From contig JAJCYW010000015.1 in NCBI GenBank assembly GCA_029262675.1, positions 4,662 through 68,661 of the forward strand: 64,000 bases of DNA, read 5' to 3'. Position numbers and translations under genes: made by a program. The notes beneath the pieces are model-generated. The model searched no databases and had not been told where the DNA came from. It saw only the letters and a list, made by a program, of their open reading frames with translations. Positions 1 to 64,000 of this stretch are shown one piece after another. Each line of letters opens with the position of its first letter. Positions within the stretch are counted from its first letter, which is position 1. The DNA is from Chloroflexota bacterium (GTDB lineage: Bacteria; Chloroflexota; Dehalococcoidia; DSTF01; RBG-16-68-14).

Positions 1-1042
<1,042 letters not shown>

Positions 1043-1135
1043 CAGTGTGCTATCAGTATGAAACAAGCTGTGCCGTCGCGGCGAGCCGCCGGCCGTCCGC
1101 GGCTGAGGCGGGCTTGGGATGCAAGGAGCGTGGTG

Positions 1136-1549
1136 ATGGACGTGTCTATCGGACAGACGGCGACAAGAGAAGTGGTGGTGACAGAAGACATGGTCGCGGC
1201 CTACGCGGAGGTGACGGGCGATCGCAATCCGCTGCACTTCGACGCGGAGTTTGCGGCTGGCACACGCTTCGAGCGACTGATCGCACAGGGCGGTATCGCG
1301 ACGGGGCTGTTGCACGCACTTGTCGCGATGGACATGCCGGGGCCGGGCAGCGTCTTTCTCAACCAGAGCTGGAACTTCCCGAAGCCTGTGTACATCGGCG
1401 ATACGATAACTGCGACGGCGACTGCCACGTCGGTTCACGAGCGGCGCGGGATCGTAAGGCTCGGCATCGTGATCGAGAACCAGGAAGGCGAGGCCGTGCT
1501 GACCGGGGAGGCGACTGTCATGCAGGTCGAACCGCTTGCCTCGAGTTAG
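1136..1549 (+). CDS. MaoC family dehydratase (hot-dog fold)
   Basis: TGDRNPLHFD...IAQG and FPKPVYIGD motifs; AGGAG upstream. Confidence 0.85.
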   Translation: MDVSIGQTATREVVVTEDMVAAYAEVTGDRNPLHFDAEFAAGTRFERLIAQGGIATGLLHALVAMDMPGPGSVFLNQSWNFPKPVYIGDTITATATATSVHERRGIVRLGIVIENQEGEAVLTGEATVMQVEPLASS

Positions 1550-1606
1550 GCCGCGAGCTGGTGTTACGGCCGCGTCACGGCTAGGAAGGAGGGTGAGAAT
1601 CCGCTG

Positions 1607-1969
1607 ATGTTGGAGACGCACGCTATCGTCATGGTCGATAGAGCTGGAGTGATCCGGGTATGGAGTCCGGGCGCTGAGAGATTGTTCGGCCACGATGCGG
1701 CCAACGTTCTTGGCCAGACACTTGATTTGATCGTGCCTGAGAATTATCGGGAACGCCACTGGGCCGGCTTCCTCGCGGCAACGAGCACCGGCAGGACGAA
1801 GCTTGAACAACCAGCTGCCAACATACCTATCGCTTGTAAGGACGGTACCGTGGTTCGGTTTCCCGGGCGGCTGCTATTGCTCCGGGACGCGCATAATGAC
1901 GTCGTTGGGGCGATGGGTATCTTCACGACGAACGAGGGCGTGGACGATAACAAACTCCCCAACGTCTAG
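1607..1969 (+). CDS. Stand-alone PAS domain protein
   Basis: WSPGAERLFGH...LGQTLDLIVPE..RERHWAGF PAS signature; purine-rich sequence upstream. Confidence 0.8.
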   Translation: MLETHAIVMVDRAGVIRVWSPGAERLFGHDAANVLGQTLDLIVPENYRERHWAGFLAATSTGRTKLEQPAANIPIACKDGTVVRFPGRLLLLRDAHNDVVGAMGIFTTNEGVDDNKLPNV

Positions 1970-2010
1970 CCCGGAGATCCCGCCCGTGACGCCGCCGCGT
2001 CCGCCGGGGC

Positions 2011-2040
2011 TTGACCCCGCTTCTCGTTCGCTGATAGACT
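2011..2040 (+). promoter_or_regulatory. sigma70-type promoter of the ECF operon
   Basis: TTGACC (2011-2016), 18-nt spacer, TAGACT (2035-2040), directly upstream of the riboswitch. Confidence 0.55.
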
Positions 2041-2061
2041 CGGCCCACAACCGAATAGCGG

Positions 2062-2192
2062 CTGGCAGAGGTGGCCCAACGCTCGGAAGCGCGGGCCATA
2101 ATAGGGGAAGCCGGTGAAAGTCCGGCGCTGTCGCGCAGCTGTATGGCTCTCCGCTTTGCGGAGAGCTTAGCCAGACTACCTGCCCCTGCCGA
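2062..2192 (+). ncRNA. Cobalamin (B12) riboswitch
   Basis: Core ATAGGGGAAGCCGGTGAAAGTCCGGCGCTGTCGCGCAGCTGT and B12-box AGCCAGACTACCTGCC; P1 GGCAGAGG pairs with CCCCTGCC; lies upstream of an ECF transporter. Confidence 0.92.
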
Positions 2193-2248
2193 ACGTCCGA
2201 GTACCTTCGCGCAAAGGGGGTAGGGCCAATGAAATCGGCAACCTAGAC

Positions 2249-2282
2249 AAGCCCCCGAACGTGAGTTCGGGGGCTTTCTGTT
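2249..2282 (+). terminator. Intrinsic terminator, probable riboswitch expression platform
   Basis: 12-bp stem AAGCCCCCGAAC-GTGA-GTTCGGGGGCTT followed by TCTGTT, between the aptamer and the first CDS. Confidence 0.75.
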
Positions 2283-2321
2283 GGTACACGAACCACGAGA
2301 CGAATCCGGAAAGGACATCGA

Positions 2322-3518
2322 ATGTTTCGCAGTGTCTTCATACTGCTGATTTCGTTACTTGCACTGGGCTGGCAGGCGGGCGGTGCAGCGACCGCTGCAG
2401 CCGTCGAGCCAGAGACCGATGCCGCAGCGGCGGCAATAGACTACATCAAGAGCCAGCAGAACCCGGACGGCGGGTTCATCGGCTTCGGCGAGGAGTCGTC
2501 GCCGGGGGTGACGCTGGACGCGGTGTTCGCTCTAATCGCGGCGGGCGAAGACGTGAAGGACGTGACGAACGGCGGCAACTCGGCCATCGATTACCTGGAG
2601 ACGCAGGCGGCGGAGTACGCGACCGACCCCGGGGCTGCGGCGAAGCTGGCGCTGGCGCTGTGGTTAGTGCAGGCTGGCGGGTCCGAAATGAACCTGAGTG
2701 ACTTCGGTGGCGTCAACCTGTTTGGAGCAACCAACACTGACGTAAACGACGAGACGGGTCAGGTGGGGCTGGACACCTTCGATCACGTCTTCTTTGTCAT
2801 GGGCGGAGTCGCGTTCTTAGGCGGGCGCGCCCCCACGGCGCCCGGTCTGGTCGACTACTTCCGTACGTCGCAGCTCGATGACGGCGGATGGGAGTTCGGC
2901 GAGGGCTTCGGCAGCGACTCGAACACGACGGCGATGGTCCTGCAGACGCTGATCGGAGTTGGTATCACGGCGGATGACCCTGCGGTAGTTGCCGGGCTGG
3001 CCTATCTGCGGTCACTCCAGGACGCAAGTGGGGCGTTCGCGTTTCTGGCCGACACGGACCCAGACGCGCAGTCGACGGCGATGGTGATCCAGGCGCTGGC
3101 GGCGGCGGGTGAGGACATCGATGCTGGTGGGCCGTGGGCGCCGGGCGGCGTCGGGCCGCTCGACGTGCTGCTGACGTTCCAGAACGCGGAGACCGGCGCC
3201 TTCCAGTTTGCGGGCGAAGACAGTCCGTTCGCGACGTACCAGGTGGTGCCGGGGCTACTGCTGCTGTCGTTCCCGGGCCTCGGCACGTTGCCTGCCCCGG
3301 AACCGTATGTGCCGGCGGACGACGGCCCGACTGCTCCGCCGCACGGGGACAACACCGGACCGGTTGTTGCTCCGCCGCCAGCAGACCTGCCGAAGGTTGG
3401 GACGGGCGCGAGTAGCAACGGGTCGCCGTGGATGGTAGCAGCGCTTGCGGCGGGCGGCCTGGCGGCGTTGGGCGTGGCGGGGCTGGGCCTCGTCCTGGCA
3501 CGGAGGAGGGCGGCGTAG
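2322..3518 (+). CDS. Secreted prenyltransferase/squalene-oxidase-repeat (alpha/alpha barrel) protein, probable cobalamin-capture component
   Basis: Signal peptide; QNPDGGF, QLDDGGW, QDASGAF, QNAETGAF repeats; C-terminal LPKVG + TM helix + RRR; first gene under the B12 riboswitch. Confidence 0.75.
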   Translation: MFRSVFILLISLLALGWQAGGAATAAAVEPETDAAAAAIDYIKSQQNPDGGFIGFGEESSPGVTLDAVFALIAAGEDVKDVTNGGNSAIDYLETQAAEYATDPGAAAKLALALWLVQAGGSEMNLSDFGGVNLFGATNTDVNDETGQVGLDTFDHVFFVMGGVAFLGGRAPTAPGLVDYFRTSQLDDGGWEFGEGFGSDSNTTAMVLQTLIGVGITADDPAVVAGLAYLRSLQDASGAFAFLADTDPDAQSTAMVIQALAAAGEDIDAGGPWAPGGVGPLDVLLTFQNAETGAFQFAGEDSPFATYQVVPGLLLLSFPGLGTLPAPEPYVPADDGPTAPPHGDNTGPVVAPPPADLPKVGTGASSNGSPWMVAALAAGGLAALGVAGLGLVLARRRAA

Positions 3519-4634
3519 GTGGCTACGCGCGCGGCGACGGTCGAGCGGACGGGCGCTGGGGGCGCGCGGATGACGGCGGGTTCGCTGCATCCGGGCGCAT
3601 GGCTGGCGTGGCTGGCCGGCGGCTGCGTCGCGGTATTCCTGACATCGAACCCGTTGTACTTGTCTCTCGGGCTGCTGGCCGCGATTGGGGTCTACGCGGC
3701 TGTGCGGGACACGGCGAAAGGCCGCGCGCTAACGCCGTTCGTTGCGCTGGGGCTGGGGCTGGCGGCGCTGAGCGTGCCGTTCAACGTGCTGACGGGGAGC
3801 AGCGGGCCATCGCTACTCTTCACGGCGCCGTCGCTGACGTTCCCGGGATGGCTGGGCAACGTGACGCTGGGCGGGCCGGTAACGGGCGAAGCACTGGTGA
3901 CCGCGACGGGCAGGGCACTGAGTATCGCGGCGCTGGTGGCGCTGGCGGGGGCGTTCAACGCCAGCATCGACCACTTCCGCCTCCTTCGGATGACCCCGCG
4001 CGCTCTCTCGCAATTGATGCTGTCGCTGACGGTTGCGATCGTCGTCGTTCCGCAGTCGCTGGCGCAGGCGAAGGCGGTGAGCGAGGCGCAGCGGTTGCGC
4101 GGACGGCGGTCGCGGGGGCTGCGGGCGCTGCCCGGCCTGCTGCTGCCGACGCTGCACGGCGCGCTGGAGCGTTCGGTACAGCGGGCGGAATCGCTGGACG
4201 CCCGTGGCTTCGGCGGAGGACGGCCTGACACGAGTGTGCCGCCGGCGCTGGCCGGGGTCGCCGGCCTGGGCCTCTGCTCGTGGGGGGCGTTCGGGCACTA
4301 CTACTACGGAGCGTCATGGCTCTCGATAGCTGCGCTGGCCGCCGGCGCGTCGCTAGTTGCGCTGGCGCTGCTGCAGGGAGGGCCGCGGCAGACGAGTCGA
4401 TTGCGGCGCGACGTCTGGAGCGCGCGCGACGGGCTCGTGGTGGCCGCCGCGGTAGTCAGCGTAGCGCTGGTTGCCGGGCTGCGTCTGGCGGGTGCGGGCG
4501 ACGCCGCCTACCTGGCGTACCCAGATGTCGTCGCGCCGGGTTTCCATGCGGCAGGCGCGCTGGCGTTCGTGTTGCTGATGCTGCCGGCATTGCTGCACGC
4601 ACCGGACGTTGCAGGATCGGAGCACAAGCGATGA
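3519..4634 (+). CDS. ECF transporter transmembrane (T) component
   Basis: EAQRLRG and ESLDARGF motifs; multi-TM. Confidence 0.85.
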   Translation: MATRAATVERTGAGGARMTAGSLHPGAWLAWLAGGCVAVFLTSNPLYLSLGLLAAIGVYAAVRDTAKGRALTPFVALGLGLAALSVPFNVLTGSSGPSLLFTAPSLTFPGWLGNVTLGGPVTGEALVTATGRALSIAALVALAGAFNASIDHFRLLRMTPRALSQLMLSLTVAIVVVPQSLAQAKAVSEAQRLRGRRSRGLRALPGLLLPTLHGALERSVQRAESLDARGFGGGRPDTSVPPALAGVAGLGLCSWGAFGHYYYGASWLSIAALAAGASLVALALLQGGPRQTSRLRRDVWSARDGLVVAAAVVSVALVAGLRLAGAGDAAYLAYPDVVAPGFHAAGALAFVLLMLPALLHAPDVAGSEHKR

Positions 4635-6241
4635 TCGACGTGCGCGGTCTCGGTTTCCAGTACGCGAGCTCCGCGCGACAGGCGCTGGAGGACGTGACGT
4701 TCTCTTGCGGCGCTGGTGAGCTGGTGCTGGTGGCGGGGCCATCGGGCGGCGGGAAGTCGACGCTGCTGCGTTGCCTGAACGGGCTGGTACCGCACTTCCA
4801 CGGCGGGACGTTCGCGGGCGAGGTGGTGACCGGCGGGCTGGATACACGCAGCCACCAGCCGCGCGACATGGCCGGGGTGGTCGGGATGGTGTTTCAGGAC
4901 CCCGAGAGCCAGATGGTGGCGGAGACGGTGGAGGACGAGCTGGCGTTTGGCATGGAGCTGGCGGGGACGGAGCCGCTGACGATGCGCAAGCGGGTCGAAG
5001 AGGCGCTGGACCTGCTGCGCATCGAGCCGCTGCGCGCCAGGCGGCTGGAGTCGCTCTCCGGCGGTGAGCTGCAGCGCGTCGCGATCGCGGCGGTGCTGAC
5101 GATGCAGCCACGCGTGCTGCTGCTGGACGAGCCGACGTCGCAGCTTGATCCGCAGGCGGCTGAAGAGCTGCTGACGACCGTGCGGCGGCTGAACGACGAT
5201 CTAGGCCTGACGGTGCTGATCGCGGAGCACCGGCTGGAGCGCGTCGTGCAGTACGCGGACCGGCTGCTGTACGTCGCGGGCGACGGCTCTGTCGAAGAGA
5301 TGGACGTTCGCGACGCAATGGGATCGCTGCCGATTGCACCGCCGGTGGCGCGGCTGGGCCGGGCCCTGGGCTGGTCGCCGCTGCCGCTGTCGGTGCGCGA
5401 AGGCAGGCCGTTCGCCGAGGCGTACGGCCGAGGAAACGGGAACGCGCCGCTGACAGTCCACAGCGGGTCCACGCCTCGTGGCAAGGCGACGGTGAGGCTG
5501 GCAGGCGTGGGCGTGAGGTTCGGCGAGATCGCCGCGCTCCGGGACGTGACGCTCGACGTGTTCCCCGGCGAGATCACGGTGCTGATGGGTCGCAACGGTG
5601 CTGGCAAGACGACGCTGTTGCGTACGCTGGCCGGTCTGACACCGCCAGATAGCGGGACCGTATCGGTGCTGGGCCGCGATGTGGGTGCCACGGCGACTGA
5701 ATTGCTCGCGGACGACGTGGCGCTGGTGCCGCAGCGGCCGGAAGACGCGCTCTACAAGCAGACCGTGGCTGAGGAGATCGGCGAGACGCTGCGGGGGACG
5801 GGCCGCGAGGGGTCGATCGATGAGGCGCTGGAGGAGTGGCACCTAGAACCGCTGCGCGACGCGCATCCGGCCGACGTGAGCGCCGGAGAGCGGCAGCGCG
5901 TGGCGCTGGCGGCGATGCTGGCTGGCCGCCCGCGGCTGCTGCTGCTGGACGAGCCGACGCGCGGGATGGACTACGAGACGAAAGAACTGCTGGTGGCGAA
6001 CTTGCGGAGTCGCTGTGGTGAAGGCGCGACGGTGCTGCTGGCCAGCCACGACGTGGAGCTGGCCGGGCGTTGCGGCGACCGCGTAGTGCTGCTCGCAGGC
6101 GGCGAAGTGGCCGTCGACGGACCGGCGCGCGAGGTGCTGAGCGAGTCGCTGACGTTCAGCACGCAGGTCAACAAGCTGATGGGCGGCCGCTACCTGACGC
6201 CGGAGGACGTACTGGCGCGGCGAGAACGGTTGGGGACGTGA
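4631..6241 (+). CDS. ECF transporter ATPase with two ABC domains
   Basis: Two Walker A motifs (GPSGGGKS, GRNGAGKT), two LLLDEPT motifs, FQDPESQ; ATGA overlap with the upstream gene. Confidence 0.9.
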   Translation: MIDVRGLGFQYASSARQALEDVTFSCGAGELVLVAGPSGGGKSTLLRCLNGLVPHFHGGTFAGEVVTGGLDTRSHQPRDMAGVVGMVFQDPESQMVAETVEDELAFGMELAGTEPLTMRKRVEEALDLLRIEPLRARRLESLSGGELQRVAIAAVLTMQPRVLLLDEPTSQLDPQAAEELLTTVRRLNDDLGLTVLIAEHRLERVVQYADRLLYVAGDGSVEEMDVRDAMGSLPIAPPVARLGRALGWSPLPLSVREGRPFAEAYGRGNGNAPLTVHSGSTPRGKATVRLAGVGVRFGEIAALRDVTLDVFPGEITVLMGRNGAGKTTLLRTLAGLTPPDSGTVSVLGRDVGATATELLADDVALVPQRPEDALYKQTVAEEIGETLRGTGREGSIDEALEEWHLEPLRDAHPADVSAGERQRVALAAMLAGRPRLLLLDEPTRGMDYETKELLVANLRSRCGEGATVLLASHDVELAGRCGDRVVLLAGGEVAVDGPAREVLSESLTFSTQVNKLMGGRYLTPEDVLARRERLGT

Positions 6242-7095
6242 TGGGCGCGGCGCACAGGCTGACGTCGCTGGCGCTGTGGGGCTGCGTCGTGCTGCTGGTT
6301 GGGCTGATCGCGAGCGCCGGCGCGACCGCCGGCCAGACGCTGAGCCAAGCTCATCTGACTGTCGTGTTTCCGGATGGGGCAGTCGAGACGCGCTGCGTCA
6401 CGTTCGAGGAGGAGCAGATCAGCGGCGCGGAGCTGCTGCGGCGGGCCGGATTGACGGTCGTGTTCTCGAGCGGGGGCGGGTTTGGCGCGGGAGTCTGCCG
6501 CATCGGCGAGGTGGGTTGCAGCGACCCCGGAAGCTGCTACTGCCAGTGTGAGGGCGGCGACTGCGCGTACTGGGCCTACTTCGGGCTGAACGAGGACGGC
6601 GCGTGGCGCTACCAAAACGTGGGGCCATCGCAGCGCCAGATCCGTGACGGCGACTCCGACGCCTGGGTCTGGGGCGCGGGCGCGGGGCCGCCGGCGGATT
6701 TGGCGGCCGCTTCGTGTGATGGTGAGGACCCTCCCACTCCTGTCGAACCTGCGGCGGCCGAGACGGCTTCTTTCCCTGCGACGGACGTTCCTGCGCCGCA
6801 GGCAGCGCCAACGAATGTTGAGCCGGGCGGGACGGAGCCGGAGGACGTTGCTACGGCGCGGCCGCCGGTCGTGAGTACGGCCGCGTTTGCCACGCCGGCC
6901 GGCACGCAGCAGGTGGCAGCCGAGGCTGATGCGCAGGTCGCAACCGACACGGCGGATGTCGATGCGGCTGTCGCCGAAAGCGAGGACGAAGATAACGCAG
7001 GCGCGCCGGTGGGACTGATCGCGTTCGGCATCGTGGCGGCGGCGCTGGTAGCGGGCAGCGCGGGTGTCGTCGTATGGAGGCGCGCCGGTGGCTAG
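6241..7095 (+). CDS. Membrane-anchored DUF4430-like (transcobalamin beta-domain-like) protein
   Basis: Signal peptide; VCRIG..GC...C.C.C...YWAYF....W.Y...G......DGD..AWVW; Pro/Thr/Ala linker; C-terminal TM + RR. Confidence 0.6.
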   Translation: MGAAHRLTSLALWGCVVLLVGLIASAGATAGQTLSQAHLTVVFPDGAVETRCVTFEEEQISGAELLRRAGLTVVFSSGGGFGAGVCRIGEVGCSDPGSCYCQCEGGDCAYWAYFGLNEDGAWRYQNVGPSQRQIRDGDSDAWVWGAGAGPPADLAAASCDGEDPPTPVEPAAAETASFPATDVPAPQAAPTNVEPGGTEPEDVATARPPVVSTAAFATPAGTQQVAAEADAQVATDTADVDAAVAESEDEDNAGAPVGLIAFGIVAAALVAGSAGVVVWRRAGG

Positions 7096-7936
7096 CGACG
7101 CGATGGCGTTATCTGACAGGCCGGCGCGACCGCTTGTGGCCGGTAGGCAGTGGCCGGCGGCGATTGCGTCGGGGCTGCTGCTGACGGCGGTCTGCGCGGC
7201 CGGCGTCGCTGCCTACGCCTACCCGTTCCTGTTATCGAGCCTGCCCGCGACGACGGCCACGCCGCGCGCGGGCGACGCTCCGCTGGTGTTCGGTCTGGTG
7301 CTGACGCTGGCGCTGCTGCTGTTCGTCGCGGAGCTGACGCGAGCGGGGATGAACGCCAAGGTGGTCTCGCTGCTGGCGGTGGTGACGGTCGCCGCGGCGG
7401 CGCTGCGGGTACCGGCGCTGCCGGCCGGGGCGACGGGGTTCTTCTTCATGGTGATCGTGGCGGGGTACGTGTTCGGGCCGCGGCTGGGTTTCCTGATCGG
7501 CAGCGGCGCGATGTTCATCTCGGCGTTCGCCGTCGGGGGGTTCGGGCCGTGGCTGCCGTTCCAGGTCTTCGCCGCGGGCTGGATCGGCATGACGTCCGGA
7601 TGGCTGGGCGCGGCGATCGAGAAGCCGCTGCGGGGTCGGCGGCGGACGGAGCTGTGGCTGCTGGCGGCGTTCGCGGGGCTGTGGGGGATGCTGTTCGGCG
7701 CGATCACGAACCTCTGGTTCTGGCCGTACGTGGCGCAGGGCGACAGTGTGTCGTGGCGGCCGGGGATGGACCTGGCCGAAGCCGTGCAGCACTACTGGTC
7801 GTTCTATCTGCTGACGTCGGCGGGCTGGGACGCCTGGCGGGCTATCGGCAACGTGGCGCTGGTGCTGGTGGCGGGGCGGCCGGCGCTGGACCTGCTGCGG
7901 CGGTATCGAGACCGGTTCAGTGTTCGAATTGACTAG
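7088..7936 (+). CDS. ECF transporter S component (CbrT-like)
   Basis: AGYVFGPRLGFLIG, GGFGPWLPFQ and TSAGWDAWRAIGN motifs; GGAGG at 7076. Confidence 0.82.
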   Translation: MASDAMALSDRPARPLVAGRQWPAAIASGLLLTAVCAAGVAAYAYPFLLSSLPATTATPRAGDAPLVFGLVLTLALLLFVAELTRAGMNAKVVSLLAVVTVAAAALRVPALPAGATGFFFMVIVAGYVFGPRLGFLIGSGAMFISAFAVGGFGPWLPFQVFAAGWIGMTSGWLGAAIEKPLRGRRRTELWLLAAFAGLWGMLFGAITNLWFWPYVAQGDSVSWRPGMDLAEAVQHYWSFYLLTSAGWDAWRAIGNVALVLVAGRPALDLLRRYRDRFSVRID

Positions 7937-8036
7937 TCGCCGAGTACGGTTGTTGTTGCGCTACGTCTAGACGCAACTATGCCTTCACTGTCGAAGGTAG
8001 GAGTCTGCACTAGTGGAGCGCGATGCGAGCGCGAGG

Positions 8037-8732
8037 TCATTGGAACTGGCCCTCGAATAAGCGAAGAATCTTAGTAACCTCAGATACGAGCTGCTCCAAT
8101 TGTTCTATGACAGGCGCACCATCGCTGAACGTTATCTCGATGGAGAGACCAGCATTCATGTCCACGCTCTTGCCGGCAAGGATGGCGTCTGTGCTGCCTG
8201 GCTGAATAGTGAGGCCAACGGGGTGGTGAACAGCAGTCAGGTGCCGGTGTTTGTCGGGGTTGGAGAGGTCTCTGATGATGCCCGTCCAGTTGCAGCCAGC
8301 ATACGGTTGCAACTGTTGGAACATTGCGATGTGTTCTCCGCTCATGCCCCTGAAGCGGCGCTTGCATTTGCTCACAAAGTCCTCTTCCGAATCTGCAATG
8401 ACAAACTGAGTGCCATCTATGATGCTTTTGGCGTCAAAACAACAGAGTTCGTAGATGAGATAGTCGAGAGCCGCACGAAGGTTCTGGACAGTTTCTCCGA
8501 TGAGCCTGGAGGTTCTGGGCGGGGCTGGAAGGTTGACCGGAGCGGTGAGGCGCCCTATGACAGCGGGCTTGGTGCGGCCCTTGTGCACGACAGTTCCCGG
8601 CTGACGATCCAAGGCAACGGAATCACGTACAGCCCCCCGGAACGCCTCAATCTCAGGTTTGAGGTCATCGAGATGTTCCCGTGCCCCACGGACCTGCTCA
8701 TATGCGCCATCCAGTTGTTGCATGACGTACAC
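8037..8732 (-). CDS. Hypothetical protein (NLRAALDY...LSNPDKHR, HEPN-like motif) in a low-GC patch
   Basis: 231-aa ORF with atypical codon usage; the start (8732 or 8723) is uncertain. Confidence 0.6.
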   Translation of the reverse strand: MYVMQQLDGAYEQVRGAREHLDDLKPEIEAFRGAVRDSVALDRQPGTVVHKGRTKPAVIGRLTAPVNLPAPPRTSRLIGETVQNLRAALDYLIYELCCFDAKSIIDGTQFVIADSEEDFVSKCKRRFRGMSGEHIAMFQQLQPYAGCNWTGIIRDLSNPDKHRHLTAVHHPVGLTIQPGSTDAILAGKSVDMNAGLSIEITFSDGAPVIEQLEQLVSEVTKILRLFEGQFQ

Positions 8733-8739
8733 TCAGACC

Positions 8740-8862
8740 ATGACGGACAAGACGCAGAAAACCCCGAAGGGCGAGGGAATCCCCATTCCCACGCGCAGTG
8801 ATTTTCTGAAGAATCTCAAGAGGGCTGTCAAGCCCTCAACTCCGAGCAGCTCGAATAAGTAG
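8740..8862 (+). CDS. Small basic hypothetical protein (40 aa)
   Basis: MTDKTQKTPKGEGIPIPTRSDFLKNLKRAVK; recalls small ORFs that accompany IS1595-type elements (from memory, not searched). Confidence 0.4.
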   Translation: MTDKTQKTPKGEGIPIPTRSDFLKNLKRAVKPSTPSSSNK

Positions 8863-8959
8863 CGCCCCAAGGTAAACCCACTTGTCATGGCGAGATTGTA
8901 CCTCACGGGCTGGGTCGGCGAGGTTTTGCTCAGGCTGGACAGTCGCGGGAATCTAGATC

Positions 8960-8984
8960 GCGGCACAATCGCCGATTGTGCCGC
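8960..8984. terminator. Hairpin downstream of the YyaL-like gene
   Basis: GCGGCACAATC-GCC-GATTGTGCCGC, perfect 11-bp stem. Confidence 0.5.
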
Positions 8985-9013
8985 CTGTGCGAATGGACGT
9001 TGACGCCGAAGTA

Positions 9014-11056
<2,043 letters not shown>

Positions 11057-11190
11057 GGCAGGTCTCCGGGGATGACGGGCGGGCTATCGATTCAGGTTAG
11101 CATCTGGCTGTTGTGCTGTGGCGGGCTGCCGACACGTCCCTGGATAGGAGTGGTTAGGAGGTCAGTCTGAAATGTGGCATACTCAGTGCG

Positions 11191-11295
11191 ATGAGTGGTC
11201 GAATCATCGTACTTGTGTTGGTCGTCCTGATCCTCTTCTCTGCCGTGTTGGCCGTTGCGGGGGGCATGATCGCACAAGGGGGAGGCTGGAATTAG
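11191..11295 (+). CDS. Putative 34-aa single-pass membrane protein
   Basis: MSGRIIVLVLVVLILFSAVLAVAGGMIAQGGGWN*; its stop abuts the rpiB ATG. Confidence 0.4.
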   Translation: MSGRIIVLVLVVLILFSAVLAVAGGMIAQGGGWN

Positions 11296-11769
11296 ATGCG
11301 CATTGCAGTTGGCGCTGACCACGCGGGCTTTCCGCTCAAAGGCCCGGCGATCGCCGAGCTGAAGCGGCTGGGCCACGACGTGATCGACATGGGGACGGAC
11401 AGCACGGCGGCCGTGGACTATCCGGACTACGCGCGGGACGTCGCGGAGGCGGTGGCGGGCGGCAACGCGGAGCGCGGGCTGTTGATCTGCGGAAGCGGCG
11501 TCGGCACGTCCATTGCCGCGAACAAGGTGCCCGGCGTGCGCGCGGCCGTCTGCCACGACTCGTTCTCCGCGCGACAGGGCGTGGAGGACGACGACATGAA
11601 CGTGCTCTGCCTGGGCGGGCGCGTCATCGGTGAGGAGCTGGCGATGGAGCTGATCCGGACCTGGCTGGCGGCGACGTTCTCGAACGCGGAGCGGCACCTG
11701 CGAAGGCTGGGCAAGGTGAACGACATTGAGGCGAAATACCAAGCGTCGGAGACGGCGCGGCAGAGCTAG
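11296..11769 (+). CDS. rpiB: Ribose-5-phosphate isomerase B
   Basis: [41 protein letters not shown]. Confidence 0.93.
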
Positions 11770-11814
11770 GTTTCGTACGACCGCGCAGGCAAGAAGCTCG
11801 AGGAAGGTCCTTCC

Positions 11815-12540
11815 ATGTCTCGATTTCTGCTGGTACATGGCCGCCATCACGGCGCGTGGTGCTGGGAGTATGTCGTGCCGGCGCTTCGCGCTCGCGGCCA
11901 CGCGGCGATTGCTATTGACCTCCCAGGCCAGGGAGACGACAGCACACCTGCCGGCGAGGTGACGGCCAGAGCAACCGTTGACCGCATCGTCGAGGCGCTG
12001 GAGCCGAAGACGGTACTAGTGGGGCATTCGCTGGGCGGATTCTGGTGCCACCGCGCTGCTGGAGAAGCGCCCGATCTGGTTGAACGGATGGTGTACCTTG
12101 CGACGCTCGTCGCCCGCAAGGGCGAATCGTGGGCCGAAACAGCGGAGCGATATCCAGGATCTGTTATCGATAACACCCGCCTAGACGAGGAGCAGCAAGC
12201 GATTCTACCGCCGTCCGACTACGCCGATACGGTGTATAATCGCTGCCCGGCGGGCGACGTTGAGAAAGCGCTGGCACGGCTGCGGCCGTTGCCGCTGCAA
12301 TCGCTGGTCGAAGCGGGGATGACGCCGGAGCCGTACGATTCGCATCCGTCGTCGATCGCTATCGCCTGCGTTGACGATCGGGTGCAGCCGCCGAGCGTTA
12401 TCGAACCGTCTGCGAAGGCGGCTGGCGTGCCCGTGCTCCGGATGGCGGGCGATCACTCGTCGTTCTACAGTGAGGTCGATGCGCTGGTTGGCATTCTGGA
12501 TGACATCGCGCGAGACGCGTCAGGCACAGGCGGCGGCTGA
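11815..12540 (+). CDS. Alpha/beta hydrolase (Abhydrolase_6-type esterase)
   Basis: LVHG..HGAWCW, DLPG, GHSLGG nucleophile elbow, DHS. Confidence 0.88.
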   Translation: MSRFLLVHGRHHGAWCWEYVVPALRARGHAAIAIDLPGQGDDSTPAGEVTARATVDRIVEALEPKTVLVGHSLGGFWCHRAAGEAPDLVERMVYLATLVARKGESWAETAERYPGSVIDNTRLDEEQQAILPPSDYADTVYNRCPAGDVEKALARLRPLPLQSLVEAGMTPEPYDSHPSSIAIACVDDRVQPPSVIEPSAKAAGVPVLRMAGDHSSFYSEVDALVGILDDIARDASGTGGG

Positions 12541-12546
12541 AGAGCG

Positions 12547-13395
12547 ATGAAGGAACTCGCGCCCGTACGAACGGTCGACCTGTTTCCGGTGGAGCGGCAG
12601 GAGTTGTTGACGCTGCTGGAGCAGCTATCGGCGGACGACTGGGAGCGGCCGACGATTTGCGACGGCTGGAGCGTGAAGGACCTGGCCGCCCACGTGCTGG
12701 GCGACGACCTGGGCGTGCTATCGCGCAGGAGGGACGGTCAGTCCACAGCGTTCATCGAGGTCGACACGTGGGACGCGCTGGTCGCGGAGTTGAACGTCTG
12801 GAACGAGCAATGGGTGGCCGCCTCGCGGCGGCTCAGCCCGCGACTGCTGATCGAGCTGCTTACTATCACCGGAAACGACCTGTTTCACTACCTGAAGTCG
12901 CTCGATCCGAACGCAATGGGCGGGCCGGTGAACTGGGCGGGGCCAGAGGCGGCGCCGGTCTGGATGGACACCGCTCGGGAGTACACGGAACACTGGCTGC
13001 ATCAACAGCAGATGCGTGACGCGCTGAAACAGCCGGGGCTACTGGGGCCGGAGCTGTACGGGCCGGTGCTGGCGACGTTCGTGCGGGCGCTGCCGCAGAC
13101 CTATCGGGACGTCGAAGCGGAGGACGGCACGCACGTGACGCTCGTCGTGACAGGCGATGCGGGCGGCGAGTGGTCGCTGGTGAAGCAGGAAGGCGGCTGG
13201 GCGCTGGGGTCCGGCGAGGCGGGCGCGCCCGACGCGACGGCACCCGCCGTCGCCACCGCGACGGTCGACGAGCGGCTGGCTTGGCGTTTGTTCACGAAAG
13301 GGCTCACGGACGAACAAGCGCGCGATGCGGTGCGCATCGAGGGCGACCGAGCCTTAGGTGAACACGTGCTGCGCGCGGTGGCGATCATCGCGTAG
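12547..13395 (+). CDS. Mycothiol-dependent maleylpyruvate isomerase (MDMPI/DinB) family protein
   Basis: PTICDGWSVKDLAAH, EHWLHQQQMRDA, C-terminal SCP2-like domain. Confidence 0.85.
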   Translation: MKELAPVRTVDLFPVERQELLTLLEQLSADDWERPTICDGWSVKDLAAHVLGDDLGVLSRRRDGQSTAFIEVDTWDALVAELNVWNEQWVAASRRLSPRLLIELLTITGNDLFHYLKSLDPNAMGGPVNWAGPEAAPVWMDTAREYTEHWLHQQQMRDALKQPGLLGPELYGPVLATFVRALPQTYRDVEAEDGTHVTLVVTGDAGGEWSLVKQEGGWALGSGEAGAPDATAPAVATATVDERLAWRLFTKGLTDEQARDAVRIEGDRALGEHVLRAVAIIA

Positions 13396-13406
13396 GGAAG
13401 TAACCA

Positions 13407-13751
13407 ATGGCAAACGTCCTGTTAGCGGTCGCAGTTGTGTTGCTCATCCTCGCCCACGCGGCGTTGACCGGATTTCTCGTGGTAAGGCCTGCGCGTGTGA
13501 TTCAAATCATAATGGCCATGCCGACTTCTAGGCATCCGGTCGTTATTGCGCGGACGCGGTTCATTGCCAAGCTGCCGCCATGGTTTTGGCTGCTGGAGGG
13601 GCGCAGCGCTGAAGATGTGCTGGAGGTCGCGCCTACACATCCGGAAGAGTTTCCGCGAATGGTTGCAGCTATTCGGCTACTTGGCGCGGCTGCTCTGGGC
13701 GTGAATGTGGGGATCGTTCTTCTCTTATTGGCGATGATCGCGTTCGCATGA
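13407..13751 (+). CDS. Hypothetical membrane protein
   Basis: 114 aa with two hydrophobic segments, follows the operon. Confidence 0.5.
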   Translation: MANVLLAVAVVLLILAHAALTGFLVVRPARVIQIIMAMPTSRHPVVIARTRFIAKLPPWFWLLEGRSAEDVLEVAPTHPEEFPRMVAAIRLLGAAALGVNVGIVLLLLAMIAFA

Positions 13752-13818
13752 GAATGCAGCTGCTGACCAACAGGGATAGTTGGCGAGTGCCTATGGGGAT
13801 GGTCGAGCTAGCGCGGGC

Positions 13819-14118
13819 CTAGTAGTTGCCGCCGCCGCCGCCGCTGCGCTGCTGCGCGAAGCAGTCCGAGCAGTAGACCGGGCGGTCGCCGCGGGGCTCG
13901 AAGGGAACCTCCGCTTCCTTGCCGCAGTTGCTGCACGTGACCTTGTGCATCTCCCGCGGGCCGGAGCCACCCCGCTCCGTCTTGCGGGACTGCCGGCAGG
14001 CCGGGCAGCGCTTCGGCTCCTGGTAGCCCTTGAGCGAGAAGAACTCCTGATCATCCGCGCTAAACGTGAATGACTCGCTGCAGTCTCCGCATGTGAGTGT
14101 TCGATCTTCGTAGGTCAC
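13819..14118 (-). CDS. Zinc-ribbon + CxxC-x17-CxxC domain protein
   Basis: GTG start with GAAAGGGG RBS; DRTLTCGDC..F.FSADDQEFF..KGY..PKRCPACR and CSNCG..AEVPFEP...RPVYCSDC. Confidence 0.9.
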   Translation of the reverse strand: MTYEDRTLTCGDCSESFTFSADDQEFFSLKGYQEPKRCPACRQSRKTERGGSGPREMHKVTCSNCGKEAEVPFEPRGDRPVYCSDCFAQQRSGGGGGNY

Positions 14119-14191
14119 GAGACGACCCCTTTCGTGCGCTGTGCCCAGGTCGCCTGTACCGAGTCTCGATTTCGAGAGCAGAGAACTGATG

Positions 14192-14250
14192 ACGTGGACG
14201 AATTCCTGTCCATATGTGGACGACTTCCAGTCCATACGTGGACTACTTCC
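14192..14250. repeat. Three phased 22-bp repeats, two with GTCCA-N4-TGGAC palindromes, in the 5' region of the zinc-ribbon gene
   Basis: GTGGAC at 14194, 14216 and 14238, each followed by (G/T)A(A/C)TTCC. Confidence 0.75.
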
Positions 14251-14321
14251 TACGTCTATGGTACGCCAACAATCGCGTAAATGGAAGCGCTGAGTAGAGA
14301 GATCTTGGCGCCTCTGCGAAG

Positions 14322-14975
14322 CTAGCGAAGCTGCGATCGGAGCAGGATCACGCGCCAGATGACGTTGGCGTGGAGCAGCCCGGAGAGCACGACGAGCGTC
14401 CAGAACATGACGTCGACCTGCCACGTCGCTACGAGGGCAGCGACGGCTATGTAGAAGATACGGACGTCGCGGCCGGAGGTGACGTACGCGAAGGCGGGTT
14501 CCAGCTGTCGCTTGGGGTAGTTGGAATGCACCGTGGAGCGGTACTTCTCCGACGTGGTAGCGAGCAGGAACGTGCCGCCAAGCGCGACGAGGCCGGCGGC
14601 CCAGGCCCAGTTGTCCCACGAATCGGAGAGGGCGTAGGCGATGGCGAGCAGCGCGGCGTACTCGACGGCGCGGTCGACGACGGTATCCAGGAAGTCGCCG
14701 TAGCGGCTCTCCGTGCCGGTCCGCCGCGCGATTTCGCCATCGACGCCACTGAGGATGGAGGAGAGCTGAACGAGCAGGCCGCCCAGCCACCAGACCTGGA
14801 GCGCGAAGGCGGCAGCCGCCCCGCCGCCGGCGGCAAAGGCGAGCAGCGTCGCGAAGGTGGGCGAGAGGCCGGCGTTGGCGAGCGGCGCGGAGATGGCGCG
14901 GGAGATCGGACGGTTGAGGAGCAGCGAGACCGGGCCGTCGCTGGGCTTCTCGAGCGGGTGGAGGCTGCGTTTCAC
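14322..14975 (-). CDS. CDP-alcohol phosphatidyltransferase family (DIPP-synthase-like)
   Basis: KPSDGPVS..LNRPIS and DGEIARR......GDFLDTVVDR signature; GTGA overlap with the asnB stop. Confidence 0.85.
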   Translation of the reverse strand: MKRSLHPLEKPSDGPVSLLLNRPISRAISAPLANAGLSPTFATLLAFAAGGGAAAAFALQVWWLGGLLVQLSSILSGVDGEIARRTGTESRYGDFLDTVVDRAVEYAALLAIAYALSDSWDNWAWAAGLVALGGTFLLATTSEKYRSTVHSNYPKRQLEPAFAYVTSGRDVRIFYIAVAALVATWQVDVMFWTLVVLSGLLHANVIWRVILLRSQLR

Positions 14976-16993
14976 GGCGAGACCGCGGCCGTGACGGCGG
15001 CCGGCTCCTGAGCCTGTGCGACCGTGCTTCCGTCCAGGACGTAGTCCGGGAAGTAGGCCCGGAACCACTCCTCCAGGTTGACGAGCATCCAGAGCTTCGT
15101 GCCGAAGTCGCCGCCGCCCGCTTGGTTGATAGCGCCGCCGCGCTCCAGCCAGTGATCCAACGCTACGGGGTCGAGGACGCCGCGCTCGCGGGACTCGTCC
15201 GATAGCAGGAGGTAGCGAGCGTGAGCGAGGAAGCCGCTGTTGAGCCAGCGCGCCAGCGGGACCTTGAAGCCGATCTTGCGCCGGTTGACGATGGCGTCCG
15301 GCAGGGCGTCCGCGAAGGCGCGGCGGAGGATGTACTTGGTCACGTCGTCGCGCTCGCGAAGCTCGTCGGAGAACGAGAACGCGGCGCGGGCGCGGTGGAA
15401 GGGCGACCGCCAGCGGAGCTTGTAGCGAAGCGGCATCCGGACGACCGCTTCGACGAGGGCGTGATCGACGAAGGGAACGCGCGCCTCGACTGACGAGGCC
15501 ATCGTCATCGCGTCGATGCGCGTGAGCAGGTTCTGGAGGTGGGTCTTCTGCAGGACGTGGAGCACGCGGTCGTAGTAGGGGAGGCCGGCGGTGCCTTCGA
15601 AGAGGCGGGCGAATGCGCGCTCGGCGGTGCTGGAGCGGAGGGCGCGGCGGGCGTCTGGGGACAGGAGGCCGGATCGCTCCTCTGGGCCGAACCAGTTGTA
15701 TCCGGCGAGGAAGTGGTCGAGCTCGCCGTCGAACTGCGTGCGGCCGCCGTACTTTGCGGCCATGCCACCGTCCAGGAGACGGCGCAGTCGCGCCGGCAGG
15801 CGGCGGAGGGCGTGGGCTTTGTGGAAGTCGAACGGGATGCGGCAGTAGTCGCCGTAGCCCGCGAAGAGCTCGTCGGCGCCCTCGCCGGAGAGGACGACGG
15901 TGATGTCTTCCTGCAGCGCGCGCGTCATCTCGTATAGGGGCACCTCGTTGGGAACGGCGAGCGGGGCGTCGCGCTGCCGGATCAGCTCCGGCAGCAGCTC
16001 CATGTAGCGAGAGGGGTCGAGGCGCACCTCGGTGTGGTCGGTCTTGAAGTGCTGCGCGACGAGACGGGCGTGGGCCGTGTCGTCGTCGGCTTCGCCGACG
16101 ACGTTGCCGACGCTCACTGAGTAGGTCTTGAGGCCAGGGCCGAGCTGCTCTGCCATCAGCGCGACGACGATGCTGGAATCGAGGCCGCCCGAGAGGTAGG
16201 CGCCGAGCGGGACGTCGGACATCAGGCGCTTTTCGACGGCGTCCGAGACGAGCGAGCGCGTCTGCTCCAGGTAATGTCGCTCGCCGAGGTCCGTCTCGCC
16301 GTCTGGGTGGGGGAGCTCCCAGTAGGGCTCGATCTTCACTTCGCCACGCTCGACGGTGAGGGTGTGGCCGGCCGGTAGAGAGTGGATGCCGCTGAACATC
16401 GTTTCGGAGGAGACGGGGTGGCGGTAGCCCAGATAGGCGGCCACGGCGTCGATGTTTGGCGCCGGGTTCAGGTCGCCTCCGGCGACCAGCGCTTTGATCT
16501 CCGAGGCGAAGAGGAGGAGGCGGCCTTCGCGGCCGACGGCTTGGGCGTAGTAGAGCGGCTTGATGCCGAGGCGGTCGCGGGCGAGAAGGAGGCGGCGGCG
16601 CTGCGGGTCCCATATGGCGAAGGCGAACATGCCGTCCAGCTTGTGGAGCAGGCCATCGCCCTCTTCGTCGTAGAGGCGCACGATCACTTCGGTATCGGTG
16701 CGGGAGCGGAAGCTGTGGCCGCGGCGGATGAGGGCGTTGCGCAGTTCGCGGTGGTTGTAGATTTCGCCGTTGTACGCGACCTGCGCGCTGCCGTCTCGGC
16801 CAGCGAGTGGCTGCCGTCCGTTGCGCGACAGGTCGATGATCGAGAGCCGCTGGTGGCCGAGCGCGCAGCGGCTGTCTTGCCAGACGCCGGAGTCGTCCGG
16901 GCCGCGGTGACGGAGAGCGGCCGTCATGCGCTCGATGACGGCGGCCGGGAGCGGTGAGCCGTCTATGCTGACGATGCCTGCGATGCCGCACAT
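14972..16993 (-). CDS. asnB: Asparagine synthase (glutamine-hydrolyzing) family amidotransferase
   Basis: MCGIAG, HRGPDD, RLSIIDL, NGEIYN, LSGGLDSS, SGEGADE, EARVPF. Confidence 0.9.
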   Translation of the reverse strand: MCGIAGIVSIDGSPLPAAVIERMTAALRHRGPDDSGVWQDSRCALGHQRLSIIDLSRNGRQPLAGRDGSAQVAYNGEIYNHRELRNALIRRGHSFRSRTDTEVIVRLYDEEGDGLLHKLDGMFAFAIWDPQRRRLLLARDRLGIKPLYYAQAVGREGRLLLFASEIKALVAGGDLNPAPNIDAVAAYLGYRHPVSSETMFSGIHSLPAGHTLTVERGEVKIEPYWELPHPDGETDLGERHYLEQTRSLVSDAVEKRLMSDVPLGAYLSGGLDSSIVVALMAEQLGPGLKTYSVSVGNVVGEADDDTAHARLVAQHFKTDHTEVRLDPSRYMELLPELIRQRDAPLAVPNEVPLYEMTRALQEDITVVLSGEGADELFAGYGDYCRIPFDFHKAHALRRLPARLRRLLDGGMAAKYGGRTQFDGELDHFLAGYNWFGPEERSGLLSPDARRALRSSTAERAFARLFEGTAGLPYYDRVLHVLQKTHLQNLLTRIDAMTMASSVEARVPFVDHALVEAVVRMPLRYKLRWRSPFHRARAAFSFSDELRERDDVTKYILRRAFADALPDAIVNRRKIGFKVPLARWLNSGFLAHARYLLLSDESRERGVLDPVALDHWLERGGAINQAGGGDFGTKLWMLVNLEEWFRAYFPDYVLDGSTVAQAQEPAAVTAAVSP

Positions 16994-17148
16994 AGGGGTA
17001 TCGTAGCGCCTTGGCACTGGGCCTGCAGCGCGGGCACGGGGCGCCACGCGCAGGCGTGTGTGTGACGTTCGGCAACCGGGGCACTTTCTCGACGTACGGC
17101 GGGCCGATACACTGACGCGTCGCCGCCCGAATCTAGTTCTTCCTTTAT

Positions 17149-18903
17149 ATGACTGACGAACAGCTAGACCTGCGCGCAGGCGCCGGCCTGATTGCGCGTG
17201 AGATCCGACGACAGGCGCTTCCCCTGGGCCTGGCGATGACCTGCGCCGTGATCTGGACCGTGGCGCGGCTGGCGATCCCGGTGTTAACCGGAGAGACGAT
17301 CGACCGCGCGATCGACGTGCCTGGCGGGCCGAAGCTCGACCTGCTGCTGGCGCTCGTGCTGGCGGTGGTGGCGATGGCGGCGGTGCAGGGCGCGGCCGCG
17401 GCGTTCCGCCGCTACTTCGCGATGAGCACCAGCTATCGAGTGGAGACCGACCTGCGCGGCAAGCTCTACAATCGCGTGAACCGGCTGTCGTTCGACTACT
17501 ACGACAGGACGGCCACCGGTCAACTAATGTCGCGCGGGAGCACGGACCTCCACGAGATCCAACTGCTGGTGGTGCTGATCCCGATCAACACGGCGTTCCT
17601 GATGATGGGCATCGGCGCGTTCTTCCTATTGGTGCGCGTCCACGTCGGGCTGGCGGTGCTGGCGATCGGCGTCTATCCAATTGTCACGGCGATCACGGTG
17701 CGCTTCTTCAACAAGCTGTTTCCGGCGACGGCGCGTGTGCAGCAGGAGTTGGGCGACCTGACGAACGTCGTGGAAGAGAACATCGCCGGGGCGCGGCTGG
17801 TGCGGTCGTTTGGCCGTGAGCAACACGAGATCGAGCGACTGGGGACGGTCGCGGACCAGATTTACGACGACAGCATGGAGGTGGCCCGGCTGCGGACGGC
17901 TTACGCGCCGCTCTTCTTCCTGCTGCCGGCGCTGGGCCAGCTTGCCATTCTCGGCTACGGCGGTTGGTTGGTAACGGAAGGACGCGTCAGCATTGGTGAG
18001 TTTGTCGCGTTCTTCCAGTTCTTGAACATGCTGGTATGGCCGGTGCAGGGGCTGGGCGAGATGGTGGCGAACGCACAGCGAGCGGCGACATCGGCCGCGC
18101 GGCTCTGGAACGTGCTGCGCGAGGAGGCGACCGTCAGGGAGGCGCCGCACGCGCAGTCGCTGCCGGCGGGCGCAGGGGAGGTCGAGTTCGACGACGTCTG
18201 GTTCTCGTACGAGCCCAACCGCCCTGTGCTGCGGGAGCTTTCGATGCGGGTGCCGGCGGGAACGGCGATCGCGCTTGTGGGGCCGACGGGTTGCGGAAAA
18301 TCGACCGTGGCGCAGCTCCTGCCGCGCTTCTACGACGTCGAGGCGGGCACGATCAAGATCGACGGTGTCGACGTGCGTGACGTGAAGCTGCAGGAGCTGC
18401 GGCGGAGCGTGGGGTTGGTGTTCGAGGACACGTTCCTGTTCTCCGACACGATCGGCAACAACATCGCCTATGGGCGACTGGACGCGACGGACGCCGAAAT
18501 TGAAGAGGCGGCGGCGTTGGCGCAGGCGGCGGAGTTCATCGACAAGCTGCCGGATGGGTACGAGACCGTCGTCGGAGAGCAGGGCTTTTCGCTGTCCGGC
18601 GGCCAGCGCCAGCGGATCGCGATCGCGCGGGCGGTGCTGACGCAGCCGCGCGTGCTGATCCTGGACGACGCGACGTCCAGCGTGGACGCGCGGATGGAGG
18701 AGGATATCCGGGGGGCGCTGCAACGGGTGATGGAGGGGCGCACGACGATCATCATTTCGCACCGGCTGGCGACGATCTCGCTGGCGGACAAGGTTGTGCT
18801 GCTGGACGAGGGCCGTGTGGCGGACGTGGGCACGCACGCGGAGCTGATGCTGAGCAGCGATCGGTACCGCGAGGTGCTGGGACAGCTAGCGGTGACGTCA
18901 TGA
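17149..18903 (+). CDS. ABC exporter, TMD + NBD (heterodimer subunit 1)
   Basis: Six-TM domain, GPTGCGKS, LSGGQRQR, degenerate LDDATS. Confidence 0.92.
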   Translation: MTDEQLDLRAGAGLIAREIRRQALPLGLAMTCAVIWTVARLAIPVLTGETIDRAIDVPGGPKLDLLLALVLAVVAMAAVQGAAAAFRRYFAMSTSYRVETDLRGKLYNRVNRLSFDYYDRTATGQLMSRGSTDLHEIQLLVVLIPINTAFLMMGIGAFFLLVRVHVGLAVLAIGVYPIVTAITVRFFNKLFPATARVQQELGDLTNVVEENIAGARLVRSFGREQHEIERLGTVADQIYDDSMEVARLRTAYAPLFFLLPALGQLAILGYGGWLVTEGRVSIGEFVAFFQFLNMLVWPVQGLGEMVANAQRAATSAARLWNVLREEATVREAPHAQSLPAGAGEVEFDDVWFSYEPNRPVLRELSMRVPAGTAIALVGPTGCGKSTVAQLLPRFYDVEAGTIKIDGVDVRDVKLQELRRSVGLVFEDTFLFSDTIGNNIAYGRLDATDAEIEEAAALAQAAEFIDKLPDGYETVVGEQGFSLSGGQRQRIAIARAVLTQPRVLILDDATSSVDARMEEDIRGALQRVMEGRTTIIISHRLATISLADKVVLLDEGRVADVGTHAELMLSSDRYREVLGQLAVTS

Positions 18904-20690
18904 TCGACCGCTCTGCCATGACGAGGCGCGAACAGGAGGCCGCGGTGCCGAGCTTCTCGGAATCGTGGAAGATGCTGTCGCCGCGCTGGAAGGTGATCGT
19001 GGTCGCGACGGGGGCGATCTGCCTGTTCGCGGCTTCGAACCTGGCGCGCCCTATTGTCATCCAGCAGGCGATCGACAAGGGGTTGGTGGGCGGCGACACC
19101 GACGCGATCGTTGTGGCGTCGATTCTGTTCCTGGCACTGTCGTTCGCGGGGTACCTTTTCCAAGCGCTCAGCATCTACACGGTGACGTGGGTGGGTCAGC
19201 AGTTCCTGCGCGACCTGCGGATGCGGCTGTTCACGCACTACCAGCGGCTCTCGATGTCGTTCTTCGACAAGGAGAGCTCCGGCAAGCTGGTGGCGCGTAT
19301 GACGGCGGACATGAACGCGCTCACCGACGTGCTGAACAACGGCTTCCTGATGGTGGTGCAGGCGCTGTTCTTGCTGATCGGCACTGTGATCATCCTCTTC
19401 GTGCTGAGCTGGCAGTTGGCGTTGATCAGCCTGGCGGTGCTGCCGCCGCTGGTGATCGCGACGGCGATCTTCCGGGTCTACTCTTCGCGCGCCTACGAGG
19501 CGGTTCGCGACCGCATCGCGGATGTGCTGGTGCAGATGCAGGAGACGTTTGCGGGGATGCGGGTGGTGCAGGCCTACGCTCGGGAACGCCACAACGTGGA
19601 GCGCTTTGGCGCGGTGAACGAGCTGAATTACGAAGCCAACCTGAAGACGGTGCGGATCTCATCGATGTACATCCCGTTCATCGAGTGGCTGGGCGGCGTC
19701 GGCGTCGGGCTGATCCTCTACTTCGGCGGCCGGGGTATCTTCGGCGCGGAGGTGAGCGTGGGAACGGTGGCCGCCTTCATCTTCTATCTGAACTTCATCT
19801 TCCAGCCGATCCAGCAGCTCTCGCAGGTGTACGACATGCTGCAAAGTGGCACGGCGGCGCTGAACAAGGTGTTCGGGCTGCTGGCGATCGAACCCGAGCT
19901 GGACGCCGCGCGCGACGCGGCGCCTCTGGCGCGGCCCGTGCGCGGCGCGCTGGAGTTCGGCGGTGTGTCGTTTTCGTATGGACCGGACGCGGAAGTCTTG
20001 CACGACATCGGCATCGCGATCGAGCCTGGGCAGCGCGTGGCGCTGGTCGGGCCGACGGGGGCGGGCAAGTCGACGATGGCGAAGCTGCTGATGCGATTCT
20101 ACGACCCGACGGCCGGCGCGGTCTCGTTGGACGGCCGCGACCTGCGCGAGGTGGCGGCGGAGGACCTACGGCAGGCGGTGATCATGGTGCCGCAGGAGGG
20201 CTTCCTGTTCAGCGGCACGGTTGCGGAGAACATCCGATTCGGCAAGCCGGACGCGACGCTGGACGAGCTGATCGTTGCCTGCGAGGCGCTGGGCGTGCAC
20301 GAGATGATCGAGTCGCTGCCGTCCGGCTACGACACGCGCGTGAGCTATCGCGGGTCGCGGCTCTCCGCCGGTGAGAAGCAGCTCGTCTCGCTGGCGCGAG
20401 CGTTTGTCGCCGACCCGCCGGTGCTGATCCTGGATGAGGCGACTTCCAGCCTGGACCCGGGCACGGAGGCGCTGGTGGAGGAGGCGATCCGGCGGGCGCT
20501 GGCCGGAAGGACGAGCGTCGTCATCGCGCATAGATTAAGCACTGCGGAGCAGGCGGAGCGGGTGCTGGTGGTGGATGAGGGGCGTGTGATCGAGGACGGA
20601 TCGCATGAGGAGCTGGTGGCGAAAGACGGCCACTACGCGGCGCTGCACCAGCGCTGGACGGAGCGCGGGCAGTCGTTCGAGGCGGTCTGA
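18900..20690 (+). CDS. ABC exporter, TMD + NBD (heterodimer subunit 2)
   Basis: GPTGAGKS, LSAGEKQ, LDEATS; ATGA overlap. Confidence 0.92.
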   Translation: MIDRSAMTRREQEAAVPSFSESWKMLSPRWKVIVVATGAICLFAASNLARPIVIQQAIDKGLVGGDTDAIVVASILFLALSFAGYLFQALSIYTVTWVGQQFLRDLRMRLFTHYQRLSMSFFDKESSGKLVARMTADMNALTDVLNNGFLMVVQALFLLIGTVIILFVLSWQLALISLAVLPPLVIATAIFRVYSSRAYEAVRDRIADVLVQMQETFAGMRVVQAYARERHNVERFGAVNELNYEANLKTVRISSMYIPFIEWLGGVGVGLILYFGGRGIFGAEVSVGTVAAFIFYLNFIFQPIQQLSQVYDMLQSGTAALNKVFGLLAIEPELDAARDAAPLARPVRGALEFGGVSFSYGPDAEVLHDIGIAIEPGQRVALVGPTGAGKSTMAKLLMRFYDPTAGAVSLDGRDLREVAAEDLRQAVIMVPQEGFLFSGTVAENIRFGKPDATLDELIVACEALGVHEMIESLPSGYDTRVSYRGSRLSAGEKQLVSLARAFVADPPVLILDEATSSLDPGTEALVEEAIRRALAGRTSVVIAHRLSTAEQAERVLVVDEGRVIEDGSHEELVAKDGHYAALHQRWTERGQSFEAV

Positions 20691-21018
20691 CGCCGGCAGG
20701 GCCGGCGTCCTGGAGAATGCTCCGCATTCTCCGGCTTTTGCGATAGGATCGCACGGCGCTTGCGAGCCCGCCATTACATTTCTAGCGGTGGGCGGCTACT
20801 CGCTGCGCGAGTAGCTTCAAGAAGGCTCCGCGCAACGCGGAGCGTTCTTTGGTTTCTGCTATCGGGGCTCGGTCGCCGACACGCGGCGCTGGCGTGGGCG
20901 CTTCTACATCTCCAGAGGCGGGTAGTAGGTTCTCGGCTGTCGGCGTAGCCGGCAGCTTCGAGAAGGCTGCAGGCGCAGCCTTCTCTGGGCGCACGATCTT
21001 GCGGATTCCTCGGCCTAT

Positions 21019-22062
21019 CTACATGTGCAACGGCGGGTAGTAGTTCTCGGCGCCGACCTTGCGGACGTCTGTGAGCCAATCGCCTTCGTACTTGTCCGTC
21101 GGCCCCTGGGTGGGGTCGGCGAGGCTCCAGGCCTGCCGGCGATACGTCCAGTTGTCGGGCTGGAGGCGGTGGGCCTCGCGCCAGTTGCGAACCGCGCCTT
21201 CCTCGTCGCCCTGACGTTGCAGGTGCGCTCCGAGCTCGAATCGGGCGGCGGCCTGGGCCTCGGCCTCGGGCCGCGGTCGGCTGCGCTCGACGACTTCGGT
21301 CTGCGAGAGGGCGTAGGGGCTAGCGGAACCGTTGTCGGCCCAGTCGCGGAGGGCGGCGACGTAGGTCTCAGGGTCGGCCTGGATCTTCTTCGCCTCGACC
21401 ATCATGTCGCGGATGCGGTCGGGGAGACCGTCCGGGATCGGCACGTCGCGGAGGGGTGAGACGTGGGGAAAGGCGGGCTCCGGCGGCCGGACGATGATGC
21501 CTTCTTCGTCGATCCAGATGCCGCTGGGGACGTTGGTGACGCCGAAGAGGGCATCGAGGGCGTGGTGCGAATCGATTAGCGACGGGTGCTCCGGCAGGTT
21601 CTGCTCAATCACGGCGCGGGCGGCGCCGGCGTTGGTGTCGAGTGCGACGGTGACGACCTCAAGACCTTTCGGCTCCAGCTCTTCGCGAATGGCCTGCCAC
21701 CCGGGCAGGTCGTTGCGGCATCCTCACCACGAGGCCCAGGCGACGAGGAAGACCTTCTTCCCGCGCAGGCCGTCGAGCCGGAACGTCTCGCCGCCGTAGT
21801 CCGGCAGCTCGAGCGCTGGGGCGACGGCGGACGTGAGCGCGCGGCCACCGGCTTCTGGACCGAGCGCCAAAAGGCCTGAGGGCTCGTCGGCGATGAGGGG
21901 CATGCCGAGTGCCTCAGCGACGATGGAGAGTTCGACGGTGTCCGCCGGCGGGTCGGCGAGTGGAACGCAGCGGTCGTCCTTGCAGGCGCCCTCCGGTTTG
22001 ATCTGCCAGCCGGTGGCGCGTTCGAAGTCGGCGGTCTTCACCGTGGTGCTGTCCGAGATCAT
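21019..22062 (-). CDS. Selenoprotein, ResA/TlpA-like thioredoxin fold with WASWUGC motif (347 aa, Sec at codon 113)
   Basis: ORFs 21724-22092 and 21019-21612 are in frame and joined across TGA 21726-21724 by 37 open codons: GKKVFLVAWASW-U-GCRNDLPGWQAIREELEPKGLEVVTVALD. AGGAG RBS precedes ATG 22062. Confidence 0.88.
21693..21723 (-). promoter_or_regulatory. Putative bacterial SECIS element
   Basis: Stem CCUGCC / GGCAGG with loop CGGGU; the stem starts 14 nt and the loop 20 nt after the UGA. Confidence 0.6.
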
Positions 22063-22200
22063 GGGTTGCTCCTTTTGTCTAGCTGTTGTCAAAAACGATC
22101 ATACCGGACAAAGTATGGCGGTGCGGTAACGCGACGTCGGCGGAGGTGGTAGACTGCCGCTGGTCCACCGGACGTGGAAGAAGGACGGGCGCAGAGCGAG

Positions 22201-23223
22201 ATGAGCGAACCCGGTATCGAAGAGCGGCTGGCGGCGTACCTGGCGACGAAGTTGCCGGACGCGGACGACGTGCGCGTCGACGGATTGGCGCGGATCTTCG
22301 GCGGGGCGTCGCGCGAGACGTATCGCTTCGTACTGCACGCGCGGCAGGGAGGCGAGGCGACGTCGCGGCGGCTGATCTTGCGGCGTGACCCGCCCGGCAG
22401 CCTGATCGAGACGGAGCGTTCTGTTGAGTTCGCGGCCTACCGCGGATTCCACGGCACGGCGGTGCCCGTGCCGGAGGCGCTCTGGCTGGAAGAAGACCCG
22501 TCTCATCTGGACCATGCCTTCTTCATCATGGAGGAGCTGACCGGTTCCAACCTGCAATCGAGCGCTGCGGAGGCGGCGCCGCACGCAGCCAAGCTGACGC
22601 CGCAGAAGTGGTCGATCCTGGGCGAGATATCGAAGGCGGACCCGGCGGCACTGGGGCTCGACGCGGTAATGACGCCGGTGACGCCGGAGGCGTGCTGGCA
22701 GCGCGAATTGGACTACTGGGAGGATCAGCTAGACCGCCACGAGCTGTGCCCGCAGCCGATCACGCGCGCGGCCATTCGCAAGCTACGCAAAAACCCGCCG
22801 CCGCCGGCGCAGCGCGTCAGCGTTGTGCACGCGGACTATCGCACCGGCAACTTCCTCTTCGACGATGAGGGAACGATTCTCGGTATTCTCGATTGGGAGA
22901 TGGCGCATCTCGGCGATCCTTTGGAGGACTTGGCCTGGGGTCTGAACCTGGTCTGGCAGACGCCGGACGGACTGGCGGGCGGGCTGGCGACGCGCGAAGA
23001 GGCCGTGCGGATCTGGGAGGAGTCGTCGGGTCTGCGAGCAGATGATGAGGCGTTGCAGTGGTGGGAGCTGTTCTCCAGCGTGAAGGGCCAGGCGATCTGG
23101 GTGAGCAGCGCCAAGGAGTTCACGGACGGCAAGAACCAAGACCTGATCCTGGCGGCGGCGACCTTGGTGATGGGAAATCGCCAGGACAAGGCGATGCTGG
23201 CCGCGATGGGACATCCGGTATGA
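22201..23223 (+). CDS. Phosphotransferase (APH/ACAD10-N-like) family protein
   Basis: GGASRETY, LILRRDP, VHADYRTGN, LDWEMAHLGDPLEDLAW. Confidence 0.88.
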   Translation: MSEPGIEERLAAYLATKLPDADDVRVDGLARIFGGASRETYRFVLHARQGGEATSRRLILRRDPPGSLIETERSVEFAAYRGFHGTAVPVPEALWLEEDPSHLDHAFFIMEELTGSNLQSSAAEAAPHAAKLTPQKWSILGEISKADPAALGLDAVMTPVTPEACWQRELDYWEDQLDRHELCPQPITRAAIRKLRKNPPPPAQRVSVVHADYRTGNFLFDDEGTILGILDWEMAHLGDPLEDLAWGLNLVWQTPDGLAGGLATREEAVRIWEESSGLRADDEALQWWELFSSVKGQAIWVSSAKEFTDGKNQDLILAAATLVMGNRQDKAMLAAMGHPV

Positions 23224-23301
23224 AGGCCGGCACAGGCCGGCGGCTGGGGGGTTCATTGCGGCACGGCGATTGCATAACGTCGACGCTGATGGGGGCGCGG
23301 C

Positions 23302-23751
23302 ATGAAGCCTGACATGGGCAGGCTGCTGGAGGTGGCCGCCGGGCATTTGATGGGTACCACAGCGCCGCTACTGGGCGACGCGTATGAGCAGTCGAACGTG
23401 AGTGTGCTGGGGATGATGCTGATGGCGGTGGGCCACGAACACGAGCGGGCGGCCGCGCGTCGCGTGGAGGAGAACGGTGTGCTGCGGCGGCTGTTCGCGA
23501 AGGCTGCTGACTCGGCTGAGGACGGCGAGCTGAGTGCGAGGCTGACAGCCGCAGCCGCCAGCGAGGACGCCGATCTCACTGTGTCCGCGCTGGAGGCAAG
23601 TAACGCCGAACTGCGCGGGCTGCTGGTGGAGCTGCACGCGGCGCTGGAGGAGATCGATAGCCCTGCGGCGCGCGAACTGGAGGCCGAGGTCTGGCAGGAG
23701 CTGGCGGCCTCGACGCGCAGGCGATCGCTGCCGACGCTGGGCGACACGTAG
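23302..23751 (+). CDS. Hypothetical helical protein
   Basis: 149-aa ORF with typical codon usage, same orientation as its neighbours. Confidence 0.65.
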   Translation: MKPDMGRLLEVAAGHLMGTTAPLLGDAYEQSNVSVLGMMLMAVGHEHERAAARRVEENGVLRRLFAKAADSAEDGELSARLTAAAASEDADLTVSALEASNAELRGLLVELHAALEEIDSPAARELEAEVWQELAASTRRRSLPTLGDT

Positions 23752-23788
23752 GCCGGGGAACGCCGAAGCGATTCGAAAGGACACGATC

Positions 23789-24790
23789 ATGGTAAAGCTG
23801 ACGGCCAACGATGAGCTCTTTGTGCATCAGATACCCGAGCCGTTGTCGAGCATGGCGGCGTACCACGAGCACTGGCGCGACAGCTACTTCTACGTGATGC
23901 ACCCGAAGACGACGCCGGGCGACGTACTCGTGCTGACGATGGCCAGCTTCCCGGCGAGGGGAGAGATGGATTCGCTGCAGTTAGGCCGCGTCGGCGGGAA
24001 TCAGATCGTAGCGCGGCACGCGCGGCCGTTGGGCGACGACCCGCACACGCCGACCGTCGGGCCGGTGAAGATCGAGTTCGTCGAGCCGCTGAAGACGGTG
24101 CGGCTGGTCGTTTCCGGCGCGGACGCACCGGTGGAGATGGACATCACGTTCGAGGCGCGCACTCAGCCCTACGGTCTGCGCCGGGGGACGATGAAGGCGG
24201 GGCACGAGCTCATCTGGGACCAGAGCCACATGGTGCAGTCCGGGAACTACTCCGGAAGCTACACGCATGAGGGGAAAACGTTCTCGGTCGACGGCTGGTG
24301 GGGACAGCGCGACCACTCCTGGGGCATCCGAGACCACGGCCGCTGTCCGATGTGGATGTGGCTGGCGATCCAGTTGGACGATGGCATGTTTGGCGGCTGG
24401 CACTGGGAGTACCCAAACGGCGCGCGCGTGTTTACTGACTGCTGCTTCGCGCCGGCGGACGGCAGCGACCCGATTCCTGTCACCGGGTTTCGTCACGAGT
24501 TGCACTGGACGGGAGAGGACGGCCAGCAGGTCGACTACGGTCGCGACGGGGAGAACGTGAAAGGCCTGGCAGGCCGCGTCGAGTATGAGCTAGAGACCGG
24601 ACAGCGCGTGGCGGTCGACGGCCAGGGCGTTTGGAGCACGCCGTACGGGCAGCTAGGGGGCGGGCAGAACTTTATGTCGGTGCGTACAGACGACGGCCGC
24701 GAGGGCACTGCGATCTACGAATTGACCGGCGCTTCTCACCACCGCTACTTCCCTGTCGCGCGCGGCGAGAACCTGCCGCCGGGCCCATAG
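23789..24790 (+). CDS. Hypothetical protein, AttH/tocopherol-cyclase-like beta fold
   Basis: GQRDHSWGIR motif; AAGGA RBS. Confidence 0.7.
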   Translation: MVKLTANDELFVHQIPEPLSSMAAYHEHWRDSYFYVMHPKTTPGDVLVLTMASFPARGEMDSLQLGRVGGNQIVARHARPLGDDPHTPTVGPVKIEFVEPLKTVRLVVSGADAPVEMDITFEARTQPYGLRRGTMKAGHELIWDQSHMVQSGNYSGSYTHEGKTFSVDGWWGQRDHSWGIRDHGRCPMWMWLAIQLDDGMFGGWHWEYPNGARVFTDCCFAPADGSDPIPVTGFRHELHWTGEDGQQVDYGRDGENVKGLAGRVEYELETGQRVAVDGQGVWSTPYGQLGGGQNFMSVRTDDGREGTAIYELTGASHHRYFPVARGENLPPGP

Positions 24791-24836
24791 CGTGGGCTAG
24801 GCGGCTGCCCTCACGGGCAGCCTGCGTAAATTTCGA

Positions 24837-25781
24837 TTACGCGGCTTTCTGTAAGCTTCCTGTCGTGGGCTGCGCGCTAACGGCTGCCGGGTCGGGCAGA
24901 GGGCTGCGCGACGGGGTGCGGGGGTCGAGGGCGTCGCGGAGGCCGTCGCCGATGAAGGTGAAGCTGAGCGTCGTGATCGCGACGGCGAGGCAGGCCGCGA
25001 TGGCGAGGTGGGGCGCGGCGAGCATGGTGTTGAACGAATCGGTGACGAGACCGCCCCAGGTCGGTGTCGGCGGAGCGAAGCCGAGACCGACGAAGGCGAG
25101 GGCCGCCTCGGCGAAGATGGCCGCCGGGATGCCGAAAGTGGCGGTGACGATGACGGGCCCTGCGACGTTGGGGAGCAGGTGACGCCAGGCGATCCGCCAG
25201 GTACTGGCGCCCATCGCGCGGGCCGCCAGCACGTAGTCCTCCTGTCGTAACGCAAGCACCTGGCCGCGCACGAGACGGGCGATCGTCGTCCAACTGACCA
25301 GCCCAATAGCCAGGACGAGCATCAGCGTGCTGACGCCGAAGATGCTGACCAGCAGGATGATCATCAGCAGGTCCGGGAACGCATACGCCACGTCCGTCAT
25401 TCGCATGAGGAGCGAATCGGCACGGCGGCCGCCGAGGCCGGCGGCGAGCCCAACAGAAACGCCGAGCGCGAGCGCAACGGCCTGTGTCAGCACGCCGACG
25501 GAGAGCGAAATGCGCGCGCCGTGGACGAGGCGGCTGTACTGGTCACGGCCGAGTTGATCGGTGCCGAGCCAGAACTCGGCGCTGGGGCCAGCGAGTGTCG
25601 AGTCGAGGTGCTGATCGGTCGGCGGGTGGCGGTCGACCCACGGCGCGAGGAGCGCCAGCGTCGCGAAGGCGGCGATCACGACCATGCCTACGACGGCCGC
25701 TCGGTTGCGCAGGAGGCGTCGCAGCGCGTCGCGGGAGGCGGGCGGCGGCGGACCGGCGATGGGGACGGGCGCGCTAGACAT
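24837..25781 (-). CDS. Peptide/nickel ABC transporter permease (OppC-like)
   Basis: WLGTDQLGRD, EDYVLAARAMGA, HLLPN, GDGLRDALDP. Confidence 0.92.
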   Translation of the reverse strand: MSSAPVPIAGPPPPASRDALRRLLRNRAAVVGMVVIAAFATLALLAPWVDRHPPTDQHLDSTLAGPSAEFWLGTDQLGRDQYSRLVHGARISLSVGVLTQAVALALGVSVGLAAGLGGRRADSLLMRMTDVAYAFPDLLMIILLVSIFGVSTLMLVLAIGLVSWTTIARLVRGQVLALRQEDYVLAARAMGASTWRIAWRHLLPNVAGPVIVTATFGIPAAIFAEAALAFVGLGFAPPTPTWGGLVTDSFNTMLAAPHLAIAACLAVAITTLSFTFIGDGLRDALDPRTPSRSPLPDPAAVSAQPTTGSLQKAA

Positions 25782-26718
25782 CGACTCGGGTGGCGTCCGC
25801 CGCGCCGTAGCGCACACGCGGATCGACGATAGCGTAGAGCACGTCGACGAGCAGGTTCGCCAGGATGATCACGAGCGTGTAGAAGAGCGTCGTTCCCATG
25901 ATCACGCCGTAGTCGCGGGCCGAGATGGCGGTGACGAACGCGCGGCCCATCCCCGGAATCGCGAAGAGCTGCTCGATGATGAACGAGCCGGTGACGAGCA
26001 TGGCCGCGACCGGCCCGAGGACGGTGAGCACCGGGATCAGCGCGTTGCGGAGGATGTGACGCAGCACGACGGCGCGCTCGTGCAGGCCCTTGGCGCGGGC
26101 CGTGCGGACGTACTCCCGGTGCAGCACATCGAGCACGCTGGCGCGGGTAACGCGGGCGATGTAGGCCGTGGGCCAGGCGCTGAGGGCCAGGACGGGCATA
26201 ACGGCCTGCTTGGCGCTGCCCCAGCCGCCCGAAGGCAGCCAGTGCAGGTAGGCGGTGAACGTCACGAGCATGAGCATGCCCAGGATGAAGCTGGGCACGC
26301 TGGCGCCGACCGTCGCGAGCGCGACCGATGCGTAGTCGGCAGGCCCGTCCTTGCGCAGCGCAGCGAGCGTGCCGAGCGCCACGCCGGCCGTTGTGCTGAG
26401 CGCCAGCGCGAGCAGGCCGAGAGTCGCGGAGACGCGGATGCCGTCGCCGAGCACGTCGGAGACGGGGCGGTTACTGCTGCGGAACGAGACGCCGAGGTCG
26501 CCCTGCGCGAGGCCGAGGGCGTAGTCGCCGAACTGCTGCCAGAGCGGCTTGTCGAGACCATACGCCTGGTTGACGTTCTCCAGAGCTTCAGGCGGCAGGC
26601 GCTTGGAGCGGTCCCAGGGGCCGCCGGGGACCTGGTGCATCAGGATGAACGTGATCAGCGCGACCGCGAAGAGGAGCGGTCCGATCCAGAGGATGCGCTG
26701 GATGACGTAGGCGGCCAC
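25774..26718 (-). CDS. Peptide/nickel ABC transporter permease (OppB-like)
   Basis: GLDKPL..Q, GDLG.S, YVRTARAKGL, RDY, DPRVR. Confidence 0.92.
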   Translation of the reverse strand: MAAYVIQRILWIGPLLFAVALITFILMHQVPGGPWDRSKRLPPEALENVNQAYGLDKPLWQQFGDYALGLAQGDLGVSFRSSNRPVSDVLGDGIRVSATLGLLALALSTTAGVALGTLAALRKDGPADYASVALATVGASVPSFILGMLMLVTFTAYLHWLPSGGWGSAKQAVMPVLALSAWPTAYIARVTRASVLDVLHREYVRTARAKGLHERAVVLRHILRNALIPVLTVLGPVAAMLVTGSFIIEQLFAIPGMGRAFVTAISARDYGVIMGTTLFYTLVIILANLLVDVLYAIVDPRVRYGAADATRVDV

Positions 26719-26808
26719 GCTCGTTCCTTCCTTGTTTGTGCGACCGTACGCTTACGGTCATTTCTCGTTGCGCGAATGCACGTTTGCTTTCGCGCCTGCC
26801 GGAAGCAG

Positions 26809-26839
26809 ACCGAGCCCCGACACGCCGTCGGGGCCCGGT
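26809..26839. terminator. Hairpin between the binding-protein and permease genes
   Basis: ACCGAGCCCCGA-CACGCCG-TCGGGGCCCGGT, near-perfect stem. Confidence 0.4.
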
Positions 26840-26865
26840 TAGGTTCGATTCGCGTTCGCGCCAGC

Positions 26866-28557
26866 CTACTCCGGATCCGACGCCGGCGGCGCGCTGCCCG
26901 TTTCCAGAATCTGCACGCTCGGCGTGAACCAATCGCCCGGCTCCGCATCGAGTGCGGTGGTGGCGAGGCCGGCGACGTGGGACTTCACCAGGTAGTTGCG
27001 CTCGGGGTGGAAGATGGGCGTGATCGCCTGGTCGGCGATGATGATGCGGTGGGCCTGGTCATACAGCGCCAGCCGCTTCGTCGTGTCGAGCTCGACGGCG
27101 GCCTGCTCGAAGAGGGCGTCGGCGTCTTCGTTGCTGTAGCCGAGCACGTTGAACGCGCCGTCCGTCGCGAACTGCTGCGGCAGCCAGTTCTCCGGGTCGG
27201 CGTAGTCGGCGAACCAACTCAGCCACGTGACCTGGAAGTCGGTTTCGAAGTAGCGATCGAAGAATACGGTCTCTTCGACAGATTCGATGTCGATGTTGAT
27301 GCCGAGGTTCTGACGGAGTTGCTCCTGAATGAACTGGGCCGTCAGGTCGTTCGTCGGGTCGGAGAGGACGGTAAACGTGACGTCCGGGAAGTCCGCGCCG
27401 TCCGTGTACCCGGCCTGCGAGAGCAGACCGGCCGCCGCGTCAGCGTCGAAGGCGAGGTCGATGCCGACGCCCGGGTTGGCGGCGGGCATGCCCGGCGGCA
27501 GCCAGCCGACGGCGGCCTGGCCGACGCCGCTGCGGATGGCGGAGACGTAGGCCTCGCGGTCGATGGCGCGGCTGAAGGCCTGGCGGACGAGCGGGTTATC
27601 GAACGGGGCCTGGGTGTGGTTGTACTGGAGCGCGAACGTCTCTAGCTCCGCGTAGCGGATCTGCTCGCTGTCGCCCTGATAGCGGGAGCTGTCAGCCAGC
27701 GGGATCGCCGTCATATCGAGCTCGCCATTCTCGTAGGCGATGAGGGCGGCGCTGTCCTCCGGAATGATCTTGTAGATGAGTGTGTCGAGCGTCGGCTGGT
27801 CGTCGCCCCAGTAGAGGGGATTCGATTCCAGGACGATGCGCTGCTCGGGCGCGTACTCGGCGAGGACGAATGGCCCGTTGCCGATCAGGTTGCCGGGCTC
27901 TGTCCAAGCGTCGCCGTACTGGTCGATCAGGTCTCCGCGCAGCGGCGCGGCCGGCCAGAGGGCGAGCAGCGTCGGCAGCGTGGGCTGGGCGCGTGACAGC
28001 TCGATCTCGAGCGTGTAGTCATCGAGCGCGACGACGGCGACCGCCTCGGCGGAGCCGTCCTCGTAGGCGAAGGCTTCTCCGCCCGCTATCGCCGTGTAGA
28101 AGTCGAAGTAGTAACCCTGGCCGCCGCCCTCCGGGTCGAAGAGGCGTTGGAAGGCGTAGACGAAGTTGTGCGCAGTCAGCGGCACGCCGTCGCTCCAGGT
28201 AGCGTCCTGGCGCAGATTAATCGTGTAGGTGAGGCCGTCCTCCGTGATGCCGCCGTTGTCCTTCGTCGGGACGGTGATGGCGACGGACGGGATGACGTTG
28301 AGATCCGCGTCGTAAGTGAAGAGGCCGCGGAAGATCTGCTTCGCGATGCTGATCTCTTCGGCGTATGAGGCGAGCTGCGGGTCGAACGTCGAGGGATCGC
28401 CGGCGATGCGGAGACGGAACTCCTGGTCGGCCGCGAGGTCGTTGCTGACCTGGCCGCCATCGCTGTCGCCGCCGCTGCAGGCGACGGCGACGAGCACCGC
28501 GATCAGGAGCACGACGAGGTGGCTGGGCCGGACCCAACTCGGTAGTGAAACGGGCAT
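26866..28557 (-). CDS. Peptide ABC transporter substrate-binding lipoprotein (OppA-like)
   Basis: Lipobox VAVAC; DGLTYTINLR..ATWSDG, GNGPF, WFADYADP; AAGGAG RBS. Confidence 0.92.
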   Translation of the reverse strand: MPVSLPSWVRPSHLVVLLIAVLVAVACSGGDSDGGQVSNDLAADQEFRLRIAGDPSTFDPQLASYAEEISIAKQIFRGLFTYDADLNVIPSVAITVPTKDNGGITEDGLTYTINLRQDATWSDGVPLTAHNFVYAFQRLFDPEGGGQGYYFDFYTAIAGGEAFAYEDGSAEAVAVVALDDYTLEIELSRAQPTLPTLLALWPAAPLRGDLIDQYGDAWTEPGNLIGNGPFVLAEYAPEQRIVLESNPLYWGDDQPTLDTLIYKIIPEDSAALIAYENGELDMTAIPLADSSRYQGDSEQIRYAELETFALQYNHTQAPFDNPLVRQAFSRAIDREAYVSAIRSGVGQAAVGWLPPGMPAANPGVGIDLAFDADAAAGLLSQAGYTDGADFPDVTFTVLSDPTNDLTAQFIQEQLRQNLGINIDIESVEETVFFDRYFETDFQVTWLSWFADYADPENWLPQQFATDGAFNVLGYSNEDADALFEQAAVELDTTKRLALYDQAHRIIIADQAITPIFHPERNYLVKSHVAGLATTALDAEPGDWFTPSVQILETGSAPPASDPE

Positions 28558-28765
28558 GTGACACTCCTTTATGAACGGGCGCTTTGGGGTGGCGTCCATG
28601 CGACGCGCGGCCAGCGCCCCAACGTGGTCTGGTTCACAGAAGGTTCGTCACGCCGTGTGGTGCTCCAAGTTAGGAGAAACCCGTACGGCGGCGGACGAGA
28701 ACGCCTAAGGGATGGGCACCGTCCGTTGTCTTCTCGCCGCCGACGTGATTCACTCTCTGGTACAT

Positions 28766-30289
28766 ATGACGAACGTGACGCGCGATCTGCGCTGGGCGAA
28801 GCTCGGAACAGTCTGGCTGGCGCTATTCGTCGCACTTCTCGCGCTGACCCTTGTGCTGTCGGGGGACGGCGCGGGCGCCGACGACACGAACGGCGTCGTC
28901 GCGCTGGAGATGGGCGGGGCGCATAGCTGCGCGTTGCTGGCGAGCGGCGAGGCGTGGTGCTGGGGCTGGAACTTCTACGGAAATCTCGGGCGCGGCAACA
29001 CGGAGAGCGGCCTGACGCCGGCGCCGGTCTGCGAGTCGATAGACGGCGGCGTCTGCGAACCGCTGCAAGGGGTCGTGTCGCTTAGCGGCGGGGAGGACCA
29101 CACCTGCGCGGTGGTGGAGGACGGTCGTACGCGCTGCTGGGGGCTGAACGCGGACGGCCAGCTAGGTGACCGGACGACGGTCGACCGGCACTTGCCGATA
29201 GGCGGGTGCGTCCCGGTTGAAGAGCCAGCATCCTGCTGGACGGACTCGGCCATAGTTGCCGCTGCAGCCGGGTCGTCGCATAGCTGTGGCGTAGGTCTGA
29301 GTACCCTTATCGCTTGTTGGGGCGACAACGATCGCGGCCAGCTCGGATTTGGCGAGACAATCGCGCGTCCGGCGGGCGCGATCGTTTGCACAGGCCCAGC
29401 GCCTGGCTGCGTTTGGTTTGGCAGCACGCAAGAAATCGTCGCGGGTGACGACCACACCTGCGCGCTGATGGCTGACCGCACGGTGCGCTGCTGGGGCGAC
29501 AACGCGGAGGGCCAGCTTGGCGACGGCGGAGCCTGCGGCGGAGTCTGTCCGTACGCGGTCGTCGTCTGCGTGCCGGGGGCAGGGCGGTGCGGTTGGCTGA
29601 CCGACGTGGTTTCGCTCTCGGCTGGGGCCGCGCACACCTGCGCTGTCCTGACGGACGGCGAGCTGCTGTGCTGGGGCCGCAACGCGCAGGGCCAGCTCGG
29701 CGACGGGACGACGCAGTCCAGCGACCGGCCCGTCGCCGCCGCGTTGACGGACGTTGCGGCCGTTGCCGCGGGGGTGGCACACACATGTGCGGTGAATCTA
29801 GCAGGCGGCGTGCGCTGCTGGGGGTCGAACAGCGTCGGGCAGCTCGGCGATGGAGGAACACAGAACTCGCTGACGCCGGTGCAGGTCGAAGGCCTGGAGA
29901 GCGGCGTGCTGTCGATCTCGGCGGGCGGCTCGCACACCTGCGCGCTGCTCGAAAGCGGCGGCGTGCGCTGCTGGGGCTGGAACGCGGACGGCCGGCTGGG
30001 CGACGGTACGTTCACGCCGCGGCGCGCGCCGGTCGAGGTCGTCGGGCTGGCCGAGAAGCCGCCGCCTGCTCCGACAGCCGCACCGCCGCCGGCCGCGCGC
30101 GGTGACGCGAACTGCTACGGCGGCGTCGATGCGATCGACGCGGCGCTGGTGTTGCAGATGACGGCCGGGCTGCTACCTGCGGTGGGGTGCCCGGCGGCGG
30201 CCGACGCGGACGGCGACGGCGACATCGACGCGATCGACGCTGCGCTGGTGCTGCAGTTCGTCGCAGGGTTGCTGGCGGCGCTCCCATAG
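28766..30289 (+). CDS. Secreted RCC1-repeat protein with C-terminal dockerin
   Basis: Seven H(T/S)C...CWG.N..G.LG repeats; C-terminal GDANC.G.VDAIDAALVLQ / ADADGDGDIDAIDAALVLQ duplication. Confidence 0.88.
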   Translation: MTNVTRDLRWAKLGTVWLALFVALLALTLVLSGDGAGADDTNGVVALEMGGAHSCALLASGEAWCWGWNFYGNLGRGNTESGLTPAPVCESIDGGVCEPLQGVVSLSGGEDHTCAVVEDGRTRCWGLNADGQLGDRTTVDRHLPIGGCVPVEEPASCWTDSAIVAAAAGSSHSCGVGLSTLIACWGDNDRGQLGFGETIARPAGAIVCTGPAPGCVWFGSTQEIVAGDDHTCALMADRTVRCWGDNAEGQLGDGGACGGVCPYAVVVCVPGAGRCGWLTDVVSLSAGAAHTCAVLTDGELLCWGRNAQGQLGDGTTQSSDRPVAAALTDVAAVAAGVAHTCAVNLAGGVRCWGSNSVGQLGDGGTQNSLTPVQVEGLESGVLSISAGGSHTCALLESGGVRCWGWNADGRLGDGTFTPRRAPVEVVGLAEKPPPAPTAAPPPAARGDANCYGGVDAIDAALVLQMTAGLLPAVGCPAAADADGDGDIDAIDAALVLQFVAGLLAALP

Positions 30290-30347
30290 CCCCGGCGCTC
30301 CGCCGGCGGCGCGGGCCTCCCGGACGGCGTTGGCTATACTTCGGGTT

Positions 30348-32258
30348 ATGGAGCTCGTCCGATTCCAGAATGTCAGTAAGGAGTACGGCTACCGGCTGGT
30401 GCTGGAGGATGTCTCGTTCCAGGTGATGGCGGGGCGCAAGGTGGGGCTGGTGGGCCCGAATGGCGCGGGCAAGACATCGATCCTAAGAATGCTGCTGGCA
30501 GAGGAGCCGGTGAGTGGCGGCGTAATCGTCAAGGCGCCGAACGTGCGGATCGCCTACGTGCCGCAGATCGTCGAGTTTGCGGACGACGAGACCGCGCTCG
30601 GCACGATCCTGCGCGACCACGATGCGTTGGAGTTGGAGCTGCGCGCCGCCGAGCAGCGGCTGGCCGCCGCCTCGGGCGACGACATCGCCGCCGCGGAGGA
30701 GGCCTACGGAGCGGCGCGCGACGCCTTCGATCTGGCGGGCGGCGAGGCGGCGCGGGGTAAGGCAATCGGCATGCTGGACGCCCTCGGCCTAGCCGACCGC
30801 CACGACGAGTCTATCGCGACGCTCTCCGGTGGCGAGAAGAACGTGGTGTCGCTGGTGCGGGCGCTGCTGGCGGAGCCGGAGCTGCTGCTGCTGGACGAGC
30901 CGGCCAACCACTTGGACTTCGACGGATTGGCCTGGCTGGAGGGCTTCCTGCGCAGCTTCCGCGGCGCGATCCTGATCGTCTCGCACAACCGCTATCTGCT
31001 CGACAGCGTGGTGGACGAGATCCTGCACCTGGAGCGGGGCCGCGCGCGGCCCTATGCCGGTAACTACTCGCAGTACCGCCAGACGCTACTGCAGGACAGA
31101 ATCGCGCAGGGGCGCGACTACGCGGCGAATCAGAAGAGGCTGGCCCAGTTGGAGGCGCTGGTGCAGCGGTTCGCCGTGATCGCAAGCGTGCGGTCGGACC
31201 CGTCCTGGGGCAAGCGGCTGCGGGCGAGGCGGTCGCAGCTTGAACGAGAGCGCCGCCAGGCCGTCGAGCGCCCGACGGAGGACGCGTCGGGGTTCCGCCC
31301 GAAGGCCGAGGCGAAAGCGAGCCACGCCGACATTGCGCTGCAGGTGCGAGCGTACAGCAAGTCGTTCGACGACCTGCTGCTGTTCGATGACGCGGAGTTG
31401 GACATCTCGGCGGGCGAGCGCGTGGCGTTGGTGGGGCCGAACGGCAGCGGCAAGACGACGCTGCTGCGGGACGTGATGGCGCGCGGGGCGTGGGACGATC
31501 CCGTGATCCGCATCGGGCCGAGCCTCAAGGTGGGGTTCTGCGCGCAAGAGCAGGAGTTGCTGAACCCGCGGAAGACGGTCTTCAACCAGCTCTTCGAGCA
31601 CGGGACGGTATCGCGGGACGAGACGTACAACGTGCTGGCGCGCTATCTCTTCGGGCCGAACGATTACGAAAAGCTGGTGGCCAACCTGTCCGGAGGCGAG
31701 AGGAACCGCTTACAGCTGGCGCTGGTGCTGACGGAGCGGCCCAACTTCCTGATCATGGACGAGCCGACCAACCACTTGGACATTCAGGGCAGGGAGGCGG
31801 TGGAGGACGTGCTGACCGACTACAAGGGCACGATCCTGCTCGTCTCGCACGACCGCTACCTGCTGGACAAGGTCGCCGGCCGCGTCGTCGAGCTGCGGGA
31901 GCGGAAGCTGGTGGCGCACAACGGCAGCTTCTCCGAGTTCTGGAGCGAGCGCGACGAGCAGAAGAAGCGGGAGAAGGCACGCGCCGTAACCCGCGGCCGC
32001 ACACGGAGGCGGTCGCGGCGGGAAGCTGGGCGGGTGAACCCGCAGTTGGCCGCCAAACGGGACGACGACGCGTTGGCGAAGGATATCGCGGAGGCGGAGG
32101 GGGAGAAAGCGGCGTTGGAGCAGCGGGTGGCGGCGGCGTATGCGGACAGCGATTGGGCGGAGGGCGCCAGGATAGCGGAAGAGCTGGAGCGGCACAGCCA
32201 ACGTCTGGAGGAGCTCTACATCCGCTGGGCGAACGAGGAGAGCCTGCGGGCGACCTAA
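30348..32258 (+). CDS. ABC-F family ATPase
   Basis: Two NBDs (GPNGAGKT, GPNGSGKT; DEPANHLD, DEPTNHLD), VSHNRY/VSHDRY, no TM, C-terminal coiled coil. Confidence 0.92.
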   Translation: MELVRFQNVSKEYGYRLVLEDVSFQVMAGRKVGLVGPNGAGKTSILRMLLAEEPVSGGVIVKAPNVRIAYVPQIVEFADDETALGTILRDHDALELELRAAEQRLAAASGDDIAAAEEAYGAARDAFDLAGGEAARGKAIGMLDALGLADRHDESIATLSGGEKNVVSLVRALLAEPELLLLDEPANHLDFDGLAWLEGFLRSFRGAILIVSHNRYLLDSVVDEILHLERGRARPYAGNYSQYRQTLLQDRIAQGRDYAANQKRLAQLEALVQRFAVIASVRSDPSWGKRLRARRSQLERERRQAVERPTEDASGFRPKAEAKASHADIALQVRAYSKSFDDLLLFDDAELDISAGERVALVGPNGSGKTTLLRDVMARGAWDDPVIRIGPSLKVGFCAQEQELLNPRKTVFNQLFEHGTVSRDETYNVLARYLFGPNDYEKLVANLSGGERNRLQLALVLTERPNFLIMDEPTNHLDIQGREAVEDVLTDYKGTILLVSHDRYLLDKVAGRVVELRERKLVAHNGSFSEFWSERDEQKKREKARAVTRGRTRRRSRREAGRVNPQLAAKRDDDALAKDIAEAEGEKAALEQRVAAAYADSDWAEGARIAEELERHSQRLEELYIRWANEESLRAT

Positions 32259-32278
32259 TATACTTTGCGCCAGAGACA

Positions 32279-32311
32279 ACGAACCACGGAGCGACCAACT
32301 CCGTGGTTCGT
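32279..32311. terminator. Hairpin between convergent genes
   Basis: ACGAACCACGGAG-CGACCAA-CTCCGTGGTTCGT, 13-bp stem. Confidence 0.6.
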
Positions 32312-32335
32312 GCTAACTGCGCTGTTTGGCTGTGG

Positions 32336-32917
32336 CTAACGCCGCGCCTTGGTCTTCGGCTTGGCCTTCGCCTTTGGCTTGGCCTTGGCTTTCGCCTTCG
32401 CCTTGACCTTTGCCTTGGCCTTCGGCTTTGGCTTGGGCGCGGCAGGTCGGACGGCTTTGGTCTGACCGACTGCGACGAGGTAGCCGTCCGGGTCGTACAT
32501 GCTAAACTCCCGCATGCCGTAGTCCATGTTCATGATCGGCTGGGAGATCTTGGCCTTCTTGCGCTTCGCCGACTCGAACAGGCCGTCGATCTTCTTGTCG
32601 ACGCGGAAGTAGAACGAGACGACCTTCTGGGCCTTACGGGCCGACATGGCGGTGGTGACGGCAGCCGGAGCTTTCTTGCCCGTCATGATGTCCGAGCCAT
32701 CGCCGATCATGAGCGCGACGCCGTCCGGGCTGCCGGCGTTCATGCGGACGAAGGACGGCTTCTTCTTGTTCGGCATTGCCATCTCGACCTGCAAGCCGAG
32801 AATGCGCTTGTACCAGGTCACGGAACGGGCGACGTTCTTGACGCGGATGTACGGGTCGGTGAACAGGACCTTACTCGTGCTGGGCTTTCGCTTTGCTGGT
32901 TTCTTCGCTGGCGCCAT
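32336..32917 (-). CDS. VOC/glyoxalase family protein with Lys/Ala/Pro-rich tails
   Basis: VKNVARSVTWY..ILG and YGMREFSMYDPDGY; AGGAGGAG RBS; tail KPKPKAKAKVKAKAK... Confidence 0.85.
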   Translation of the reverse strand: MAPAKKPAKRKPSTSKVLFTDPYIRVKNVARSVTWYKRILGLQVEMAMPNKKKPSFVRMNAGSPDGVALMIGDGSDIMTGKKAPAAVTTAMSARKAQKVVSFYFRVDKKIDGLFESAKRKKAKISQPIMNMDYGMREFSMYDPDGYLVAVGQTKAVRPAAPKPKPKAKAKVKAKAKAKAKPKAKAKPKTKARR

Positions 32918-33072
32918 AACTCCTCCTCTAATAGTCCATGGTTTGACGCGATCTATAACACACACAACGGCGGAGGCCAAGGAGTTTCTTGGCCGGGCAG
33001 GCGGACTCTTGTGATACAATCCGCGTGCCCAATTGCACAACGTGATCGCGGTGAACAGATTGGAGTGTAGAG

Positions 33073-34704
33073 ATGCCTGATTCCCAGTTCGCGCAGGTCG
33101 GTGAAGCGTGGATCGCGGCGGTGCTGGAACAGCGGCCGGAAGCCGCAACGCGCCTGGGCTTCCACCAGCACGACGGCCTGCTGGGCGATCGCAGCCGCGG
33201 CTCGGTCGAAGGCTGGGCGAAGCGGCTGCACGGCTTCTTGCGCGACCTGGACGGCATCGACGCGGCCGGGCTGGAGCGGCGCGAGCGGGCCGACTACGAG
33301 TTGCTGTGCCGCCGCATCCAATGGGAGTTGGTGACGATCGAAGACCTCGAGACGTGGCGGCGTTCGCCGGGCGGCTATCTCGGCGCTATCGGCGGCGGCT
33401 GCAACGGGCTGATCATCCGCGACTTCGCGCCTCTTGAAGAGCGCATCGAGAGCCTGGCATCGCGGCTGCGGCAGGTGCCCGGCGTGCTGGAGCAGGCGAA
33501 GGCGAATCTGGACGACTGCCCGCGGGTGCACGTCGAGACGGCGGTCGAGCAGGCGGCCGGGCTGGGGATCCTCTTCCAACGGGACCTGCCGGCGGCGGCG
33601 GGCGCCGCGTCGTCCGCGCTGCTGGAGCAGTTCGGCGAGGCGAACGAGGCGGCGACGAACGCAATGTCAGCGTTCGGGGAGTGGCTGACGGACGAGCTGC
33701 TGCCGCGCTCGGACGGCGACTATCGCTACGGGACGGAGCGCTTCGGAAAGCTGCTGTCGCTGGCGGACTTCGTCGACCGGCCGCTGGACGAGTTGGAGCG
33801 CCGCGGCCGCGACGACCTGCAATCGACGCAGGTGCGGCTGGCGGACCTGGCCGGGCAGATCGACGGTACGAAGTCGCCGGCGGAGGTCGTCGACGCGATT
33901 TCGCGCGAGCACCCGGCGGCGGAGCGGCTGATCCCGGACACCGCCGACCTGCTGGAGGAGCTGCGCCAGTTTTCGCTAGATCGCGGGATGGGGTCGATGC
34001 CGACGGAGGTGCGGATCGAGGTGACGGAGACACCGACGTTCAGCCGCAGCACAGTGCAGGCGGCCTGCAGCACGCCCGGTCGCTTCGAGGAGAACGCGCA
34101 GGAAGGGTACTACTACGTGACGCCCCCCGACCCGGCATGGCCGGCGGAGCGGACGGAAGCGTACATGAAGTTCTTCAATAAGTACAGCCTGCCGGGCATC
34201 ACGGCGCACGAGGCCTACCCCGGCCACTACACGCACATCTCCTGGCTGCGACAATCGCCGGAGCGGCTGCCGCACTTCCTGCTGACGACGACGGCCATCG
34301 AGGGCTGGGCGCACTATATCGAGCAGGTGTTGGTCGAGGCCGGGTACGGAGACGGTGACCCGCGTTACGAGATCATGCAGCTTCGCGAGGCGCTGCTGCG
34401 GCTGTGCCGCTACATCGTTTCCTTTGGCCTGCACACACAAGATTGGAGCATCGACGAGGGCATCGCGTTCTTCGAGCGGGAGGGCTACGCGACGCGGCCG
34501 ATCGCGGAGCGGGAGACGCGGCGCGGGGTGATGGGGCCACAGTATTACGCCTATACGCTGGGCAAGCACGAGATCCTGGAGCTGCGCGAGAAGCTGAAGG
34601 CGAAGCAAGGCGCGGACTACGACCAGCTCGCCTTTCACGATGCGTTCATGAAGCTGCCGTACCCGGTGTCGGTGATCGAATCGATGCTGCTGGGCGAGAC
34701 ATAG
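33073..34704 (+). CDS. DUF885 family protein
   Basis: PEAATRLG.H..D, AHEAYPGH, EGWAHY.E, YTLGK. Confidence 0.9.
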   Translation: MPDSQFAQVGEAWIAAVLEQRPEAATRLGFHQHDGLLGDRSRGSVEGWAKRLHGFLRDLDGIDAAGLERRERADYELLCRRIQWELVTIEDLETWRRSPGGYLGAIGGGCNGLIIRDFAPLEERIESLASRLRQVPGVLEQAKANLDDCPRVHVETAVEQAAGLGILFQRDLPAAAGAASSALLEQFGEANEAATNAMSAFGEWLTDELLPRSDGDYRYGTERFGKLLSLADFVDRPLDELERRGRDDLQSTQVRLADLAGQIDGTKSPAEVVDAISREHPAAERLIPDTADLLEELRQFSLDRGMGSMPTEVRIEVTETPTFSRSTVQAACSTPGRFEENAQEGYYYVTPPDPAWPAERTEAYMKFFNKYSLPGITAHEAYPGHYTHISWLRQSPERLPHFLLTTTAIEGWAHYIEQVLVEAGYGDGDPRYEIMQLREALLRLCRYIVSFGLHTQDWSIDEGIAFFEREGYATRPIAERETRRGVMGPQYYAYTLGKHEILELREKLKAKQGADYDQLAFHDAFMKLPYPVSVIESMLLGET

Positions 34705-34727
34705 CGCCCCGTCGGACTGCTACGATT

Positions 34728-34854
34728 ACGGCTGCCGCTTCGCGGCAGCTTGCAGTCGCCGCAGGCGACTGCGGCTGGTAGCATGACGGCTGCCGCTTCG
34801 CGGCAGCTTGCGGTCGCCGTAGGCGACTGCGGCTGGTAGGACAAAGACGGCTGC
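34728..34854. repeat. REP-like tandem repeat, 2 x 58 bp of double hairpins
   Basis: Units start at 34728 and 34786: GCTGCCGC-TTC-GCGGCAGC + GCAGTCGCC-GCA-GGCGACTGC + GGCTGGTAG. Confidence 0.85.
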
Positions 34855-34913
34855 GTGGCAACGGCCGTCAGGGCGTCGGAGGATTAGATGAAGGGCGAGT
34901 AGGAGAAGCGTTT

Positions 34914-35864
34914 ATGGCAGAGATCACACATCGACAGGTCAAGACGAACGGTATCAACGTGCATGTCGCGGAGGCCGGCGAGGGGCCGGTCGTTTTGCTC
35001 CTGCACGGCTTCCCGGAATCGTGGTACTCCTGGCGGCACCAGCTCCCCGCGCTGGCCGACGCAGGCTACCACGCGATCGCGCCGGACATCCGGGGCTACG
35101 GGCAATCAGATGCGCCGGAGGCTATCGAGGCCTACAGCATGAAGGAGCTGACGGCCGACGCGATCGGCATCCTCGACGACGCCGGCGCGGAGACCGCCGT
35201 CGTGGTCGGACACGACTGGGGCGCGCCGATGGCCTGGACGTCCGCGCTGCTCTACCCGGAGCGCGTGCGCGCCGTCGGAGGGCTGAGCGTGCCGTTCACG
35301 CCGCGTTCGCCCGCGCCGCCGATCCAAATCATGAAGCAGATGTTCGGCGATTACTTCTTCTACATCATCTACTTCCAGGAACCCGGCGTCGCCGAGGCGG
35401 AGTTGGAGGCAGACGTGCGGCGCTCCATGCGGATCTTTATGCATGCGGCGTCCGGCCAGGCGCCGGAAGGCGCCATGCTGTCGGAGAAGAAGAACACAGC
35501 CAAGCTCTTCGAGGGGATGCCGGAGCCAGAGGTTCCTTCGCCGTGGCTGTCGGAAGCGGACCTGGACTTCTACACCTCGGAGTTCGAGCGCACGGGGTTC
35601 CGCGGCGGGCTGAACCGATACCGCAACATGGACCGAGACTGGGAGGAGCTGCCCGAGCTGGCGGGCCGCAAGATCGAACAGCCGGCGCTATTCATCGCAG
35701 GTGAGAAGGACCCTGTAGTACGGTTCACTACGACGGCCGCGATGAAGGAGCACGTGACCGACCTGCGCGTGCTGGACGTTATACCGGGCGTCGGCCACTG
35801 GACGCAGCAAGAGGCGGCGGATGAGGTGAACGCGAAACTGATCGAGTTTCTGGGCGGCCTCTAG
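34914..35864 (+). CDS. Epoxide hydrolase-like alpha/beta hydrolase
   Basis: HGFPESWYSWRHQ, GHDWGA, GHWTQQE. Confidence 0.9.
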   Translation: MAEITHRQVKTNGINVHVAEAGEGPVVLLLHGFPESWYSWRHQLPALADAGYHAIAPDIRGYGQSDAPEAIEAYSMKELTADAIGILDDAGAETAVVVGHDWGAPMAWTSALLYPERVRAVGGLSVPFTPRSPAPPIQIMKQMFGDYFFYIIYFQEPGVAEAELEADVRRSMRIFMHAASGQAPEGAMLSEKKNTAKLFEGMPEPEVPSPWLSEADLDFYTSEFERTGFRGGLNRYRNMDRDWEELPELAGRKIEQPALFIAGEKDPVVRFTTTAAMKEHVTDLRVLDVIPGVGHWTQQEAADEVNAKLIEFLGGL

Positions 35865-35866
35865 CC

Positions 35867-36886
35867 GTGCGCGCTGCTGTGATGCGGGGCAACGAGCTCG
35901 TCGTCGACGAGATCGACGAGCCGAAGCCCGGGCCGGGCCAGGTGCTTGTGGAGACGCTGGCCTGTGGGATCTGCGGCTCCGACCTTCACTTTCTGAATCA
36001 CGCCGGCAAGATGGGCGCTATGGCGGATGTGCTAGGCAGCCGCTACGACCCGGCGCGCGACCTGGTAATGGGCCACGAGTTCTGCGCGCGCGTCGTCAAC
36101 GTTGGCGACGGAGTGAGCGAGGTGGCGGCGGGCGACATAGTGGTTTCGATGCCGGCCGTCGCGACCGCGGACGGTATGGCCGCCGTCGGCTACTCGCACG
36201 TCTACGGCGGCGGCTACGCGGAGAGGATGCTGCTGATGGCGGCGCTCTGTCTGAAGGTGCCGGACGGGCTGGACCCGGTGCTGGCTGCGCTGACGGAGCC
36301 GATGGCCGTCGGGCGGCACGCGGTCAACCTCTCCGGCATCGCGGAAGGCGAGGGCGCGGTCGTCCACGGCTGCGGGCCGATCGGCCTAGCGATCGTCGGC
36401 GCGCTCTCGATTGCCGGTATCGGCCCGGTCGTCGCGGCCGACTTCTCCGCGGCGCGTCGCGATCTCGCTCGCAAGTTTGGTGCGACGGAGGCCGTTGAGC
36501 CGAAGCGGGAGTCAGCGGTCGGGGCCTGGCGGCGGTTGGGCGGCGGCGACAGTTTTGTGACGTTCGAGGCGGTTGGCGTGCCGGGCATGATCGACCAGGC
36601 TATGCGGGAGGCGCCACGCGGGGGCCGGGTTCTGGTGGCGGGCGTCTGTATGGAGCCGGACACGATCTCGCCCCTGGCCGGCATTCGCAACGAGCTGACG
36701 GTGCGGTTCTCGCTGGGCTACACGCCGGACGAGTTCCGCGAGACGCTGGAGTTGATCGCCGCGGGGACAATCGACGCCGGGAGCATGGTGACCGGTCGGG
36801 TGGGCCTGGACGGCGTGGCAGGTGCGTTCGCGGCGCTCGCCAACCCGGACGAACACGTCAAGATCATGGTTACGCCTAACGGGTGA
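35867..36886 (+). CDS. Zinc-binding alcohol dehydrogenase family protein
   Basis: CGICGSDLH, GHEF, GCGPIG. Confidence 0.9.
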   Translation: MRAAVMRGNELVVDEIDEPKPGPGQVLVETLACGICGSDLHFLNHAGKMGAMADVLGSRYDPARDLVMGHEFCARVVNVGDGVSEVAAGDIVVSMPAVATADGMAAVGYSHVYGGGYAERMLLMAALCLKVPDGLDPVLAALTEPMAVGRHAVNLSGIAEGEGAVVHGCGPIGLAIVGALSIAGIGPVVAADFSAARRDLARKFGATEAVEPKRESAVGAWRRLGGGDSFVTFEAVGVPGMIDQAMREAPRGGRVLVAGVCMEPDTISPLAGIRNELTVRFSLGYTPDEFRETLELIAAGTIDAGSMVTGRVGLDGVAGAFAALANPDEHVKIMVTPNG

Positions 36887-36900
36887 CGTCCCGTCACCTT

Positions 36901-37737
36901 CTAGTCAAACAGCGGGGCGAGGACGAGCCTGCCGCCGATCGCAATCAGGCCGACGGCGAGCAGTCGCGTGATCGTCTCGTTGCTGAGACGTCGCGAAGCG
37001 TGGGCGCCGGTCTGGGCGCCGGCGATCGCGCCGACGGCGAGGAGCGCCGCGCGGACGAGCTCGGTCTGCATCAGCTCGCCGTTGGCTGCGTGGACGGCCG
37101 TGCCGGTGGCGGCCATGAAGATCAGCATGAACTGCGACGTGGCGACGGAGATATCGAACGGGATGCGGAGGACGGTGGCCATCATCGGCACCTGGATGAT
37201 GCCGCCGCCGACGCCGAACATCGTCGCGATGAAGCCGGAAGCGGCGCTGAGGCCGAGGCCGGGGCGGACGTCGTAGCTGTAGCGTGAGACGGCGCCGTCG
37301 CCGCGGTCGACGGTGCGCGTGATGATGGCTCGGCCGCCGCGCAGCGGCTCGCGGATGCCGCTGGCGCCTCGCGAGATGCCGAGCGTGACGCCGGCGGCTA
37401 ACGCTATCAGGAGGACGCCAAACGCCATATCGAACCAGCTACGCGGGAGGTAGCGGACGGCGTAGGCGCCGCCGAACGACGCCGGAATGGTGGCAAGAGC
37501 GAACGTGAGGCCGGTGCGGTAATCGATTAGTTTCCGGCGTGCGTAGGCGGTGGCGCCGGAGACGGCCGTGGCGAGGATGACGACGAGCGAGATGGCCGTG
37601 ATGGTCTTCTGCGAATCGTCCGGGAAGAGGATCAGGAGCGCTGGCACGAGGACGAAGCCGCCGCCTGCTCCGATCATAGTGCCGTAGGCGCCAACGGCGA
37701 AGCCTAGGGCGACGAGGAGGAGGTCGGCCCAGTCCAC
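36901..37737 (-). CDS. TauE/SafE sulfite-exporter family membrane protein
   Basis: GAGGGFVLVP and FGVGGGIIQVP repeats; multi-TM. Confidence 0.88.
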   Translation of the reverse strand: MDWADLLLVALGFAVGAYGTMIGAGGGFVLVPALLILFPDDSQKTITAISLVVILATAVSGATAYARRKLIDYRTGLTFALATIPASFGGAYAVRYLPRSWFDMAFGVLLIALAAGVTLGISRGASGIREPLRGGRAIITRTVDRGDGAVSRYSYDVRPGLGLSAASGFIATMFGVGGGIIQVPMMATVLRIPFDISVATSQFMLIFMAATGTAVHAANGELMQTELVRAALLAVGAIAGAQTGAHASRRLSNETITRLLAVGLIAIGGRLVLAPLFD

Positions 37738-37923
37738 TACTTCTCGACGGGGTGACTGCGCGCGGGAGGCGTGTGCGCCGGTGGCACCATCACCCTGCCA
37801 CTCTACGTGAGGGCCTGCGCGCTGTCTAGCGCCGGGACGCGGGGTAGTGTGGTGACCGCCGATCGAGATCGACGGCAGGATGGCTGTGTGGTGGGGAAGC
37901 GACGCTGTGCGCGTGGACGCTGT

Positions 37924-38796
37924 CTAACGCCGGGATGCGGCGAGGGCCTGCGCTCGCTCCAACAGCCAGGGCGCGCGCAGGTAGGCGGCCGTCTCCGCGA
38001 GCGACGGTGCGGGCTGACGCCAGCGCAACTCGTCGAGGTCTGAGAATACGGGAGCGTCCGTGCGTAAGGTGGCGAGTTGCTTGAAGAGGGCGGCCAGTTC
38101 GCGGTTCTCCGCTAGCGTGGCGGCGAGGCGGGCCGCGCTGCGGACGGTCACCTGCCATTCGTCCGGGTCGTCGGGTATCGAATCGATGTCGCCGTAGCAG
38201 GCGAGCAGGGCGGCGGCGGATTTGGCGCCCCAGCCCGCGAGGCCGGGGAAGCCGTCTGCGCTGTCGCCGACGAGGGCCAGGTAGTCCGGGATCGACGCCG
38301 GTGGCACGCCGAACTTCTCGATTACGCCGGCCTCGTCGAAAAGCTGGCGCTTGCGGCGGTCGAACTGGACGACGTGGGTGCCGATGACGGACTGGGCGAG
38401 GTCCTTGTCCGGCGTGCAGATGATGACCCGCTCAGCCTGCGGGGCGGCCTTGGCGGCGGCGGAGGCGAGCGCGTCGTCGGCCTCGAAGTCGTCCATGGCC
38501 CAGACGACGATGCCGAGCGCGCGGAGGCCGTCCTCGAGGATAGGAAACTGGGCGAGCAACTCGGGTTCGGTGCCTTCGCCGGTCTTGTAGCCGGGCCAGA
38601 GGTCGTTGCGGAACGAGGCGATGGCGTGGTCCGTGGCGACGCCCATGTGCGTCGCGCCCTCTTCCAGCATCGTCAGCAGCGAGCCGAGGACGCCGCGCAC
38701 TGCTGCGATCTGGGTGCCGTTCGCAGCTTGGGACGGCGGCACGGCGAAGTGGTGACGGAAGAGCTCGTAGGTGCCGTCGACGAGGTGGACGTTCAC
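37924..38796 (-). CDS. 5'-3' exonuclease / flap endonuclease (Pol I N-terminal-like)
   Basis: LVDGTYELFR, FRNDLWPGYK, EADDAL, DKD, LVGDSADGFPG..GWG.K. Confidence 0.9.
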   Translation of the reverse strand: MNVHLVDGTYELFRHHFAVPPSQAANGTQIAAVRGVLGSLLTMLEEGATHMGVATDHAIASFRNDLWPGYKTGEGTEPELLAQFPILEDGLRALGIVVWAMDDFEADDALASAAAKAAPQAERVIICTPDKDLAQSVIGTHVVQFDRRKRQLFDEAGVIEKFGVPPASIPDYLALVGDSADGFPGLAGWGAKSAAALLACYGDIDSIPDDPDEWQVTVRSAARLAATLAENRELAALFKQLATLRTDAPVFSDLDELRWRQPAPSLAETAAYLRAPWLLERAQALAASRR

Positions 38797-39033
38797 GCGG
38801 ATAGAGTAGCACGCCATCCCAGTCCGTCCGCCATCGTGCTGCGATTCTAGTAGACTGCGGCGCGGATGGTGTTCCAGCGACGAGAGCAAGGGCCATACGG
38901 CCCTAGTTGACACGACAGACGGCCCACACTTACACTGGTCATATCGGTGAGCCCCGCAAAGCCTACGGGCAACGCGGCTGGGCTGTTCCAACAATCAATT
39001 CCAACCGAGCAAGCAGAAAGAAAGGACATAGTA

Positions 39034-40458
39034 ATGGCTGGCGTTCAGATAAGCACGGGTTCCGGAGCTATCAACACTGTAGATGACGAGGCGATCAGCG
39101 CTCTGGCGTCTGGGCTAGATGGCAAGCTGATCCAGCAGGGGGATGCTACGTACGACGAGGTGCGTCAGATCTGGAACGCGATGATCGATAGGCGGCCCGC
39201 TCTCATCGTGCAGTGCGCGTCAACGTCCGACGTGGTCGCGGCGGTGAACTTTGGGCGCGAGCACAGTCTGCTCACTGCCGTGCGGGGCGCGGGACACAAT
39301 ATCGCGGGTAACGCCGTCTGCGAAGGCGGCCTCATGATCGACCTGTCCGAGATGAAGCAGGTGAACGTAGACGTCGCCAATCGGCGAGCGACGGCTGAGG
39401 GCGGCGCGACGCTGGGCGACTTCGATGCCGCAACACTACCCCACGGGTTGGCGACACCGACGGGCATCAACTCGACCACCGGCATCGCGGGCCTAACGCT
39501 CGGCGGTGGCTTCGGCTGGCTCAGCCGCAAGTACGGCATGACAGTCGACAACCTGGTCTCGGCCGATGTCGTCACCGCGGACGGCTCGCAGCTGCACGCC
39601 AGCGAGGACGAGAACTCCGACCTCTTCTGGGCGATCCGCGGCGGGAGTGGCAACTTTGGCGTCGTGACGCAGTTCGAGTTCCAACTCCACCAGGTGGGGC
39701 CTGACCTCCTCAGCGGTCTGATTGTGTTCCCACAGTCGCAGGCCAAGGATGTGCTGAAGAAGTACGCTGCGTTCTCTCGTTCGATGCCGGAGGAACTGAA
39801 CATCTGGGTCGTCATGCGCAAGGCGCCCCCGCTCCCGTTCCTGCCGGAGGACGTGCATGGTACGGACGTGATCGTCCTTGCCCTCTGCTACGCGGGCGAT
39901 CCTGCCGACGGCGAAGCGCTCGTGGAGCCGCTCAAGTCGTTCGGAGAGCCTGTTGGCGTCCATGTCGGGGTGCAACCGTTCACGGCATGGCAGCAGGCCT
40001 TCGATCCGCTGCTGGCGCCGGGCATGCGCAACTACTGGAAGTCGCACAACTTTACCGAGATCAGCGATGGCTTAATCGACGCGGTTGTCGAAAGGGCTGG
40101 AGAGCTTCCCTCTCCCCACACTGAGATCTTCTTCGGCGCGCTCGGTGGCGCGACGTCGCGGCCGGCACCAGACGCGATGGCCTACCCGCATCGCGACGCC
40201 AACTACGTGATGAACGTACACGGACGCTGGGAGACAGCCGACGAGGACGCCGGGGGTATCGCGTGGTCGCGCGAGGTCTTCGAAGCGACGAAGCCGTTCG
40301 CATCCTCAGGGGTGTACGTCAACTTCATCACGGAGGAAGAGGGTGACGCCCGGATTGCGTCCGCGTATGGTGTGAACCAGACGCGGCTGGCGGAGCTGAA
40401 GAAGAAGTACGACCCGAACAACTTCTTCCGGCTGAACCAGAACATTCAGCCTGCGTAG
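39034..40458 (+). CDS. FAD-linked oxidase (BBE-like)
   Basis: VRGAGHN, GLTLGGGFG, WAIRGGSGNFGVVT, KYDPNNFFRLNQNI. Confidence 0.92.
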   Translation: MAGVQISTGSGAINTVDDEAISALASGLDGKLIQQGDATYDEVRQIWNAMIDRRPALIVQCASTSDVVAAVNFGREHSLLTAVRGAGHNIAGNAVCEGGLMIDLSEMKQVNVDVANRRATAEGGATLGDFDAATLPHGLATPTGINSTTGIAGLTLGGGFGWLSRKYGMTVDNLVSADVVTADGSQLHASEDENSDLFWAIRGGSGNFGVVTQFEFQLHQVGPDLLSGLIVFPQSQAKDVLKKYAAFSRSMPEELNIWVVMRKAPPLPFLPEDVHGTDVIVLALCYAGDPADGEALVEPLKSFGEPVGVHVGVQPFTAWQQAFDPLLAPGMRNYWKSHNFTEISDGLIDAVVERAGELPSPHTEIFFGALGGATSRPAPDAMAYPHRDANYVMNVHGRWETADEDAGGIAWSREVFEATKPFASSGVYVNFITEEEGDARIASAYGVNQTRLAELKKKYDPNNFFRLNQNIQPA

Positions 40459-40639
40459 GGCTGCCCTTCGGGCAGCTTCGAGTTCCGCTTCGCGGAACTC
40501 GGGCTGGTATTCGAGTGCACTGCGCTCGGGCGCCCTTCGGGCAGCTTCGAGTTCCGCTTCGCGGAACTCGGGCCGGTATTCGAGCGCACTGCGATCGGGT
40601 GCCCTTCGGGCAGCTTCGAGTGCACTGCGCTCGGGCGCC
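40459..40639. repeat. REP-like tandem repeat, about 2.5 x 69 bp
   Basis: GCCCTTCGGGCAGCTTCGAG starts at 40463, 40532 and 40601; internal hairpin GAGTTCCGC-TTC-GCGGAACTC. Confidence 0.85.
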
Positions 40640-42403
40640 CTACGTGCAGCGGTGGTCGAATTGCCGGATGACGCCCAGGATGTCGTTCAGCAGGTCGATA
40701 ACCCCGTCCGGGGCCGTCATGTTCCAGGCGTTCGGCCCGGCCGACGGCCCGCGGTCGTAATGCGCATCGTTTGGCGGCGCGCCGCCAGCGGCAGGGTGGT
40801 AGTGATTGATAACGCCTAAGATGTCGAATAGGAGGTCGACGACGCCGTCCTGACCCGGCCCTGAGATCGTCTCCACGTCGTAGAAGTCCCAGGGATTGTG
40901 GGGGTTGCGCCGGCCGCCCAAAGTCTCGTCCGGACCGAGTTCCTGCACATCGGTGCAGCCGTCGTTGTCATCGTCGGGGTCGGTGCTGTTGGGAATGGTA
41001 TCGCCATCCGTGTCACCGTCAGGGCCTTTCGGGGTTGGTGTCAGTGTGGGCGTGCCGCAGCCGACGTTGGCTGGGACCTTACCCGGTGGGCAGGGCGTCG
41101 GCGTTGGCGTATTCGTTGGGGTCGGGGTGAGGGTTGATGTCGGCGTTGGCGTTGGTTCCAGGAAGAGGTAGGCGGCGCTCTCGTCTGGCCCTCCGCCTGA
41201 CCATCCGTCCGCGCCCACCACGCTGGTGTAGCTACTCACTGCCACGCTCTTACCGAAGAAGGCACCCGGCTGGGAATCGGAGGCGATTAGCTTTTCCACC
41301 TCGCCCCAGTTGTCCGTGCCGCCGTGGTTGCGCTGAAACACATACGCTGCACCGGCACCGTCGCCTCCGGCATCCTCTCCCTCCGCGCCGACGATTACGG
41401 TGTCGCCGCTGATCGCGACGTTCATGAAGCCGTCTCCGGGCTGGGCGTCAGAAGCAGTAATCCTCTTCACTTCGCCCCAATTGTCCGCACCGCCTTCGTC
41501 ACGCTGGAACACAAATGCCTTGCCTGTGTCTATGCCGGCGCCAAACGTGCCGTCCGACCCGACGATGAGGGTGTCGCCACTGACCCCAACACTCCGGCCG
41601 AAGCTTTCGGCGGCCTGCATGTCAGAGGAGGTGAGCTCCTTCAGTTCGCCCCAGTTGTCTGCGCCACCTTCGTTACGCTCGAACACGATAACGACGCCGA
41701 CGCAACAGGCGCCGACGAACGTATTTGACGCCCCGACGACGACGGTGTTGCCGCTGATGGCGAGGCTCGATCCGAAGGAGTTGGCGGCCAGAGGGTTTGC
41801 GGGACTGAGCTTCTTCACCTCGCCCCAGTTGTCCGCGCCGCCCTGGTTGCGGTGGAATAGGTACGCTGCGTCGCCCCACGCCGCTATAATGGCGATGTCG
41901 CCTTCCACGGCTACGTCTCCACCGAGGCCAGAACCGGACTGTGCGTCAGAAGCGGCGAGCTTCTTCACCTCGCCCCAGTTATCAGCTCCGCCTTGGTTAC
42001 GCTGAAATACATATGCCGCGCTGCCTCCGGACACAACTGCGGTGTCACCGCTGACCGCTACGTATCTGCCGAAAAAGTCGAAGGCTAGTGCGTCGGAGGC
42101 GATGAGCTTCTTGACCTGGCCCCAGTTTTCGGTGCCGCCCTGGTTGCGCTGGAAGACATAGGCGGCGCCGGCGTATGTGAGACCAACAGTGTCGCGATAT
42201 GCCCCCACTACAGCGGTGTCACCACTCACCGCAACGCTGAGCCCGGCGCCGTCGCCACTGGAGGCGATGAGCGTCTTGAATTCGCTTGGAGCTGCTGCGT
42301 TCGCGTCCTGTTCGTGACGATCGGCGATAACGACGGTGACGCCGAGCATCAGAGTCACAAGCAGCGCAGTGATCTTTACCGTTGTGCTGAGTGATGGGGC
42401 CAT
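40640..42403 (-). CDS. Secreted FG-GAP-repeat protein with flexitail-type C-terminus (array unit 1)
   Basis: Signal peptide after GGGAG RBS; FG.SVAVSGDT...GAAYVFQRN.GG.DNWGEVKKL repeats; PT linker; conserved tail. Confidence 0.88.
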   Translation of the reverse strand: MAPSLSTTVKITALLVTLMLGVTVVIADRHEQDANAAAPSEFKTLIASSGDGAGLSVAVSGDTAVVGAYRDTVGLTYAGAAYVFQRNQGGTENWGQVKKLIASDALAFDFFGRYVAVSGDTAVVSGGSAAYVFQRNQGGADNWGEVKKLAASDAQSGSGLGGDVAVEGDIAIIAAWGDAAYLFHRNQGGADNWGEVKKLSPANPLAANSFGSSLAISGNTVVVGASNTFVGACCVGVVIVFERNEGGADNWGELKELTSSDMQAAESFGRSVGVSGDTLIVGSDGTFGAGIDTGKAFVFQRDEGGADNWGEVKRITASDAQPGDGFMNVAISGDTVIVGAEGEDAGGDGAGAAYVFQRNHGGTDNWGEVEKLIASDSQPGAFFGKSVAVSSYTSVVGADGWSGGGPDESAAYLFLEPTPTPTSTLTPTPTNTPTPTPCPPGKVPANVGCGTPTLTPTPKGPDGDTDGDTIPNSTDPDDDNDGCTDVQELGPDETLGGRRNPHNPWDFYDVETISGPGQDGVVDLLFDILGVINHYHPAAGGAPPNDAHYDRGPSAGPNAWNMTAPDGVIDLLNDILGVIRQFDHRCT

Positions 42404-42524
42404 GATGATGCTCCCCGCGTATCGCCGGGAGTGGGTGGGGCGTACGCCCGACGAAGTGATCTGGGCCACCGCCATCGGAGGCCGTCAGTGGCCTCTATGT
42501 TACAGGAATACCCGCGTTTGTCAA
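42404..42524 (-). promoter_or_regulatory. Conserved array promoter + leader, copy A
   Basis: TTGACA (42524-42519), N16, TAACAT (42502-42497); GAGGCC-N6-GGCCTC; anti-SD hairpin. Confidence 0.75.
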
Positions 42525-42657
42525 CCGGACGAGGCGGCCTTCACCCGGTCCACCGTCACCCCTCTCCCTGAGGGTGAGAGGGGCGACACGTTGCATAGCC
42601 TTGCGTGTGGCATGCGGCCAACCGATGCCGCTGCGTGACTCTAGGTGCAACCTACGG

Positions 42658-43761
42658 TTATATGCAGCGGTCGTTGGCCTGCTGAATGACCCCCAGGATG
42701 TCGTTGAGCAGGTCGATGCTGCCGTCCGGGGCGGTCATGTTCCAGGGATTTGGGCCCGCGGACGGTCCCCGGTCGTAGTTCGCGTCATAGGGTGGGTCAC
42801 CTGTCGGCGCATAGTGGTTGATGACGCCGAGGACGTCGAACAAGACGTTGATGTTGCCGTCGTGACCCGGCCCTGAGATCGTCTCCACATCGTAGTAGTC
42901 CCAGGGGTCCAAGAAGTCTCGCAGGCCGCCGAGCGTTTCGTCCGTGCCGTTCTCTCGCTGGTCGGGGCAGCCATCGCCGTCGGTGTCGGTGAGGTCAGGC
43001 GTTGGTGTGGGCGTACCGCAGCCACCATAGGTTGGTACCTTACCCGCAGGGCAAGGCGTGGGTGTTGCCGTGGGAGTTGGCGTGGGCGTGCCGCAGCCGC
43101 CGATTGCTGGCACTTTGCCGGCCGGGCAGGGCGTCGGCGTCGGCGTGATCTGGCTCGTGCAGTTCACTAACAGGGTGCTGCCCGGAACGGCGATTAGACC
43201 GCTAATGACAGACTGGAAGGCGGCGCCGCTGGTTCCGGCGATCGGGCCGCCGAGCGTCTCCAGATCGATCTGGTGGGAACTCGCGCTAGGCGTGCAGGTG
43301 AACGTGAAGCTGAACAGGCTGCCCTTGTACTGGCTGACATTATAGGGGCGAAGCACCAGACAACCGCGACCGGCGGTGGTGGCCGTGGACGTGCCAAGGT
43401 CTGTCCATGGCTCGCAGTCGGGCCACACGGTGGTAGACTGCTTGAACGTCAGGCCGCTCGCCCCAAAGACCAGAAACGCCTGGGCGCCGTCGTAGCGATC
43501 GCTGAACGGAACGGCGTCAGCGTTGACGATGACGTCGAACATGGCGCCTAGCGGCACACACGTCTCGCTGAGCACCTTAGTGCCGGGGCAAACATGCGTA
43601 TCAGCCGGATCGACATAGATACTCATCGCCGCGCCGTCTACGGCTGAATGAGCTGTATCGATCCCTTGGCCCGCCGTCAGGAACATGCCGGCGACTGCTA
43701 CGACGACGACGGCTACGAGCAGCGCCGCGGCCTTGAGGGCCGTGTTTCGCGAAGGGGCCAT
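42658..43761 (-). CDS. Secreted cohesin-like-domain protein with flexitail C-terminus (array unit 2)
   Basis: Signal peptide; beta-sandwich pattern VPLGAMFDVIVNAD...GAQAFL.F...LFSFTFTC...IDL...VNC; doubled CP.GKVP..GGC linker; tail. Confidence 0.82.
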   Translation of the reverse strand: MAPSRNTALKAAALLVAVVVVAVAGMFLTAGQGIDTAHSAVDGAAMSIYVDPADTHVCPGTKVLSETCVPLGAMFDVIVNADAVPFSDRYDGAQAFLVFGASGLTFKQSTTVWPDCEPWTDLGTSTATTAGRGCLVLRPYNVSQYKGSLFSFTFTCTPSASSHQIDLETLGGPIAGTSGAAFQSVISGLIAVPGSTLLVNCTSQITPTPTPCPAGKVPAIGGCGTPTPTPTATPTPCPAGKVPTYGGCGTPTPTPDLTDTDGDGCPDQRENGTDETLGGLRDFLDPWDYYDVETISGPGHDGNINVLFDVLGVINHYAPTGDPPYDANYDRGPSAGPNPWNMTAPDGSIDLLNDILGVIQQANDRCI

Positions 43762-43882
43762 TACTATTCTCCCAACGAATCGCCGGGAAGGCGCGGGGCG
43801 TGCGCCCGACGATGCGTGCTGGGCCACCGCCAGCGGAGGCCGTCAGTGGCCTCTATGTTACAGGAATACCCAGGATTGTCAA
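43762..43882 (-). promoter_or_regulatory. Conserved array promoter + leader, copy B
   Basis: TTGACA (43882-43877), N16, TAACAT (43860-43855). Confidence 0.75.
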
Positions 43883-43922
43883 CCGGACGGGGTGGCGACG
43901 CAGGGCGCCGCGTTGCGCAACT

Positions 43923-44141
43923 CTAGGTGCAGTCGTGGTCGAATTGCCGGATGACGCCGAGGATGTCGTTCAGCAGGTCGATGGCTCCGTCTGGTGCCGT
44001 CAAATTCCAGGCGTTCGGCCCGGCCGACGGCCCGCGGTCGTAATGCGCATCGTATGGCGGCGCGCCGCCAGCGGCAGGGTGGTAGTGATTGATGACGACT
44101 AAGATGTCGAACAGCAGGTCGACGACGCCGTCCGGACACTT
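43923..44141 (-). pseudogene. Orphan flexitail 3' fragment (72 codons + stop)
   Basis: KCPDGVVDLLFDILVVINHYHPAAGGAPPYDAHYDRGPSAGPNAWNLTAPDGAIDLLNDILGVIRQFDHDCT*; has no start of its own. Confidence 0.85.
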
Positions 44142-44984
44142 CTAGCTCTCTTCCGCCTTTCGCGCCGACGTATACCCGAACCAGCCACCTGGCAGCGACG
44201 ACTCGTAGTCGGTGTAGCCCAGCGTTGCCAGTTCTTCGCCCAGCCACGCAAGCGGCACAAAGTGCAGCTGGAAGCGTCGCTTCATCCAGCGTTTGACGCC
44301 CGCCCGCGAGTCGTTCGGCCGCTGGCTGAAAGTGCTGGCGGCCAGTGTGGCGCCTTTCGCGCTCACGCGGCCGATCTCGGCCAAGGCCTGAGCCAAGTCG
44401 GGGAATTGGTGAAAGCCACCGGAGCAGTTCACCTTGCGAAGGCACTCGTCGGCCAGAGGCAGGCGATGTGCATCGCCACGAATCAGTAGCACGTTGGCCA
44501 GGCCCCAGCGGCTGGCGTGACGCGCGGCGCGCGCCAGCATGGCCTTCGATATGTCCAACCCGATGAGCAGCCCCTCAGGTCCCACACGCTTGGCCCACTC
44601 GACAGTGAAGTTGCCGTGCCCACACGCCAGGTCCAGGACGGTATCGCCTGCCTGCACCTGCAACCTCTGCTGAATCTGTGCAACCTCCTCAGGAAAGTCG
44701 GGGGTGCCTAGCGCCCGAGTGAGCCATCCGCGGAAGCGGTCGTAGCTCCAGGCGGTGAGGGGAGTGTCGAGGAGGTGCTGAGTCGCGGTCTTCTCCAGGG
44801 TATCTCCCAGCACGTCGAGTACGCCGTCACGATATGGGTAGGTTGTGCTCGTCGCTGAGCAGCGCAGGCCGGAGCCGTCCGGCAACACCTCTGGCGGCCG
44901 GTCGGGCGATGTCGGCAGACGCAGCAGCGGGGCGGCGCGCACCAGCAAAAGCCGGGCTCGGTCCGCGGGCATTGCTGGCGGCAT
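44142..44984 (-). CDS. Class I SAM-dependent methyltransferase with Trm112-like N-terminus
   Basis: VLDLACGHG, GLDISKAML, RGDAHRLP; YP.RDGVLD N-terminal module; no signal peptide. Confidence 0.88.
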   Translation of the reverse strand: MPPAMPADRARLLLVRAAPLLRLPTSPDRPPEVLPDGSGLRCSATSTTYPYRDGVLDVLGDTLEKTATQHLLDTPLTAWSYDRFRGWLTRALGTPDFPEEVAQIQQRLQVQAGDTVLDLACGHGNFTVEWAKRVGPEGLLIGLDISKAMLARAARHASRWGLANVLLIRGDAHRLPLADECLRKVNCSGGFHQFPDLAQALAEIGRVSAKGATLAASTFSQRPNDSRAGVKRWMKRRFQLHFVPLAWLGEELATLGYTDYESSLPGGWFGYTSARKAEES

Positions 44985-45108
44985 GTTTCTAGCTCCCCAC
45001 GTATCACCAGGAGTCGTCGGAGGACGACGCTCGCGGCGTATGACTGGCCACCGCCAGCGCAGTCCGTCAGTGTGACCCCCACTATACAGCGGGGTCTGAG
45101 AATGTCAA
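44985..45108 (-). promoter_or_regulatory. Conserved array promoter + leader, copy C (in front of the methyltransferase)
   Basis: TTGACA (45108-45103), N16, TATAGT (45086-45081); CTCCTGGTGATACGTGGGGAG hairpin over the RBS. Confidence 0.7.
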
Positions 45109-45148
45109 CCGGACGAGGCGGCGACACGGGGCGCCGCGTTGCGCAGCT

Positions 45149-46960
45149 CTACGTGCAGCGGTGGTCGAACTGTCGAATGACGCCGAGAATGTCGTTCAGC
45201 AGGTCTATGGCTCCGTCCGGGGCGGTCATGTTCCAGGGGTGGGGGCCTGCGGATGGCCCGCGGTCGTAGATCGCGTCGTACGGTGGCGCGCCGGTGGGGG
45301 CGTAGTGGTTGATAACGCCGAGGACGTCGAAGAGAAGGTCGACGACGCCGTCCGGCGCGGGTCCGCCGATACCGCCGACATCGTAGAAGTCCCAGGCGTT
45401 CATGTAGTTCCGCAGGCCGCCAAGCGTTTCGTCGCTACCGTTCTCGCGCTGGTCCGGACAGCCGTCGCCGTCGGTGTCGCCGGGGAACGGCTGCTTCGTC
45501 GGCGTGGGAGTGACGGCCGGTGTCGGCGTGGCAGTGGGTGTGGATGCCGGCGTGACGCATCCGCTGGTGGGGCAGGGCGTGGGTGTGACGGCAGCGATGG
45601 TGAGTATGTCGGTCGCGGCGTCTGACACGTGGCCGAAGTGGTTTGTCGACCGCGCGCCAAAGCTGTGCGTGCCGTTCGGCACAGCGGACGATGGTGTGAA
45701 TATGTAGGTCTCCAACTCTTCGTCGAAGGCGCCGCCATCGGGCGAGACGCCGTCCGTTGTGAATGTGCCGCCGTTTAGGTTCCACTCCGCCGCCGCGACG
45801 CGCGAAATCGAGACAGCGGCCGCTGTCCCGTGGTCGCCTCCGCCGATGACACGCGGGCCCTCCGGCGGGAACGCGGTGTTGCCGGCGGACGCGGAGTAGG
45901 TGGGCGTGTCGTCCGCGGAAGGATCGGGCGCGTAGGGCATTACGGAGGCCGTGGACGTGCGGACGACATCGACGACGGAGCCGACCGGGTTGCGCCAGCC
46001 GATGGCGCGCCTGGCGCTGTCCGAGACATCGACGGCGGGGTTGAGCTGCTCGGCGGAACTACCCATGATGGAGAGGTCTGATGTGTCGCCGCCGTTGTTG
46101 CAGGAGTCGTTCGCGGAGTTGAGGTAACCCCAGGAATCCGCGGTTGAGCAGCTGGACGAGGCGTATTCGTCGAGCGCGCCGAAGATGTGGCCGGTCTCAT
46201 GCGCGGTGACAAGGTCCATGTTGCCGATGCCCCAGCCGTCGTTGTCGTAGGTGAGGACCATGGCGGGGCCGTTCAGGAATGCGAAGGCAAACTTGCCGTC
46301 GGTGAACACACCGTCCCCGTCGTTCAGGCTGTCGACGACGAAGATGATGAACCCCCAGTCGGTGGCCTTCGCGGCGCGACGGTCGTTGATAAAGGCGTAG
46401 GCGCCCGCGACCCAGTCGGCCGGTGTCGACGGGTAGCCGAGGGCGGTGAGCGTATCGGCGACCCAGAGGTCGAGGTCTGTCGCGGGCCGGGAGATCGGCT
46501 CGCAGGAGGTGGGCTGGGCGCCGTGGTCGTCGACGACGAAGCTGAGCGGATCGGGCCGGCCTGTGCGGGAGGTCCAGAACGAGAGGCCGCCCGCGATCTC
46601 GGCGAGGACGGTGGCGCGGCGGGCACCGTCCCAGTCCTCGCTCTCGGCGTCCGGGGGAGCGCATTCGCCGACGCCGCCGCTCGATTCTACGAAGACGACG
46701 CTGTAGGTGGCCGAGCCGGCCATGTAGGAGGCAAGCTGGAACGCGGTGGGCGCGCTGCCGAGTAGCGCGGGCTGGACGGGCGCGGGTGGCGGTAGGAGGA
46801 AGTCGGGTCCGGATGGCATGGTCGGTGGCGGCGCCGGGACGCCGGCGCTGGCGGACGGCGGGGCGGTGCCGTGTACGCCCGACATCAACAACAGTGCTGT
46901 TAGGGCCAACGCGATGAACGCTGCGGCCCTGGCGGCTGTGCGAAGTCGGTGCTCATGCAT
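45149..46960 (-). CDS. Secreted zinc metalloprotease (metzincin-like) with flexitail C-terminus
   Basis: AHETGHIFGALDEY zinc motif, SIM Met-turn, signal peptide, tail; GGAGG RBS. Confidence 0.85.
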   Translation of the reverse strand: MHEHRLRTAARAAAFIALALTALLLMSGVHGTAPPSASAGVPAPPPTMPSGPDFLLPPPAPVQPALLGSAPTAFQLASYMAGSATYSVVFVESSGGVGECAPPDAESEDWDGARRATVLAEIAGGLSFWTSRTGRPDPLSFVVDDHGAQPTSCEPISRPATDLDLWVADTLTALGYPSTPADWVAGAYAFINDRRAAKATDWGFIIFVVDSLNDGDGVFTDGKFAFAFLNGPAMVLTYDNDGWGIGNMDLVTAHETGHIFGALDEYASSSCSTADSWGYLNSANDSCNNGGDTSDLSIMGSSAEQLNPAVDVSDSARRAIGWRNPVGSVVDVVRTSTASVMPYAPDPSADDTPTYSASAGNTAFPPEGPRVIGGGDHGTAAAVSISRVAAAEWNLNGGTFTTDGVSPDGGAFDEELETYIFTPSSAVPNGTHSFGARSTNHFGHVSDAATDILTIAAVTPTPCPTSGCVTPASTPTATPTPAVTPTPTKQPFPGDTDGDGCPDQRENGSDETLGGLRNYMNAWDFYDVGGIGGPAPDGVVDLLFDVLGVINHYAPTGAPPYDAIYDRGPSAGPHPWNMTAPDGAIDLLNDILGVIRQFDHRCT

Positions 46961-47075
46961 CGGCTACCTCCGCTGGGCGACGCGCTCTGGCCGGTACCTG
47001 GCGCACGCCGCTGGACGCAGTGTAGCGCTTGCGTGGGGCTACGCGTTGCGTAGCTCTACGTGCAGCCTCCGGCCG

Positions 47076-49229
47076 CTACGTGCAGGTGTGGTCGAACTGC
47101 TGAATGACGCCGAGGATGTCGTTCAGCAGGTCTATCACTCCGTCCGGCGCAGTCATGTTCCAGGCGTTGGGACCGGCGGACGGCCCGCGGTCGTAGTGCG
47201 CGTCGTAGGGCGGGTCGCCGGCAGGCGAGTAGTGGTTGATGACGCTGAGGATGTCAAACAGGAGGTCGACGACGCCGTCCTGACCGGGGCCTGAGATCGT
47301 TTCCACGTCGTAGAAATCGTTCGGGTTCTTGAAGTCACGGCGCCCGCCGACCGTCTCGTCCGGGCCATTCTCGTCTTGGTCGCTGCAGCCGTCGCTGTCG
47401 GTGTCGCCGGGGTCGGGCAGCTTAGTGGGTATAGGCGTACAGGTGGCCGGTGGCGTTGGGATCGCTGGCGTCTGAGACAGTTCGTTGTTCAGTTCGTTGC
47501 TCTCCACGATCTGTGACGAGGAATCGACCAACAAGGTGTTCTTGCCGGCGATGTAACCGTTGAACCAGAGGGTACCTGACTCGCCCTGCATCAGGCCTGC
47601 GCCGACGTTCTGTTGCGCGCCGTTGACAGAGACCGTGAATGGGCCTGCGTCGGCGGTTCCGGCGTTGGAGAAGTTGACGCGTACGCCCAGTTTAGGTGTG
47701 AAATCGCAGTCACCGCCAGTCTCCAGCGTGATGCTCATGCTGGTCGGGATGAGGTCTGGCATCGGAGGCCCTGGCGTAGGCGTGATAGTGGGCGTAGACG
47801 TAACAGTCGGCGTCAGCGTTGGCGTGGGTGTGCCGCACCCGCCGTTAGCGGGCACCTTACCCCCTGGACACGGCGTGGACGTGGGTGTGGGTGTCGGCTT
47901 GGGTTGCAGCAGGTCGAATATGTACGCCGCGCCGGCATTCGTTCCAGCGCTATCCTCCCAGAATGCGCCGACGAGGGCGGTGTCGTTGCTGATGCCTACA
48001 CTCATGCCGGCCTTATCGCCACCATCGGCGTCAGACGCGATGAGCTTAGTGACCTCGCCCCAGTTGCCCGGGCCACCCTCGTTGCGACGGAACAAATACG
48101 CGGCGCCGGAATTGATACCCGCGCTATCCTTCCAGCGAGCCCCCACAACGGTGGTGTCGCCGCTAATTGCCACGCTGTAGCCGAAGCGGTCGAAGGCGTG
48201 GGCGTCGGCGGCGGTGAGTTTTATCACTTCGCCCCAGTTGTCCGCGCCGCCCTGATTACGCTGGAACACGTATGCCGCGCCGGCGTCTGTGCCCCCGGCA
48301 TCCTCCTGGTATGCCCCGATGACGGCTGTGGCGCCGCTGACCGCCGCGCTCCAGCCGAACTCATCGCTGATCTGGGCGTCGGACGCAACGAGCTTCTTCA
48401 TCTCGCCCCAGTTGTCCACACCGCCTTCGTCGCGCCGGTAGATATAGGCGGCGCCTGCGTCGCCGGCCGCTGAGTCCTCGCCGCGAGACCCTATGAGGGC
48501 GATGTTGGCGCTGGCGGCTACGCTGTAGCCAAATTCGTCGCCGGCCTGGGCATCGGAGGCGGTGAGCTTCTTCACTTCGCCCCAGTTGTTCGTCCCGCCC
48601 TGGTCGCGCGCAAGGAGGTATGCCGCGCCGGCAAAGCTGCCCCAGGTATCTTCATGTTGCGCTCCGATGACTGCGGTGTCGCCACTAATTGCTACGCTCC
48701 AGCCGAAGCGGTCGCCGGCCTGGGCGTCGGAGGCGGTAAGCTTCTTCACTTCGCCCCAGTTGTTCGTCCCGCCCTCGTCGCGCTGAAAAACGTAGACTGC
48801 GCCGGCGAACGAGGCCGCCGTGTCCTCGCGGTACGCTCCCACTACGATGGTGTCGCCGCTGACGGCCACACTCCAGCCAAATCGGTCGTCGGCCTCGGCG
48901 TCGGAAGCCGTGAGCTTCTTCACCTCGCCCCAGTTCTCCGTGCCGCCCTCGGCGCGCTGGAATACGTATGCCGCGCCGGCATTGGTAGCTAACGCATCTT
49001 CCCTGTGTGCCCCGACGACCGCTGTATCACCACTGACCGCCACGCTGTAGCCAAATTCGTCGTCGGGCTGGGCATCGGAGGCGAGAAGCTTCTTGAGTTC
49101 GTTGAGATTTGTGGCTTCGGCGGTGGGGCTGCTTGGACCGATGAGGGCCTGACTCGCCATGAGCGTTCCCGTGACGACGAGTACGATCAGTCCCGCGATT
49201 TTCGCCATTGCGTTGAGCGATTGAATCAT
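47076..49229 (-). CDS. Secreted FG-GAP propeller + CARDB + flexitail protein
   Basis: Seven FG-GAP repeats; PDL...N.G.ADAGPF.V...VD....I.ESNELNN (CARDB); tail. Confidence 0.88.
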   Translation of the reverse strand: MIQSLNAMAKIAGLIVLVVTGTLMASQALIGPSSPTAEATNLNELKKLLASDAQPDDEFGYSVAVSGDTAVVGAHREDALATNAGAAYVFQRAEGGTENWGEVKKLTASDAEADDRFGWSVAVSGDTIVVGAYREDTAASFAGAVYVFQRDEGGTNNWGEVKKLTASDAQAGDRFGWSVAISGDTAVIGAQHEDTWGSFAGAAYLLARDQGGTNNWGEVKKLTASDAQAGDEFGYSVAASANIALIGSRGEDSAAGDAGAAYIYRRDEGGVDNWGEMKKLVASDAQISDEFGWSAAVSGATAVIGAYQEDAGGTDAGAAYVFQRNQGGADNWGEVIKLTAADAHAFDRFGYSVAISGDTTVVGARWKDSAGINSGAAYLFRRNEGGPGNWGEVTKLIASDADGGDKAGMSVGISNDTALVGAFWEDSAGTNAGAAYIFDLLQPKPTPTPTSTPCPGGKVPANGGCGTPTPTLTPTVTSTPTITPTPGPPMPDLIPTSMSITLETGGDCDFTPKLGVRVNFSNAGTADAGPFTVSVNGAQQNVGAGLMQGESGTLWFNGYIAGKNTLLVDSSSQIVESNELNNELSQTPAIPTPPATCTPIPTKLPDPGDTDSDGCSDQDENGPDETVGGRRDFKNPNDFYDVETISGPGQDGVVDLLFDILSVINHYSPAGDPPYDAHYDRGPSAGPNAWNMTAPDGVIDLLNDILGVIQQFDHTCT

Positions 49230-49348
49230 GATCGCACTCCCTGTTGCGTCGCCAAGGGTGTGGGACGAGCGCCTGACGACGCATGCCAGGGCACTGCCAT
49301 CGGAGGCCTCAGTGACCCCTACTATATAGAAATGCTCAGGTTTGTCAA
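49230..49348 (-). promoter_or_regulatory. Conserved array promoter + leader, copy D
   Basis: TTGACA (49348-49343), N16, TATAGT (49326-49321). Confidence 0.75.
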
Positions 49349-49465
49349 GCGGACGGGGCGGCGTGCAGCGCCCTCACGCTTTTCGCCCTCACCCCAAGCC
49401 CGCGTACGGCGGGCCGCCCTCTCCCTGAGGGAGAGAGGGGGACCGAAAACAGTCGTGGTGGGCGA

Positions 49466-51229
49466 CTACGCGCAAGTGTGGTTGGCTTGCTGAATCACGC
49501 CGAGGATGTCGTTGAGCAGATCGATCACGCCATCCGGCGCTGTCATGTTCCAGGCGTTGGGGCCCGTTATCGGTCCGCGATCGTAGTTCGCGTCGTACGG
49601 TGGCGCGCCGGTGGGGGCGTAGTGGTTGATGACGCTGAGGATGTCGAACAGCAGGTCGACGGTGCCGTCTTGGCCGGGCCCCGAGATCGTTTCCACGTCG
49701 TAGAAGTCCCAGGGGTTCTTGAAGTCGCGCCGGCCGCCTAAGGTCTCGTCTGGGCCGTTCTCTACCTGGTCCGTGCATCCATCGCCGTCGGTGTCGCCGG
49801 GGTCGGGCTGCTTCGTGGTCGTAGGCGTGGGCGTGGAGCAGCCGCCGTTGTCTGGCACCTTGCCGCCCGGACAAGGAGTCTGCGTCACTGTTGGCGTGGG
49901 CGTCGGCGGGGGCTTGATCAGGTCGTAGACGTACGCTGCGCCGGTGGATTTTACTTGCGCGCCGTAGGCTCCGATGACGGCAACGTCACCGCTGCTGGCT
50001 ACGCTCGCGCCGAAGCGGGCGAAATACGCCTCTACCTCGTCAGAGGCGGTGAGCTTGGCTACTTCGCCCCAGTTGTCCGGGCCGCCGTTGTCGCGTTTGA
50101 ATACGAATGCGGCACCCTCCCTGCCGCTTTGGCTTGCGCCAATCACGGCAATATCACCGGTGACGGTTACACTGCCGCCGAAGAGATCGTACTCTTCTGC
50201 GTCGGAGGCGGTAAGCTTGGTCATTTCACCCCAATTATCAGCGCCGCCCTGGTCTCGTTGGAAAACGTAGGCCGCGCCGGCGGAGTCGCCGCCGGTGTCT
50301 TCAAACGATGCTCCGACCACGGCGGTATCGGCGTTGATTGCGGCGCTGCTGCCGAAGCGGTCGCCTGCCTCAGCGTCAGAGGCAGTGAGTACTACTACTT
50401 CGCCCCAGTTGTCCGGGCCGCCCTCGTTGCGCTGGAATACGTATGCAGTGCCGGGGTCGGTCACGACCGCACTTCGCACTGCCCCGACGATGACTGTGTC
50501 GCCGCTGATCGCTACGCTGTTGCCGAAGGAGGAATAGTCCTGCGCGTTTGACGCTCGCAGTATTGTTACTTCGCCCCAGTTGTCTGGGCCGCCCTGGTTG
50601 CGTTGGAACACGTACGCCGCGCCGACGTTGAAGCCGCCGAAGTTGTCGTCGTAGCGCGCGCCGACGACGGCAGTGTCGCCGCTGACTGCAATGCTGTAGC
50701 CGAAGCTGTCGCCGGACTCGGCGTCGGAGGCGGTGAGCTTTGCCAGTTGGCCCCAGTTGTCCGCGCCGCCCTCATCGCGTTGGAACACATATGCCGCCCC
50801 GGTGTCGGCCGTCGCTCCCGCGTCCGCGCCTATCGCTCCTACGAAAAGCTCGTCGCCGCTGACGGCGACACTGTAGCCGAATTGGTCTGCGGCCTGGGCG
50901 TCGGAGGCGGTGAGCGTGGTCAGCTCGCCCCAATAGTCCGGAGCGAGATAGTCGCGCTCGTAGACATACGCCGCGCCTGCCTGGAACCCGCTGGCGTCCT
51001 GCCAACGCGCGCCCATGACGGCGGTATCGTTGCTGACTGCGACGCTGTAGCCGAACTGGTCATCTTCCTGTTTGTCGTGGGCCTCGAGCTGCCTGATTTC
51101 ATTGAACGTTGCTGCTTTGGCGCTCTGCGGCTCGGGGCCGAGGTTGGTCTGGCTGGCAAGCAATATGCCCGCCAAGACCAATAACAGCAGCGCCCCGATC
51201 TTTACGGTCGCATTGAGTGATGAGATCAT
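49466..51229 (-). CDS. Secreted FG-GAP propeller + flexitail protein
   Basis: Seven FG-GAP repeats; signal peptide; tail; ATG 51229 after GGGAG. Confidence 0.88.
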   Translation of the reverse strand: MISSLNATVKIGALLLLVLAGILLASQTNLGPEPQSAKAATFNEIRQLEAHDKQEDDQFGYSVAVSNDTAVMGARWQDASGFQAGAAYVYERDYLAPDYWGELTTLTASDAQAADQFGYSVAVSGDELFVGAIGADAGATADTGAAYVFQRDEGGADNWGQLAKLTASDAESGDSFGYSIAVSGDTAVVGARYDDNFGGFNVGAAYVFQRNQGGPDNWGEVTILRASNAQDYSSFGNSVAISGDTVIVGAVRSAVVTDPGTAYVFQRNEGGPDNWGEVVVLTASDAEAGDRFGSSAAINADTAVVGASFEDTGGDSAGAAYVFQRDQGGADNWGEMTKLTASDAEEYDLFGGSVTVTGDIAVIGASQSGREGAAFVFKRDNGGPDNWGEVAKLTASDEVEAYFARFGASVASSGDVAVIGAYGAQVKSTGAAYVYDLIKPPPTPTPTVTQTPCPGGKVPDNGGCSTPTPTTTKQPDPGDTDGDGCTDQVENGPDETLGGRRDFKNPWDFYDVETISGPGQDGTVDLLFDILSVINHYAPTGAPPYDANYDRGPITGPNAWNMTAPDGVIDLLNDILGVIQQANHTCA

Positions 51230-51349
51230 GACAAAGCTCCCAAAGTATCGCCAGGAGTGCGCGGGAACAGCGCCTGGTGCCGTATGCCAGGCCGCTGCCA
51301 TCGGAGGCCTCAGTGACCCCTACTATATAGAAATGCTCAGGTTTGTCAA
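51230..51349 (-). promoter_or_regulatory. Conserved array promoter + leader, copy E
   Basis: TTGACA (51349-51344), N16, TATAGT (51327-51322). Confidence 0.75.
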
Positions 51350-51421
51350 GCGGCCCGGGTGGCCGGGGTCCCTCACCTCCAGCCCATCTTCCACTGGGAG
51401 AGGGGCTGGGGGTGGGTAGCT

Positions 51422-54400
51422 TTACGTGCAGGTGTGGTTGCCCTGTAGCACCACGCCCAGGATGTCGTTCAGGAGGTCTATCACCCCATCCGGTCTGGTC
51501 ATATTCCAGGCGTTGGGGCCAGCGGACGGTCCGCGGTCGTAGTTTGCGTCGTACGGAGGCGCGCCGCCAGCGGTGGGCTGGTAGTGGTTGATGACGCCGA
51601 GGATGTCGAACAGCAGGTCGACGACACCGTCCTTGCCCGGGCCTGAGATCGTCTCCACGTCGTAGAAGTCCCATGCGTTGAGCGGGTTGCGGAGGCCGCC
51701 GAGCGTTTCGTCGGTGCCGACTTCTGCGGCGTTGGTGCAGCCATCGCTGTCCTCGTCGTCGGCGCCGTCCGAGACCGTGTCGACGTCTGTGTCGGCGTTC
51801 GTTGGGTCGTTGCCGGTGAGGTACTCGCCGAGCAGGTTGAGGCCGTCCGAATCGAAGTCGTCGGTGGCGAGCGGAGCGTTGGAGCCGAAGTACCAGCGCT
51901 CGAAGGCGTCGACGACGCCGTCGTTATCGACATCGCCGTCGGGGTCCGTTGCCAGGTCTTCCGCGACGTGGAGCATGGGGACGAAGCGCCACTCCGCCCA
52001 GGTCTTGTGAAGGCTGGTCATGTGGAAGTCGGGGTTGCCGTCGGTATCGGCGAAGCCGCTCTGGCCGAGCGGGAAGATCATCTCTCCGAGGACGGTGGGG
52101 CCGACCTCCACGATCTGCTCGTAGTGGCCGCGGTTGCCGATCGGCGTCGTGTCGAACACGAGCTGCGGGTAGATGGCGGACAGCGGATGGATGTAGGTGC
52201 TGTCCGGCCTGGCGATATCGGCCGGGATGCCGCCGTTCGCGGTGGCGACGGCGGAGAGGGCATCGCGGACGACGACGCGCCAATCGCTGCCGTTGAAGTA
52301 GTCGCCGGAGTAGGCTTGCCCGTAGGCGCCCGCGGGGCCGCCGGCTGCGGAGTCGATAGCGTGCTGGATGATGTCGAGTCGGATGTCCTTGGAGTTGCCG
52401 CTAACGCTGACAGACGTGCCGGAGAACTCGTCGGTGTAGATGTCCGTGTAGAGCTCGTCGATCAGGTCTTCGAGGAACACCAGCTCGCCCGCGATCAGGG
52501 TGTCGTTGACGGGATCGACAAAGCCGCGGCCGAAGAACGGGCTGCCGATGTGCGCCTCCAGCGCGGCGAGCGTGGTGTCGACGGCCGGGTTGCTGCCATT
52601 GCCGACGCCGTCGACGGCGAGGCGTAGGCGGGGGATCAGGTAGCGGCCGAACGCTCCCTTGGAATCGAGGCCGGAGACGTCCATGTTGAGCTGACGCTGT
52701 TCGTCCCGCGTCCAGGTGCTGTCGGCGGCCAGGCGCTCCAGGATGAAGATGTTGCGCTGCTGGCGGCCGAAGAGGCGGCCATCGTCCGCGGTGGCGGCCT
52801 TGTTGTTCCAGTTGGAGGTGTAGCCCTGGGGCGGGTTGATGGCTTCAGGCATCGCGACGATCTCGTAGATCTCGTAGAGGTCGCCGGCGGACGGGGCCAG
52901 GCCCCAGTCTTCTTCCAGCGTGAGCGTGTCGTTGGTGTTGCTGGCGATGCGGCGGGTCTGCTTGTAGCCATCGCCGCCGGTGATGGTGACGATATACTCG
53001 CTGCCCTTCAGCGTCGGGTTGTCGAGGCGGAAGTTGAGTGCAGGCGCCGAGTAGTCGGCGGCCGTGAACGCGGCTGTATCTGTGAGCGTGCCTGCGGCGG
53101 CGCTGCCGACTGTGCCGCTGACGACGACGAGCTCGTTGGCGACGGTGCCGTCGAGCGGCAGCCGGGTGTCCGTCGGCGTGCCGCCCTGGCGGACGCGCGA
53201 GAACCCTGTCGAATAGAAGCCGGTGTTGCCCGCTCCGGCGCCGATATTCGTGCCGGTGCCGTTGAAGGCCTTGTTGTCGGCGGAGATGAAATTGTGCGTG
53301 GTGGGGATCAGGCGCGCGCCGGCGCGGATGTCGAGCACGTCCTCGGCGCGCTGGAAGAGCGAGAAGCCGTGGGCGGCGGTCGATTCCTCGAGCCAGTAGG
53401 CGCGTTCGCGGGACGTGATGACGATGTCGTTGCCGGACTGGACGGCGACGTACTCGGACGTGGCGTCGGGCGTGGTGGTCCAGGCGTCGCCGCCGCCGAG
53501 TGTGAGTGTGTCGTTGGTGCTGGAGAGGACGGAACGGATCTGGCCGGCGCCCGTGCCTTCGACGATGGCGACGTAGCCAGCGGCGAAGCCGGCGGCGAAC
53601 TTGCCGGCGTCCGTGAGTGACGTGGCGGTGGCGCTATCCGCGGTGCCGCCGGCGTCGCCCTGGAAGCTGGAGACGGTGCGGGAGCCGCCGTTGCTCACGC
53701 GCTCGTGTGTGCGCCAGATGGTGATGGGCGTGGTGGAGCCGTTGGTGGCCGTGATCAGCTCAGTGCGCCCGCTTATGGTCGCCGGCGTGCCCTCATCGTT
53801 GTAACGGATGGCGTCCGCGTTCTCGAGCACGGCTGCGTCCAGGTAGAAGTCCTCGTTCTTGAGCTGCGCGGTGGTGCTGGTCCAGGCGACGGAGTCGGTC
53901 TCGCCGATCAGGATGGCGGGCGCGCCGGCGAAGGCCATGCCGCGCGCTTCGATGCGGTGGTCGGCGCCCTCCGCGCTGCGGGTCTCGACGAAGTGCATGA
54001 TCGACGGCGTCTGGATGCCGGTCTGCGGGAAGCCGCCCACATAAGGATTGCCGCTAGCCGAACGGTCGCCGTCGATCATCCAGGCGTAGCTGCCGAGGGC
54101 CGGCCAGGCGCCGAGCGAGCGAGCGAACTCTTCGCGGTGGGGGTCGACGTTGGCATCGGGATCGATGAGGTCGCCGGAGTTGTTGCCGGGGAGGGCGCCG
54201 GCCATGCCTGCGTAATCCGGCTGCGGGGCGGCTTGGCGCTGCGAGAGAGGCCCGCCGAATCCGGGCGCGGTGGCGTCCGGGATGGAGACGGGGGCGAGCG
54301 GGTCGGTGAGGAAGTTGAGGTCGTCCCAGATCTCGCTGCCGATCGTGGCGCCGTACTTGGCAACCAGGCTGTTCAACTCGTTCAGCCGGGAGACTTCGCC

Positions 54401-55045
54401 GAAGTTCTCGCTGCCGAAGTTCCGGACTTGGAGCACGGCGACGGCCATCACCATCTCCGGCGTGTACTGGAAGCCGCCGTTGGGGCGTAGCGGGTCCGCG
54501 CCGCCCGGCGCGAGGTAGTTGGGATCGGCCTGGTCGGAGATGTTCGTGGCGTTGCCGAAGAGGTCGTCGCCGAGGCCGAGGAGCTGGAGGAGCGCGACCT
54601 CGGCAGGCTTCGGCTCGTTGCCCGCGTAGACCTCCTCGATGGTGTCGTTGACGCCCTTGGCGTACTCCAGCAGCAGAGTCTTGATATCGGTGGGCAGCTT
54701 GTCGTACATGCCGTTGAGTTCTGAGGACGTGTAGCCGTTGGCGCGGACGCCGACGTCGTCGCCAAACGTTCCGGGGTCCAGCGCGCCGAAGGCCTGGAAG
54801 AGCGTGCCGCGGCCGACGCGCCCGAGGAAGATGAGCTGGCCGAGCCGGTCCTTGGCGACTTCGCGGCCGTACTCGCGGACGAGCTCGAGGTCGGTATCGG
54901 CGTAGATGTGCGGCAGGCCGAAGGCCGGTTCGCGGAAGACGATGGCGCTGGTCGCGGCGTTAGCAGGCTGGTGGCCGTCGCCGATGGCGACGATGGCGGA
55001 GAGCGCTGCGATGACGGCGAGGAGTGGTAGCGAGAAGCGGATCAT
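51422..55045 (-). CDS. Secreted penicillin-acylase family (Ntn hydrolase) protein with flexitail C-terminus
   Basis: FGLPHIYA, DRLGQL, GSYAW.I...RSASG.P, AWTSTT, NWNNK, GQSG; tail. Confidence 0.8.
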   Translation of the reverse strand: MIRFSLPLLAVIAALSAIVAIGDGHQPANAATSAIVFREPAFGLPHIYADTDLELVREYGREVAKDRLGQLIFLGRVGRGTLFQAFGALDPGTFGDDVGVRANGYTSSELNGMYDKLPTDIKTLLLEYAKGVNDTIEEVYAGNEPKPAEVALLQLLGLGDDLFGNATNISDQADPNYLAPGGADPLRPNGGFQYTPEMVMAVAVLQVRNFGSENFGEVSRLNELNSLVAKYGATIGSEIWDDLNFLTDPLAPVSIPDATAPGFGGPLSQRQAAPQPDYAGMAGALPGNNSGDLIDPDANVDPHREEFARSLGAWPALGSYAWMIDGDRSASGNPYVGGFPQTGIQTPSIMHFVETRSAEGADHRIEARGMAFAGAPAILIGETDSVAWTSTTAQLKNEDFYLDAAVLENADAIRYNDEGTPATISGRTELITATNGSTTPITIWRTHERVSNGGSRTVSSFQGDAGGTADSATATSLTDAGKFAAGFAAGYVAIVEGTGAGQIRSVLSSTNDTLTLGGGDAWTTTPDATSEYVAVQSGNDIVITSRERAYWLEESTAAHGFSLFQRAEDVLDIRAGARLIPTTHNFISADNKAFNGTGTNIGAGAGNTGFYSTGFSRVRQGGTPTDTRLPLDGTVANELVVVSGTVGSAAAGTLTDTAAFTAADYSAPALNFRLDNPTLKGSEYIVTITGGDGYKQTRRIASNTNDTLTLEEDWGLAPSAGDLYEIYEIVAMPEAINPPQGYTSNWNNKAATADDGRLFGRQQRNIFILERLAADSTWTRDEQRQLNMDVSGLDSKGAFGRYLIPRLRLAVDGVGNGSNPAVDTTLAALEAHIGSPFFGRGFVDPVNDTLIAGELVFLEDLIDELYTDIYTDEFSGTSVSVSGNSKDIRLDIIQHAIDSAAGGPAGAYGQAYSGDYFNGSDWRVVVRDALSAVATANGGIPADIARPDSTYIHPLSAIYPQLVFDTTPIGNRGHYEQIVEVGPTVLGEMIFPLGQSGFADTDGNPDFHMTSLHKTWAEWRFVPMLHVAEDLATDPDGDVDNDGVVDAFERWYFGSNAPLATDDFDSDGLNLLGEYLTGNDPTNADTDVDTVSDGADDEDSDGCTNAAEVGTDETLGGLRNPLNAWDFYDVETISGPGKDGVVDLLFDILGVINHYQPTAGGAPPYDANYDRGPSAGPNAWNMTRPDGVIDLLNDILGVVLQGNHTCT

Positions 55046-55216
55046 GGTCACGTCTCCCATGTTGCGTTGGGTGCTGTGTTCGCGGCGGGGTGTCTCTGTC
55101 TGCGGAGGTTGCACACGTGGAAGCGGATGCGACCTCCCGTTAACAGACGCGTCAGTATAGCGGCCGTGTCAAGCGAGCGAGCGGATGACGGTAGGCGGTT
55201 AGCGTTGGACCCGGTG

Positions 55217-56350
55217 CTACCTGCAGTCGTGCCCTTGCTGGAGGATGATGCCCAGGATGTCGTTGAGGAGGTCGATGCTGCCGTCCGGCGCCGTCATGTC
55301 CCAGGCGTTGGGGCCTGCGGATGGTCCGCGGTCGTAGTTCGCATCGTACGGTGGGTCGCCGGTAGGCGAGTAGTGGTAGACGACTTCGAGAACGTCGAAC
55401 AGCAGGTCGATGACGCCGTCCTGACCGGGTCCTGAGATCGTCTCCACATCGTAGAAGTCCCAGGGGTCCAAGAAGTTTCGCAGGCCGCCGAGCTTTTCGT
55501 CCGTGCCGTTCTCTCGCTGGTCTGGGCAGCCATCGCCGTCGGTGTCGGTGAGGTCAGGTGTTGGCGTGGGCGTACCGCAGCCACCGTAGGCTGGTACCTT
55601 ACCCGCAGGGCAGGGAGTGGGTGTTGTCGTGGGGGTTGGCGTGGGCGTGCCGCAGCCGCCGCTAGCCGGAACTTTACCCGTTGGGCAGGGTGTCGGAGTC
55701 GGCGTGATTTGGCTCGTGCAGTTTACCAGCAGCGTGCTGCCAGGAACGGCGATGAGTGGGCCACCATCGGGAGGCCAGAATGCGGCGCCGTAATTACCGG
55801 CATTCGGGCCGCCGAGCGTCTCCAGATCGATCTGGTGAGAGCTCGTGGTAGATGTACACACGAACTTGAAGCTGAAGAGGCCGCCCTTATGCAGGCTAAC
55901 CGGCAGCGGAGGGATTAGTCCGAGCAGACACGAATTGCTGACGTCCGTCCCGCCGGACCCAGCAACAGCGGCCCCGAGCGTCACGCAGTCAGGCCAAAGG
56001 ATCTCCGGGCTGAACCCCCAGACTTTGACGGTGAGGCCTGTGGCGCCAAAATGCAGCCAAGCCTGGGCGCCACTGTAGCCAGGGGGAGAACCGCTGAGCG
56101 GAACAGCGTCAGCGCTGACGATAACGTCGAAGGTGGCGCCCAGCGGGACGCACGTCTCTCCCAATAACTTCGTGTCCGGGCAGGGGTGTGTGTCGGCGGG
56201 GTCGACAGCGATACTCATCGCCGCGCCGTCCACGGCTGAATGGGCCGTATTGATTTGCTGGCTCGCCGACAGGAACGTGCCAGCGATCGCGACGACGACG
56301 AATACGAGCAGCGCGGCTACCTTGAGAGCCGTGTTTGGTGATCGGGCCAT
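55217..56350 (-). CDS. Secreted cohesin-like-domain + flexitail protein, paralog of 42658-43761
   Basis: Same framework (TAHSAVDGAAMSI.VDPADTH.CP.TK...SHQIDLETLGGP.AG..GAAF...IAVPGSTLLVNCTSQIT). Confidence 0.82.
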   Translation of the reverse strand: MARSPNTALKVAALLVFVVVAIAGTFLSASQQINTAHSAVDGAAMSIAVDPADTHPCPDTKLLGETCVPLGATFDVIVSADAVPLSGSPPGYSGAQAWLHFGATGLTVKVWGFSPEILWPDCVTLGAAVAGSGGTDVSNSCLLGLIPPLPVSLHKGGLFSFKFVCTSTTSSHQIDLETLGGPNAGNYGAAFWPPDGGPLIAVPGSTLLVNCTSQITPTPTPCPTGKVPASGGCGTPTPTPTTTPTPCPAGKVPAYGGCGTPTPTPDLTDTDGDGCPDQRENGTDEKLGGLRNFLDPWDFYDVETISGPGQDGVIDLLFDVLEVVYHYSPTGDPPYDANYDRGPSAGPNAWDMTAPDGSIDLLNDILGIILQQGHDCR

Positions 56351-56471
56351 GATTGTACTCCCAACGTATCGCCAGGAGCTCGCGGGCCGCACGCCCGGCG
56401 AAACGCTCTGGGCCACCGCCATCGGAGGCCTTCAGTGACACCTACTATACAGGAGTGCCCACATTTGTCAA
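56351..56471 (-). promoter_or_regulatory. Conserved array promoter + leader, copy F
   Basis: TTGACA (56471-56466), N16, TATAGT (56449-56444). Confidence 0.75.
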
Positions 56472-56585
56472 CCGGATTGAGCCGCGGCGCGGCAGACGAC
56501 CCTTACGCTCTTCGCCCTCACCCTAGCCTGCGTACCGCGGGCCGCCCTCTCCCTGGGGGAGAGAGGGGTGACGCGTTGCGTAGCT

Positions 56586-59492
56586 TTACGTGCAGCGGTG
56601 GTCGTACTGCTGAATGACGCCCAGGATGTCGTTCAGCAGGTCGATCACTCCGTCCGGCGCGGTCATGTTCCAGGCGTTGGGCCCTACTGAAGGGCCGCGG
56701 TCGTAGGCCGCGTCGTAGGGTGGGGCACCTGTGGGCGAGTAGTGGTTGATGACGCTTAGCACGTCGAACAGGAGGTCGACGACGCCGTCCTGGCCCGGCC
56801 CTGAGATCATCTCCACGTCGTAGAAGTCCCAGGGGTTCACGTAGCCGCGCTGCCCGCCCAGCGTCTCGTCAGGGCCACTCTCGGTCACGTCGCTGCAGCC
56901 GTCGCCGTCGGTGTCACCGGGGTCGGGCTGCATGGTGGGCGTGGCCGTGGGCGTGGGTGTGGGCGTGGGCGTGGGCGTGACCGTGGGTGTGGGCGTGACT
57001 GTGGGTGTGGGCGTGGCCGTGGGGCACGGCCCGCCGCAAGGCGTGGGCGAGGGCGTGGGTTCCTCGAAGACGTATGCTGCACCGGCGAATTTGCCCCCGG
57101 TAGCCTCGCCGTGGGCCCCCACAACGGCGGTGTTACCATTGACCGAAACGCTTGCGCCGAACCAGGCGGAGGCTTGGGCGTCAGAGGCGAAGAGCTTCTC
57201 CATTTCGCCCCAGTTTTCCGCGCCGCCCTGGTTACGCTGGAAGACGTACGCAGCGCCAGCGCCGTTGAGGGGGTTGCCTGTGCCAGCATCCTCTCCTACT
57301 GACGCGACGACAGCGGCGTCGCCGCTAACCGCCACGCCTCCACCGAACTGGTCGCCGGCCTGGGCGTCGGAGGCGGTGAGTTTCTTCACCTCGCCCCAAT
57401 TGTCCGTGCCTCCCTGGTTACGCTGGAACACATATGCCGCGCCGGCGGAGTCGCCCGCCGCATCCTCAGCAAATGCCCCGATGACGGAGGTGTCGCCGCT
57501 GACCCCCACGCTGTAGCCGAACTGGTCGTCGGCCTGAGCGTCGGAGGCGGTGAGCTTCCTCACCTCGCCCCAGTTGTCCGTGCCTCCCTGGTTACGCTGG
57601 AAGACGTATGCCGCGCCGGCGTCGCTGCCCCCGGCATCCTCGTTCTGCGCCCCGACGACTGCGGTGTCGCCGCTGACCGCCACGCCTCGGCCGAACTCGT
57701 CGTCATCCTGGCCGTCGGAAGCGATCAGTTTGCTTACCTCGCCCCAGTTGTCCGCGCCGCCCGCGTTACGCTGGAAGACATATGCCGCGCCCGGCTTAAC
57801 GCCAATGCCCCCGTCACCCTCGTTTTGCGCCCCGACGACAGCGGTGTCTCCGTCAATCGAAACGCTTGCGCCGAACCAGTCGAAGGCTTGAGCGTCGGAG
57901 GCGTAGAGCTTCTTCACCTGGCCCCAGTTGTCCGTGCCGCCCTCATTGCGCTGGAAGATGTATGCCGCGCCGGCGTTTGCGCCGGTATGATAGAGCTTAA
58001 GGTTGGCCAAGTAGTCCGCCCCGGTTATGGCGCCGGACTGATCCACATCCACCTGGCCATTGATGATGTCCATCTGAACAGTGCCCGTGGAGGAGCCGTC
58101 CCGGTAATTCAACTGCACGTTCGTCAAGTCGTCGGCCGCGGTTATGGCGCCAGACTGATCCACATCCACCTGGCCGTCGATGATGTCCACGTCGACTGCA
58201 CCGCCGCCAACGAGAGGCATGAACACGTCGGCCATGTCGTCTGCCACGAGCCCGCTGCTGATGTGCGTCGTCTGGGCGCTGCCTGAGTGCCCCCCGGGAG
58301 TATCAAGGTATGCGTTGACGATGGCGGTGTTGCCGCTAACCGCCACGCGGAAGGCGAACGAGTACTGCTCGGCGGGCCCGTCGGAAGCCGTGAGCTTGGC
58401 CACCTGGCCCCAGTTGTCCGCGCCGCCCTGGTTTCGCTGGAAGACGTAGGCGGCTTGCTTGTTGTATGCACCCACGACGGCGGTGTCGCCGCTGACCGAC
58501 ACGGTGTAGCCGAAGACGTCGTAGGCCTGAGCATCGGAGGCGAGGAGTTTTCTGATCTCGTTAAACCGCGGCGGAGGTGTTGGGGTCGGAGTTGGTGTAG
58601 GAGGGCATGGCCCGCCGCAAGGCGTTGCGGTGGGCGTTGGCGTGGGTGACGGTTGGGGCGTTGGGCCACTGAGACAATTGATCTGGGCGTTTGCCAGCGA
58701 TGGCGTGTACGCAATGCCGGGTCTGGCTACAAGCACGCTGTGGCTGCCGGCATCTGTCAACGTGATGTTGGCCGTACCCATGGCATGGCAGGTGAACTCG
58801 AACTGGGCGTGCGGCCCAGTGCCGGACCATGTTGGCTGCGAAGGCAGGACGGTGAAACCGGCGACTTCGATGTAGGCTTCGCTCCCAACGCCATCGTCAC
58901 TCGGGCCGAGCACTGGGCCAGTTGTGTTACCAGTAGCTGGGTGCTCTGGCCACGTGTTGTTTGTACCAGCCGGGATGAGATCAAGCAGGGCTTCGTCCCA
59001 GTGCAGACGCACACCGTAGCCGGAAAGCGTGCCCGGGTTGGATGTCACATGAACGCTGACTATGAACGAACCAGCGCCGTCCACAGAACGTTTCGTTTCG
59101 ACCGTGTCGCTAGCACTCGTGGACTCTCCCAACGCGTCCACGGCCAATGCGCCACCCGCAGGAGTCGACTTCGGCAGAGGCGTGTTGGTCTGGCATGACG
59201 TGGACGATCCGAATTGCTGGACCGCACCGAGGATGTCAATCAGCAGGTCAACGACGCCGTCCTTGTTCTGGTCTGCTTGCTTTGGCGGCGGCGGGGTGCC
59301 ACCTGGGGCGTAGTGGTCGGAAATGATGATCACATCGATCACCTCAACGACGCCGCTGCCATCGACGTCGGCGCAGCCGCTGGCGGCGGAGGCAGGGTGA
59401 ACCGACCCCGGCTGCGACGCTAACGTCGCTAGCAGGGCGATCGCGCCCGCAAGAATCAGAAACGCGGAACCGATGAGTGTCTTGTGCCGCAC
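56586..59492 (-). CDS. Secreted multidomain protein: dockerin-like + cohesin-like + FG-GAP propeller + flexitail
   Basis: N-terminal CADVDGSG.V...D / ADQNKDGVVDLLIDILGAVQQFG; SFIVSVHV....LSGYGVRLHWDEALL...FEFTC...GTANITL; FG-GAP repeats; long PT linker; tail. Confidence 0.85.
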   Translation of the reverse strand: MRHKTLIGSAFLILAGAIALLATLASQPGSVHPASAASGCADVDGSGVVEVIDVIIISDHYAPGGTPPPPKQADQNKDGVVDLLIDILGAVQQFGSSTSCQTNTPLPKSTPAGGALAVDALGESTSASDTVETKRSVDGAGSFIVSVHVTSNPGTLSGYGVRLHWDEALLDLIPAGTNNTWPEHPATGNTTGPVLGPSDDGVGSEAYIEVAGFTVLPSQPTWSGTGPHAQFEFTCHAMGTANITLTDAGSHSVLVARPGIAYTPSLANAQINCLSGPTPQPSPTPTPTATPCGGPCPPTPTPTPTPPPRFNEIRKLLASDAQAYDVFGYTVSVSGDTAVVGAYNKQAAYVFQRNQGGADNWGQVAKLTASDGPAEQYSFAFRVAVSGNTAIVNAYLDTPGGHSGSAQTTHISSGLVADDMADVFMPLVGGGAVDVDIIDGQVDVDQSGAITAADDLTNVQLNYRDGSSTGTVQMDIINGQVDVDQSGAITGADYLANLKLYHTGANAGAAYIFQRNEGGTDNWGQVKKLYASDAQAFDWFGASVSIDGDTAVVGAQNEGDGGIGVKPGAAYVFQRNAGGADNWGEVSKLIASDGQDDDEFGRGVAVSGDTAVVGAQNEDAGGSDAGAAYVFQRNQGGTDNWGEVRKLTASDAQADDQFGYSVGVSGDTSVIGAFAEDAAGDSAGAAYVFQRNQGGTDNWGEVKKLTASDAQAGDQFGGGVAVSGDAAVVASVGEDAGTGNPLNGAGAAYVFQRNQGGAENWGEMEKLFASDAQASAWFGASVSVNGNTAVVGAHGEATGGKFAGAAYVFEEPTPSPTPCGGPCPTATPTPTVTPTPTVTPTPTPTPTPTATPTMQPDPGDTDGDGCSDVTESGPDETLGGQRGYVNPWDFYDVEMISGPGQDGVVDLLFDVLSVINHYSPTGAPPYDAAYDRGPSVGPNAWNMTAPDGVIDLLNDILGVIQQYDHRCT

Positions 59493-59539
59493 TGTGCACC
59501 GCCTTACGCCTACATGGCAACATATGCTTACCGGCGGGC

Positions 59540-59597
59540 CACCGGCATCGGAGGCCGTCAGTGACCTCTACTATATAGGAATGCCTGGACTTGTCAA
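59540..59597 (-). promoter_or_regulatory. Conserved array promoter, copy G (leader diverged downstream)
   Basis: TTGACA (59597-59592), N16, TATAGT (59575-59570), GAGGTCACTGACGGCCTCCGATG. Confidence 0.72.
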
Positions 59598-59740
59598 CCG
59601 GGCGGGGTGGCCGCTACGTGCGGAGAGAAGGGGCGCATCGCGAAGCGCCCCGACGGGTGCGCGGTAGCCGCGCCGCCACACACTAAAGTGTGTGCCTCCA
59701 GCGTGATAGCCACGCCGCCACACGCGAAGAGTGAGTGGCC

Positions 59741-60532
59741 CTACTGGGGCAGGAACTTGCTGAAGAGCGGCTCGACGAGGTCCGGGCCCTGGCGGATGGT
59801 GTGGCCGCCATCGACGCCGATGCACTGGCCGGTGATCCAGCCGGCAGCGTCGCTGAGGAGGAAGGCGACGAAGGCCCCGATGTCGTCCGGCTCGCCGAGG
59901 CGGGAGATGGGCATGCGGCGTTTGTACTCGGCGACGACGCCGTCGTTCGACCAGAGCGGCTGGGCAAGGTCTGTCTTGACGAGGCCGGGCATGACGGCGT
60001 TGACGCGGATGCCGAACTCGCCCATGTCGTCGGCGGCGCAGCGGGTGAGCATGTTGAGGCCGGCTTTGGAGGCGCAGTAGGCCGTCATCTGGCGATGCGT
60101 CAGCGCTGCCGCGATTGAACTGATGTTGACGATGCTGCCGCTGCTCGCCTCTCGCATGCGGGCGGCCTCGGCGTGTAGCGACCGGAACGCGCCGGTGAGG
60201 TTGGTGTCGATGACGGCGGCGAACTGCTCGTCCGTGCTGTTGAGGATGTGTCCCGCGCCGCCGGTACCCGCGGCGTTGACGGCGAGGTGGAGCGCGCCGA
60301 AGCGGTCGACTGTCGCCGCAACGGCGGCGTCGACGGAATCCTGGCTAGTGACGTCGCAGGTGACGCCGATGGCGCGCTCGCCCAGCTCGGCGGCTGCGGC
60401 CTCGACGACCTCCGTGCGCCGGCCGGCGAGGGCGACGCTGCCGCCGGCCTCGACGATGGCGCGGGCGCAGGCGAGGCCGATGCCGGTGCCGCCGCCGGTG
60501 ATGAAGCCGATCTTGCCGCTGAGGTCTGCCAT
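59741..60532 (-). CDS. SDR family oxidoreductase
   Basis: TGGGTGIG, NAAG, YCASK, ITGQ.IGVDGG; GGAGG RBS before ATG 60532. Confidence 0.92.
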   Translation of the reverse strand: MADLSGKIGFITGGGTGIGLACARAIVEAGGSVALAGRRTEVVEAAAAELGERAIGVTCDVTSQDSVDAAVAATVDRFGALHLAVNAAGTGGAGHILNSTDEQFAAVIDTNLTGAFRSLHAEAARMREASSGSIVNISSIAAALTHRQMTAYCASKAGLNMLTRCAADDMGEFGIRVNAVMPGLVKTDLAQPLWSNDGVVAEYKRRMPISRLGEPDDIGAFVAFLLSDAAGWITGQCIGVDGGHTIRQGPDLVEPLFSKFLPQ

Positions 60533-60803
60533 GTTACGTCCTCCGCTTCGCTTGTAGTATGCGCGGTCACCGCGCCGGAATGCGGGCAGCATCGTACCAT
60601 CTGTAGCGCTCACGCGGCACTTGCCGTGGCAGTTGCCATGTGAGCGGCGGCCAGGCAGAAACCAGCGGGGGTGTGATGGGGCCGTCGTTTTCGGGCCGTT
60701 CGGCAGGTTGATTCATTTGTCATAATGTGCCACTATCCCTGCGGCCCTGTGGCTCACGGACGGATCCCGAGTCGACTCGGAACTTGCGCACGGGACCGCG
60801 CCG

Positions 60804-60830
60804 CGGCCCGGGGCCGGGCCGATTTTTTTT
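60804..60830 (+). terminator. Intrinsic terminator-like element in the leader of the efflux operon
   Basis: CGGCCCG-GGGC-CGGGCCG followed by A and T8, 62 nt before the ATG at 60893. Confidence 0.6.
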
Positions 60831-60892
60831 GTGCACGTGGGGCTGGCGGGATTGAATAGCGCTGGGGTGGTGAATGCAAGTGAGGAATCCAG

Positions 60893-63376
60893 ATGACTTT
60901 GAATGACGAATTCGTAATTCGCGAGAACCCGTGGCGCGGGCGCATCATCTCGCTGGGCGTGCTGGCGGGGATAGCGGCCGTTATCGCCGTCGGCGCCTAC
61001 GCGCTCTTTTTCCGCGAGTCTGAAGAGACGCTGCGGGACACGGAGGACGTGGTCGTCGGGCGGGCGACGATTAACGCCAACCTTATCATCTCCGGCGAGG
61101 CCGAAGCGCAACTGCTGAGCAACCTGACGTTCCGTTCGACCGGCAAGGTGGAGACGATCAATGTCAAGGTGGGAGACGTTGTGAACGAAGGCGACGTGCT
61201 GGCATCGCTGGAATCGGAAGAGCTGACGAACGCGATCGCGTCGTCGCAGGCCAGCCTGGCGATCTCGCAGGCGCGTCTGCAGGCGCTGCTGGACGGCGCG
61301 GACGAGGCGCAGCTAGCGGCGGTGGAGCAGGCGGTGGTTGCGGCGCAGGTGGCGCTGAACCGGTCGCAACGGGATCTGCAGACGCTGCTGGATGGTGCGA
61401 CTGACGTCGCGATCGCAGTTGAGGAGCAAGCAGTAACGGCGACGGAGACGGCGCTGAACCAGGCGATCCGGGACCGGCAGACGTTGCTGGACGGCGCGAC
61501 TCCCGCCCAAGTAGCGAGCAGCAATCAGGTGGTGATCTCCGCGGAGGCGGCACTGGCTGAGGCGCGGCGGTCGCGGCAGACGCTGTTGGACGGCGCAACG
61601 GACGCCCAGATCGCGAATGCGGAGCAGGCCGTGGCCGCGGCTCAGGCTCAGCTTAACATCGCGCAGCGCAACCTGACGGAACTGCGCGAGGGTCCCACCA
61701 CGCAGCAGATCGCGGCCGCAGAGCAGTCCGTCGCGGCCGCCGAAGCGAACCTGGCCTCGGCAGAGGCGTCGCTCGACAGGTTGACGGCGCCGCCTTCGGA
61801 CGCGGCCGTGGCGGCCGCCGAATCGCAGCTCGCGGCGGCGGAGCAGGGCCTGTCGAGCGCGATTGTGAACCAGGACAACAGTGATTCCAACGAAGCGGCC
61901 GCCGAGGCGGGGCTGCGGTCCGCCATCGCCGCGTACTGCATCGACGAGCCGGGCGACCCGTTCTGCCCCAACCCTCGTATTCCGCTGGGCGGCGGCGACA
62001 TCAATCGACTGCTGGACGACCTCAACGACGTTGCGACACTGCCCGCGCTGCTGCCGAAGATCAGCGCGGTGATCCAAACGAACTCATCGTTCCAGATCGC
62101 GGAGAACGCCACGGAGAGCGCGGACGAAGCCGTCGATGCGGCGCGGGCGAGCAGGGACGCGGCGGACGCGAACCTGGACGCGCTGCTGGAGCCGCCGGAG
62201 GCGCTGGACGTGGCGGCGGCGGAGGCTGCGGTGGCGGCGGCGGAGGAGAGTCTGGCGCTAGCGCGGCTTAACCTTGATGAACTAAACCAGGGCGCGGACG
62301 CCGACGACATCGCGAACGCGGAGGACGGCATCACGTCGGCGCAGACCGCGCTGACGGCGGCGCTGACGAACCAAGCCGACCTGCTGGATGGCGCGGACGG
62401 TGACGATATCGCGCGGGCCGACGACAACGTGCTATCGGCGCAGGCCGTCGTCGACGCCGCGATCGCGAACCAGTCAGACCTGCTGGACGGCGCGGACGAC
62501 GACGATATCGCTCGCGCCGACGACGGCATTCGGGCGGCGCAGGCGGCCTACGACGCGGCGCTGGCGCGGCAGGCCGACCTGCTGGCCGGCGCGGATGACG
62601 ACGACATCGCGTCGGCGGAGGACGCGGAGCGGAACGCGGAGGCGGGCCTGGACTCGGCGGAGGCGAATCGAGACGAGACGGAGCGCGGCGCCAAGCAGAC
62701 GCAGATCGATCAGGAGAGGCAGGCGCTGCGCGCCGCGGAGCTGGGGGTGCAGGCGGCGCAGATCCGGATGCGCAACGCGCAGATCATCTCGCCGTTCTCC
62801 GGCACGGTCGCCGCGGTGAACCTTACGCCGGGCGAGTTCGCAGGCGCGTCCGGCGAACCGCCAATCGTGTTGCTGACGCCGGACGTGCTTGTACTCACGA
62901 TGCAGGTCGGCGAGACAGATTACCCAAACGTTAAGCTGGACCAGGTCGGCGTAGTGCTCTTCGATGCGCTGCCGGGCGTGCCGTTCCCGTTCCGTATCGT
63001 CGAGCTGGGGCTGAGCCCGTCGACCACGCAGGGCGTGGTCACCTACAAAGTCGGAGGCGCACTGGTAATTCCGCCCGACGGCCCCAGGCCTGCCGCGGGC
63101 ATGAGGGCGAGTGGCCAGATCGTGACGGAGTCGAGGGTCGATGTCATCGCAGTACCGCTACGAGCCATCCGGAGGAGTGGCGGCAACCAAGTCGTCGACC
63201 TAAGGCAGGATGGCATGGTCGTCGAGCAGGTGGTGAACACCGGTGCATCGGACAACAATTTCGTGCAGGTCGTCGAAGGCTTGGAAGAGGGAGACGTGAT
63301 CGTGATTCCGCTCCTCGTCACCGGCAGATCAGCCGGCGATGAGCCCCCGCCGACGCTACCATCCGGCATCAGGTAG
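60893..63376 (+). CDS. Efflux adaptor / membrane fusion protein (MacA/HlyD-like) with very long alpha-helical hairpin
   Basis: N-terminal TM; G.V..I.VKVGD.V..GDVLA.L and I.SPFSGTV lipoyl halves; GMRA..., GLEEGD; internal LLDGA repeats. Confidence 0.88.
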   Translation: MTLNDEFVIRENPWRGRIISLGVLAGIAAVIAVGAYALFFRESEETLRDTEDVVVGRATINANLIISGEAEAQLLSNLTFRSTGKVETINVKVGDVVNEGDVLASLESEELTNAIASSQASLAISQARLQALLDGADEAQLAAVEQAVVAAQVALNRSQRDLQTLLDGATDVAIAVEEQAVTATETALNQAIRDRQTLLDGATPAQVASSNQVVISAEAALAEARRSRQTLLDGATDAQIANAEQAVAAAQAQLNIAQRNLTELREGPTTQQIAAAEQSVAAAEANLASAEASLDRLTAPPSDAAVAAAESQLAAAEQGLSSAIVNQDNSDSNEAAAEAGLRSAIAAYCIDEPGDPFCPNPRIPLGGGDINRLLDDLNDVATLPALLPKISAVIQTNSSFQIAENATESADEAVDAARASRDAADANLDALLEPPEALDVAAAEAAVAAAEESLALARLNLDELNQGADADDIANAEDGITSAQTALTAALTNQADLLDGADGDDIARADDNVLSAQAVVDAAIANQSDLLDGADDDDIARADDGIRAAQAAYDAALARQADLLAGADDDDIASAEDAERNAEAGLDSAEANRDETERGAKQTQIDQERQALRAAELGVQAAQIRMRNAQIISPFSGTVAAVNLTPGEFAGASGEPPIVLLTPDVLVLTMQVGETDYPNVKLDQVGVVLFDALPGVPFPFRIVELGLSPSTTQGVVTYKVGGALVIPPDGPRPAAGMRASGQIVTESRVDVIAVPLRAIRRSGGNQVVDLRQDGMVVEQVVNTGASDNNFVQVVEGLEEGDVIVIPLLVTGRSAGDEPPPTLPSGIR

Positions 63377-63381
63377 GCGGC

Positions 63382-64000
63382 ATGATCCGGCTGCACAACA
63401 TCTCGAAGCACTACGTCGTGGGACCGCAGGTGGTGCGGGCTCTGGACGGTGTGGACTTGGAGATAGGCGACGGTGAGTTCCTGGCGATCATGGGACCGTC
63501 CGGCTCCGGCAAATCGACGCTGATGAACATCATCGGCTGTCTGGACCGGCCGACGGCGGGCCGCTACGAGCTGGACACGTTGAACGTGGGCCAGCTCAAC
63601 GACAACCAGCTGGCGATACTGCGCAACCGGCGGCTGGGGTTTGTGTTCCAGTCGTTCAACCTGCTGCCGCGGTTGCCTGCTATCGACCAGGTGGCGATGC
63701 CGCTGCTCTACCGCGGGGCGACCAACCGGAAGCGGGTGGCGGCGGCGGCGCTGAAGCTCGTCGGACTCGAAGACAGGATGCACCACAAGCCGACGCAGCT
63801 CTCGGGGGGCCAGCAGCAGCGCGTCGCTATCGCGCGGGCGCTGGTAGCGCACCCGTCGATCATTCTGGCCGACGAACCTACAGGCGCGCTGGACTCGAAA
63901 ACGAGCATGGACGTGATGAACGTGTTCCGGCAACTGAACGACGAGTTGCAGATCACGATCGCGTTCGTGACGCATGAGGACGACGTGGCGGCGTATACTC
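63382..64000 (+). CDS. MacB/LolD-type ABC ATP-binding protein (3' end outside window)
   Basis: Translated manually: [11 protein letters not shown]...[18 protein letters not shown]...FVFQSFNL...[15 protein letters not shown]...ADEPTGALD. Confidence 0.92.

Follow-up and report, generated by a model that had tools for sequence, protein, structure and literature searches.

A nine-unit tandem array of flexitail genes in a Chloroflexota genome, probably a diversified family of surface-docked proteins

Positions 40640..59612 of the window, a stretch of 64,000 nucleotides from a Chloroflexota bacterium (contig JAJCYW010000015.1), are best read as a tandem cluster of separately transcribed genes, eight of which code for secreted multidomain proteins of one plan. 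This plan consists of a promoter, a leader of ~95 nt, a hydrophobic signal-like N-terminus, a variable cargo, a PT-rich linker and a flexitail domain. The eight flexitail genes are co-oriented on the minus strand. The features of the nine units, g1 to g9, are the following, with flexitail scores referring to the NCBIfam model NF041520:

40640..42475, minus strand: g1, FG-GAP propeller (Pfam FG-GAP_2, E 4.6e-69), PT-rich linker, C-terminal flexitail (145.1 bits at residues 501-610)
42399..42539, minus strand: g1 putative promoter/leader block, site at 42524 (TTGACA, 16 nt, TAACAT; ~95-nt leader, GGGAG ahead of the ATG)
42658..43827, minus strand: g2, predicted cohesin-fold domain, two CPxGKVPxxGGC linker motifs, flexitail (137.6 bits)
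43757..43897, minus strand: g2 putative promoter/leader block, site at 43882; core 92% identical to the g1 core
43923..44141, minus strand: flexitail remnant, about the last 70 residues, behind the methyltransferase gene (profile positions 37-107, 86.7 bits)
44142..44984, minus strand: g3, class-I SAM methyltransferase (Pfam Methyltransf_31, E 6.1e-22)
44983..45123, minus strand: g3 putative promoter/leader block, site at 45108; most diverged copy
45149..46960, minus strand: g4, metzincin-like protein (Reprolysin_2, E 6.4e-4, below cut-off) and flexitail (143.5 bits)
47076..49229, minus strand: g5, FG-GAP propeller (FG-GAP_2, E 1.3e-123), CARDB, flexitail (143.4 bits)
49223..49363, minus strand: g5 putative promoter/leader block, site at 49348; 59 nt of exact identity with the g6 block
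49466..51301, minus strand: g6, FG-GAP propeller (FG-GAP_2, E 2.2e-100) and flexitail (145.3 bits)
51224..51364, minus strand: g6 putative promoter/leader block, site at 51349 (nhmmer profile and consensus match)
51422..55114, minus strand: g7, penicillin-amidase-type Ntn hydrolase (Penicil_amidase, E 3.6e-48) and flexitail (137.7 bits)
55217..56422, minus strand: g8, paralogous to g2, with a cohesin-like domain and a flexitail (141 bits)
56346..56486, minus strand: g8 putative promoter/leader block, site at 56471 (nhmmer profile and consensus match)
56586..59492, minus strand: g9, dockerin-like N-terminal stretch, beta domain, FG-GAP propeller (FG-GAP_2, E 2.1e-103), flexitail (153.8 bits)
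59520..59612, minus strand: g9 putative promoter and first part of the leader, site at 59597 (profile positions 2-79 only)

All eight long minus-strand ORFs (8/8) end in the flexitail, matching NF041520 from position 1 to 107 with 137.6-153.8 bits (E 2.5e-40 to 2.2e-45; curated cut-off 40 bits), and in each of the eight proteins the domain ends 1-2 residues ahead of the stop codon. A ninth copy, at ~43923-44141 directly behind the stop of g3, is partial and has one TAG within the match. The nine co-oriented copies of the original prediction, eight ending genes and one in a fragment, are thus all recovered, and its statement that the flexitail is annotated in Chloroflexota surface proteins agrees with the name of NF041520, flexitail domain-containing putative surface protein. 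Its description of the tails as very similar at the nucleotide level was generous, as their pairwise DNA identity is 0.733-0.845 (mean 0.781, 28 pairs). We find no difference in the domain itself between the window tails, which are C-terminal on secreted-type proteins, and the catalogued family; what is new is the nine-unit tandem arrangement with its shared promoter and leader, together with the comparative data below. The hydrophobic N-termini, which we read from the translations, suggest that the flexitail units encode secreted or surface-type proteins. For g1, the true start is likely the internal ATG at 42403, behind the GGGAG Shine-Dalgarno sequence.

The cargo differs from unit to unit. 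Among the cargo types predicted earlier, FG-GAP propellers, CARDB (in g5, 26.5 bits for a cut-off of 22.7) and an Ntn hydrolase are all present, whereas the metzincin of g4 is a weak match, accompanied by an HExxHxxGxxD motif seen in the translation. The predicted methyltransferase is also present, as g3, but lacks both a fused tail and a signal-like N-terminus, and it uses the putative promoter/leader of a unit. The amidase gene g7, which includes TSP3-like Asp-rich repeats, forms the conserved core of the locus and has orthologs in the relatives G001, G011, G013 and G004 at 75-81% DNA identity. One conserved flank gene codes for a 5'-3' exonuclease.

Seven minus-strand sites show TTGACA, a spacer of 16 nt and TATAGT or TAACAT, agreeing with the sigma-70 consensus at 10-11 of 12 positions, and are called putative promoters on this match. 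The array holds 8 promoter-like sites, compared to 2.2 +/- 1.4 in shuffled sequences, and an nhmmer profile of the promoter block recovers the same seven sites, consistent with the prediction of seven units sharing one block and being separately promoted (7/9 with their own promoter-like site). The shared block is absent from g4 and g7, and the upstream region of g7 is its own. The cores of neighbouring promoters reach identities of 92% and 97%. A scan of the array at Rfam gathering thresholds gave no match.

The flexitail is not specific to this locus. This genome (G000) contains 55 matches to NF041520, spread over many contigs, and all 15 relatives of the same family (f1) carry the domain, with 14-54 matches each. 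Elsewhere in the order its distribution is patchy (f4 2/2, f5 1/4, f2 0/5, f3 0/4), and it is found in none of 14 control genomes. At least 305 database proteins match the domain at E<=0.001; their cargo varies widely, and they carry Chloroflexi or Chloroflexota names. The other 36 flexitail proteins of this genome bear cargo of extracellular type (M28, S8, amidase, PD40, NHL/VWA, beta-helix, FG-GAP), and in one ORF of 2138 aa the domain is internal rather than C-terminal. The flexitail is found on ~50 secreted-type proteins in this genome and on dozens per genome across the family. It is a curated family without a described function; a full-text literature search for 'flexitail' gave matches that all concern an antibody fusion tag and, within the texts that it covered, nothing on the domain itself.

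A number of weak indications suggest that the flexitail is a module like those of the dockerin, EF-hand or TSP3 type. Its sequence has two invariant Cys residues and Asp-rich loops of EF-hand type, with a DLLxDILGVI helix after each loop. In comparisons of a low-confidence AF2 model (pLDDT 63.6) with 48,161 chains, the seven chains that reach Z>=2 are all dockerins (Z 2.0-2.7), and Foldseek gave no match for this model at E<=0.001. Sub-threshold Pfam matches in 44 tails include Dockerin_1 (10 tails, best E 0.023), EF-hand_6 (9) and TSP3_bac (6), the atlas neighbours of the domain are labelled Dockerin_1, TSP_3 or EF-hand, and an hhalign comparison with 40 dockerins from this genome yields a probability of 4.8%. 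Like type I dockerins (PF00404, which bind cohesins of PF00963, as in complexes 1ohz, 2vn5 and 3ul4), the flexitail shows in its sequence two repeats of loop plus helix, some family members having loops of the DxNxDG type, and is attached to many unrelated extracellular cargos in a genome that holds many cohesin folds as well as canonical dockerins. Its only fold neighbours, at low Z, are dockerin chains. Dockerins cluster species-specifically, and flexitails likewise cluster by genome. Nevertheless, the flexitail is longer (107 aa vs ~60), has an extra N-terminal DxDxDGCxDxxE loop and the two Cys residues, and separates its repeats by ~35 residues; its profile-profile match is weak, and 0/44 tails reach the Dockerin_1 gathering score of 22.9 bits.

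Candidate partners are present in the same genome. The AF2 model of the g2 cargo (pLDDT 79.9), a domain that has no Pfam match, clearly adopts a cohesin beta-sandwich fold: cohesins take the first 18 places among its VIA hits (Z 11.4-15.5), with 134 of 135 residues aligned to 2vo8_A (Z 15.5, rmsd 2.2), and the best cohesin match in Foldseek has an E of 1.6e-7. The cargo of g8, 68% identical, probably has the same fold. This bears out the earlier cohesin-like call for both units, for which the Pfam Cohesin profile (PF00963) gives no match even at E<=5. About 35 ORFs of this genome carry a g2-type domain, some in 2-3 copies, and 62 dockerins and 16 cohesins score over the Pfam cut-offs. The cohesin-fold modules of this genome, including the g2 and g8 cargo, are thus the obvious candidates for flexitail partners. 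A dockerin-like stretch also occurs in g9 (Dockerin_1 at residues 42-82, E 4.1e-5, 25.4 bits, over the cut-off), at the N-terminus and not in the tail, and the beta domain of g9 is weakly similar to the g2 cargo (hhalign to A2, E 4.3e-4, probability 34%).

Gene order at the locus is not stable among relatives, as had been predicted, and whole units differ: G001 lacks g8 and g9 between the flank genes and the amidase, and G013 lacks L1 plus g1-g6. The relatives compared are only ~80% identical in DNA, and such rearrangements may therefore be rare. The methyltransferase gene, flanked by a 5' block on one side and half of a tail on the other, is found in this genome only (0/10 family relatives at E<=1e-20), apparently a foreign gene captured in place of one cargo; its breakpoint falls inside the tail and destroys it. 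Promoter, cargo and tail have conflicting relationships, another expectation that held: g2 resembles g8 in cargo and tail (sister tails, SH-aLRT 96) and g1 in its promoter core, and genome-wide the similarity of tails is uncorrelated with that of cargo (Spearman 0.037). For 5/8 window units, the closest tail belongs to a unit whose cargo is related too (among the top-3 cargo hits; g9/g5/g6 and g2/g8), in favour of whole-unit duplication in the array. The evolution of the array is modular. The end of the amidase differs as well: the ortholog of G001, a relative from the same genus, whose body is 82% identical in DNA, ends in a hydrophobic stretch with a basic end, and a remnant of the second half of a flexitail lies just behind it, which suggests that the flexitail was exchanged for a membrane-anchor-like end.

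The tails themselves are old. Their median dS is 0.74 (range 0.45-1.07) and their median dN 0.17, and the fraction of identical codons, 0.666, is close to that of the amidase ortholog bodies of G000 and G001 (0.695), where 0.523 is expected by chance. At synonymous sites, the tails are thus roughly as far apart as species of the genus, and the tracts of identity between them are short, with a median of 22 nt and at most 43 nt. Purifying selection acts on the 3' arm, a protein domain whose synonymous distance indicates old, selected domains rather than fresh recombination arms. Of the two outcomes that the original prediction named as speaking against it, one is therefore seen, tail dS of the level of old paralogs, and the other, a fixed gene order, is not.

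On balance, we favour the reading that the region is a tandemly grown and diversified family of surface-docked proteins, and not a gene-shuffling device. The flexitail would be a folded C-terminal module with putative calcium loops, most likely keeping its cargo on the cell surface by binding a partner in the manner of a dockerin. The array may have grown around the conserved amidase-flexitail gene, by duplication of whole units and by occasional recombination replacing cargo, tail or promoter core, one such event putting a cytoplasmic methyltransferase in the place of a cargo and halving the tail. The 5' arm would be conserved for the start of transcription and translation and for export, the 3' arm for docking, and their similarity would merely permit exchange at a low evolutionary rate.

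The original prediction went further, taking the 5' and 3' arms as recombination handles through which cargo is swapped, captured and amplified, which we treat here as a dedicated system working at high frequency. The gain and loss of units, the methyltransferase absent from the 10 relatives, the conflicting relationships of the parts and one contig joining the g4 and g6 tails across a 43-nt identical tract all agree with it, and the array resembles integron cassette arrays in its co-oriented units, unrelated cargo between recurring blocks and one apparently captured gene. Nevertheless, we consider such a system very unlikely. The joining contig has a depth of 4 and, spanning a repeat, may be an assembly chimera; the methyltransferase junction cuts a tail; rearrangements may be rare at the divergence sampled; and tails 73-85% identical, with dS values of old paralogs and short identical tracts, do not look like handles. 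The same tail on ~50 dispersed genes and in every family relative (15/15) also means that its conservation needs no recombination role. The lack of a recombinase that it noted holds for the 34 flanking window ORFs, among which no integrase or transposase family was found (Pfam, E<=1e-6), and for the 3 nearest flank genes (NCBIfam). No repeated recombination site was found in the array, and a 23-nt palindrome is present at only 3/9 junctions, with 12 more copies outside the array in this genome. Cassettes of integrons generally lack promoters of their own and, in contrast to the situation here, arrays of this kind have an integrase and near-identical recurring blocks that are recombination sites; here, 7/9 units have a promoter-like site and the blocks are a promoter/leader and a coding domain. 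What remains of the predicted diversification locus is its separately promoted units, its secreted or surface-type products, its whole-unit changes, the apparently captured gene and the discordant parts. Recombination might instead act on tails throughout the genome, by gene conversion or repeated tail replacement, and keep the tails of a genome alike rather than serve this locus in particular. The tails group by genome (23 label changes vs 50.9 in shuffles), the eight window tails all fall in a 22-row group of this genome with unrelated cargo (SH-aLRT 90), and three orthologous amidase tails do not form a clade (lnL cost 69.7, p-AU 0.0375), sitting with paralogs of their own genome (in G011, an 11-row clade, SH-aLRT 99). 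Between two unlinked genes, a 350-nt tail at 90.6% identity is all that is shared; three neighbouring C5 tails are 86-88% identical, and for each of these three the nearest-tail partner has no detectable cargo similarity. Together with the joined contig and the similar adjacent promoter cores, this suggests that tail recombination matters. Concerted evolution as the general explanation is possible, though we doubt it: the clustering is mostly at the amino-acid level, with identities of 0.68-0.71 within G000 and G011, 0.64 within G001 and 0.57 within G013, against 0.56-0.64 between genomes, and nearly equal same-codon fractions (0.58-0.62 within vs 0.55-0.57 between). For only 51/94 tails is the best partner in the same genome closer than the best one in another genome, the AU value is marginal, the tails of relatives were partly sampled (19/30 in G001), and the pattern also agrees with co-evolution in parallel with a partner specific to each genome, or with conversion that is solely ancient.

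The flexitail might also be a sorting or secretion signal for a dedicated export or attachment machinery, perhaps removed afterwards, rather than a module docking on cohesins. As a constant, lineage-restricted C-terminal module shared by dozens of otherwise unrelated secreted proteins in each genome, it resembles the tags of type IX secretion (CTD), PEP-CTERM/exosortase and LPXTG/sortase systems, the G001 amidase has a hydrophobic C-terminal anchor in its place, and NCBIfam names it only as a domain of putative surface proteins. We consider this unlikely, because the flexitail has no hydrophobic segment of its own and no short motif, which are features of those systems as generally described, because it looks folded and calcium-loop-like with two invariant Cys residues and has only dockerins, at low Z, as fold neighbours, and because it is internal in the 2138-aa ORF. 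We know of no partner enzyme for it.

A more specific form of the docking reading, which we put forward tentatively, is that the flexitail is a third, divergent dockerin-like class, which with the ~35 cohesin-fold ORFs would build a self-assembling, non-cellulosomal surface network in this Chloroflexota family. Some cohesin-fold modules, such as those of g2 and g8, are themselves flexitailed. Within a genome, all tails would evolve together with their partner, or conversion would keep them uniform, which would explain genome-specific tails on orthologous genes.

The 'constant arm / variable cargo' appearance of such an array may thus be that of an ordinary tandem paralog family, whose arms are kept for their protein and promoter functions. 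The dockerin/EF-hand link, the cohesin fold modelled for the cargo that g2 and g8 share, the anchor swap and the clustering by genome give the flexitail a testable role, the proposed one being a tag by which many surface proteins of an uncultured Chloroflexota family are docked. If this proposal is true, cohesin-dockerin-type assembly would reach well beyond cellulosomes.

Nine long minus-strand ORFs (g1 to g9) span 40640-59492 of the window, with cargo assignments backed by Pfam. The flexitail model NF041520 matches at the extreme C-terminus of all eight genes besides g3 over its full 107 positions, with 137-154 bits (cut-off 40 bits), and a tail fragment lies behind the stop codon of g3. The original prediction of nine tails, eight intact and one fragmentary, was therefore right in its count, and its description of an array of constant arms with variable cargo is confirmed.

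Units of the array (coordinates in the window, strand, cargo)
g1, 40640-42475, minus strand: FG-GAP (Pfam)
g2, 42658-43827, minus strand: cohesin-fold domain (structure model; without Pfam match)
g3, 44142-44984, minus strand: SAM methyltransferase (Pfam)
g4, 45149-46960, minus strand: metzincin-like
g5, 47076-49229, minus strand: FG-GAP and CARDB (Pfam)
g6, 49466-51301, minus strand: FG-GAP (Pfam)
g7, 51422-55114, minus strand: penicillin-amidase-type Ntn hydrolase (Pfam)
g8, 55217-56422, minus strand: paralog of g2
g9, 56586-59492, minus strand: dockerin-like N-terminus, beta domain, FG-GAP

The 5' arm of seven units (g1, g2, g3, g5, g6, g8, and g9) contains TTGACA followed after 16 nt by TATAGT or TAACAT, and promoter-like sites number eight in total, versus 2.2 ± 1.4 in shuffled sequences. 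Downstream of the promoter lies a common leader of about 95 nt, which ends in GGGAG, 7-8 nt and ATG. The start codons of the longest ORFs fall within this leader, and the true starts are likely the downstream ATGs (e.g. 42403 for g1), which in our reading open hydrophobic, signal-like N-termini such as M..SLNATVKI.ALL. A profile search with the block recovers the seven window copies strongly and seven weaker ones on other contigs, four of them before flexitail ORFs. A structured RNA in the leader was considered and rejected, the RNAalifold result for ten leaders (-7.8 kcal/mol, covariation term -0.3, two covarying pairs) being too weak. The Rfam gathering scan of the window found nothing within the array, its sole match being a cobalamin riboswitch (RF00174, 63.4 bits) at 2052-2201 on the plus strand, with a prenyltransferase-like ORF and genes for ECF/ABC transporters downstream of it.

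Two further repeats were observed in the array. A 23-nt palindrome, CCCTCTC..CCC...GGG..GAGAGG, a candidate REP-like element or T-less terminator hairpin, stands immediately upstream of the following promoter in three inter-unit spacers (42559-42581, 49416-49438, and 56544-56566) and has 15 occurrences in the genome. The PT-rich linkers of g1, g2 (twice), g5, g6, and g8 (twice) include a mini-motif, C-P-x-G-K-V-P-x-x-G-G-C (repeat family D12, seven copies, e.g. 41034-41110 and 42995-43146), which may form a small disulfide loop; genome-wide it occurs 12 times in nine ORFs, seven of which are flexitail ORFs.

The tails are old. DNA identity among the window tails is 0.733-0.845 (mean 0.781; protein identity 0.77), compared to a mean of 0.711 with tails elsewhere in the genome, and the Nei-Gojobori estimates have a median dS of 0.74 (range 0.43-1.07) and a median dN of 0.17. 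Because GC3 is 0.83-0.88 and saturation comes early, we counted identical codons at identical residues. This same-codon fraction is 0.666 for pairs of window tails, with a codon-usage expectation of 0.523, and for the amidase body, scored on three of the four orthologs, it is 0.695 between the genome of the window (G000) and its same-genus relative G001 and 0.566 between G000 and G011, another relative. The window tails are thus about as old as the genus, and the youngest pairs, g9-g5 (0.77) and g8-g2 (0.75), are slightly younger. Identical tracts between window tails have a median length of 22 nt and a maximum of 43 nt. The promoter cores are a mosaic, with 97% identity for the adjacent units g5/g6 (59 nt exact) and 92% for g1/g2, 74-83% for the other pairs of g1, g2, g5, g6, g8, and g9, and 49-69% for pairs including the diverged g3 copy; the remaining leader and signal-coding part is far less similar than these cores.

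Within the window, nearest-neighbour tail pairs have related cargo in five of the eight units (g9, g5, and g6 all carry FG-GAP, g2 and g8 both the cohesin fold), which is the prediction of whole-gene duplication. The disagreement between promoter, cargo, and tail relationships that the original prediction proposed as a check is also found: the promoter core of g2 resembles that of g1, not that of g8, and the correlation between tail and cargo similarity is close to nil genome-wide (Spearman 0.037, 946 pairs). With our own HMM of the tail, 44 full tails were collected in G000 for alignment and comparisons, and the tail neighbour is within the top three cargo matches for only 7 of these 44 proteins. 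Two unlinked genes, on contigs C17 (119923-122112) and C10 (226836-228971), both with a window-type leader, have only the 350-nt tail in common, with 90.6% identity and a sharp similarity boundary at the domain start, while their cargos are unrelated (a propeller with FG-GAP in one, a CSLREA-type glycine-rich repeat protein in the other). Three neighbouring genes on contig C5 have tails that are 86-88% identical, and the nearest-tail partner of each has no detectable cargo similarity. Such sharing of tails by unrelated cargos indicates that tails, or cargos, have been exchanged, in some cases after the genus split.

The tails also group by genome of origin. A tree was built from 94 tails of four genomes, the relatives being sampled in part (19 of 30 tails of G001, 31 for G011 and the relative G013 together); its genome labels change 23 times, compared to 50.9 in shuffles, none of 200 being as low. 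The three orthologous amidases are not united by their tails: the G011 tail lies inside an 11-row clade of this genome only (SH-aLRT 99) and the G000 tail among G000 paralogs; forcing a joint clade lowers lnL by 69.7 units, with a marginal p-AU of 0.0375. In a two-genome tree of 63 tails, the eight window tails fall in a 22-row group of G000 only (SH-aLRT 90), where they are interspersed with tails from other contigs and form no clade of their own. Two explanations fit this clustering equally well: either conversion or replacement took place long ago and synonymous sites have decayed since, or all tails have co-evolved in parallel with a single partner specific to the genome. Its signal is mainly at the amino-acid level: tail identity is 0.68 (G000), 0.71 (G011), 0.64 (G001), and 0.57 (G013) within genomes versus 0.56-0.64 between them, so that an excess is clear only for G000 and G011, and the same-codon fraction is 0.58-0.62 within versus 0.55-0.57 between, with third positions near saturation (GC3 0.83-0.88). 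For only 51 of the 94 tails does the best partner within the genome surpass the best one from another genome.

In G001, the right-flank genes (SDR dehydrogenase and HlyD-type adaptor) adjoin the amidase ortholog, g8 and g9 not lying in between, and an FG-GAP/flexitail gene is on its other side. In G013, from another genus, the left-flank TauE exporter and 5'-3' exonuclease adjoin the tail end of the amidase ortholog, with neither L1 (FAD oxidase gene, 38947-40458) nor g1-g6 between them. No flexitail ORF occurs within 6-20 kb around the L1 orthologs of G011, G013, and G004, and the g3 methyltransferase was found in none of ten family relatives at E<=1e-20, including G001 (92% complete). This comparison makes the amidase-flexitail gene the conserved core, and the array either expanded on both sides of it in G000 or shrank in the other genomes. 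Orthologs within the compared relatives have just 75-82% DNA identity, and rearrangements between them need not be frequent.

In place of a flexitail, the amidase ortholog of G001 has a hydrophobic stretch and then basic residues at its end, and a remnant of the second half of a flexitail lies directly behind its stop codon:

L011 (G001, contig C61), 11910-15347 and 15260-15541: amidase ortholog and flexitail remnant

If the tail keeps the enzyme at the cell surface, its exchange for a membrane-anchor-like end would be expected. In the spacer before this ortholog, the 3' end of the adjacent dehydrogenase gene occurs again. Unit g3 stops with TAG, directly followed by about 70 codons of the second half of a flexitail (roughly 43923-44141); its promoter and leader are complete though diverged, with the Shine-Dalgarno sequence and start position kept, and its product has no signal-like N-terminus. 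The kept leader, the missing signal, and the half tail behind the gene indicate that a foreign cytoplasmic gene has replaced the cargo and half of the tail, and g3 uses the expression signals of the original unit. As the 3' junction falls inside the tail domain and destroys it, the insertion looks like illegitimate recombination rather than exchange via intact arms.

Population data came from four DNA runs of one biofilm study, with short contigs and about 2-8x depth. In one run, a contig of depth 4 links the tails of g4 and g6, passing from 45270 to 49588 through their 43-nt identical tract; its shorter side is 85 nt, with 43 nt ambiguous, and either a deletion variant or a chimeric assembly could account for this joint. 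Nine of the ten joints listed have a shorter side of just 20-22 nt and were discarded as artefacts of repeats or other organisms. The proposal that the arms serve as recombination handles for swapping, capturing, and amplifying cargo finds only partial support. The locus is plastic and evolves in modules, but its arms consist of an ordinary promoter, leader, and signal at one end and an ancient selected protein domain at the other, and no dedicated or frequent mechanism of exchange is apparent at the array.

The flexitail extends far beyond the locus. NF041520 has 55 matches in G000, which are spread over many contigs and frequently form small clusters (in two cases the contig ends within a match), and 14-54 matches in each of the 15 other genomes of the same family; it is patchy in the remaining order (family f4 2/2, f5 1/4, f2 0/5, f3 0/4) and absent from all 14 control genomes. 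A database search with the tail found at least 305 proteins at E<=0.001, all from Chloroflexi or Chloroflexota where the source gives the organism, with cargo including FG-GAP, RCC1, subtilase, amidase, PQQ dehydrogenase, esterases, and cohesin. The cargo of the remaining 36 flexitail ORFs in G000 includes M28 and S8 peptidases, a further amidase, PD40, NHL/VWA, SBBP, beta-helix, and FG-GAP, and 21 of these ORFs have no Pfam match at 1e-5. In this distribution the flexitail has the character of a general tag at the C-terminus of extracellular proteins.

The alignment of the 44 tails shows, in order, an invariant DxDxDGCxDxxE loop, a GGxR motif, a YDV...DG[VI][VI]DLLxDILGVI loop-helix, a PPYDxxYDRGP spacer, a second loop-helix, PDGVIDLLNDILGVI, and a final invariant Cys; in some family members the first loop-helix reads YDVNGDGVIDLLNDIL, which is a loop of the EF-hand or dockerin type. 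The AF2 model, with a low to middling pLDDT of 63.6, has two long helices (residues 57-68 and 102-112). Foldseek found no match to this model in the PDB at E<=0.001. A Foldseek-independent aligner gave seven chains with Z>=2 among 48,161, all seven being dockerins from cohesin-dockerin complexes (Z 2.0-2.7). Sub-threshold Pfam matches among the 44 tails are to Dockerin_1 (10), EF-hand_6 (9), EF-hand_1 (6), and TSP3_bac (6), and Atlas feature neighbours (scores 0.86-0.89, leads only) bear the labels Dockerin_1, TSP_3, and EF-hand. The PDB sequence search with the tail profile returned nothing significant, only recoverin- and calmodulin-type EF-hand chains (E 0.33-2.7), and the profile-profile match to 40 canonical dockerins of G000 is weak (E 0.0083, probability 4.8%). 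It is plausible that the flexitail works like a dockerin, a likeness of function that does not by itself imply membership in the dockerin family. In the accessible parts of the literature on dockerins and cohesins in Chloroflexi, nothing was found dealing with the flexitail domain.

Potential partners are abundant in this genome. The g2 cargo domain, which is without Pfam match and 68% identical to that of g8, gave a model (pLDDT 79.9) that superimposes on 2vo8_A with Z 15.5 and rmsd 2.2 over 134/135 residues; the top 18 structural rows are cohesins and Foldseek reaches E 1.6e-7, so that the cargo originally described as cohesin-like is, as modelled, a cohesin. A search of G000 with an HMM of this domain yields about 35 ORFs, some with 2-3 copies and several with flexitails. 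Over the Pfam cut-offs, G000 has 62 matches to Dockerin_1 and 16 to Cohesin, and for a genome outside the clostridia this cohesin-dockerin repertoire is large. At least five of the cohesins lie in one 1891-aa ORF on contig C10, and in the window an RCC1-repeat protein (28712-30286, plus strand) has at its C-terminus a canonical Pfam dockerin that passes the cut-off with 29.8 bits. On the minus strand of C10 (~175248-188100), about seven ORFs with the g2-type domain form a cluster, one member of which (977 aa) combines 2-4 copies with a canonical dockerin, and separate multi-copy ORFs are found at C3 152768-155413 (882 aa, three copies) and C18 136563-140693 (1377 aa, two copies). These ORFs encode candidate scaffold proteins.

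We hypothesize that the flexitail is a tag for docking in the manner of a dockerin, in a genome with many cohesin folds, and we consider this proposed docking role the most useful result of the analysis.

Follow-up and report, generated by a model that had tools for sequence, protein, structure and literature searches.

An apparently undescribed family of structured leader RNAs ahead of exported-protein genes in a Chloroflexota lineage

What does a repeated promoter followed by a conserved leader contribute to the genes that it precedes, and does the leader act as DNA, as RNA or as coding sequence? The question is raised by a stretch of 64,000 nt from a Chloroflexota bacterium, called here the window, to which all coordinates below refer. 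The original prediction, which designated each copy by the base immediately 5' of its start codon, proposed that a shared operator and a translational OFF switch coordinate the genes of one array. The analysis presented here identifies the leaders as a real and apparently undescribed family of cis-acting leader RNAs, for which a mechanism is inferred below.

The window holds seven matches to the pattern TTGACA-N16-TAWMRT, all on the minus strand, against an expectation of 0.00 from 100 shuffled sequences. Copies A and B (42497-42524 and 43855-43882) carry the -10 hexamer TAACAT; copies C to G (45081-45108, 49321-49348, 51322-51349, 56444-56471 and 59570-59597) carry TATAGT, and in every copy the -35 hexamer starts at the higher coordinate. 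The predicted array of seven TTGACA-N16-TATAGT/TAACAT units, each with a conserved leader some 90 nt long, is present in full. An independent consensus scan of positions 40400-59800 returned eight promoter-like sites, seven of which are these copies, where shuffled sequences gave 2.1 +/- 1.4. When a sigma-70-type promoter is defined by the -35 hexamer TTGACA, a spacer of 16-18 nt and a -10 hexamer TAnnnT, all seven copies belong to this class, with 10-11 of 12 positions matching; judged as consensus matches, they would be near-consensus sites for a factor of this type. The promoters of D and E are identical, and some 20 nt 5' of the -35 hexamer are also alike among the window copies. The transcription start of the leaders is predicted to lie at the point where conservation of the family begins.

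All genes of the array are encoded on the minus strand, and eight of the nine array proteins end in a flexitail domain, identified as a C-terminal match to NCBIfam NF041520 of at least 40 bits and scoring 137.7-153.8 bits across the last ~108 residues. The product of gene A (40640-42403) has FG-GAP repeats, an anchor at its N-terminus and the C-terminal flexitail domain. FG-GAP repeats and a flexitail domain are likewise combined in the products of genes E (49466-51229), D (47076-49229, together with CARDB) and G (56586-59492, together with a dockerin-like region), and the products of genes B (42658-43761; 367 aa) and F (55217-56350; 377 aa) are without a Pfam match and carry the C-terminal flexitail domain. 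The exception is gene C (44142-44984), which encodes a SAM-dependent methyltransferase; directly 3' of it on the same strand lies a flexitail remnant (43929-44144; C15:48590-48805) covering profile positions 37-107 with one internal TAG. Two further flexitail proteins are encoded without a promoter copy of their own, one with weak reprolysin-like matches 3' of gene D (45149-46960) and a penicillin-amidase-like protein 3' of gene F (51422-55114).

Among copies A, B, D, E and F, the mean pairwise identity of promoter plus leader is 0.73, compared with 0.43 for the 60 nt upstream and 0.45 for codons 31-100; the DNA of the C-terminal flexitail domain reaches 0.77 in the same five copies. The leader is thus an island of conservation between diverged flanks. 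Within it, two helices are supported, P1 near the predicted 5' end and P2 further downstream, neither of which had been described in the original prediction. A conserved TGGCG tract and a possible hairpin of the form CTCCYGGCG-AUA-CGYKGGGAG, which would pair with the Shine-Dalgarno (SD) sequence, had been described for six copies and are indeed common to A-F; copy G diverges after ~45 nt, and its remainder is unrelated.

The individual leaders, all on the minus strand, are given here with their match to the covariance model R1. Leader A (42401-42489; 67.4 bits) runs from ACTGAC, around the predicted +1, up to the start codon, with P1 at 42464-42483, P2 at 42423-42453 and the possible SD hairpin at 42411-42431. 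Leader B (43759-43847; 65.7 bits) has the corresponding elements at 43822-43841, 43781-43811 and 43769-43789, and leader F (56348-56436; 65.4 bits), whose minimum free energy (MFE) fold contains P2, at 56411-56430, 56370-56400 and 56358-56378. Leader E (51227-51314; 64.6 bits; P1 51290-51309, P2 51249-51279, possible SD hairpin 51237-51257) has an MFE fold in which C-rich tract and SD are base-paired. Leader D (49227-49313; 54.8 bits) combines a weak P1 (49289-49308) with a P2 (49250-49278) strongly preferred over the SD hairpin (-37.4 versus -23.7 kcal/mol). Leader C (44982-45071; 29.3 bits; P1 45046-45065, P2 45005-45038, possible SD hairpin 44993-45013), which precedes the methyltransferase gene, is degenerate and carries a GUCGUC/GACGAC hairpin in place of the C-rich loop. 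Leader G (59490-59562), a partial match of 18.6 bits ahead of a GTG start, keeps the 5' part with P1 (59537-59556).

Evidence that the leader is folded as RNA comes chiefly from P2. On 42 distinct sequences, 81.9% of its positions are paired against 75.2% after shuffling, a value reached by none of 500 shuffles (slid controls 22-45%). Compensatory changes occur in 9 of 11 pairs, and the covariation score is 0.302 against 0.213 (again 0/500 shuffles). Two things inflate these statistics: much of the covariation stems from paralogues, and the alignment was fitted to the model. The P2 core is also obtained de novo by RNAalifold, from a MAFFT alignment built without such fitting. The suspicion that the leader is a structured RNA with covariation is therefore borne out for P2. 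On 14 window-type leaders, P1 and P2 together are 80.4% paired, and five pairs show compensatory changes. For P1, compensatory changes occur in 4 of 8 pairs and the permutation test gave a modest excess (5.68 versus 5.45 +/- 0.10), as it did for hairpins around CCCCGC (3.64 versus 3.30 +/- 0.15). The single-sequence fold stability of 13 leaders is unremarkable (z from -1.9 to +1.3).

The element is by no means confined to the array that it was proposed to coordinate. A nhmmer search found about 18 further leader copies in the same genome, and members of the family, at about 10-25 copies per genome, are conserved 5' of genes in several genomes and in a single orientation. In their canonical form, the octamer ACTGGTGG, whose distance from the -10 hexamer is constant, stands at the predicted +1 and is followed by a variable hairpin and then a C-rich CCCCGC loop. 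Promoter plus ACTGGTGG occurs in 19 of 41 related genomes (by family, f1 12/15, f3 5/8, f2 1/8, f4 0/2 and f5 0/7), the reversed-pattern control giving 0 matches; the class-wide figure is only 6 of 301 genomes. With covariance model R1, 13 of the 16 family genomes give matches, 38 in all. The lineage is represented here solely by metagenome-assembled genomes. Within +8 to +120, 61 of the 79 leaders carry CCCCGC; the corresponding counts are 9 of 114 for other promoter-like sites and 205 of 5000 for random windows. In the Type I leaders one architecture is common to all; elsewhere the two invariant motifs stand 3 to ~60 nt apart and P1 is optional, CCCCGCC is occasionally duplicated inside one leader, and in several leaders, called Type II, the 3' strand of the P2 helix is the SD itself.

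Wider scans gave little beyond this range. Promoter plus ACTGGTGG was found at at least 119 loci in an all-genome contig scan, mostly chance matches in unrelated phyla; among those matches listed, at least 15 had CCCCG[CT] downstream, and of 10 of these 15, 7 were labelled Dehalococcoidia, Chloroflexota or Chloroflexia. In a scan of metagenome contigs for ACTGGTGG-N6-36-GTTG-N0-3-CCCCGC, none of 120 had the promoter among the matches listed (at least 120), and these matches are taken as chance. The octamer resembles the E. coli Chi site GCTGGTGG, a likeness judged coincidental (127 genome copies versus 85 of the reversed word).

The genes that follow the leaders have a common character. A hydrophobic N-terminus is encoded by 54 of the 68 ORFs 3' of a leader and by 843 of 4250 control ORFs (20%), and GGGGA is enriched in the SD regions of leader genes (21/68 versus 224/4245). 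The leader family is lineage-specific, belonging to two families of one Chloroflexota order, and marks mRNAs for exported or surface proteins. A derived subtype, associated with flexitail genes, is represented by the seven window copies: P1 and P2 are retained, and each of the two invariant motifs has diverged (ACUGA(C)GG; CCCCAC, CCCGCG). With their motifs degraded, these copies may now escape any agent that reads the canonical leaders. A link between leader and flexitail domain was rejected as a general rule: five f3 genomes have the leader and no flexitail genes, and the f4 genomes show the opposite, flexitail genes and no promoter-octamer pattern.

The reading that we favour, at somewhat better than even confidence, is that a near-consensus promoter and a non-coding structured leader form a lineage-specific family marking the mRNAs of exported and surface proteins, most likely for post-transcriptional control. 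The canonical leader would begin at the predicted +1 with (N)ACUGGUGG, fold into the 5'-proximal hairpin P1 and then into P2, which would present a C-rich loop, YCCCCGCY, upstream of an SD rich in G; the leader's most likely action would be on translation initiation and possibly on mRNA stability. A factor, more probably a protein or an RNA than a small molecule, may read the 5'-terminal UGGUGG together with the C-rich loop and set the balance between states, and many surface-protein mRNAs might thereby be regulated together. The UGGUGG and C-rich motifs are invariant and never covary, and a GGUGG:CCGCC pairing between them is put forward as a proposal.

In CsrA/Rsm regulons, GGA sites are presented in hairpin loops, and the C-rich loops of RsaE/RoxS-type RNAs pair with SD sequences. 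The leaders resemble these systems in having a short loop motif, one or two per leader, at a variable distance from the SD, and in the C-rich composition of this motif, which is complementary to an SD rich in G. They differ in that the motif is CCCCGCC, situated in cis, rather than GGA, and neither a binding protein nor a partner sRNA was found: a genome search for an sRNA with GGCGGGG and CCACCAG returned coding-region matches and the leaders' own reverse strands exclusively.

In window-type leaders, CYYGGCG, which is the 3' strand of P2, shares bases with an anti-SD tract (CUCCY). This tract could have either of two partners: the SD itself, or the 5' strand of P2, in which case the SD would stay free. 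In four of six copies the two states are near-isoenergetic. The predicted SD-sequestering OFF switch is to this extent energetically plausible: the SD hairpin lies within 0.3-1.6 kcal/mol of the P2 state in A, B, C and F, and not in D or E. The remainder of that proposal fared less well. The SD-pairing hairpin shows no covariation support (69.6% of cells paired versus 70.0% shuffled, reached by 380 of 500 shuffles) and is not among the RNAalifold predictions. Across 58 family members, SD accessibility is 0.392 with native and 0.345 with shuffled leaders, and the native leader is the more open in 37 of the 58; the SD being slightly more open than with shuffled leaders argues against occlusion by default. 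ROSE and fourU thermometers and other SD-sequestering switches are matched by the 9-bp anti-SD:SD hairpin competing with another helix in A, B, C and F; they differ from a leader that has no Rfam match, an SD helix without covariation and an SD that is not occluded across the family.

The same openness of the SD would be expected if the unit were a constitutive expression module with no switch, in which a strong promoter is followed by hairpins that shield the 5' end from 5'-end-dependent RNases and leave the SD open; abundant surface proteins would then be made at a high and steady level. That P1 begins 4-6 nt from the predicted 5' end, that the promoters are near consensus and that the SD hairpin lacks covariation all suit this explanation, which we consider unlikely while granting it an appreciable chance. 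The ompA 5' UTR, the aprE leader and the leaders of S-layer genes are 5'-terminal stabilisers of abundant envelope or exoprotein mRNAs. With these the present leaders share their length, an association with abundant exported proteins, a hairpin near the 5' end and an accessible SD; the known examples are gene-specific and are not known to share an invariant motif, whereas here a family carries an invariant 5' octamer and a C-rich loop. A generic stabiliser would have no need of the 8-nt 5' sequence and the C-rich loop that two bacterial families retain without change, and the occasional duplication of CCCCGCC in one leader and the use of the SD as P2 3' strand in Type II leaders also tell against it.

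Our preferred reading of post-transcriptional control can be taken one step further. UGGUGG and the C-rich loop might together be an address tag, recognised by a dedicated trans-acting RNA-binding factor that would tie translation or membrane targeting of an entire set of surface-protein mRNAs to the capacity for export or surface assembly. We regard this extension as doubtful, a speculation more probably wrong than right by a wide measure; if true, exported proteins would be governed by a post-transcriptional regulon without a described bacterial counterpart.

A small molecule such as a second messenger could instead be sensed directly, UGGUGG, P1, P2 and the C-rich loop, possibly with a pseudoknot, forming the aptamer of a new riboswitch. 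Regulons of c-di-GMP and cGAMP riboswitches comprise many copies per genome 5' of surface-protein genes, the situation encountered here; conserved loops and junctions with covarying stems and the presence of 15 GGDEF genes in the genome point the same way. We nevertheless judge such a riboswitch improbable: the architecture is not fixed, with variable motif spacing, an optional P1 and a P2 that differs by subtype, and the downstream genes offer no metabolic or transport clue. As for c-di-GMP itself, considered and rejected, five c-di-GMP-I (GEMM-I, RF01051) riboswitches are already found elsewhere in this genome, and no leader matches that family at its threshold of 35 bits. GEMM-I regulons are similar in placing a multi-copy 5'-UTR element with conserved loops and covarying stems just 5' of the SD of genes for secreted, adhesive or surface proteins; they differ from leaders of variable architecture with no indicated ligand and no sequence or structure match.

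The statement that the element is not a known riboswitch was upheld, since no Rfam 15 family matched at the leaders. At gathering threshold the whole window yielded a cobalamin riboswitch at 2052-2201 as its only match, and in E-value mode window positions 40000-60000 and 16 leader loci of the same genome gave sub-threshold chance matches alone. Chloroflexi-1 RNA (RF01698) is likewise a candidate structured RNA of this phylum, but its best score at a leader, 18 bits at a single locus (E = 5.7), falls short of the gathering score of 80. The table in PMC2864571 lists that RNA for Chloroflexus aggregans only. In the accessible parts of the literature on the octamer, on Chloroflexi structured-RNA motifs and on "flexitail", we found no account of the leader element.

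Control at the DNA level had been the original proposal: a GAGGCC-ACTGAC-GGCCTC palindrome across +1, to which the ACTGGTGG box may be added as an alternative, would be a transcription-factor operator co-regulating the array. The inverted repeat of 6 bp is perfect in A and B, as described; it is imperfect in G (5/6), D and E as well as in C and F, for which alone this had been noted, hence in five of the seven copies. The fixed spacing between the -10 hexamer and ACTGGTGG and the similarity 5' of the -35 hexamer between window copies would suit an operator. Its 5' arm, however, lies upstream of the predicted transcription start, and the 3' arm coincides with the 5' strand of P1, a helix in which relatives carry compensatory changes. 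In a permutation test over 79 leaders, the discriminator is no more complementary to +6 to +18 than expected (observed 2.68, permuted 2.73), and the inverted repeats around the -10 hexamer, which looked suggestive by eye, show no excess in such a test either (2.78 versus 2.79). A palindrome perfect in two of seven window copies and without excess complementarity in the family is not a family feature, and the covariation of P2 admits no explanation at the DNA level; an operator consequently seems to us a poor prospect, with little chance of being the answer.

Could the leader have no function of its own, its similarity being left over from recent tandem duplication or kept by gene conversion among paralogues? 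The array does consist of tandem paralogues with common 5' and 3' modules around variable middles, and the identical promoters of D and E fit such a history. This view is weakened by flanks that have reached background while the leader has not, by homologous leaders that occur on further contigs and in different genera and families, and by the compensatory way in which paired positions change, and we hold it to be very improbable.

That the leader is coding, translation from an upstream ATG adding 24 N-terminal residues, is almost certainly wrong and already largely refuted: an open in-frame stretch of 72 nt does begin with ATG in A, E and F, giving the longer ORFs of the ORF list, but the upstream codon is CTG in B (72 nt, in frame) and in C (73 nt, with stops), the frame is shifted in D (71 nt) and stopped in G too, relatives have ACG, TTG or GCG at this triplet, no SD precedes the upstream ATG whereas GGGAG stands 7-9 nt 5' of the inner one, and protein similarity begins at the inner ATG. 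The original account of this codon agrees on three in-frame ATG copies, on the frameshift in D and on the stops of C, where the codon is CTG rather than ATG; its main point, that the conservation is not protein-coding, holds. Situated in the AUGG loop of P1 and not conserved, the upstream ATG indicates that the leader is non-coding.

For annotation, it follows that the true start codon of these genes is the inner ATG, and strong promoters are located in these genomes by the same means. With two invariant motifs and one covarying helix, the leader is a compact object on which to test RNA-protein or RNA-RNA recognition at the 5' end of an mRNA. If functional, it would constitute an uncatalogued cis-regulatory RNA family marking FG-GAP, CSLREA-type, flexitail and other surface genes, and would show how this lineage co-regulates a large and fast-evolving repertoire of surface proteins.

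All large ORFs listed between 40.6 and 59.5 kb of the window lie on the minus strand, as do seven matches to TTGACA-N16-TAWMRT in this interval (copies A to G, with -35 hexamers starting at window positions 42524, 43882, 45108, 49348, 51349, 56471 and 59597), where shuffled sequences lead to an expectation of 0.00. In a generic consensus scan this region has eight promoter-like sites against 2.1 +/- 1.4 in shuffles, and seven of the eight are copies A to G. The repeated promoters of the original prediction are therefore present, and so is their shared leader: in the minus-strand alignment, copies A to F have about 120 nt in common from the -35 hexamer through an ATG preceded by GGGAG, and copy G resembles the others only in its promoter and initial ~45 transcribed bases. 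Conservation forms an island at the leader: among copies A, B, D, E and F, mean pairwise identity is 0.73 over promoter and leader, 0.43 in the 60 nt upstream, 0.53 in codons 1-30 and 0.45 in codons 31-100, and rises to 0.77 in the DNA of the 3'-terminal domain. GC-rich REP-like repeats, a CCCCTCTC...GGAGAGGGG hairpin and GGGGTGAGGG(C) boxes, are found just upstream of promoters A, D and F (window 42559-42583, 49385-49395 and 56514-56522); the three such patterns tested have 21, 21 and 63 copies in the genome.

An nhmmer profile built from six window copies uncovered additional copies elsewhere in this genome, on other contigs, and a profile from the more distant ones yielded still more, about 18 outside the window in total. 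The distant copies define a sharper consensus, TTGACA-N16-18-TAnnnT followed after 5-9 nt by ACTGGTGG. Of 41 related genomes, 19 carry this pattern (11 matches in this genome), and the reversed pattern has 0 matches throughout. By family of relatives, it is carried by 12/15 genomes of f1, 5/8 of f3, 1/8 of f2, 0/2 of f4 and 0/7 of f5. Class-wide, it was encountered in six of 301 genomes, namely this one, three of f3 and two others with single matches, in a scan whose control gave 1. Among the matches listed, public records of relatives with the pattern are labelled Dehalococcoidia, Chloroflexota or Chloroflexia; the matches listed from two scans of large collections were mostly chance in one and all chance in the other. 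A C-rich block nearly always lies downstream of ACTGGTGG, at a spacing of 3 to about 60 nt: CCCCGC is present at +8..+120 in 61 of 79 distinct leaders; the comparison figures are 9 of 114 for other promoter-like sites of this genome and 205 of 5000 for random windows. The window copies align with the family and have drifted: in place of ACTGGTGG they have ACTGA(C)GG, and their C-rich block reads CCCCAC, CCCCGCG, CCCGCG or CCCAC. The octamer ACTGGTGG (+1 to +8) is one base off GCTGGTGG, the E. coli Chi site, which some relatives carry; genome counts (127, and 85 for the word reversed) give no indication of a Chi-like excess.

The subtype including the window copies (Type I) has two hairpins. 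The second, P2, is a CGYCARG ... CYUGGCG helix with the C-rich block as its loop and, in canonical members, a GUUG/CAAC inward extension. The searchable set holds only 16 genomes of the family, and a covariance model built from 19 sequences found 38 matches in 13 of these. In 42 distinct sequences, many of them paralogues and all aligned by fitting to that model, P2 is paired in 81.9% of cells versus 75.2% in shuffles, with compensatory changes at 9 of 11 pairs and a covariation score of 0.302 versus 0.213; none of 500 shuffles reached either the pairing or the score, and slid controls were 22-45% paired. When 14 window-type leaders from four genomes are aligned with MAFFT, unguided RNAalifold gives the same P2 core. 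In the 5'-proximal hairpin P1 (window-type sequence GGCYNNCG-AUGG-CGNNRGCC), 4 of 8 pairs have compensatory changes, and its permutation signal over 79 leaders is modest (5.68 versus 5.45 +/- 0.10). Its AUGG loop contains the upstream ATG of the original prediction. Of the window copies, B and C have CTG at this triplet and the other five have ATG. Its distance is 72 nt, in frame, for A, B, E and F; copy D has 71 nt, and copy C has 73 nt with stops. Other copies have CUG, ACG, UUG or GCG here, and the triplet therefore does not serve as a start codon. A Type II architecture (L083, L034, L059 and G000:C12:104618) has ACUG followed by GUGGAG-loop-CUCCAC. Its CCCCGCC block is looped out by a hairpin that uses the SD (UGGAGA) as 3' strand; an SD mimic and an anti-SD are thus combined in the 5' hairpin. 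Two leaders of this genome, G000:C7:184878-184919 (L042) and G000:C3:265197, have in common a downstream block GGCCTTCTRACKGCAGGGACGCGGTTC...GGCGGGCAC in place of the CCCCGC hairpin and may form another class; one of them begins with ACTGGTGG and precedes a gene for flexitail, a C-terminal surface-protein domain.

A hairpin sequestering the SD, CUCCYGGCG-AUA-CGYKGGGAG, had been proposed to act as a translational OFF switch. Its 5' strand is also the 3' strand of P2, so that the two folds are mutually exclusive. Under constrained folding they lie within 0.3-1.6 kcal/mol of each other in A, B, C and F, and P2 is favoured by 13.7 kcal/mol in D; E prefers neither, its C-rich tract pairing with the SD instead. 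The SD helix shows no covariation (69.6% paired versus 70.0% in shuffles, reached by 380 of 500), single-sequence fold stabilities of the leaders are ordinary, and SD accessibility in 58 family leaders is 0.392 versus 0.345 with shuffled leaders, being higher in 37 of 58. On these models, a default-OFF switch is not a property of the family, because the helix does not covary, stabilities are ordinary and the SD is slightly more open than in shuffles; what survives is a possible P2/SD-hairpin toggle within the window subtype. Family SD regions are enriched in GGGGA (21/68 versus 224/4245), which would fit SD pairing to the C-rich loop.

The proposal that a palindrome at +1 acts as a shared operator is not supported: GAGGCC-ACTGAC-GGCCTC is perfect in A and B only, in 79 leaders the discriminator and transcribed region show no complementarity beyond chance, and the flanks of the -10 hexamer show none either. 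The 3' arm is the 5' strand of P1, and the 5' arm, upstream of where family conservation starts, probably falls outside the transcript.

The leader was also anticipated to be new, and indeed no family of Rfam 15 matches it at gathering or relaxed thresholds. Chloroflexi-1, which its source paper lists only for Chloroflexus aggregans (PMC2864571), scores 18 bits here versus 80 required. Listings and abstracts from full-text literature searches on the octamer, Chloroflexi RNA motifs and "flexitail" contained nothing on this leader. As a structured 5'-UTR cis-element it is of an already known kind; unusual are the invariant sequence at its extreme 5' end, the several architectures around the same two motifs and the exported-protein regulon.

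The array behind and between the seven copies comprises nine genes, and eight of their proteins end in flexitail (NCBIfam NF041520, "putative surface protein"; 137.7-153.8 bits, cut-off 40 bits). By Pfam, four of the nine contain FG-GAP repeats, one is a SAM methyltransferase, one is penicillin-amidase-like, one has weak metallopeptidase matches and two are without a match. The methyltransferase, behind copy C, is the protein without flexitail. Directly downstream of its gene, a minus-strand remnant at window 43929-44144 covers profile positions 37-107 with one TAG inside, which suggests that a flexitail gene was replaced or disrupted there and its promoter and leader were kept. The 3.4 Mb genome contains 53 flexitail matches; counts in its 15 family relatives run from 13 to 51. 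The domain is found in 15/15 genomes of f1, 2/2 of f4, 1/8 of f3, 1/7 of f5 and 0/8 of f2. Five f3 genomes carry the leader pattern and no flexitail match; the leader is thus not tied to this domain. In this genome, a crude check of 46 flexitail genes recognized a leader in only about 9-12 cases, and the window subtype precedes flexitail genes at every site checked (at copy C, the remnant). Export is the wider common feature: all 17 callable ORFs downstream of leaders elsewhere in this genome have a signal-peptide-like or anchor-like hydrophobic start, several with a CSLREA-type motif. Across all relatives, the N-terminus is strongly hydrophobic in 54 of 68 downstream ORFs versus 843 of 4250 controls (19.8%), a count that leaves out 11 of 79 instances without a callable ORF.

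The main rival to a regulatory leader is a purely constitutive one, which would act as a stabilizer and present the SD. A small-molecule riboswitch is less likely, since the arrangement of the motifs varies between leaders and the genome already has five c-di-GMP-I riboswitches (G000:C21:50672-50762, C18:189684-189775, C10:251232-251322, C18:7991-8083 and C10:253972-254062); it also has 15 GGDEF-domain genes. The window itself also carries a cobalamin riboswitch (2052-2201, plus strand, RF00174, 63.4 bits) upstream of the ORF at 2322-3518. From sequence comparison, we consider the element most likely a lineage-specific, non-coding, structured leader RNA marking exported-protein mRNAs. Its most likely mode is post-transcriptional control by a putative trans-acting factor recognizing the two invariant motifs, and in the window subtype P2 versus anti-SD pairing would be the effector; this factor, like the start codons and transcription starts, is one that we infer. 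With eight of nine proteins ending in flexitail and 53 matches genome-wide, the array is a row of surface-protein genes in which a variable middle is flanked by a conserved 5' module (promoter, leader and N-terminal anchor) and a conserved 3' module, and the flexitail genes are a very large paralogous surface-protein repertoire of the same conserved ends and variable middles.
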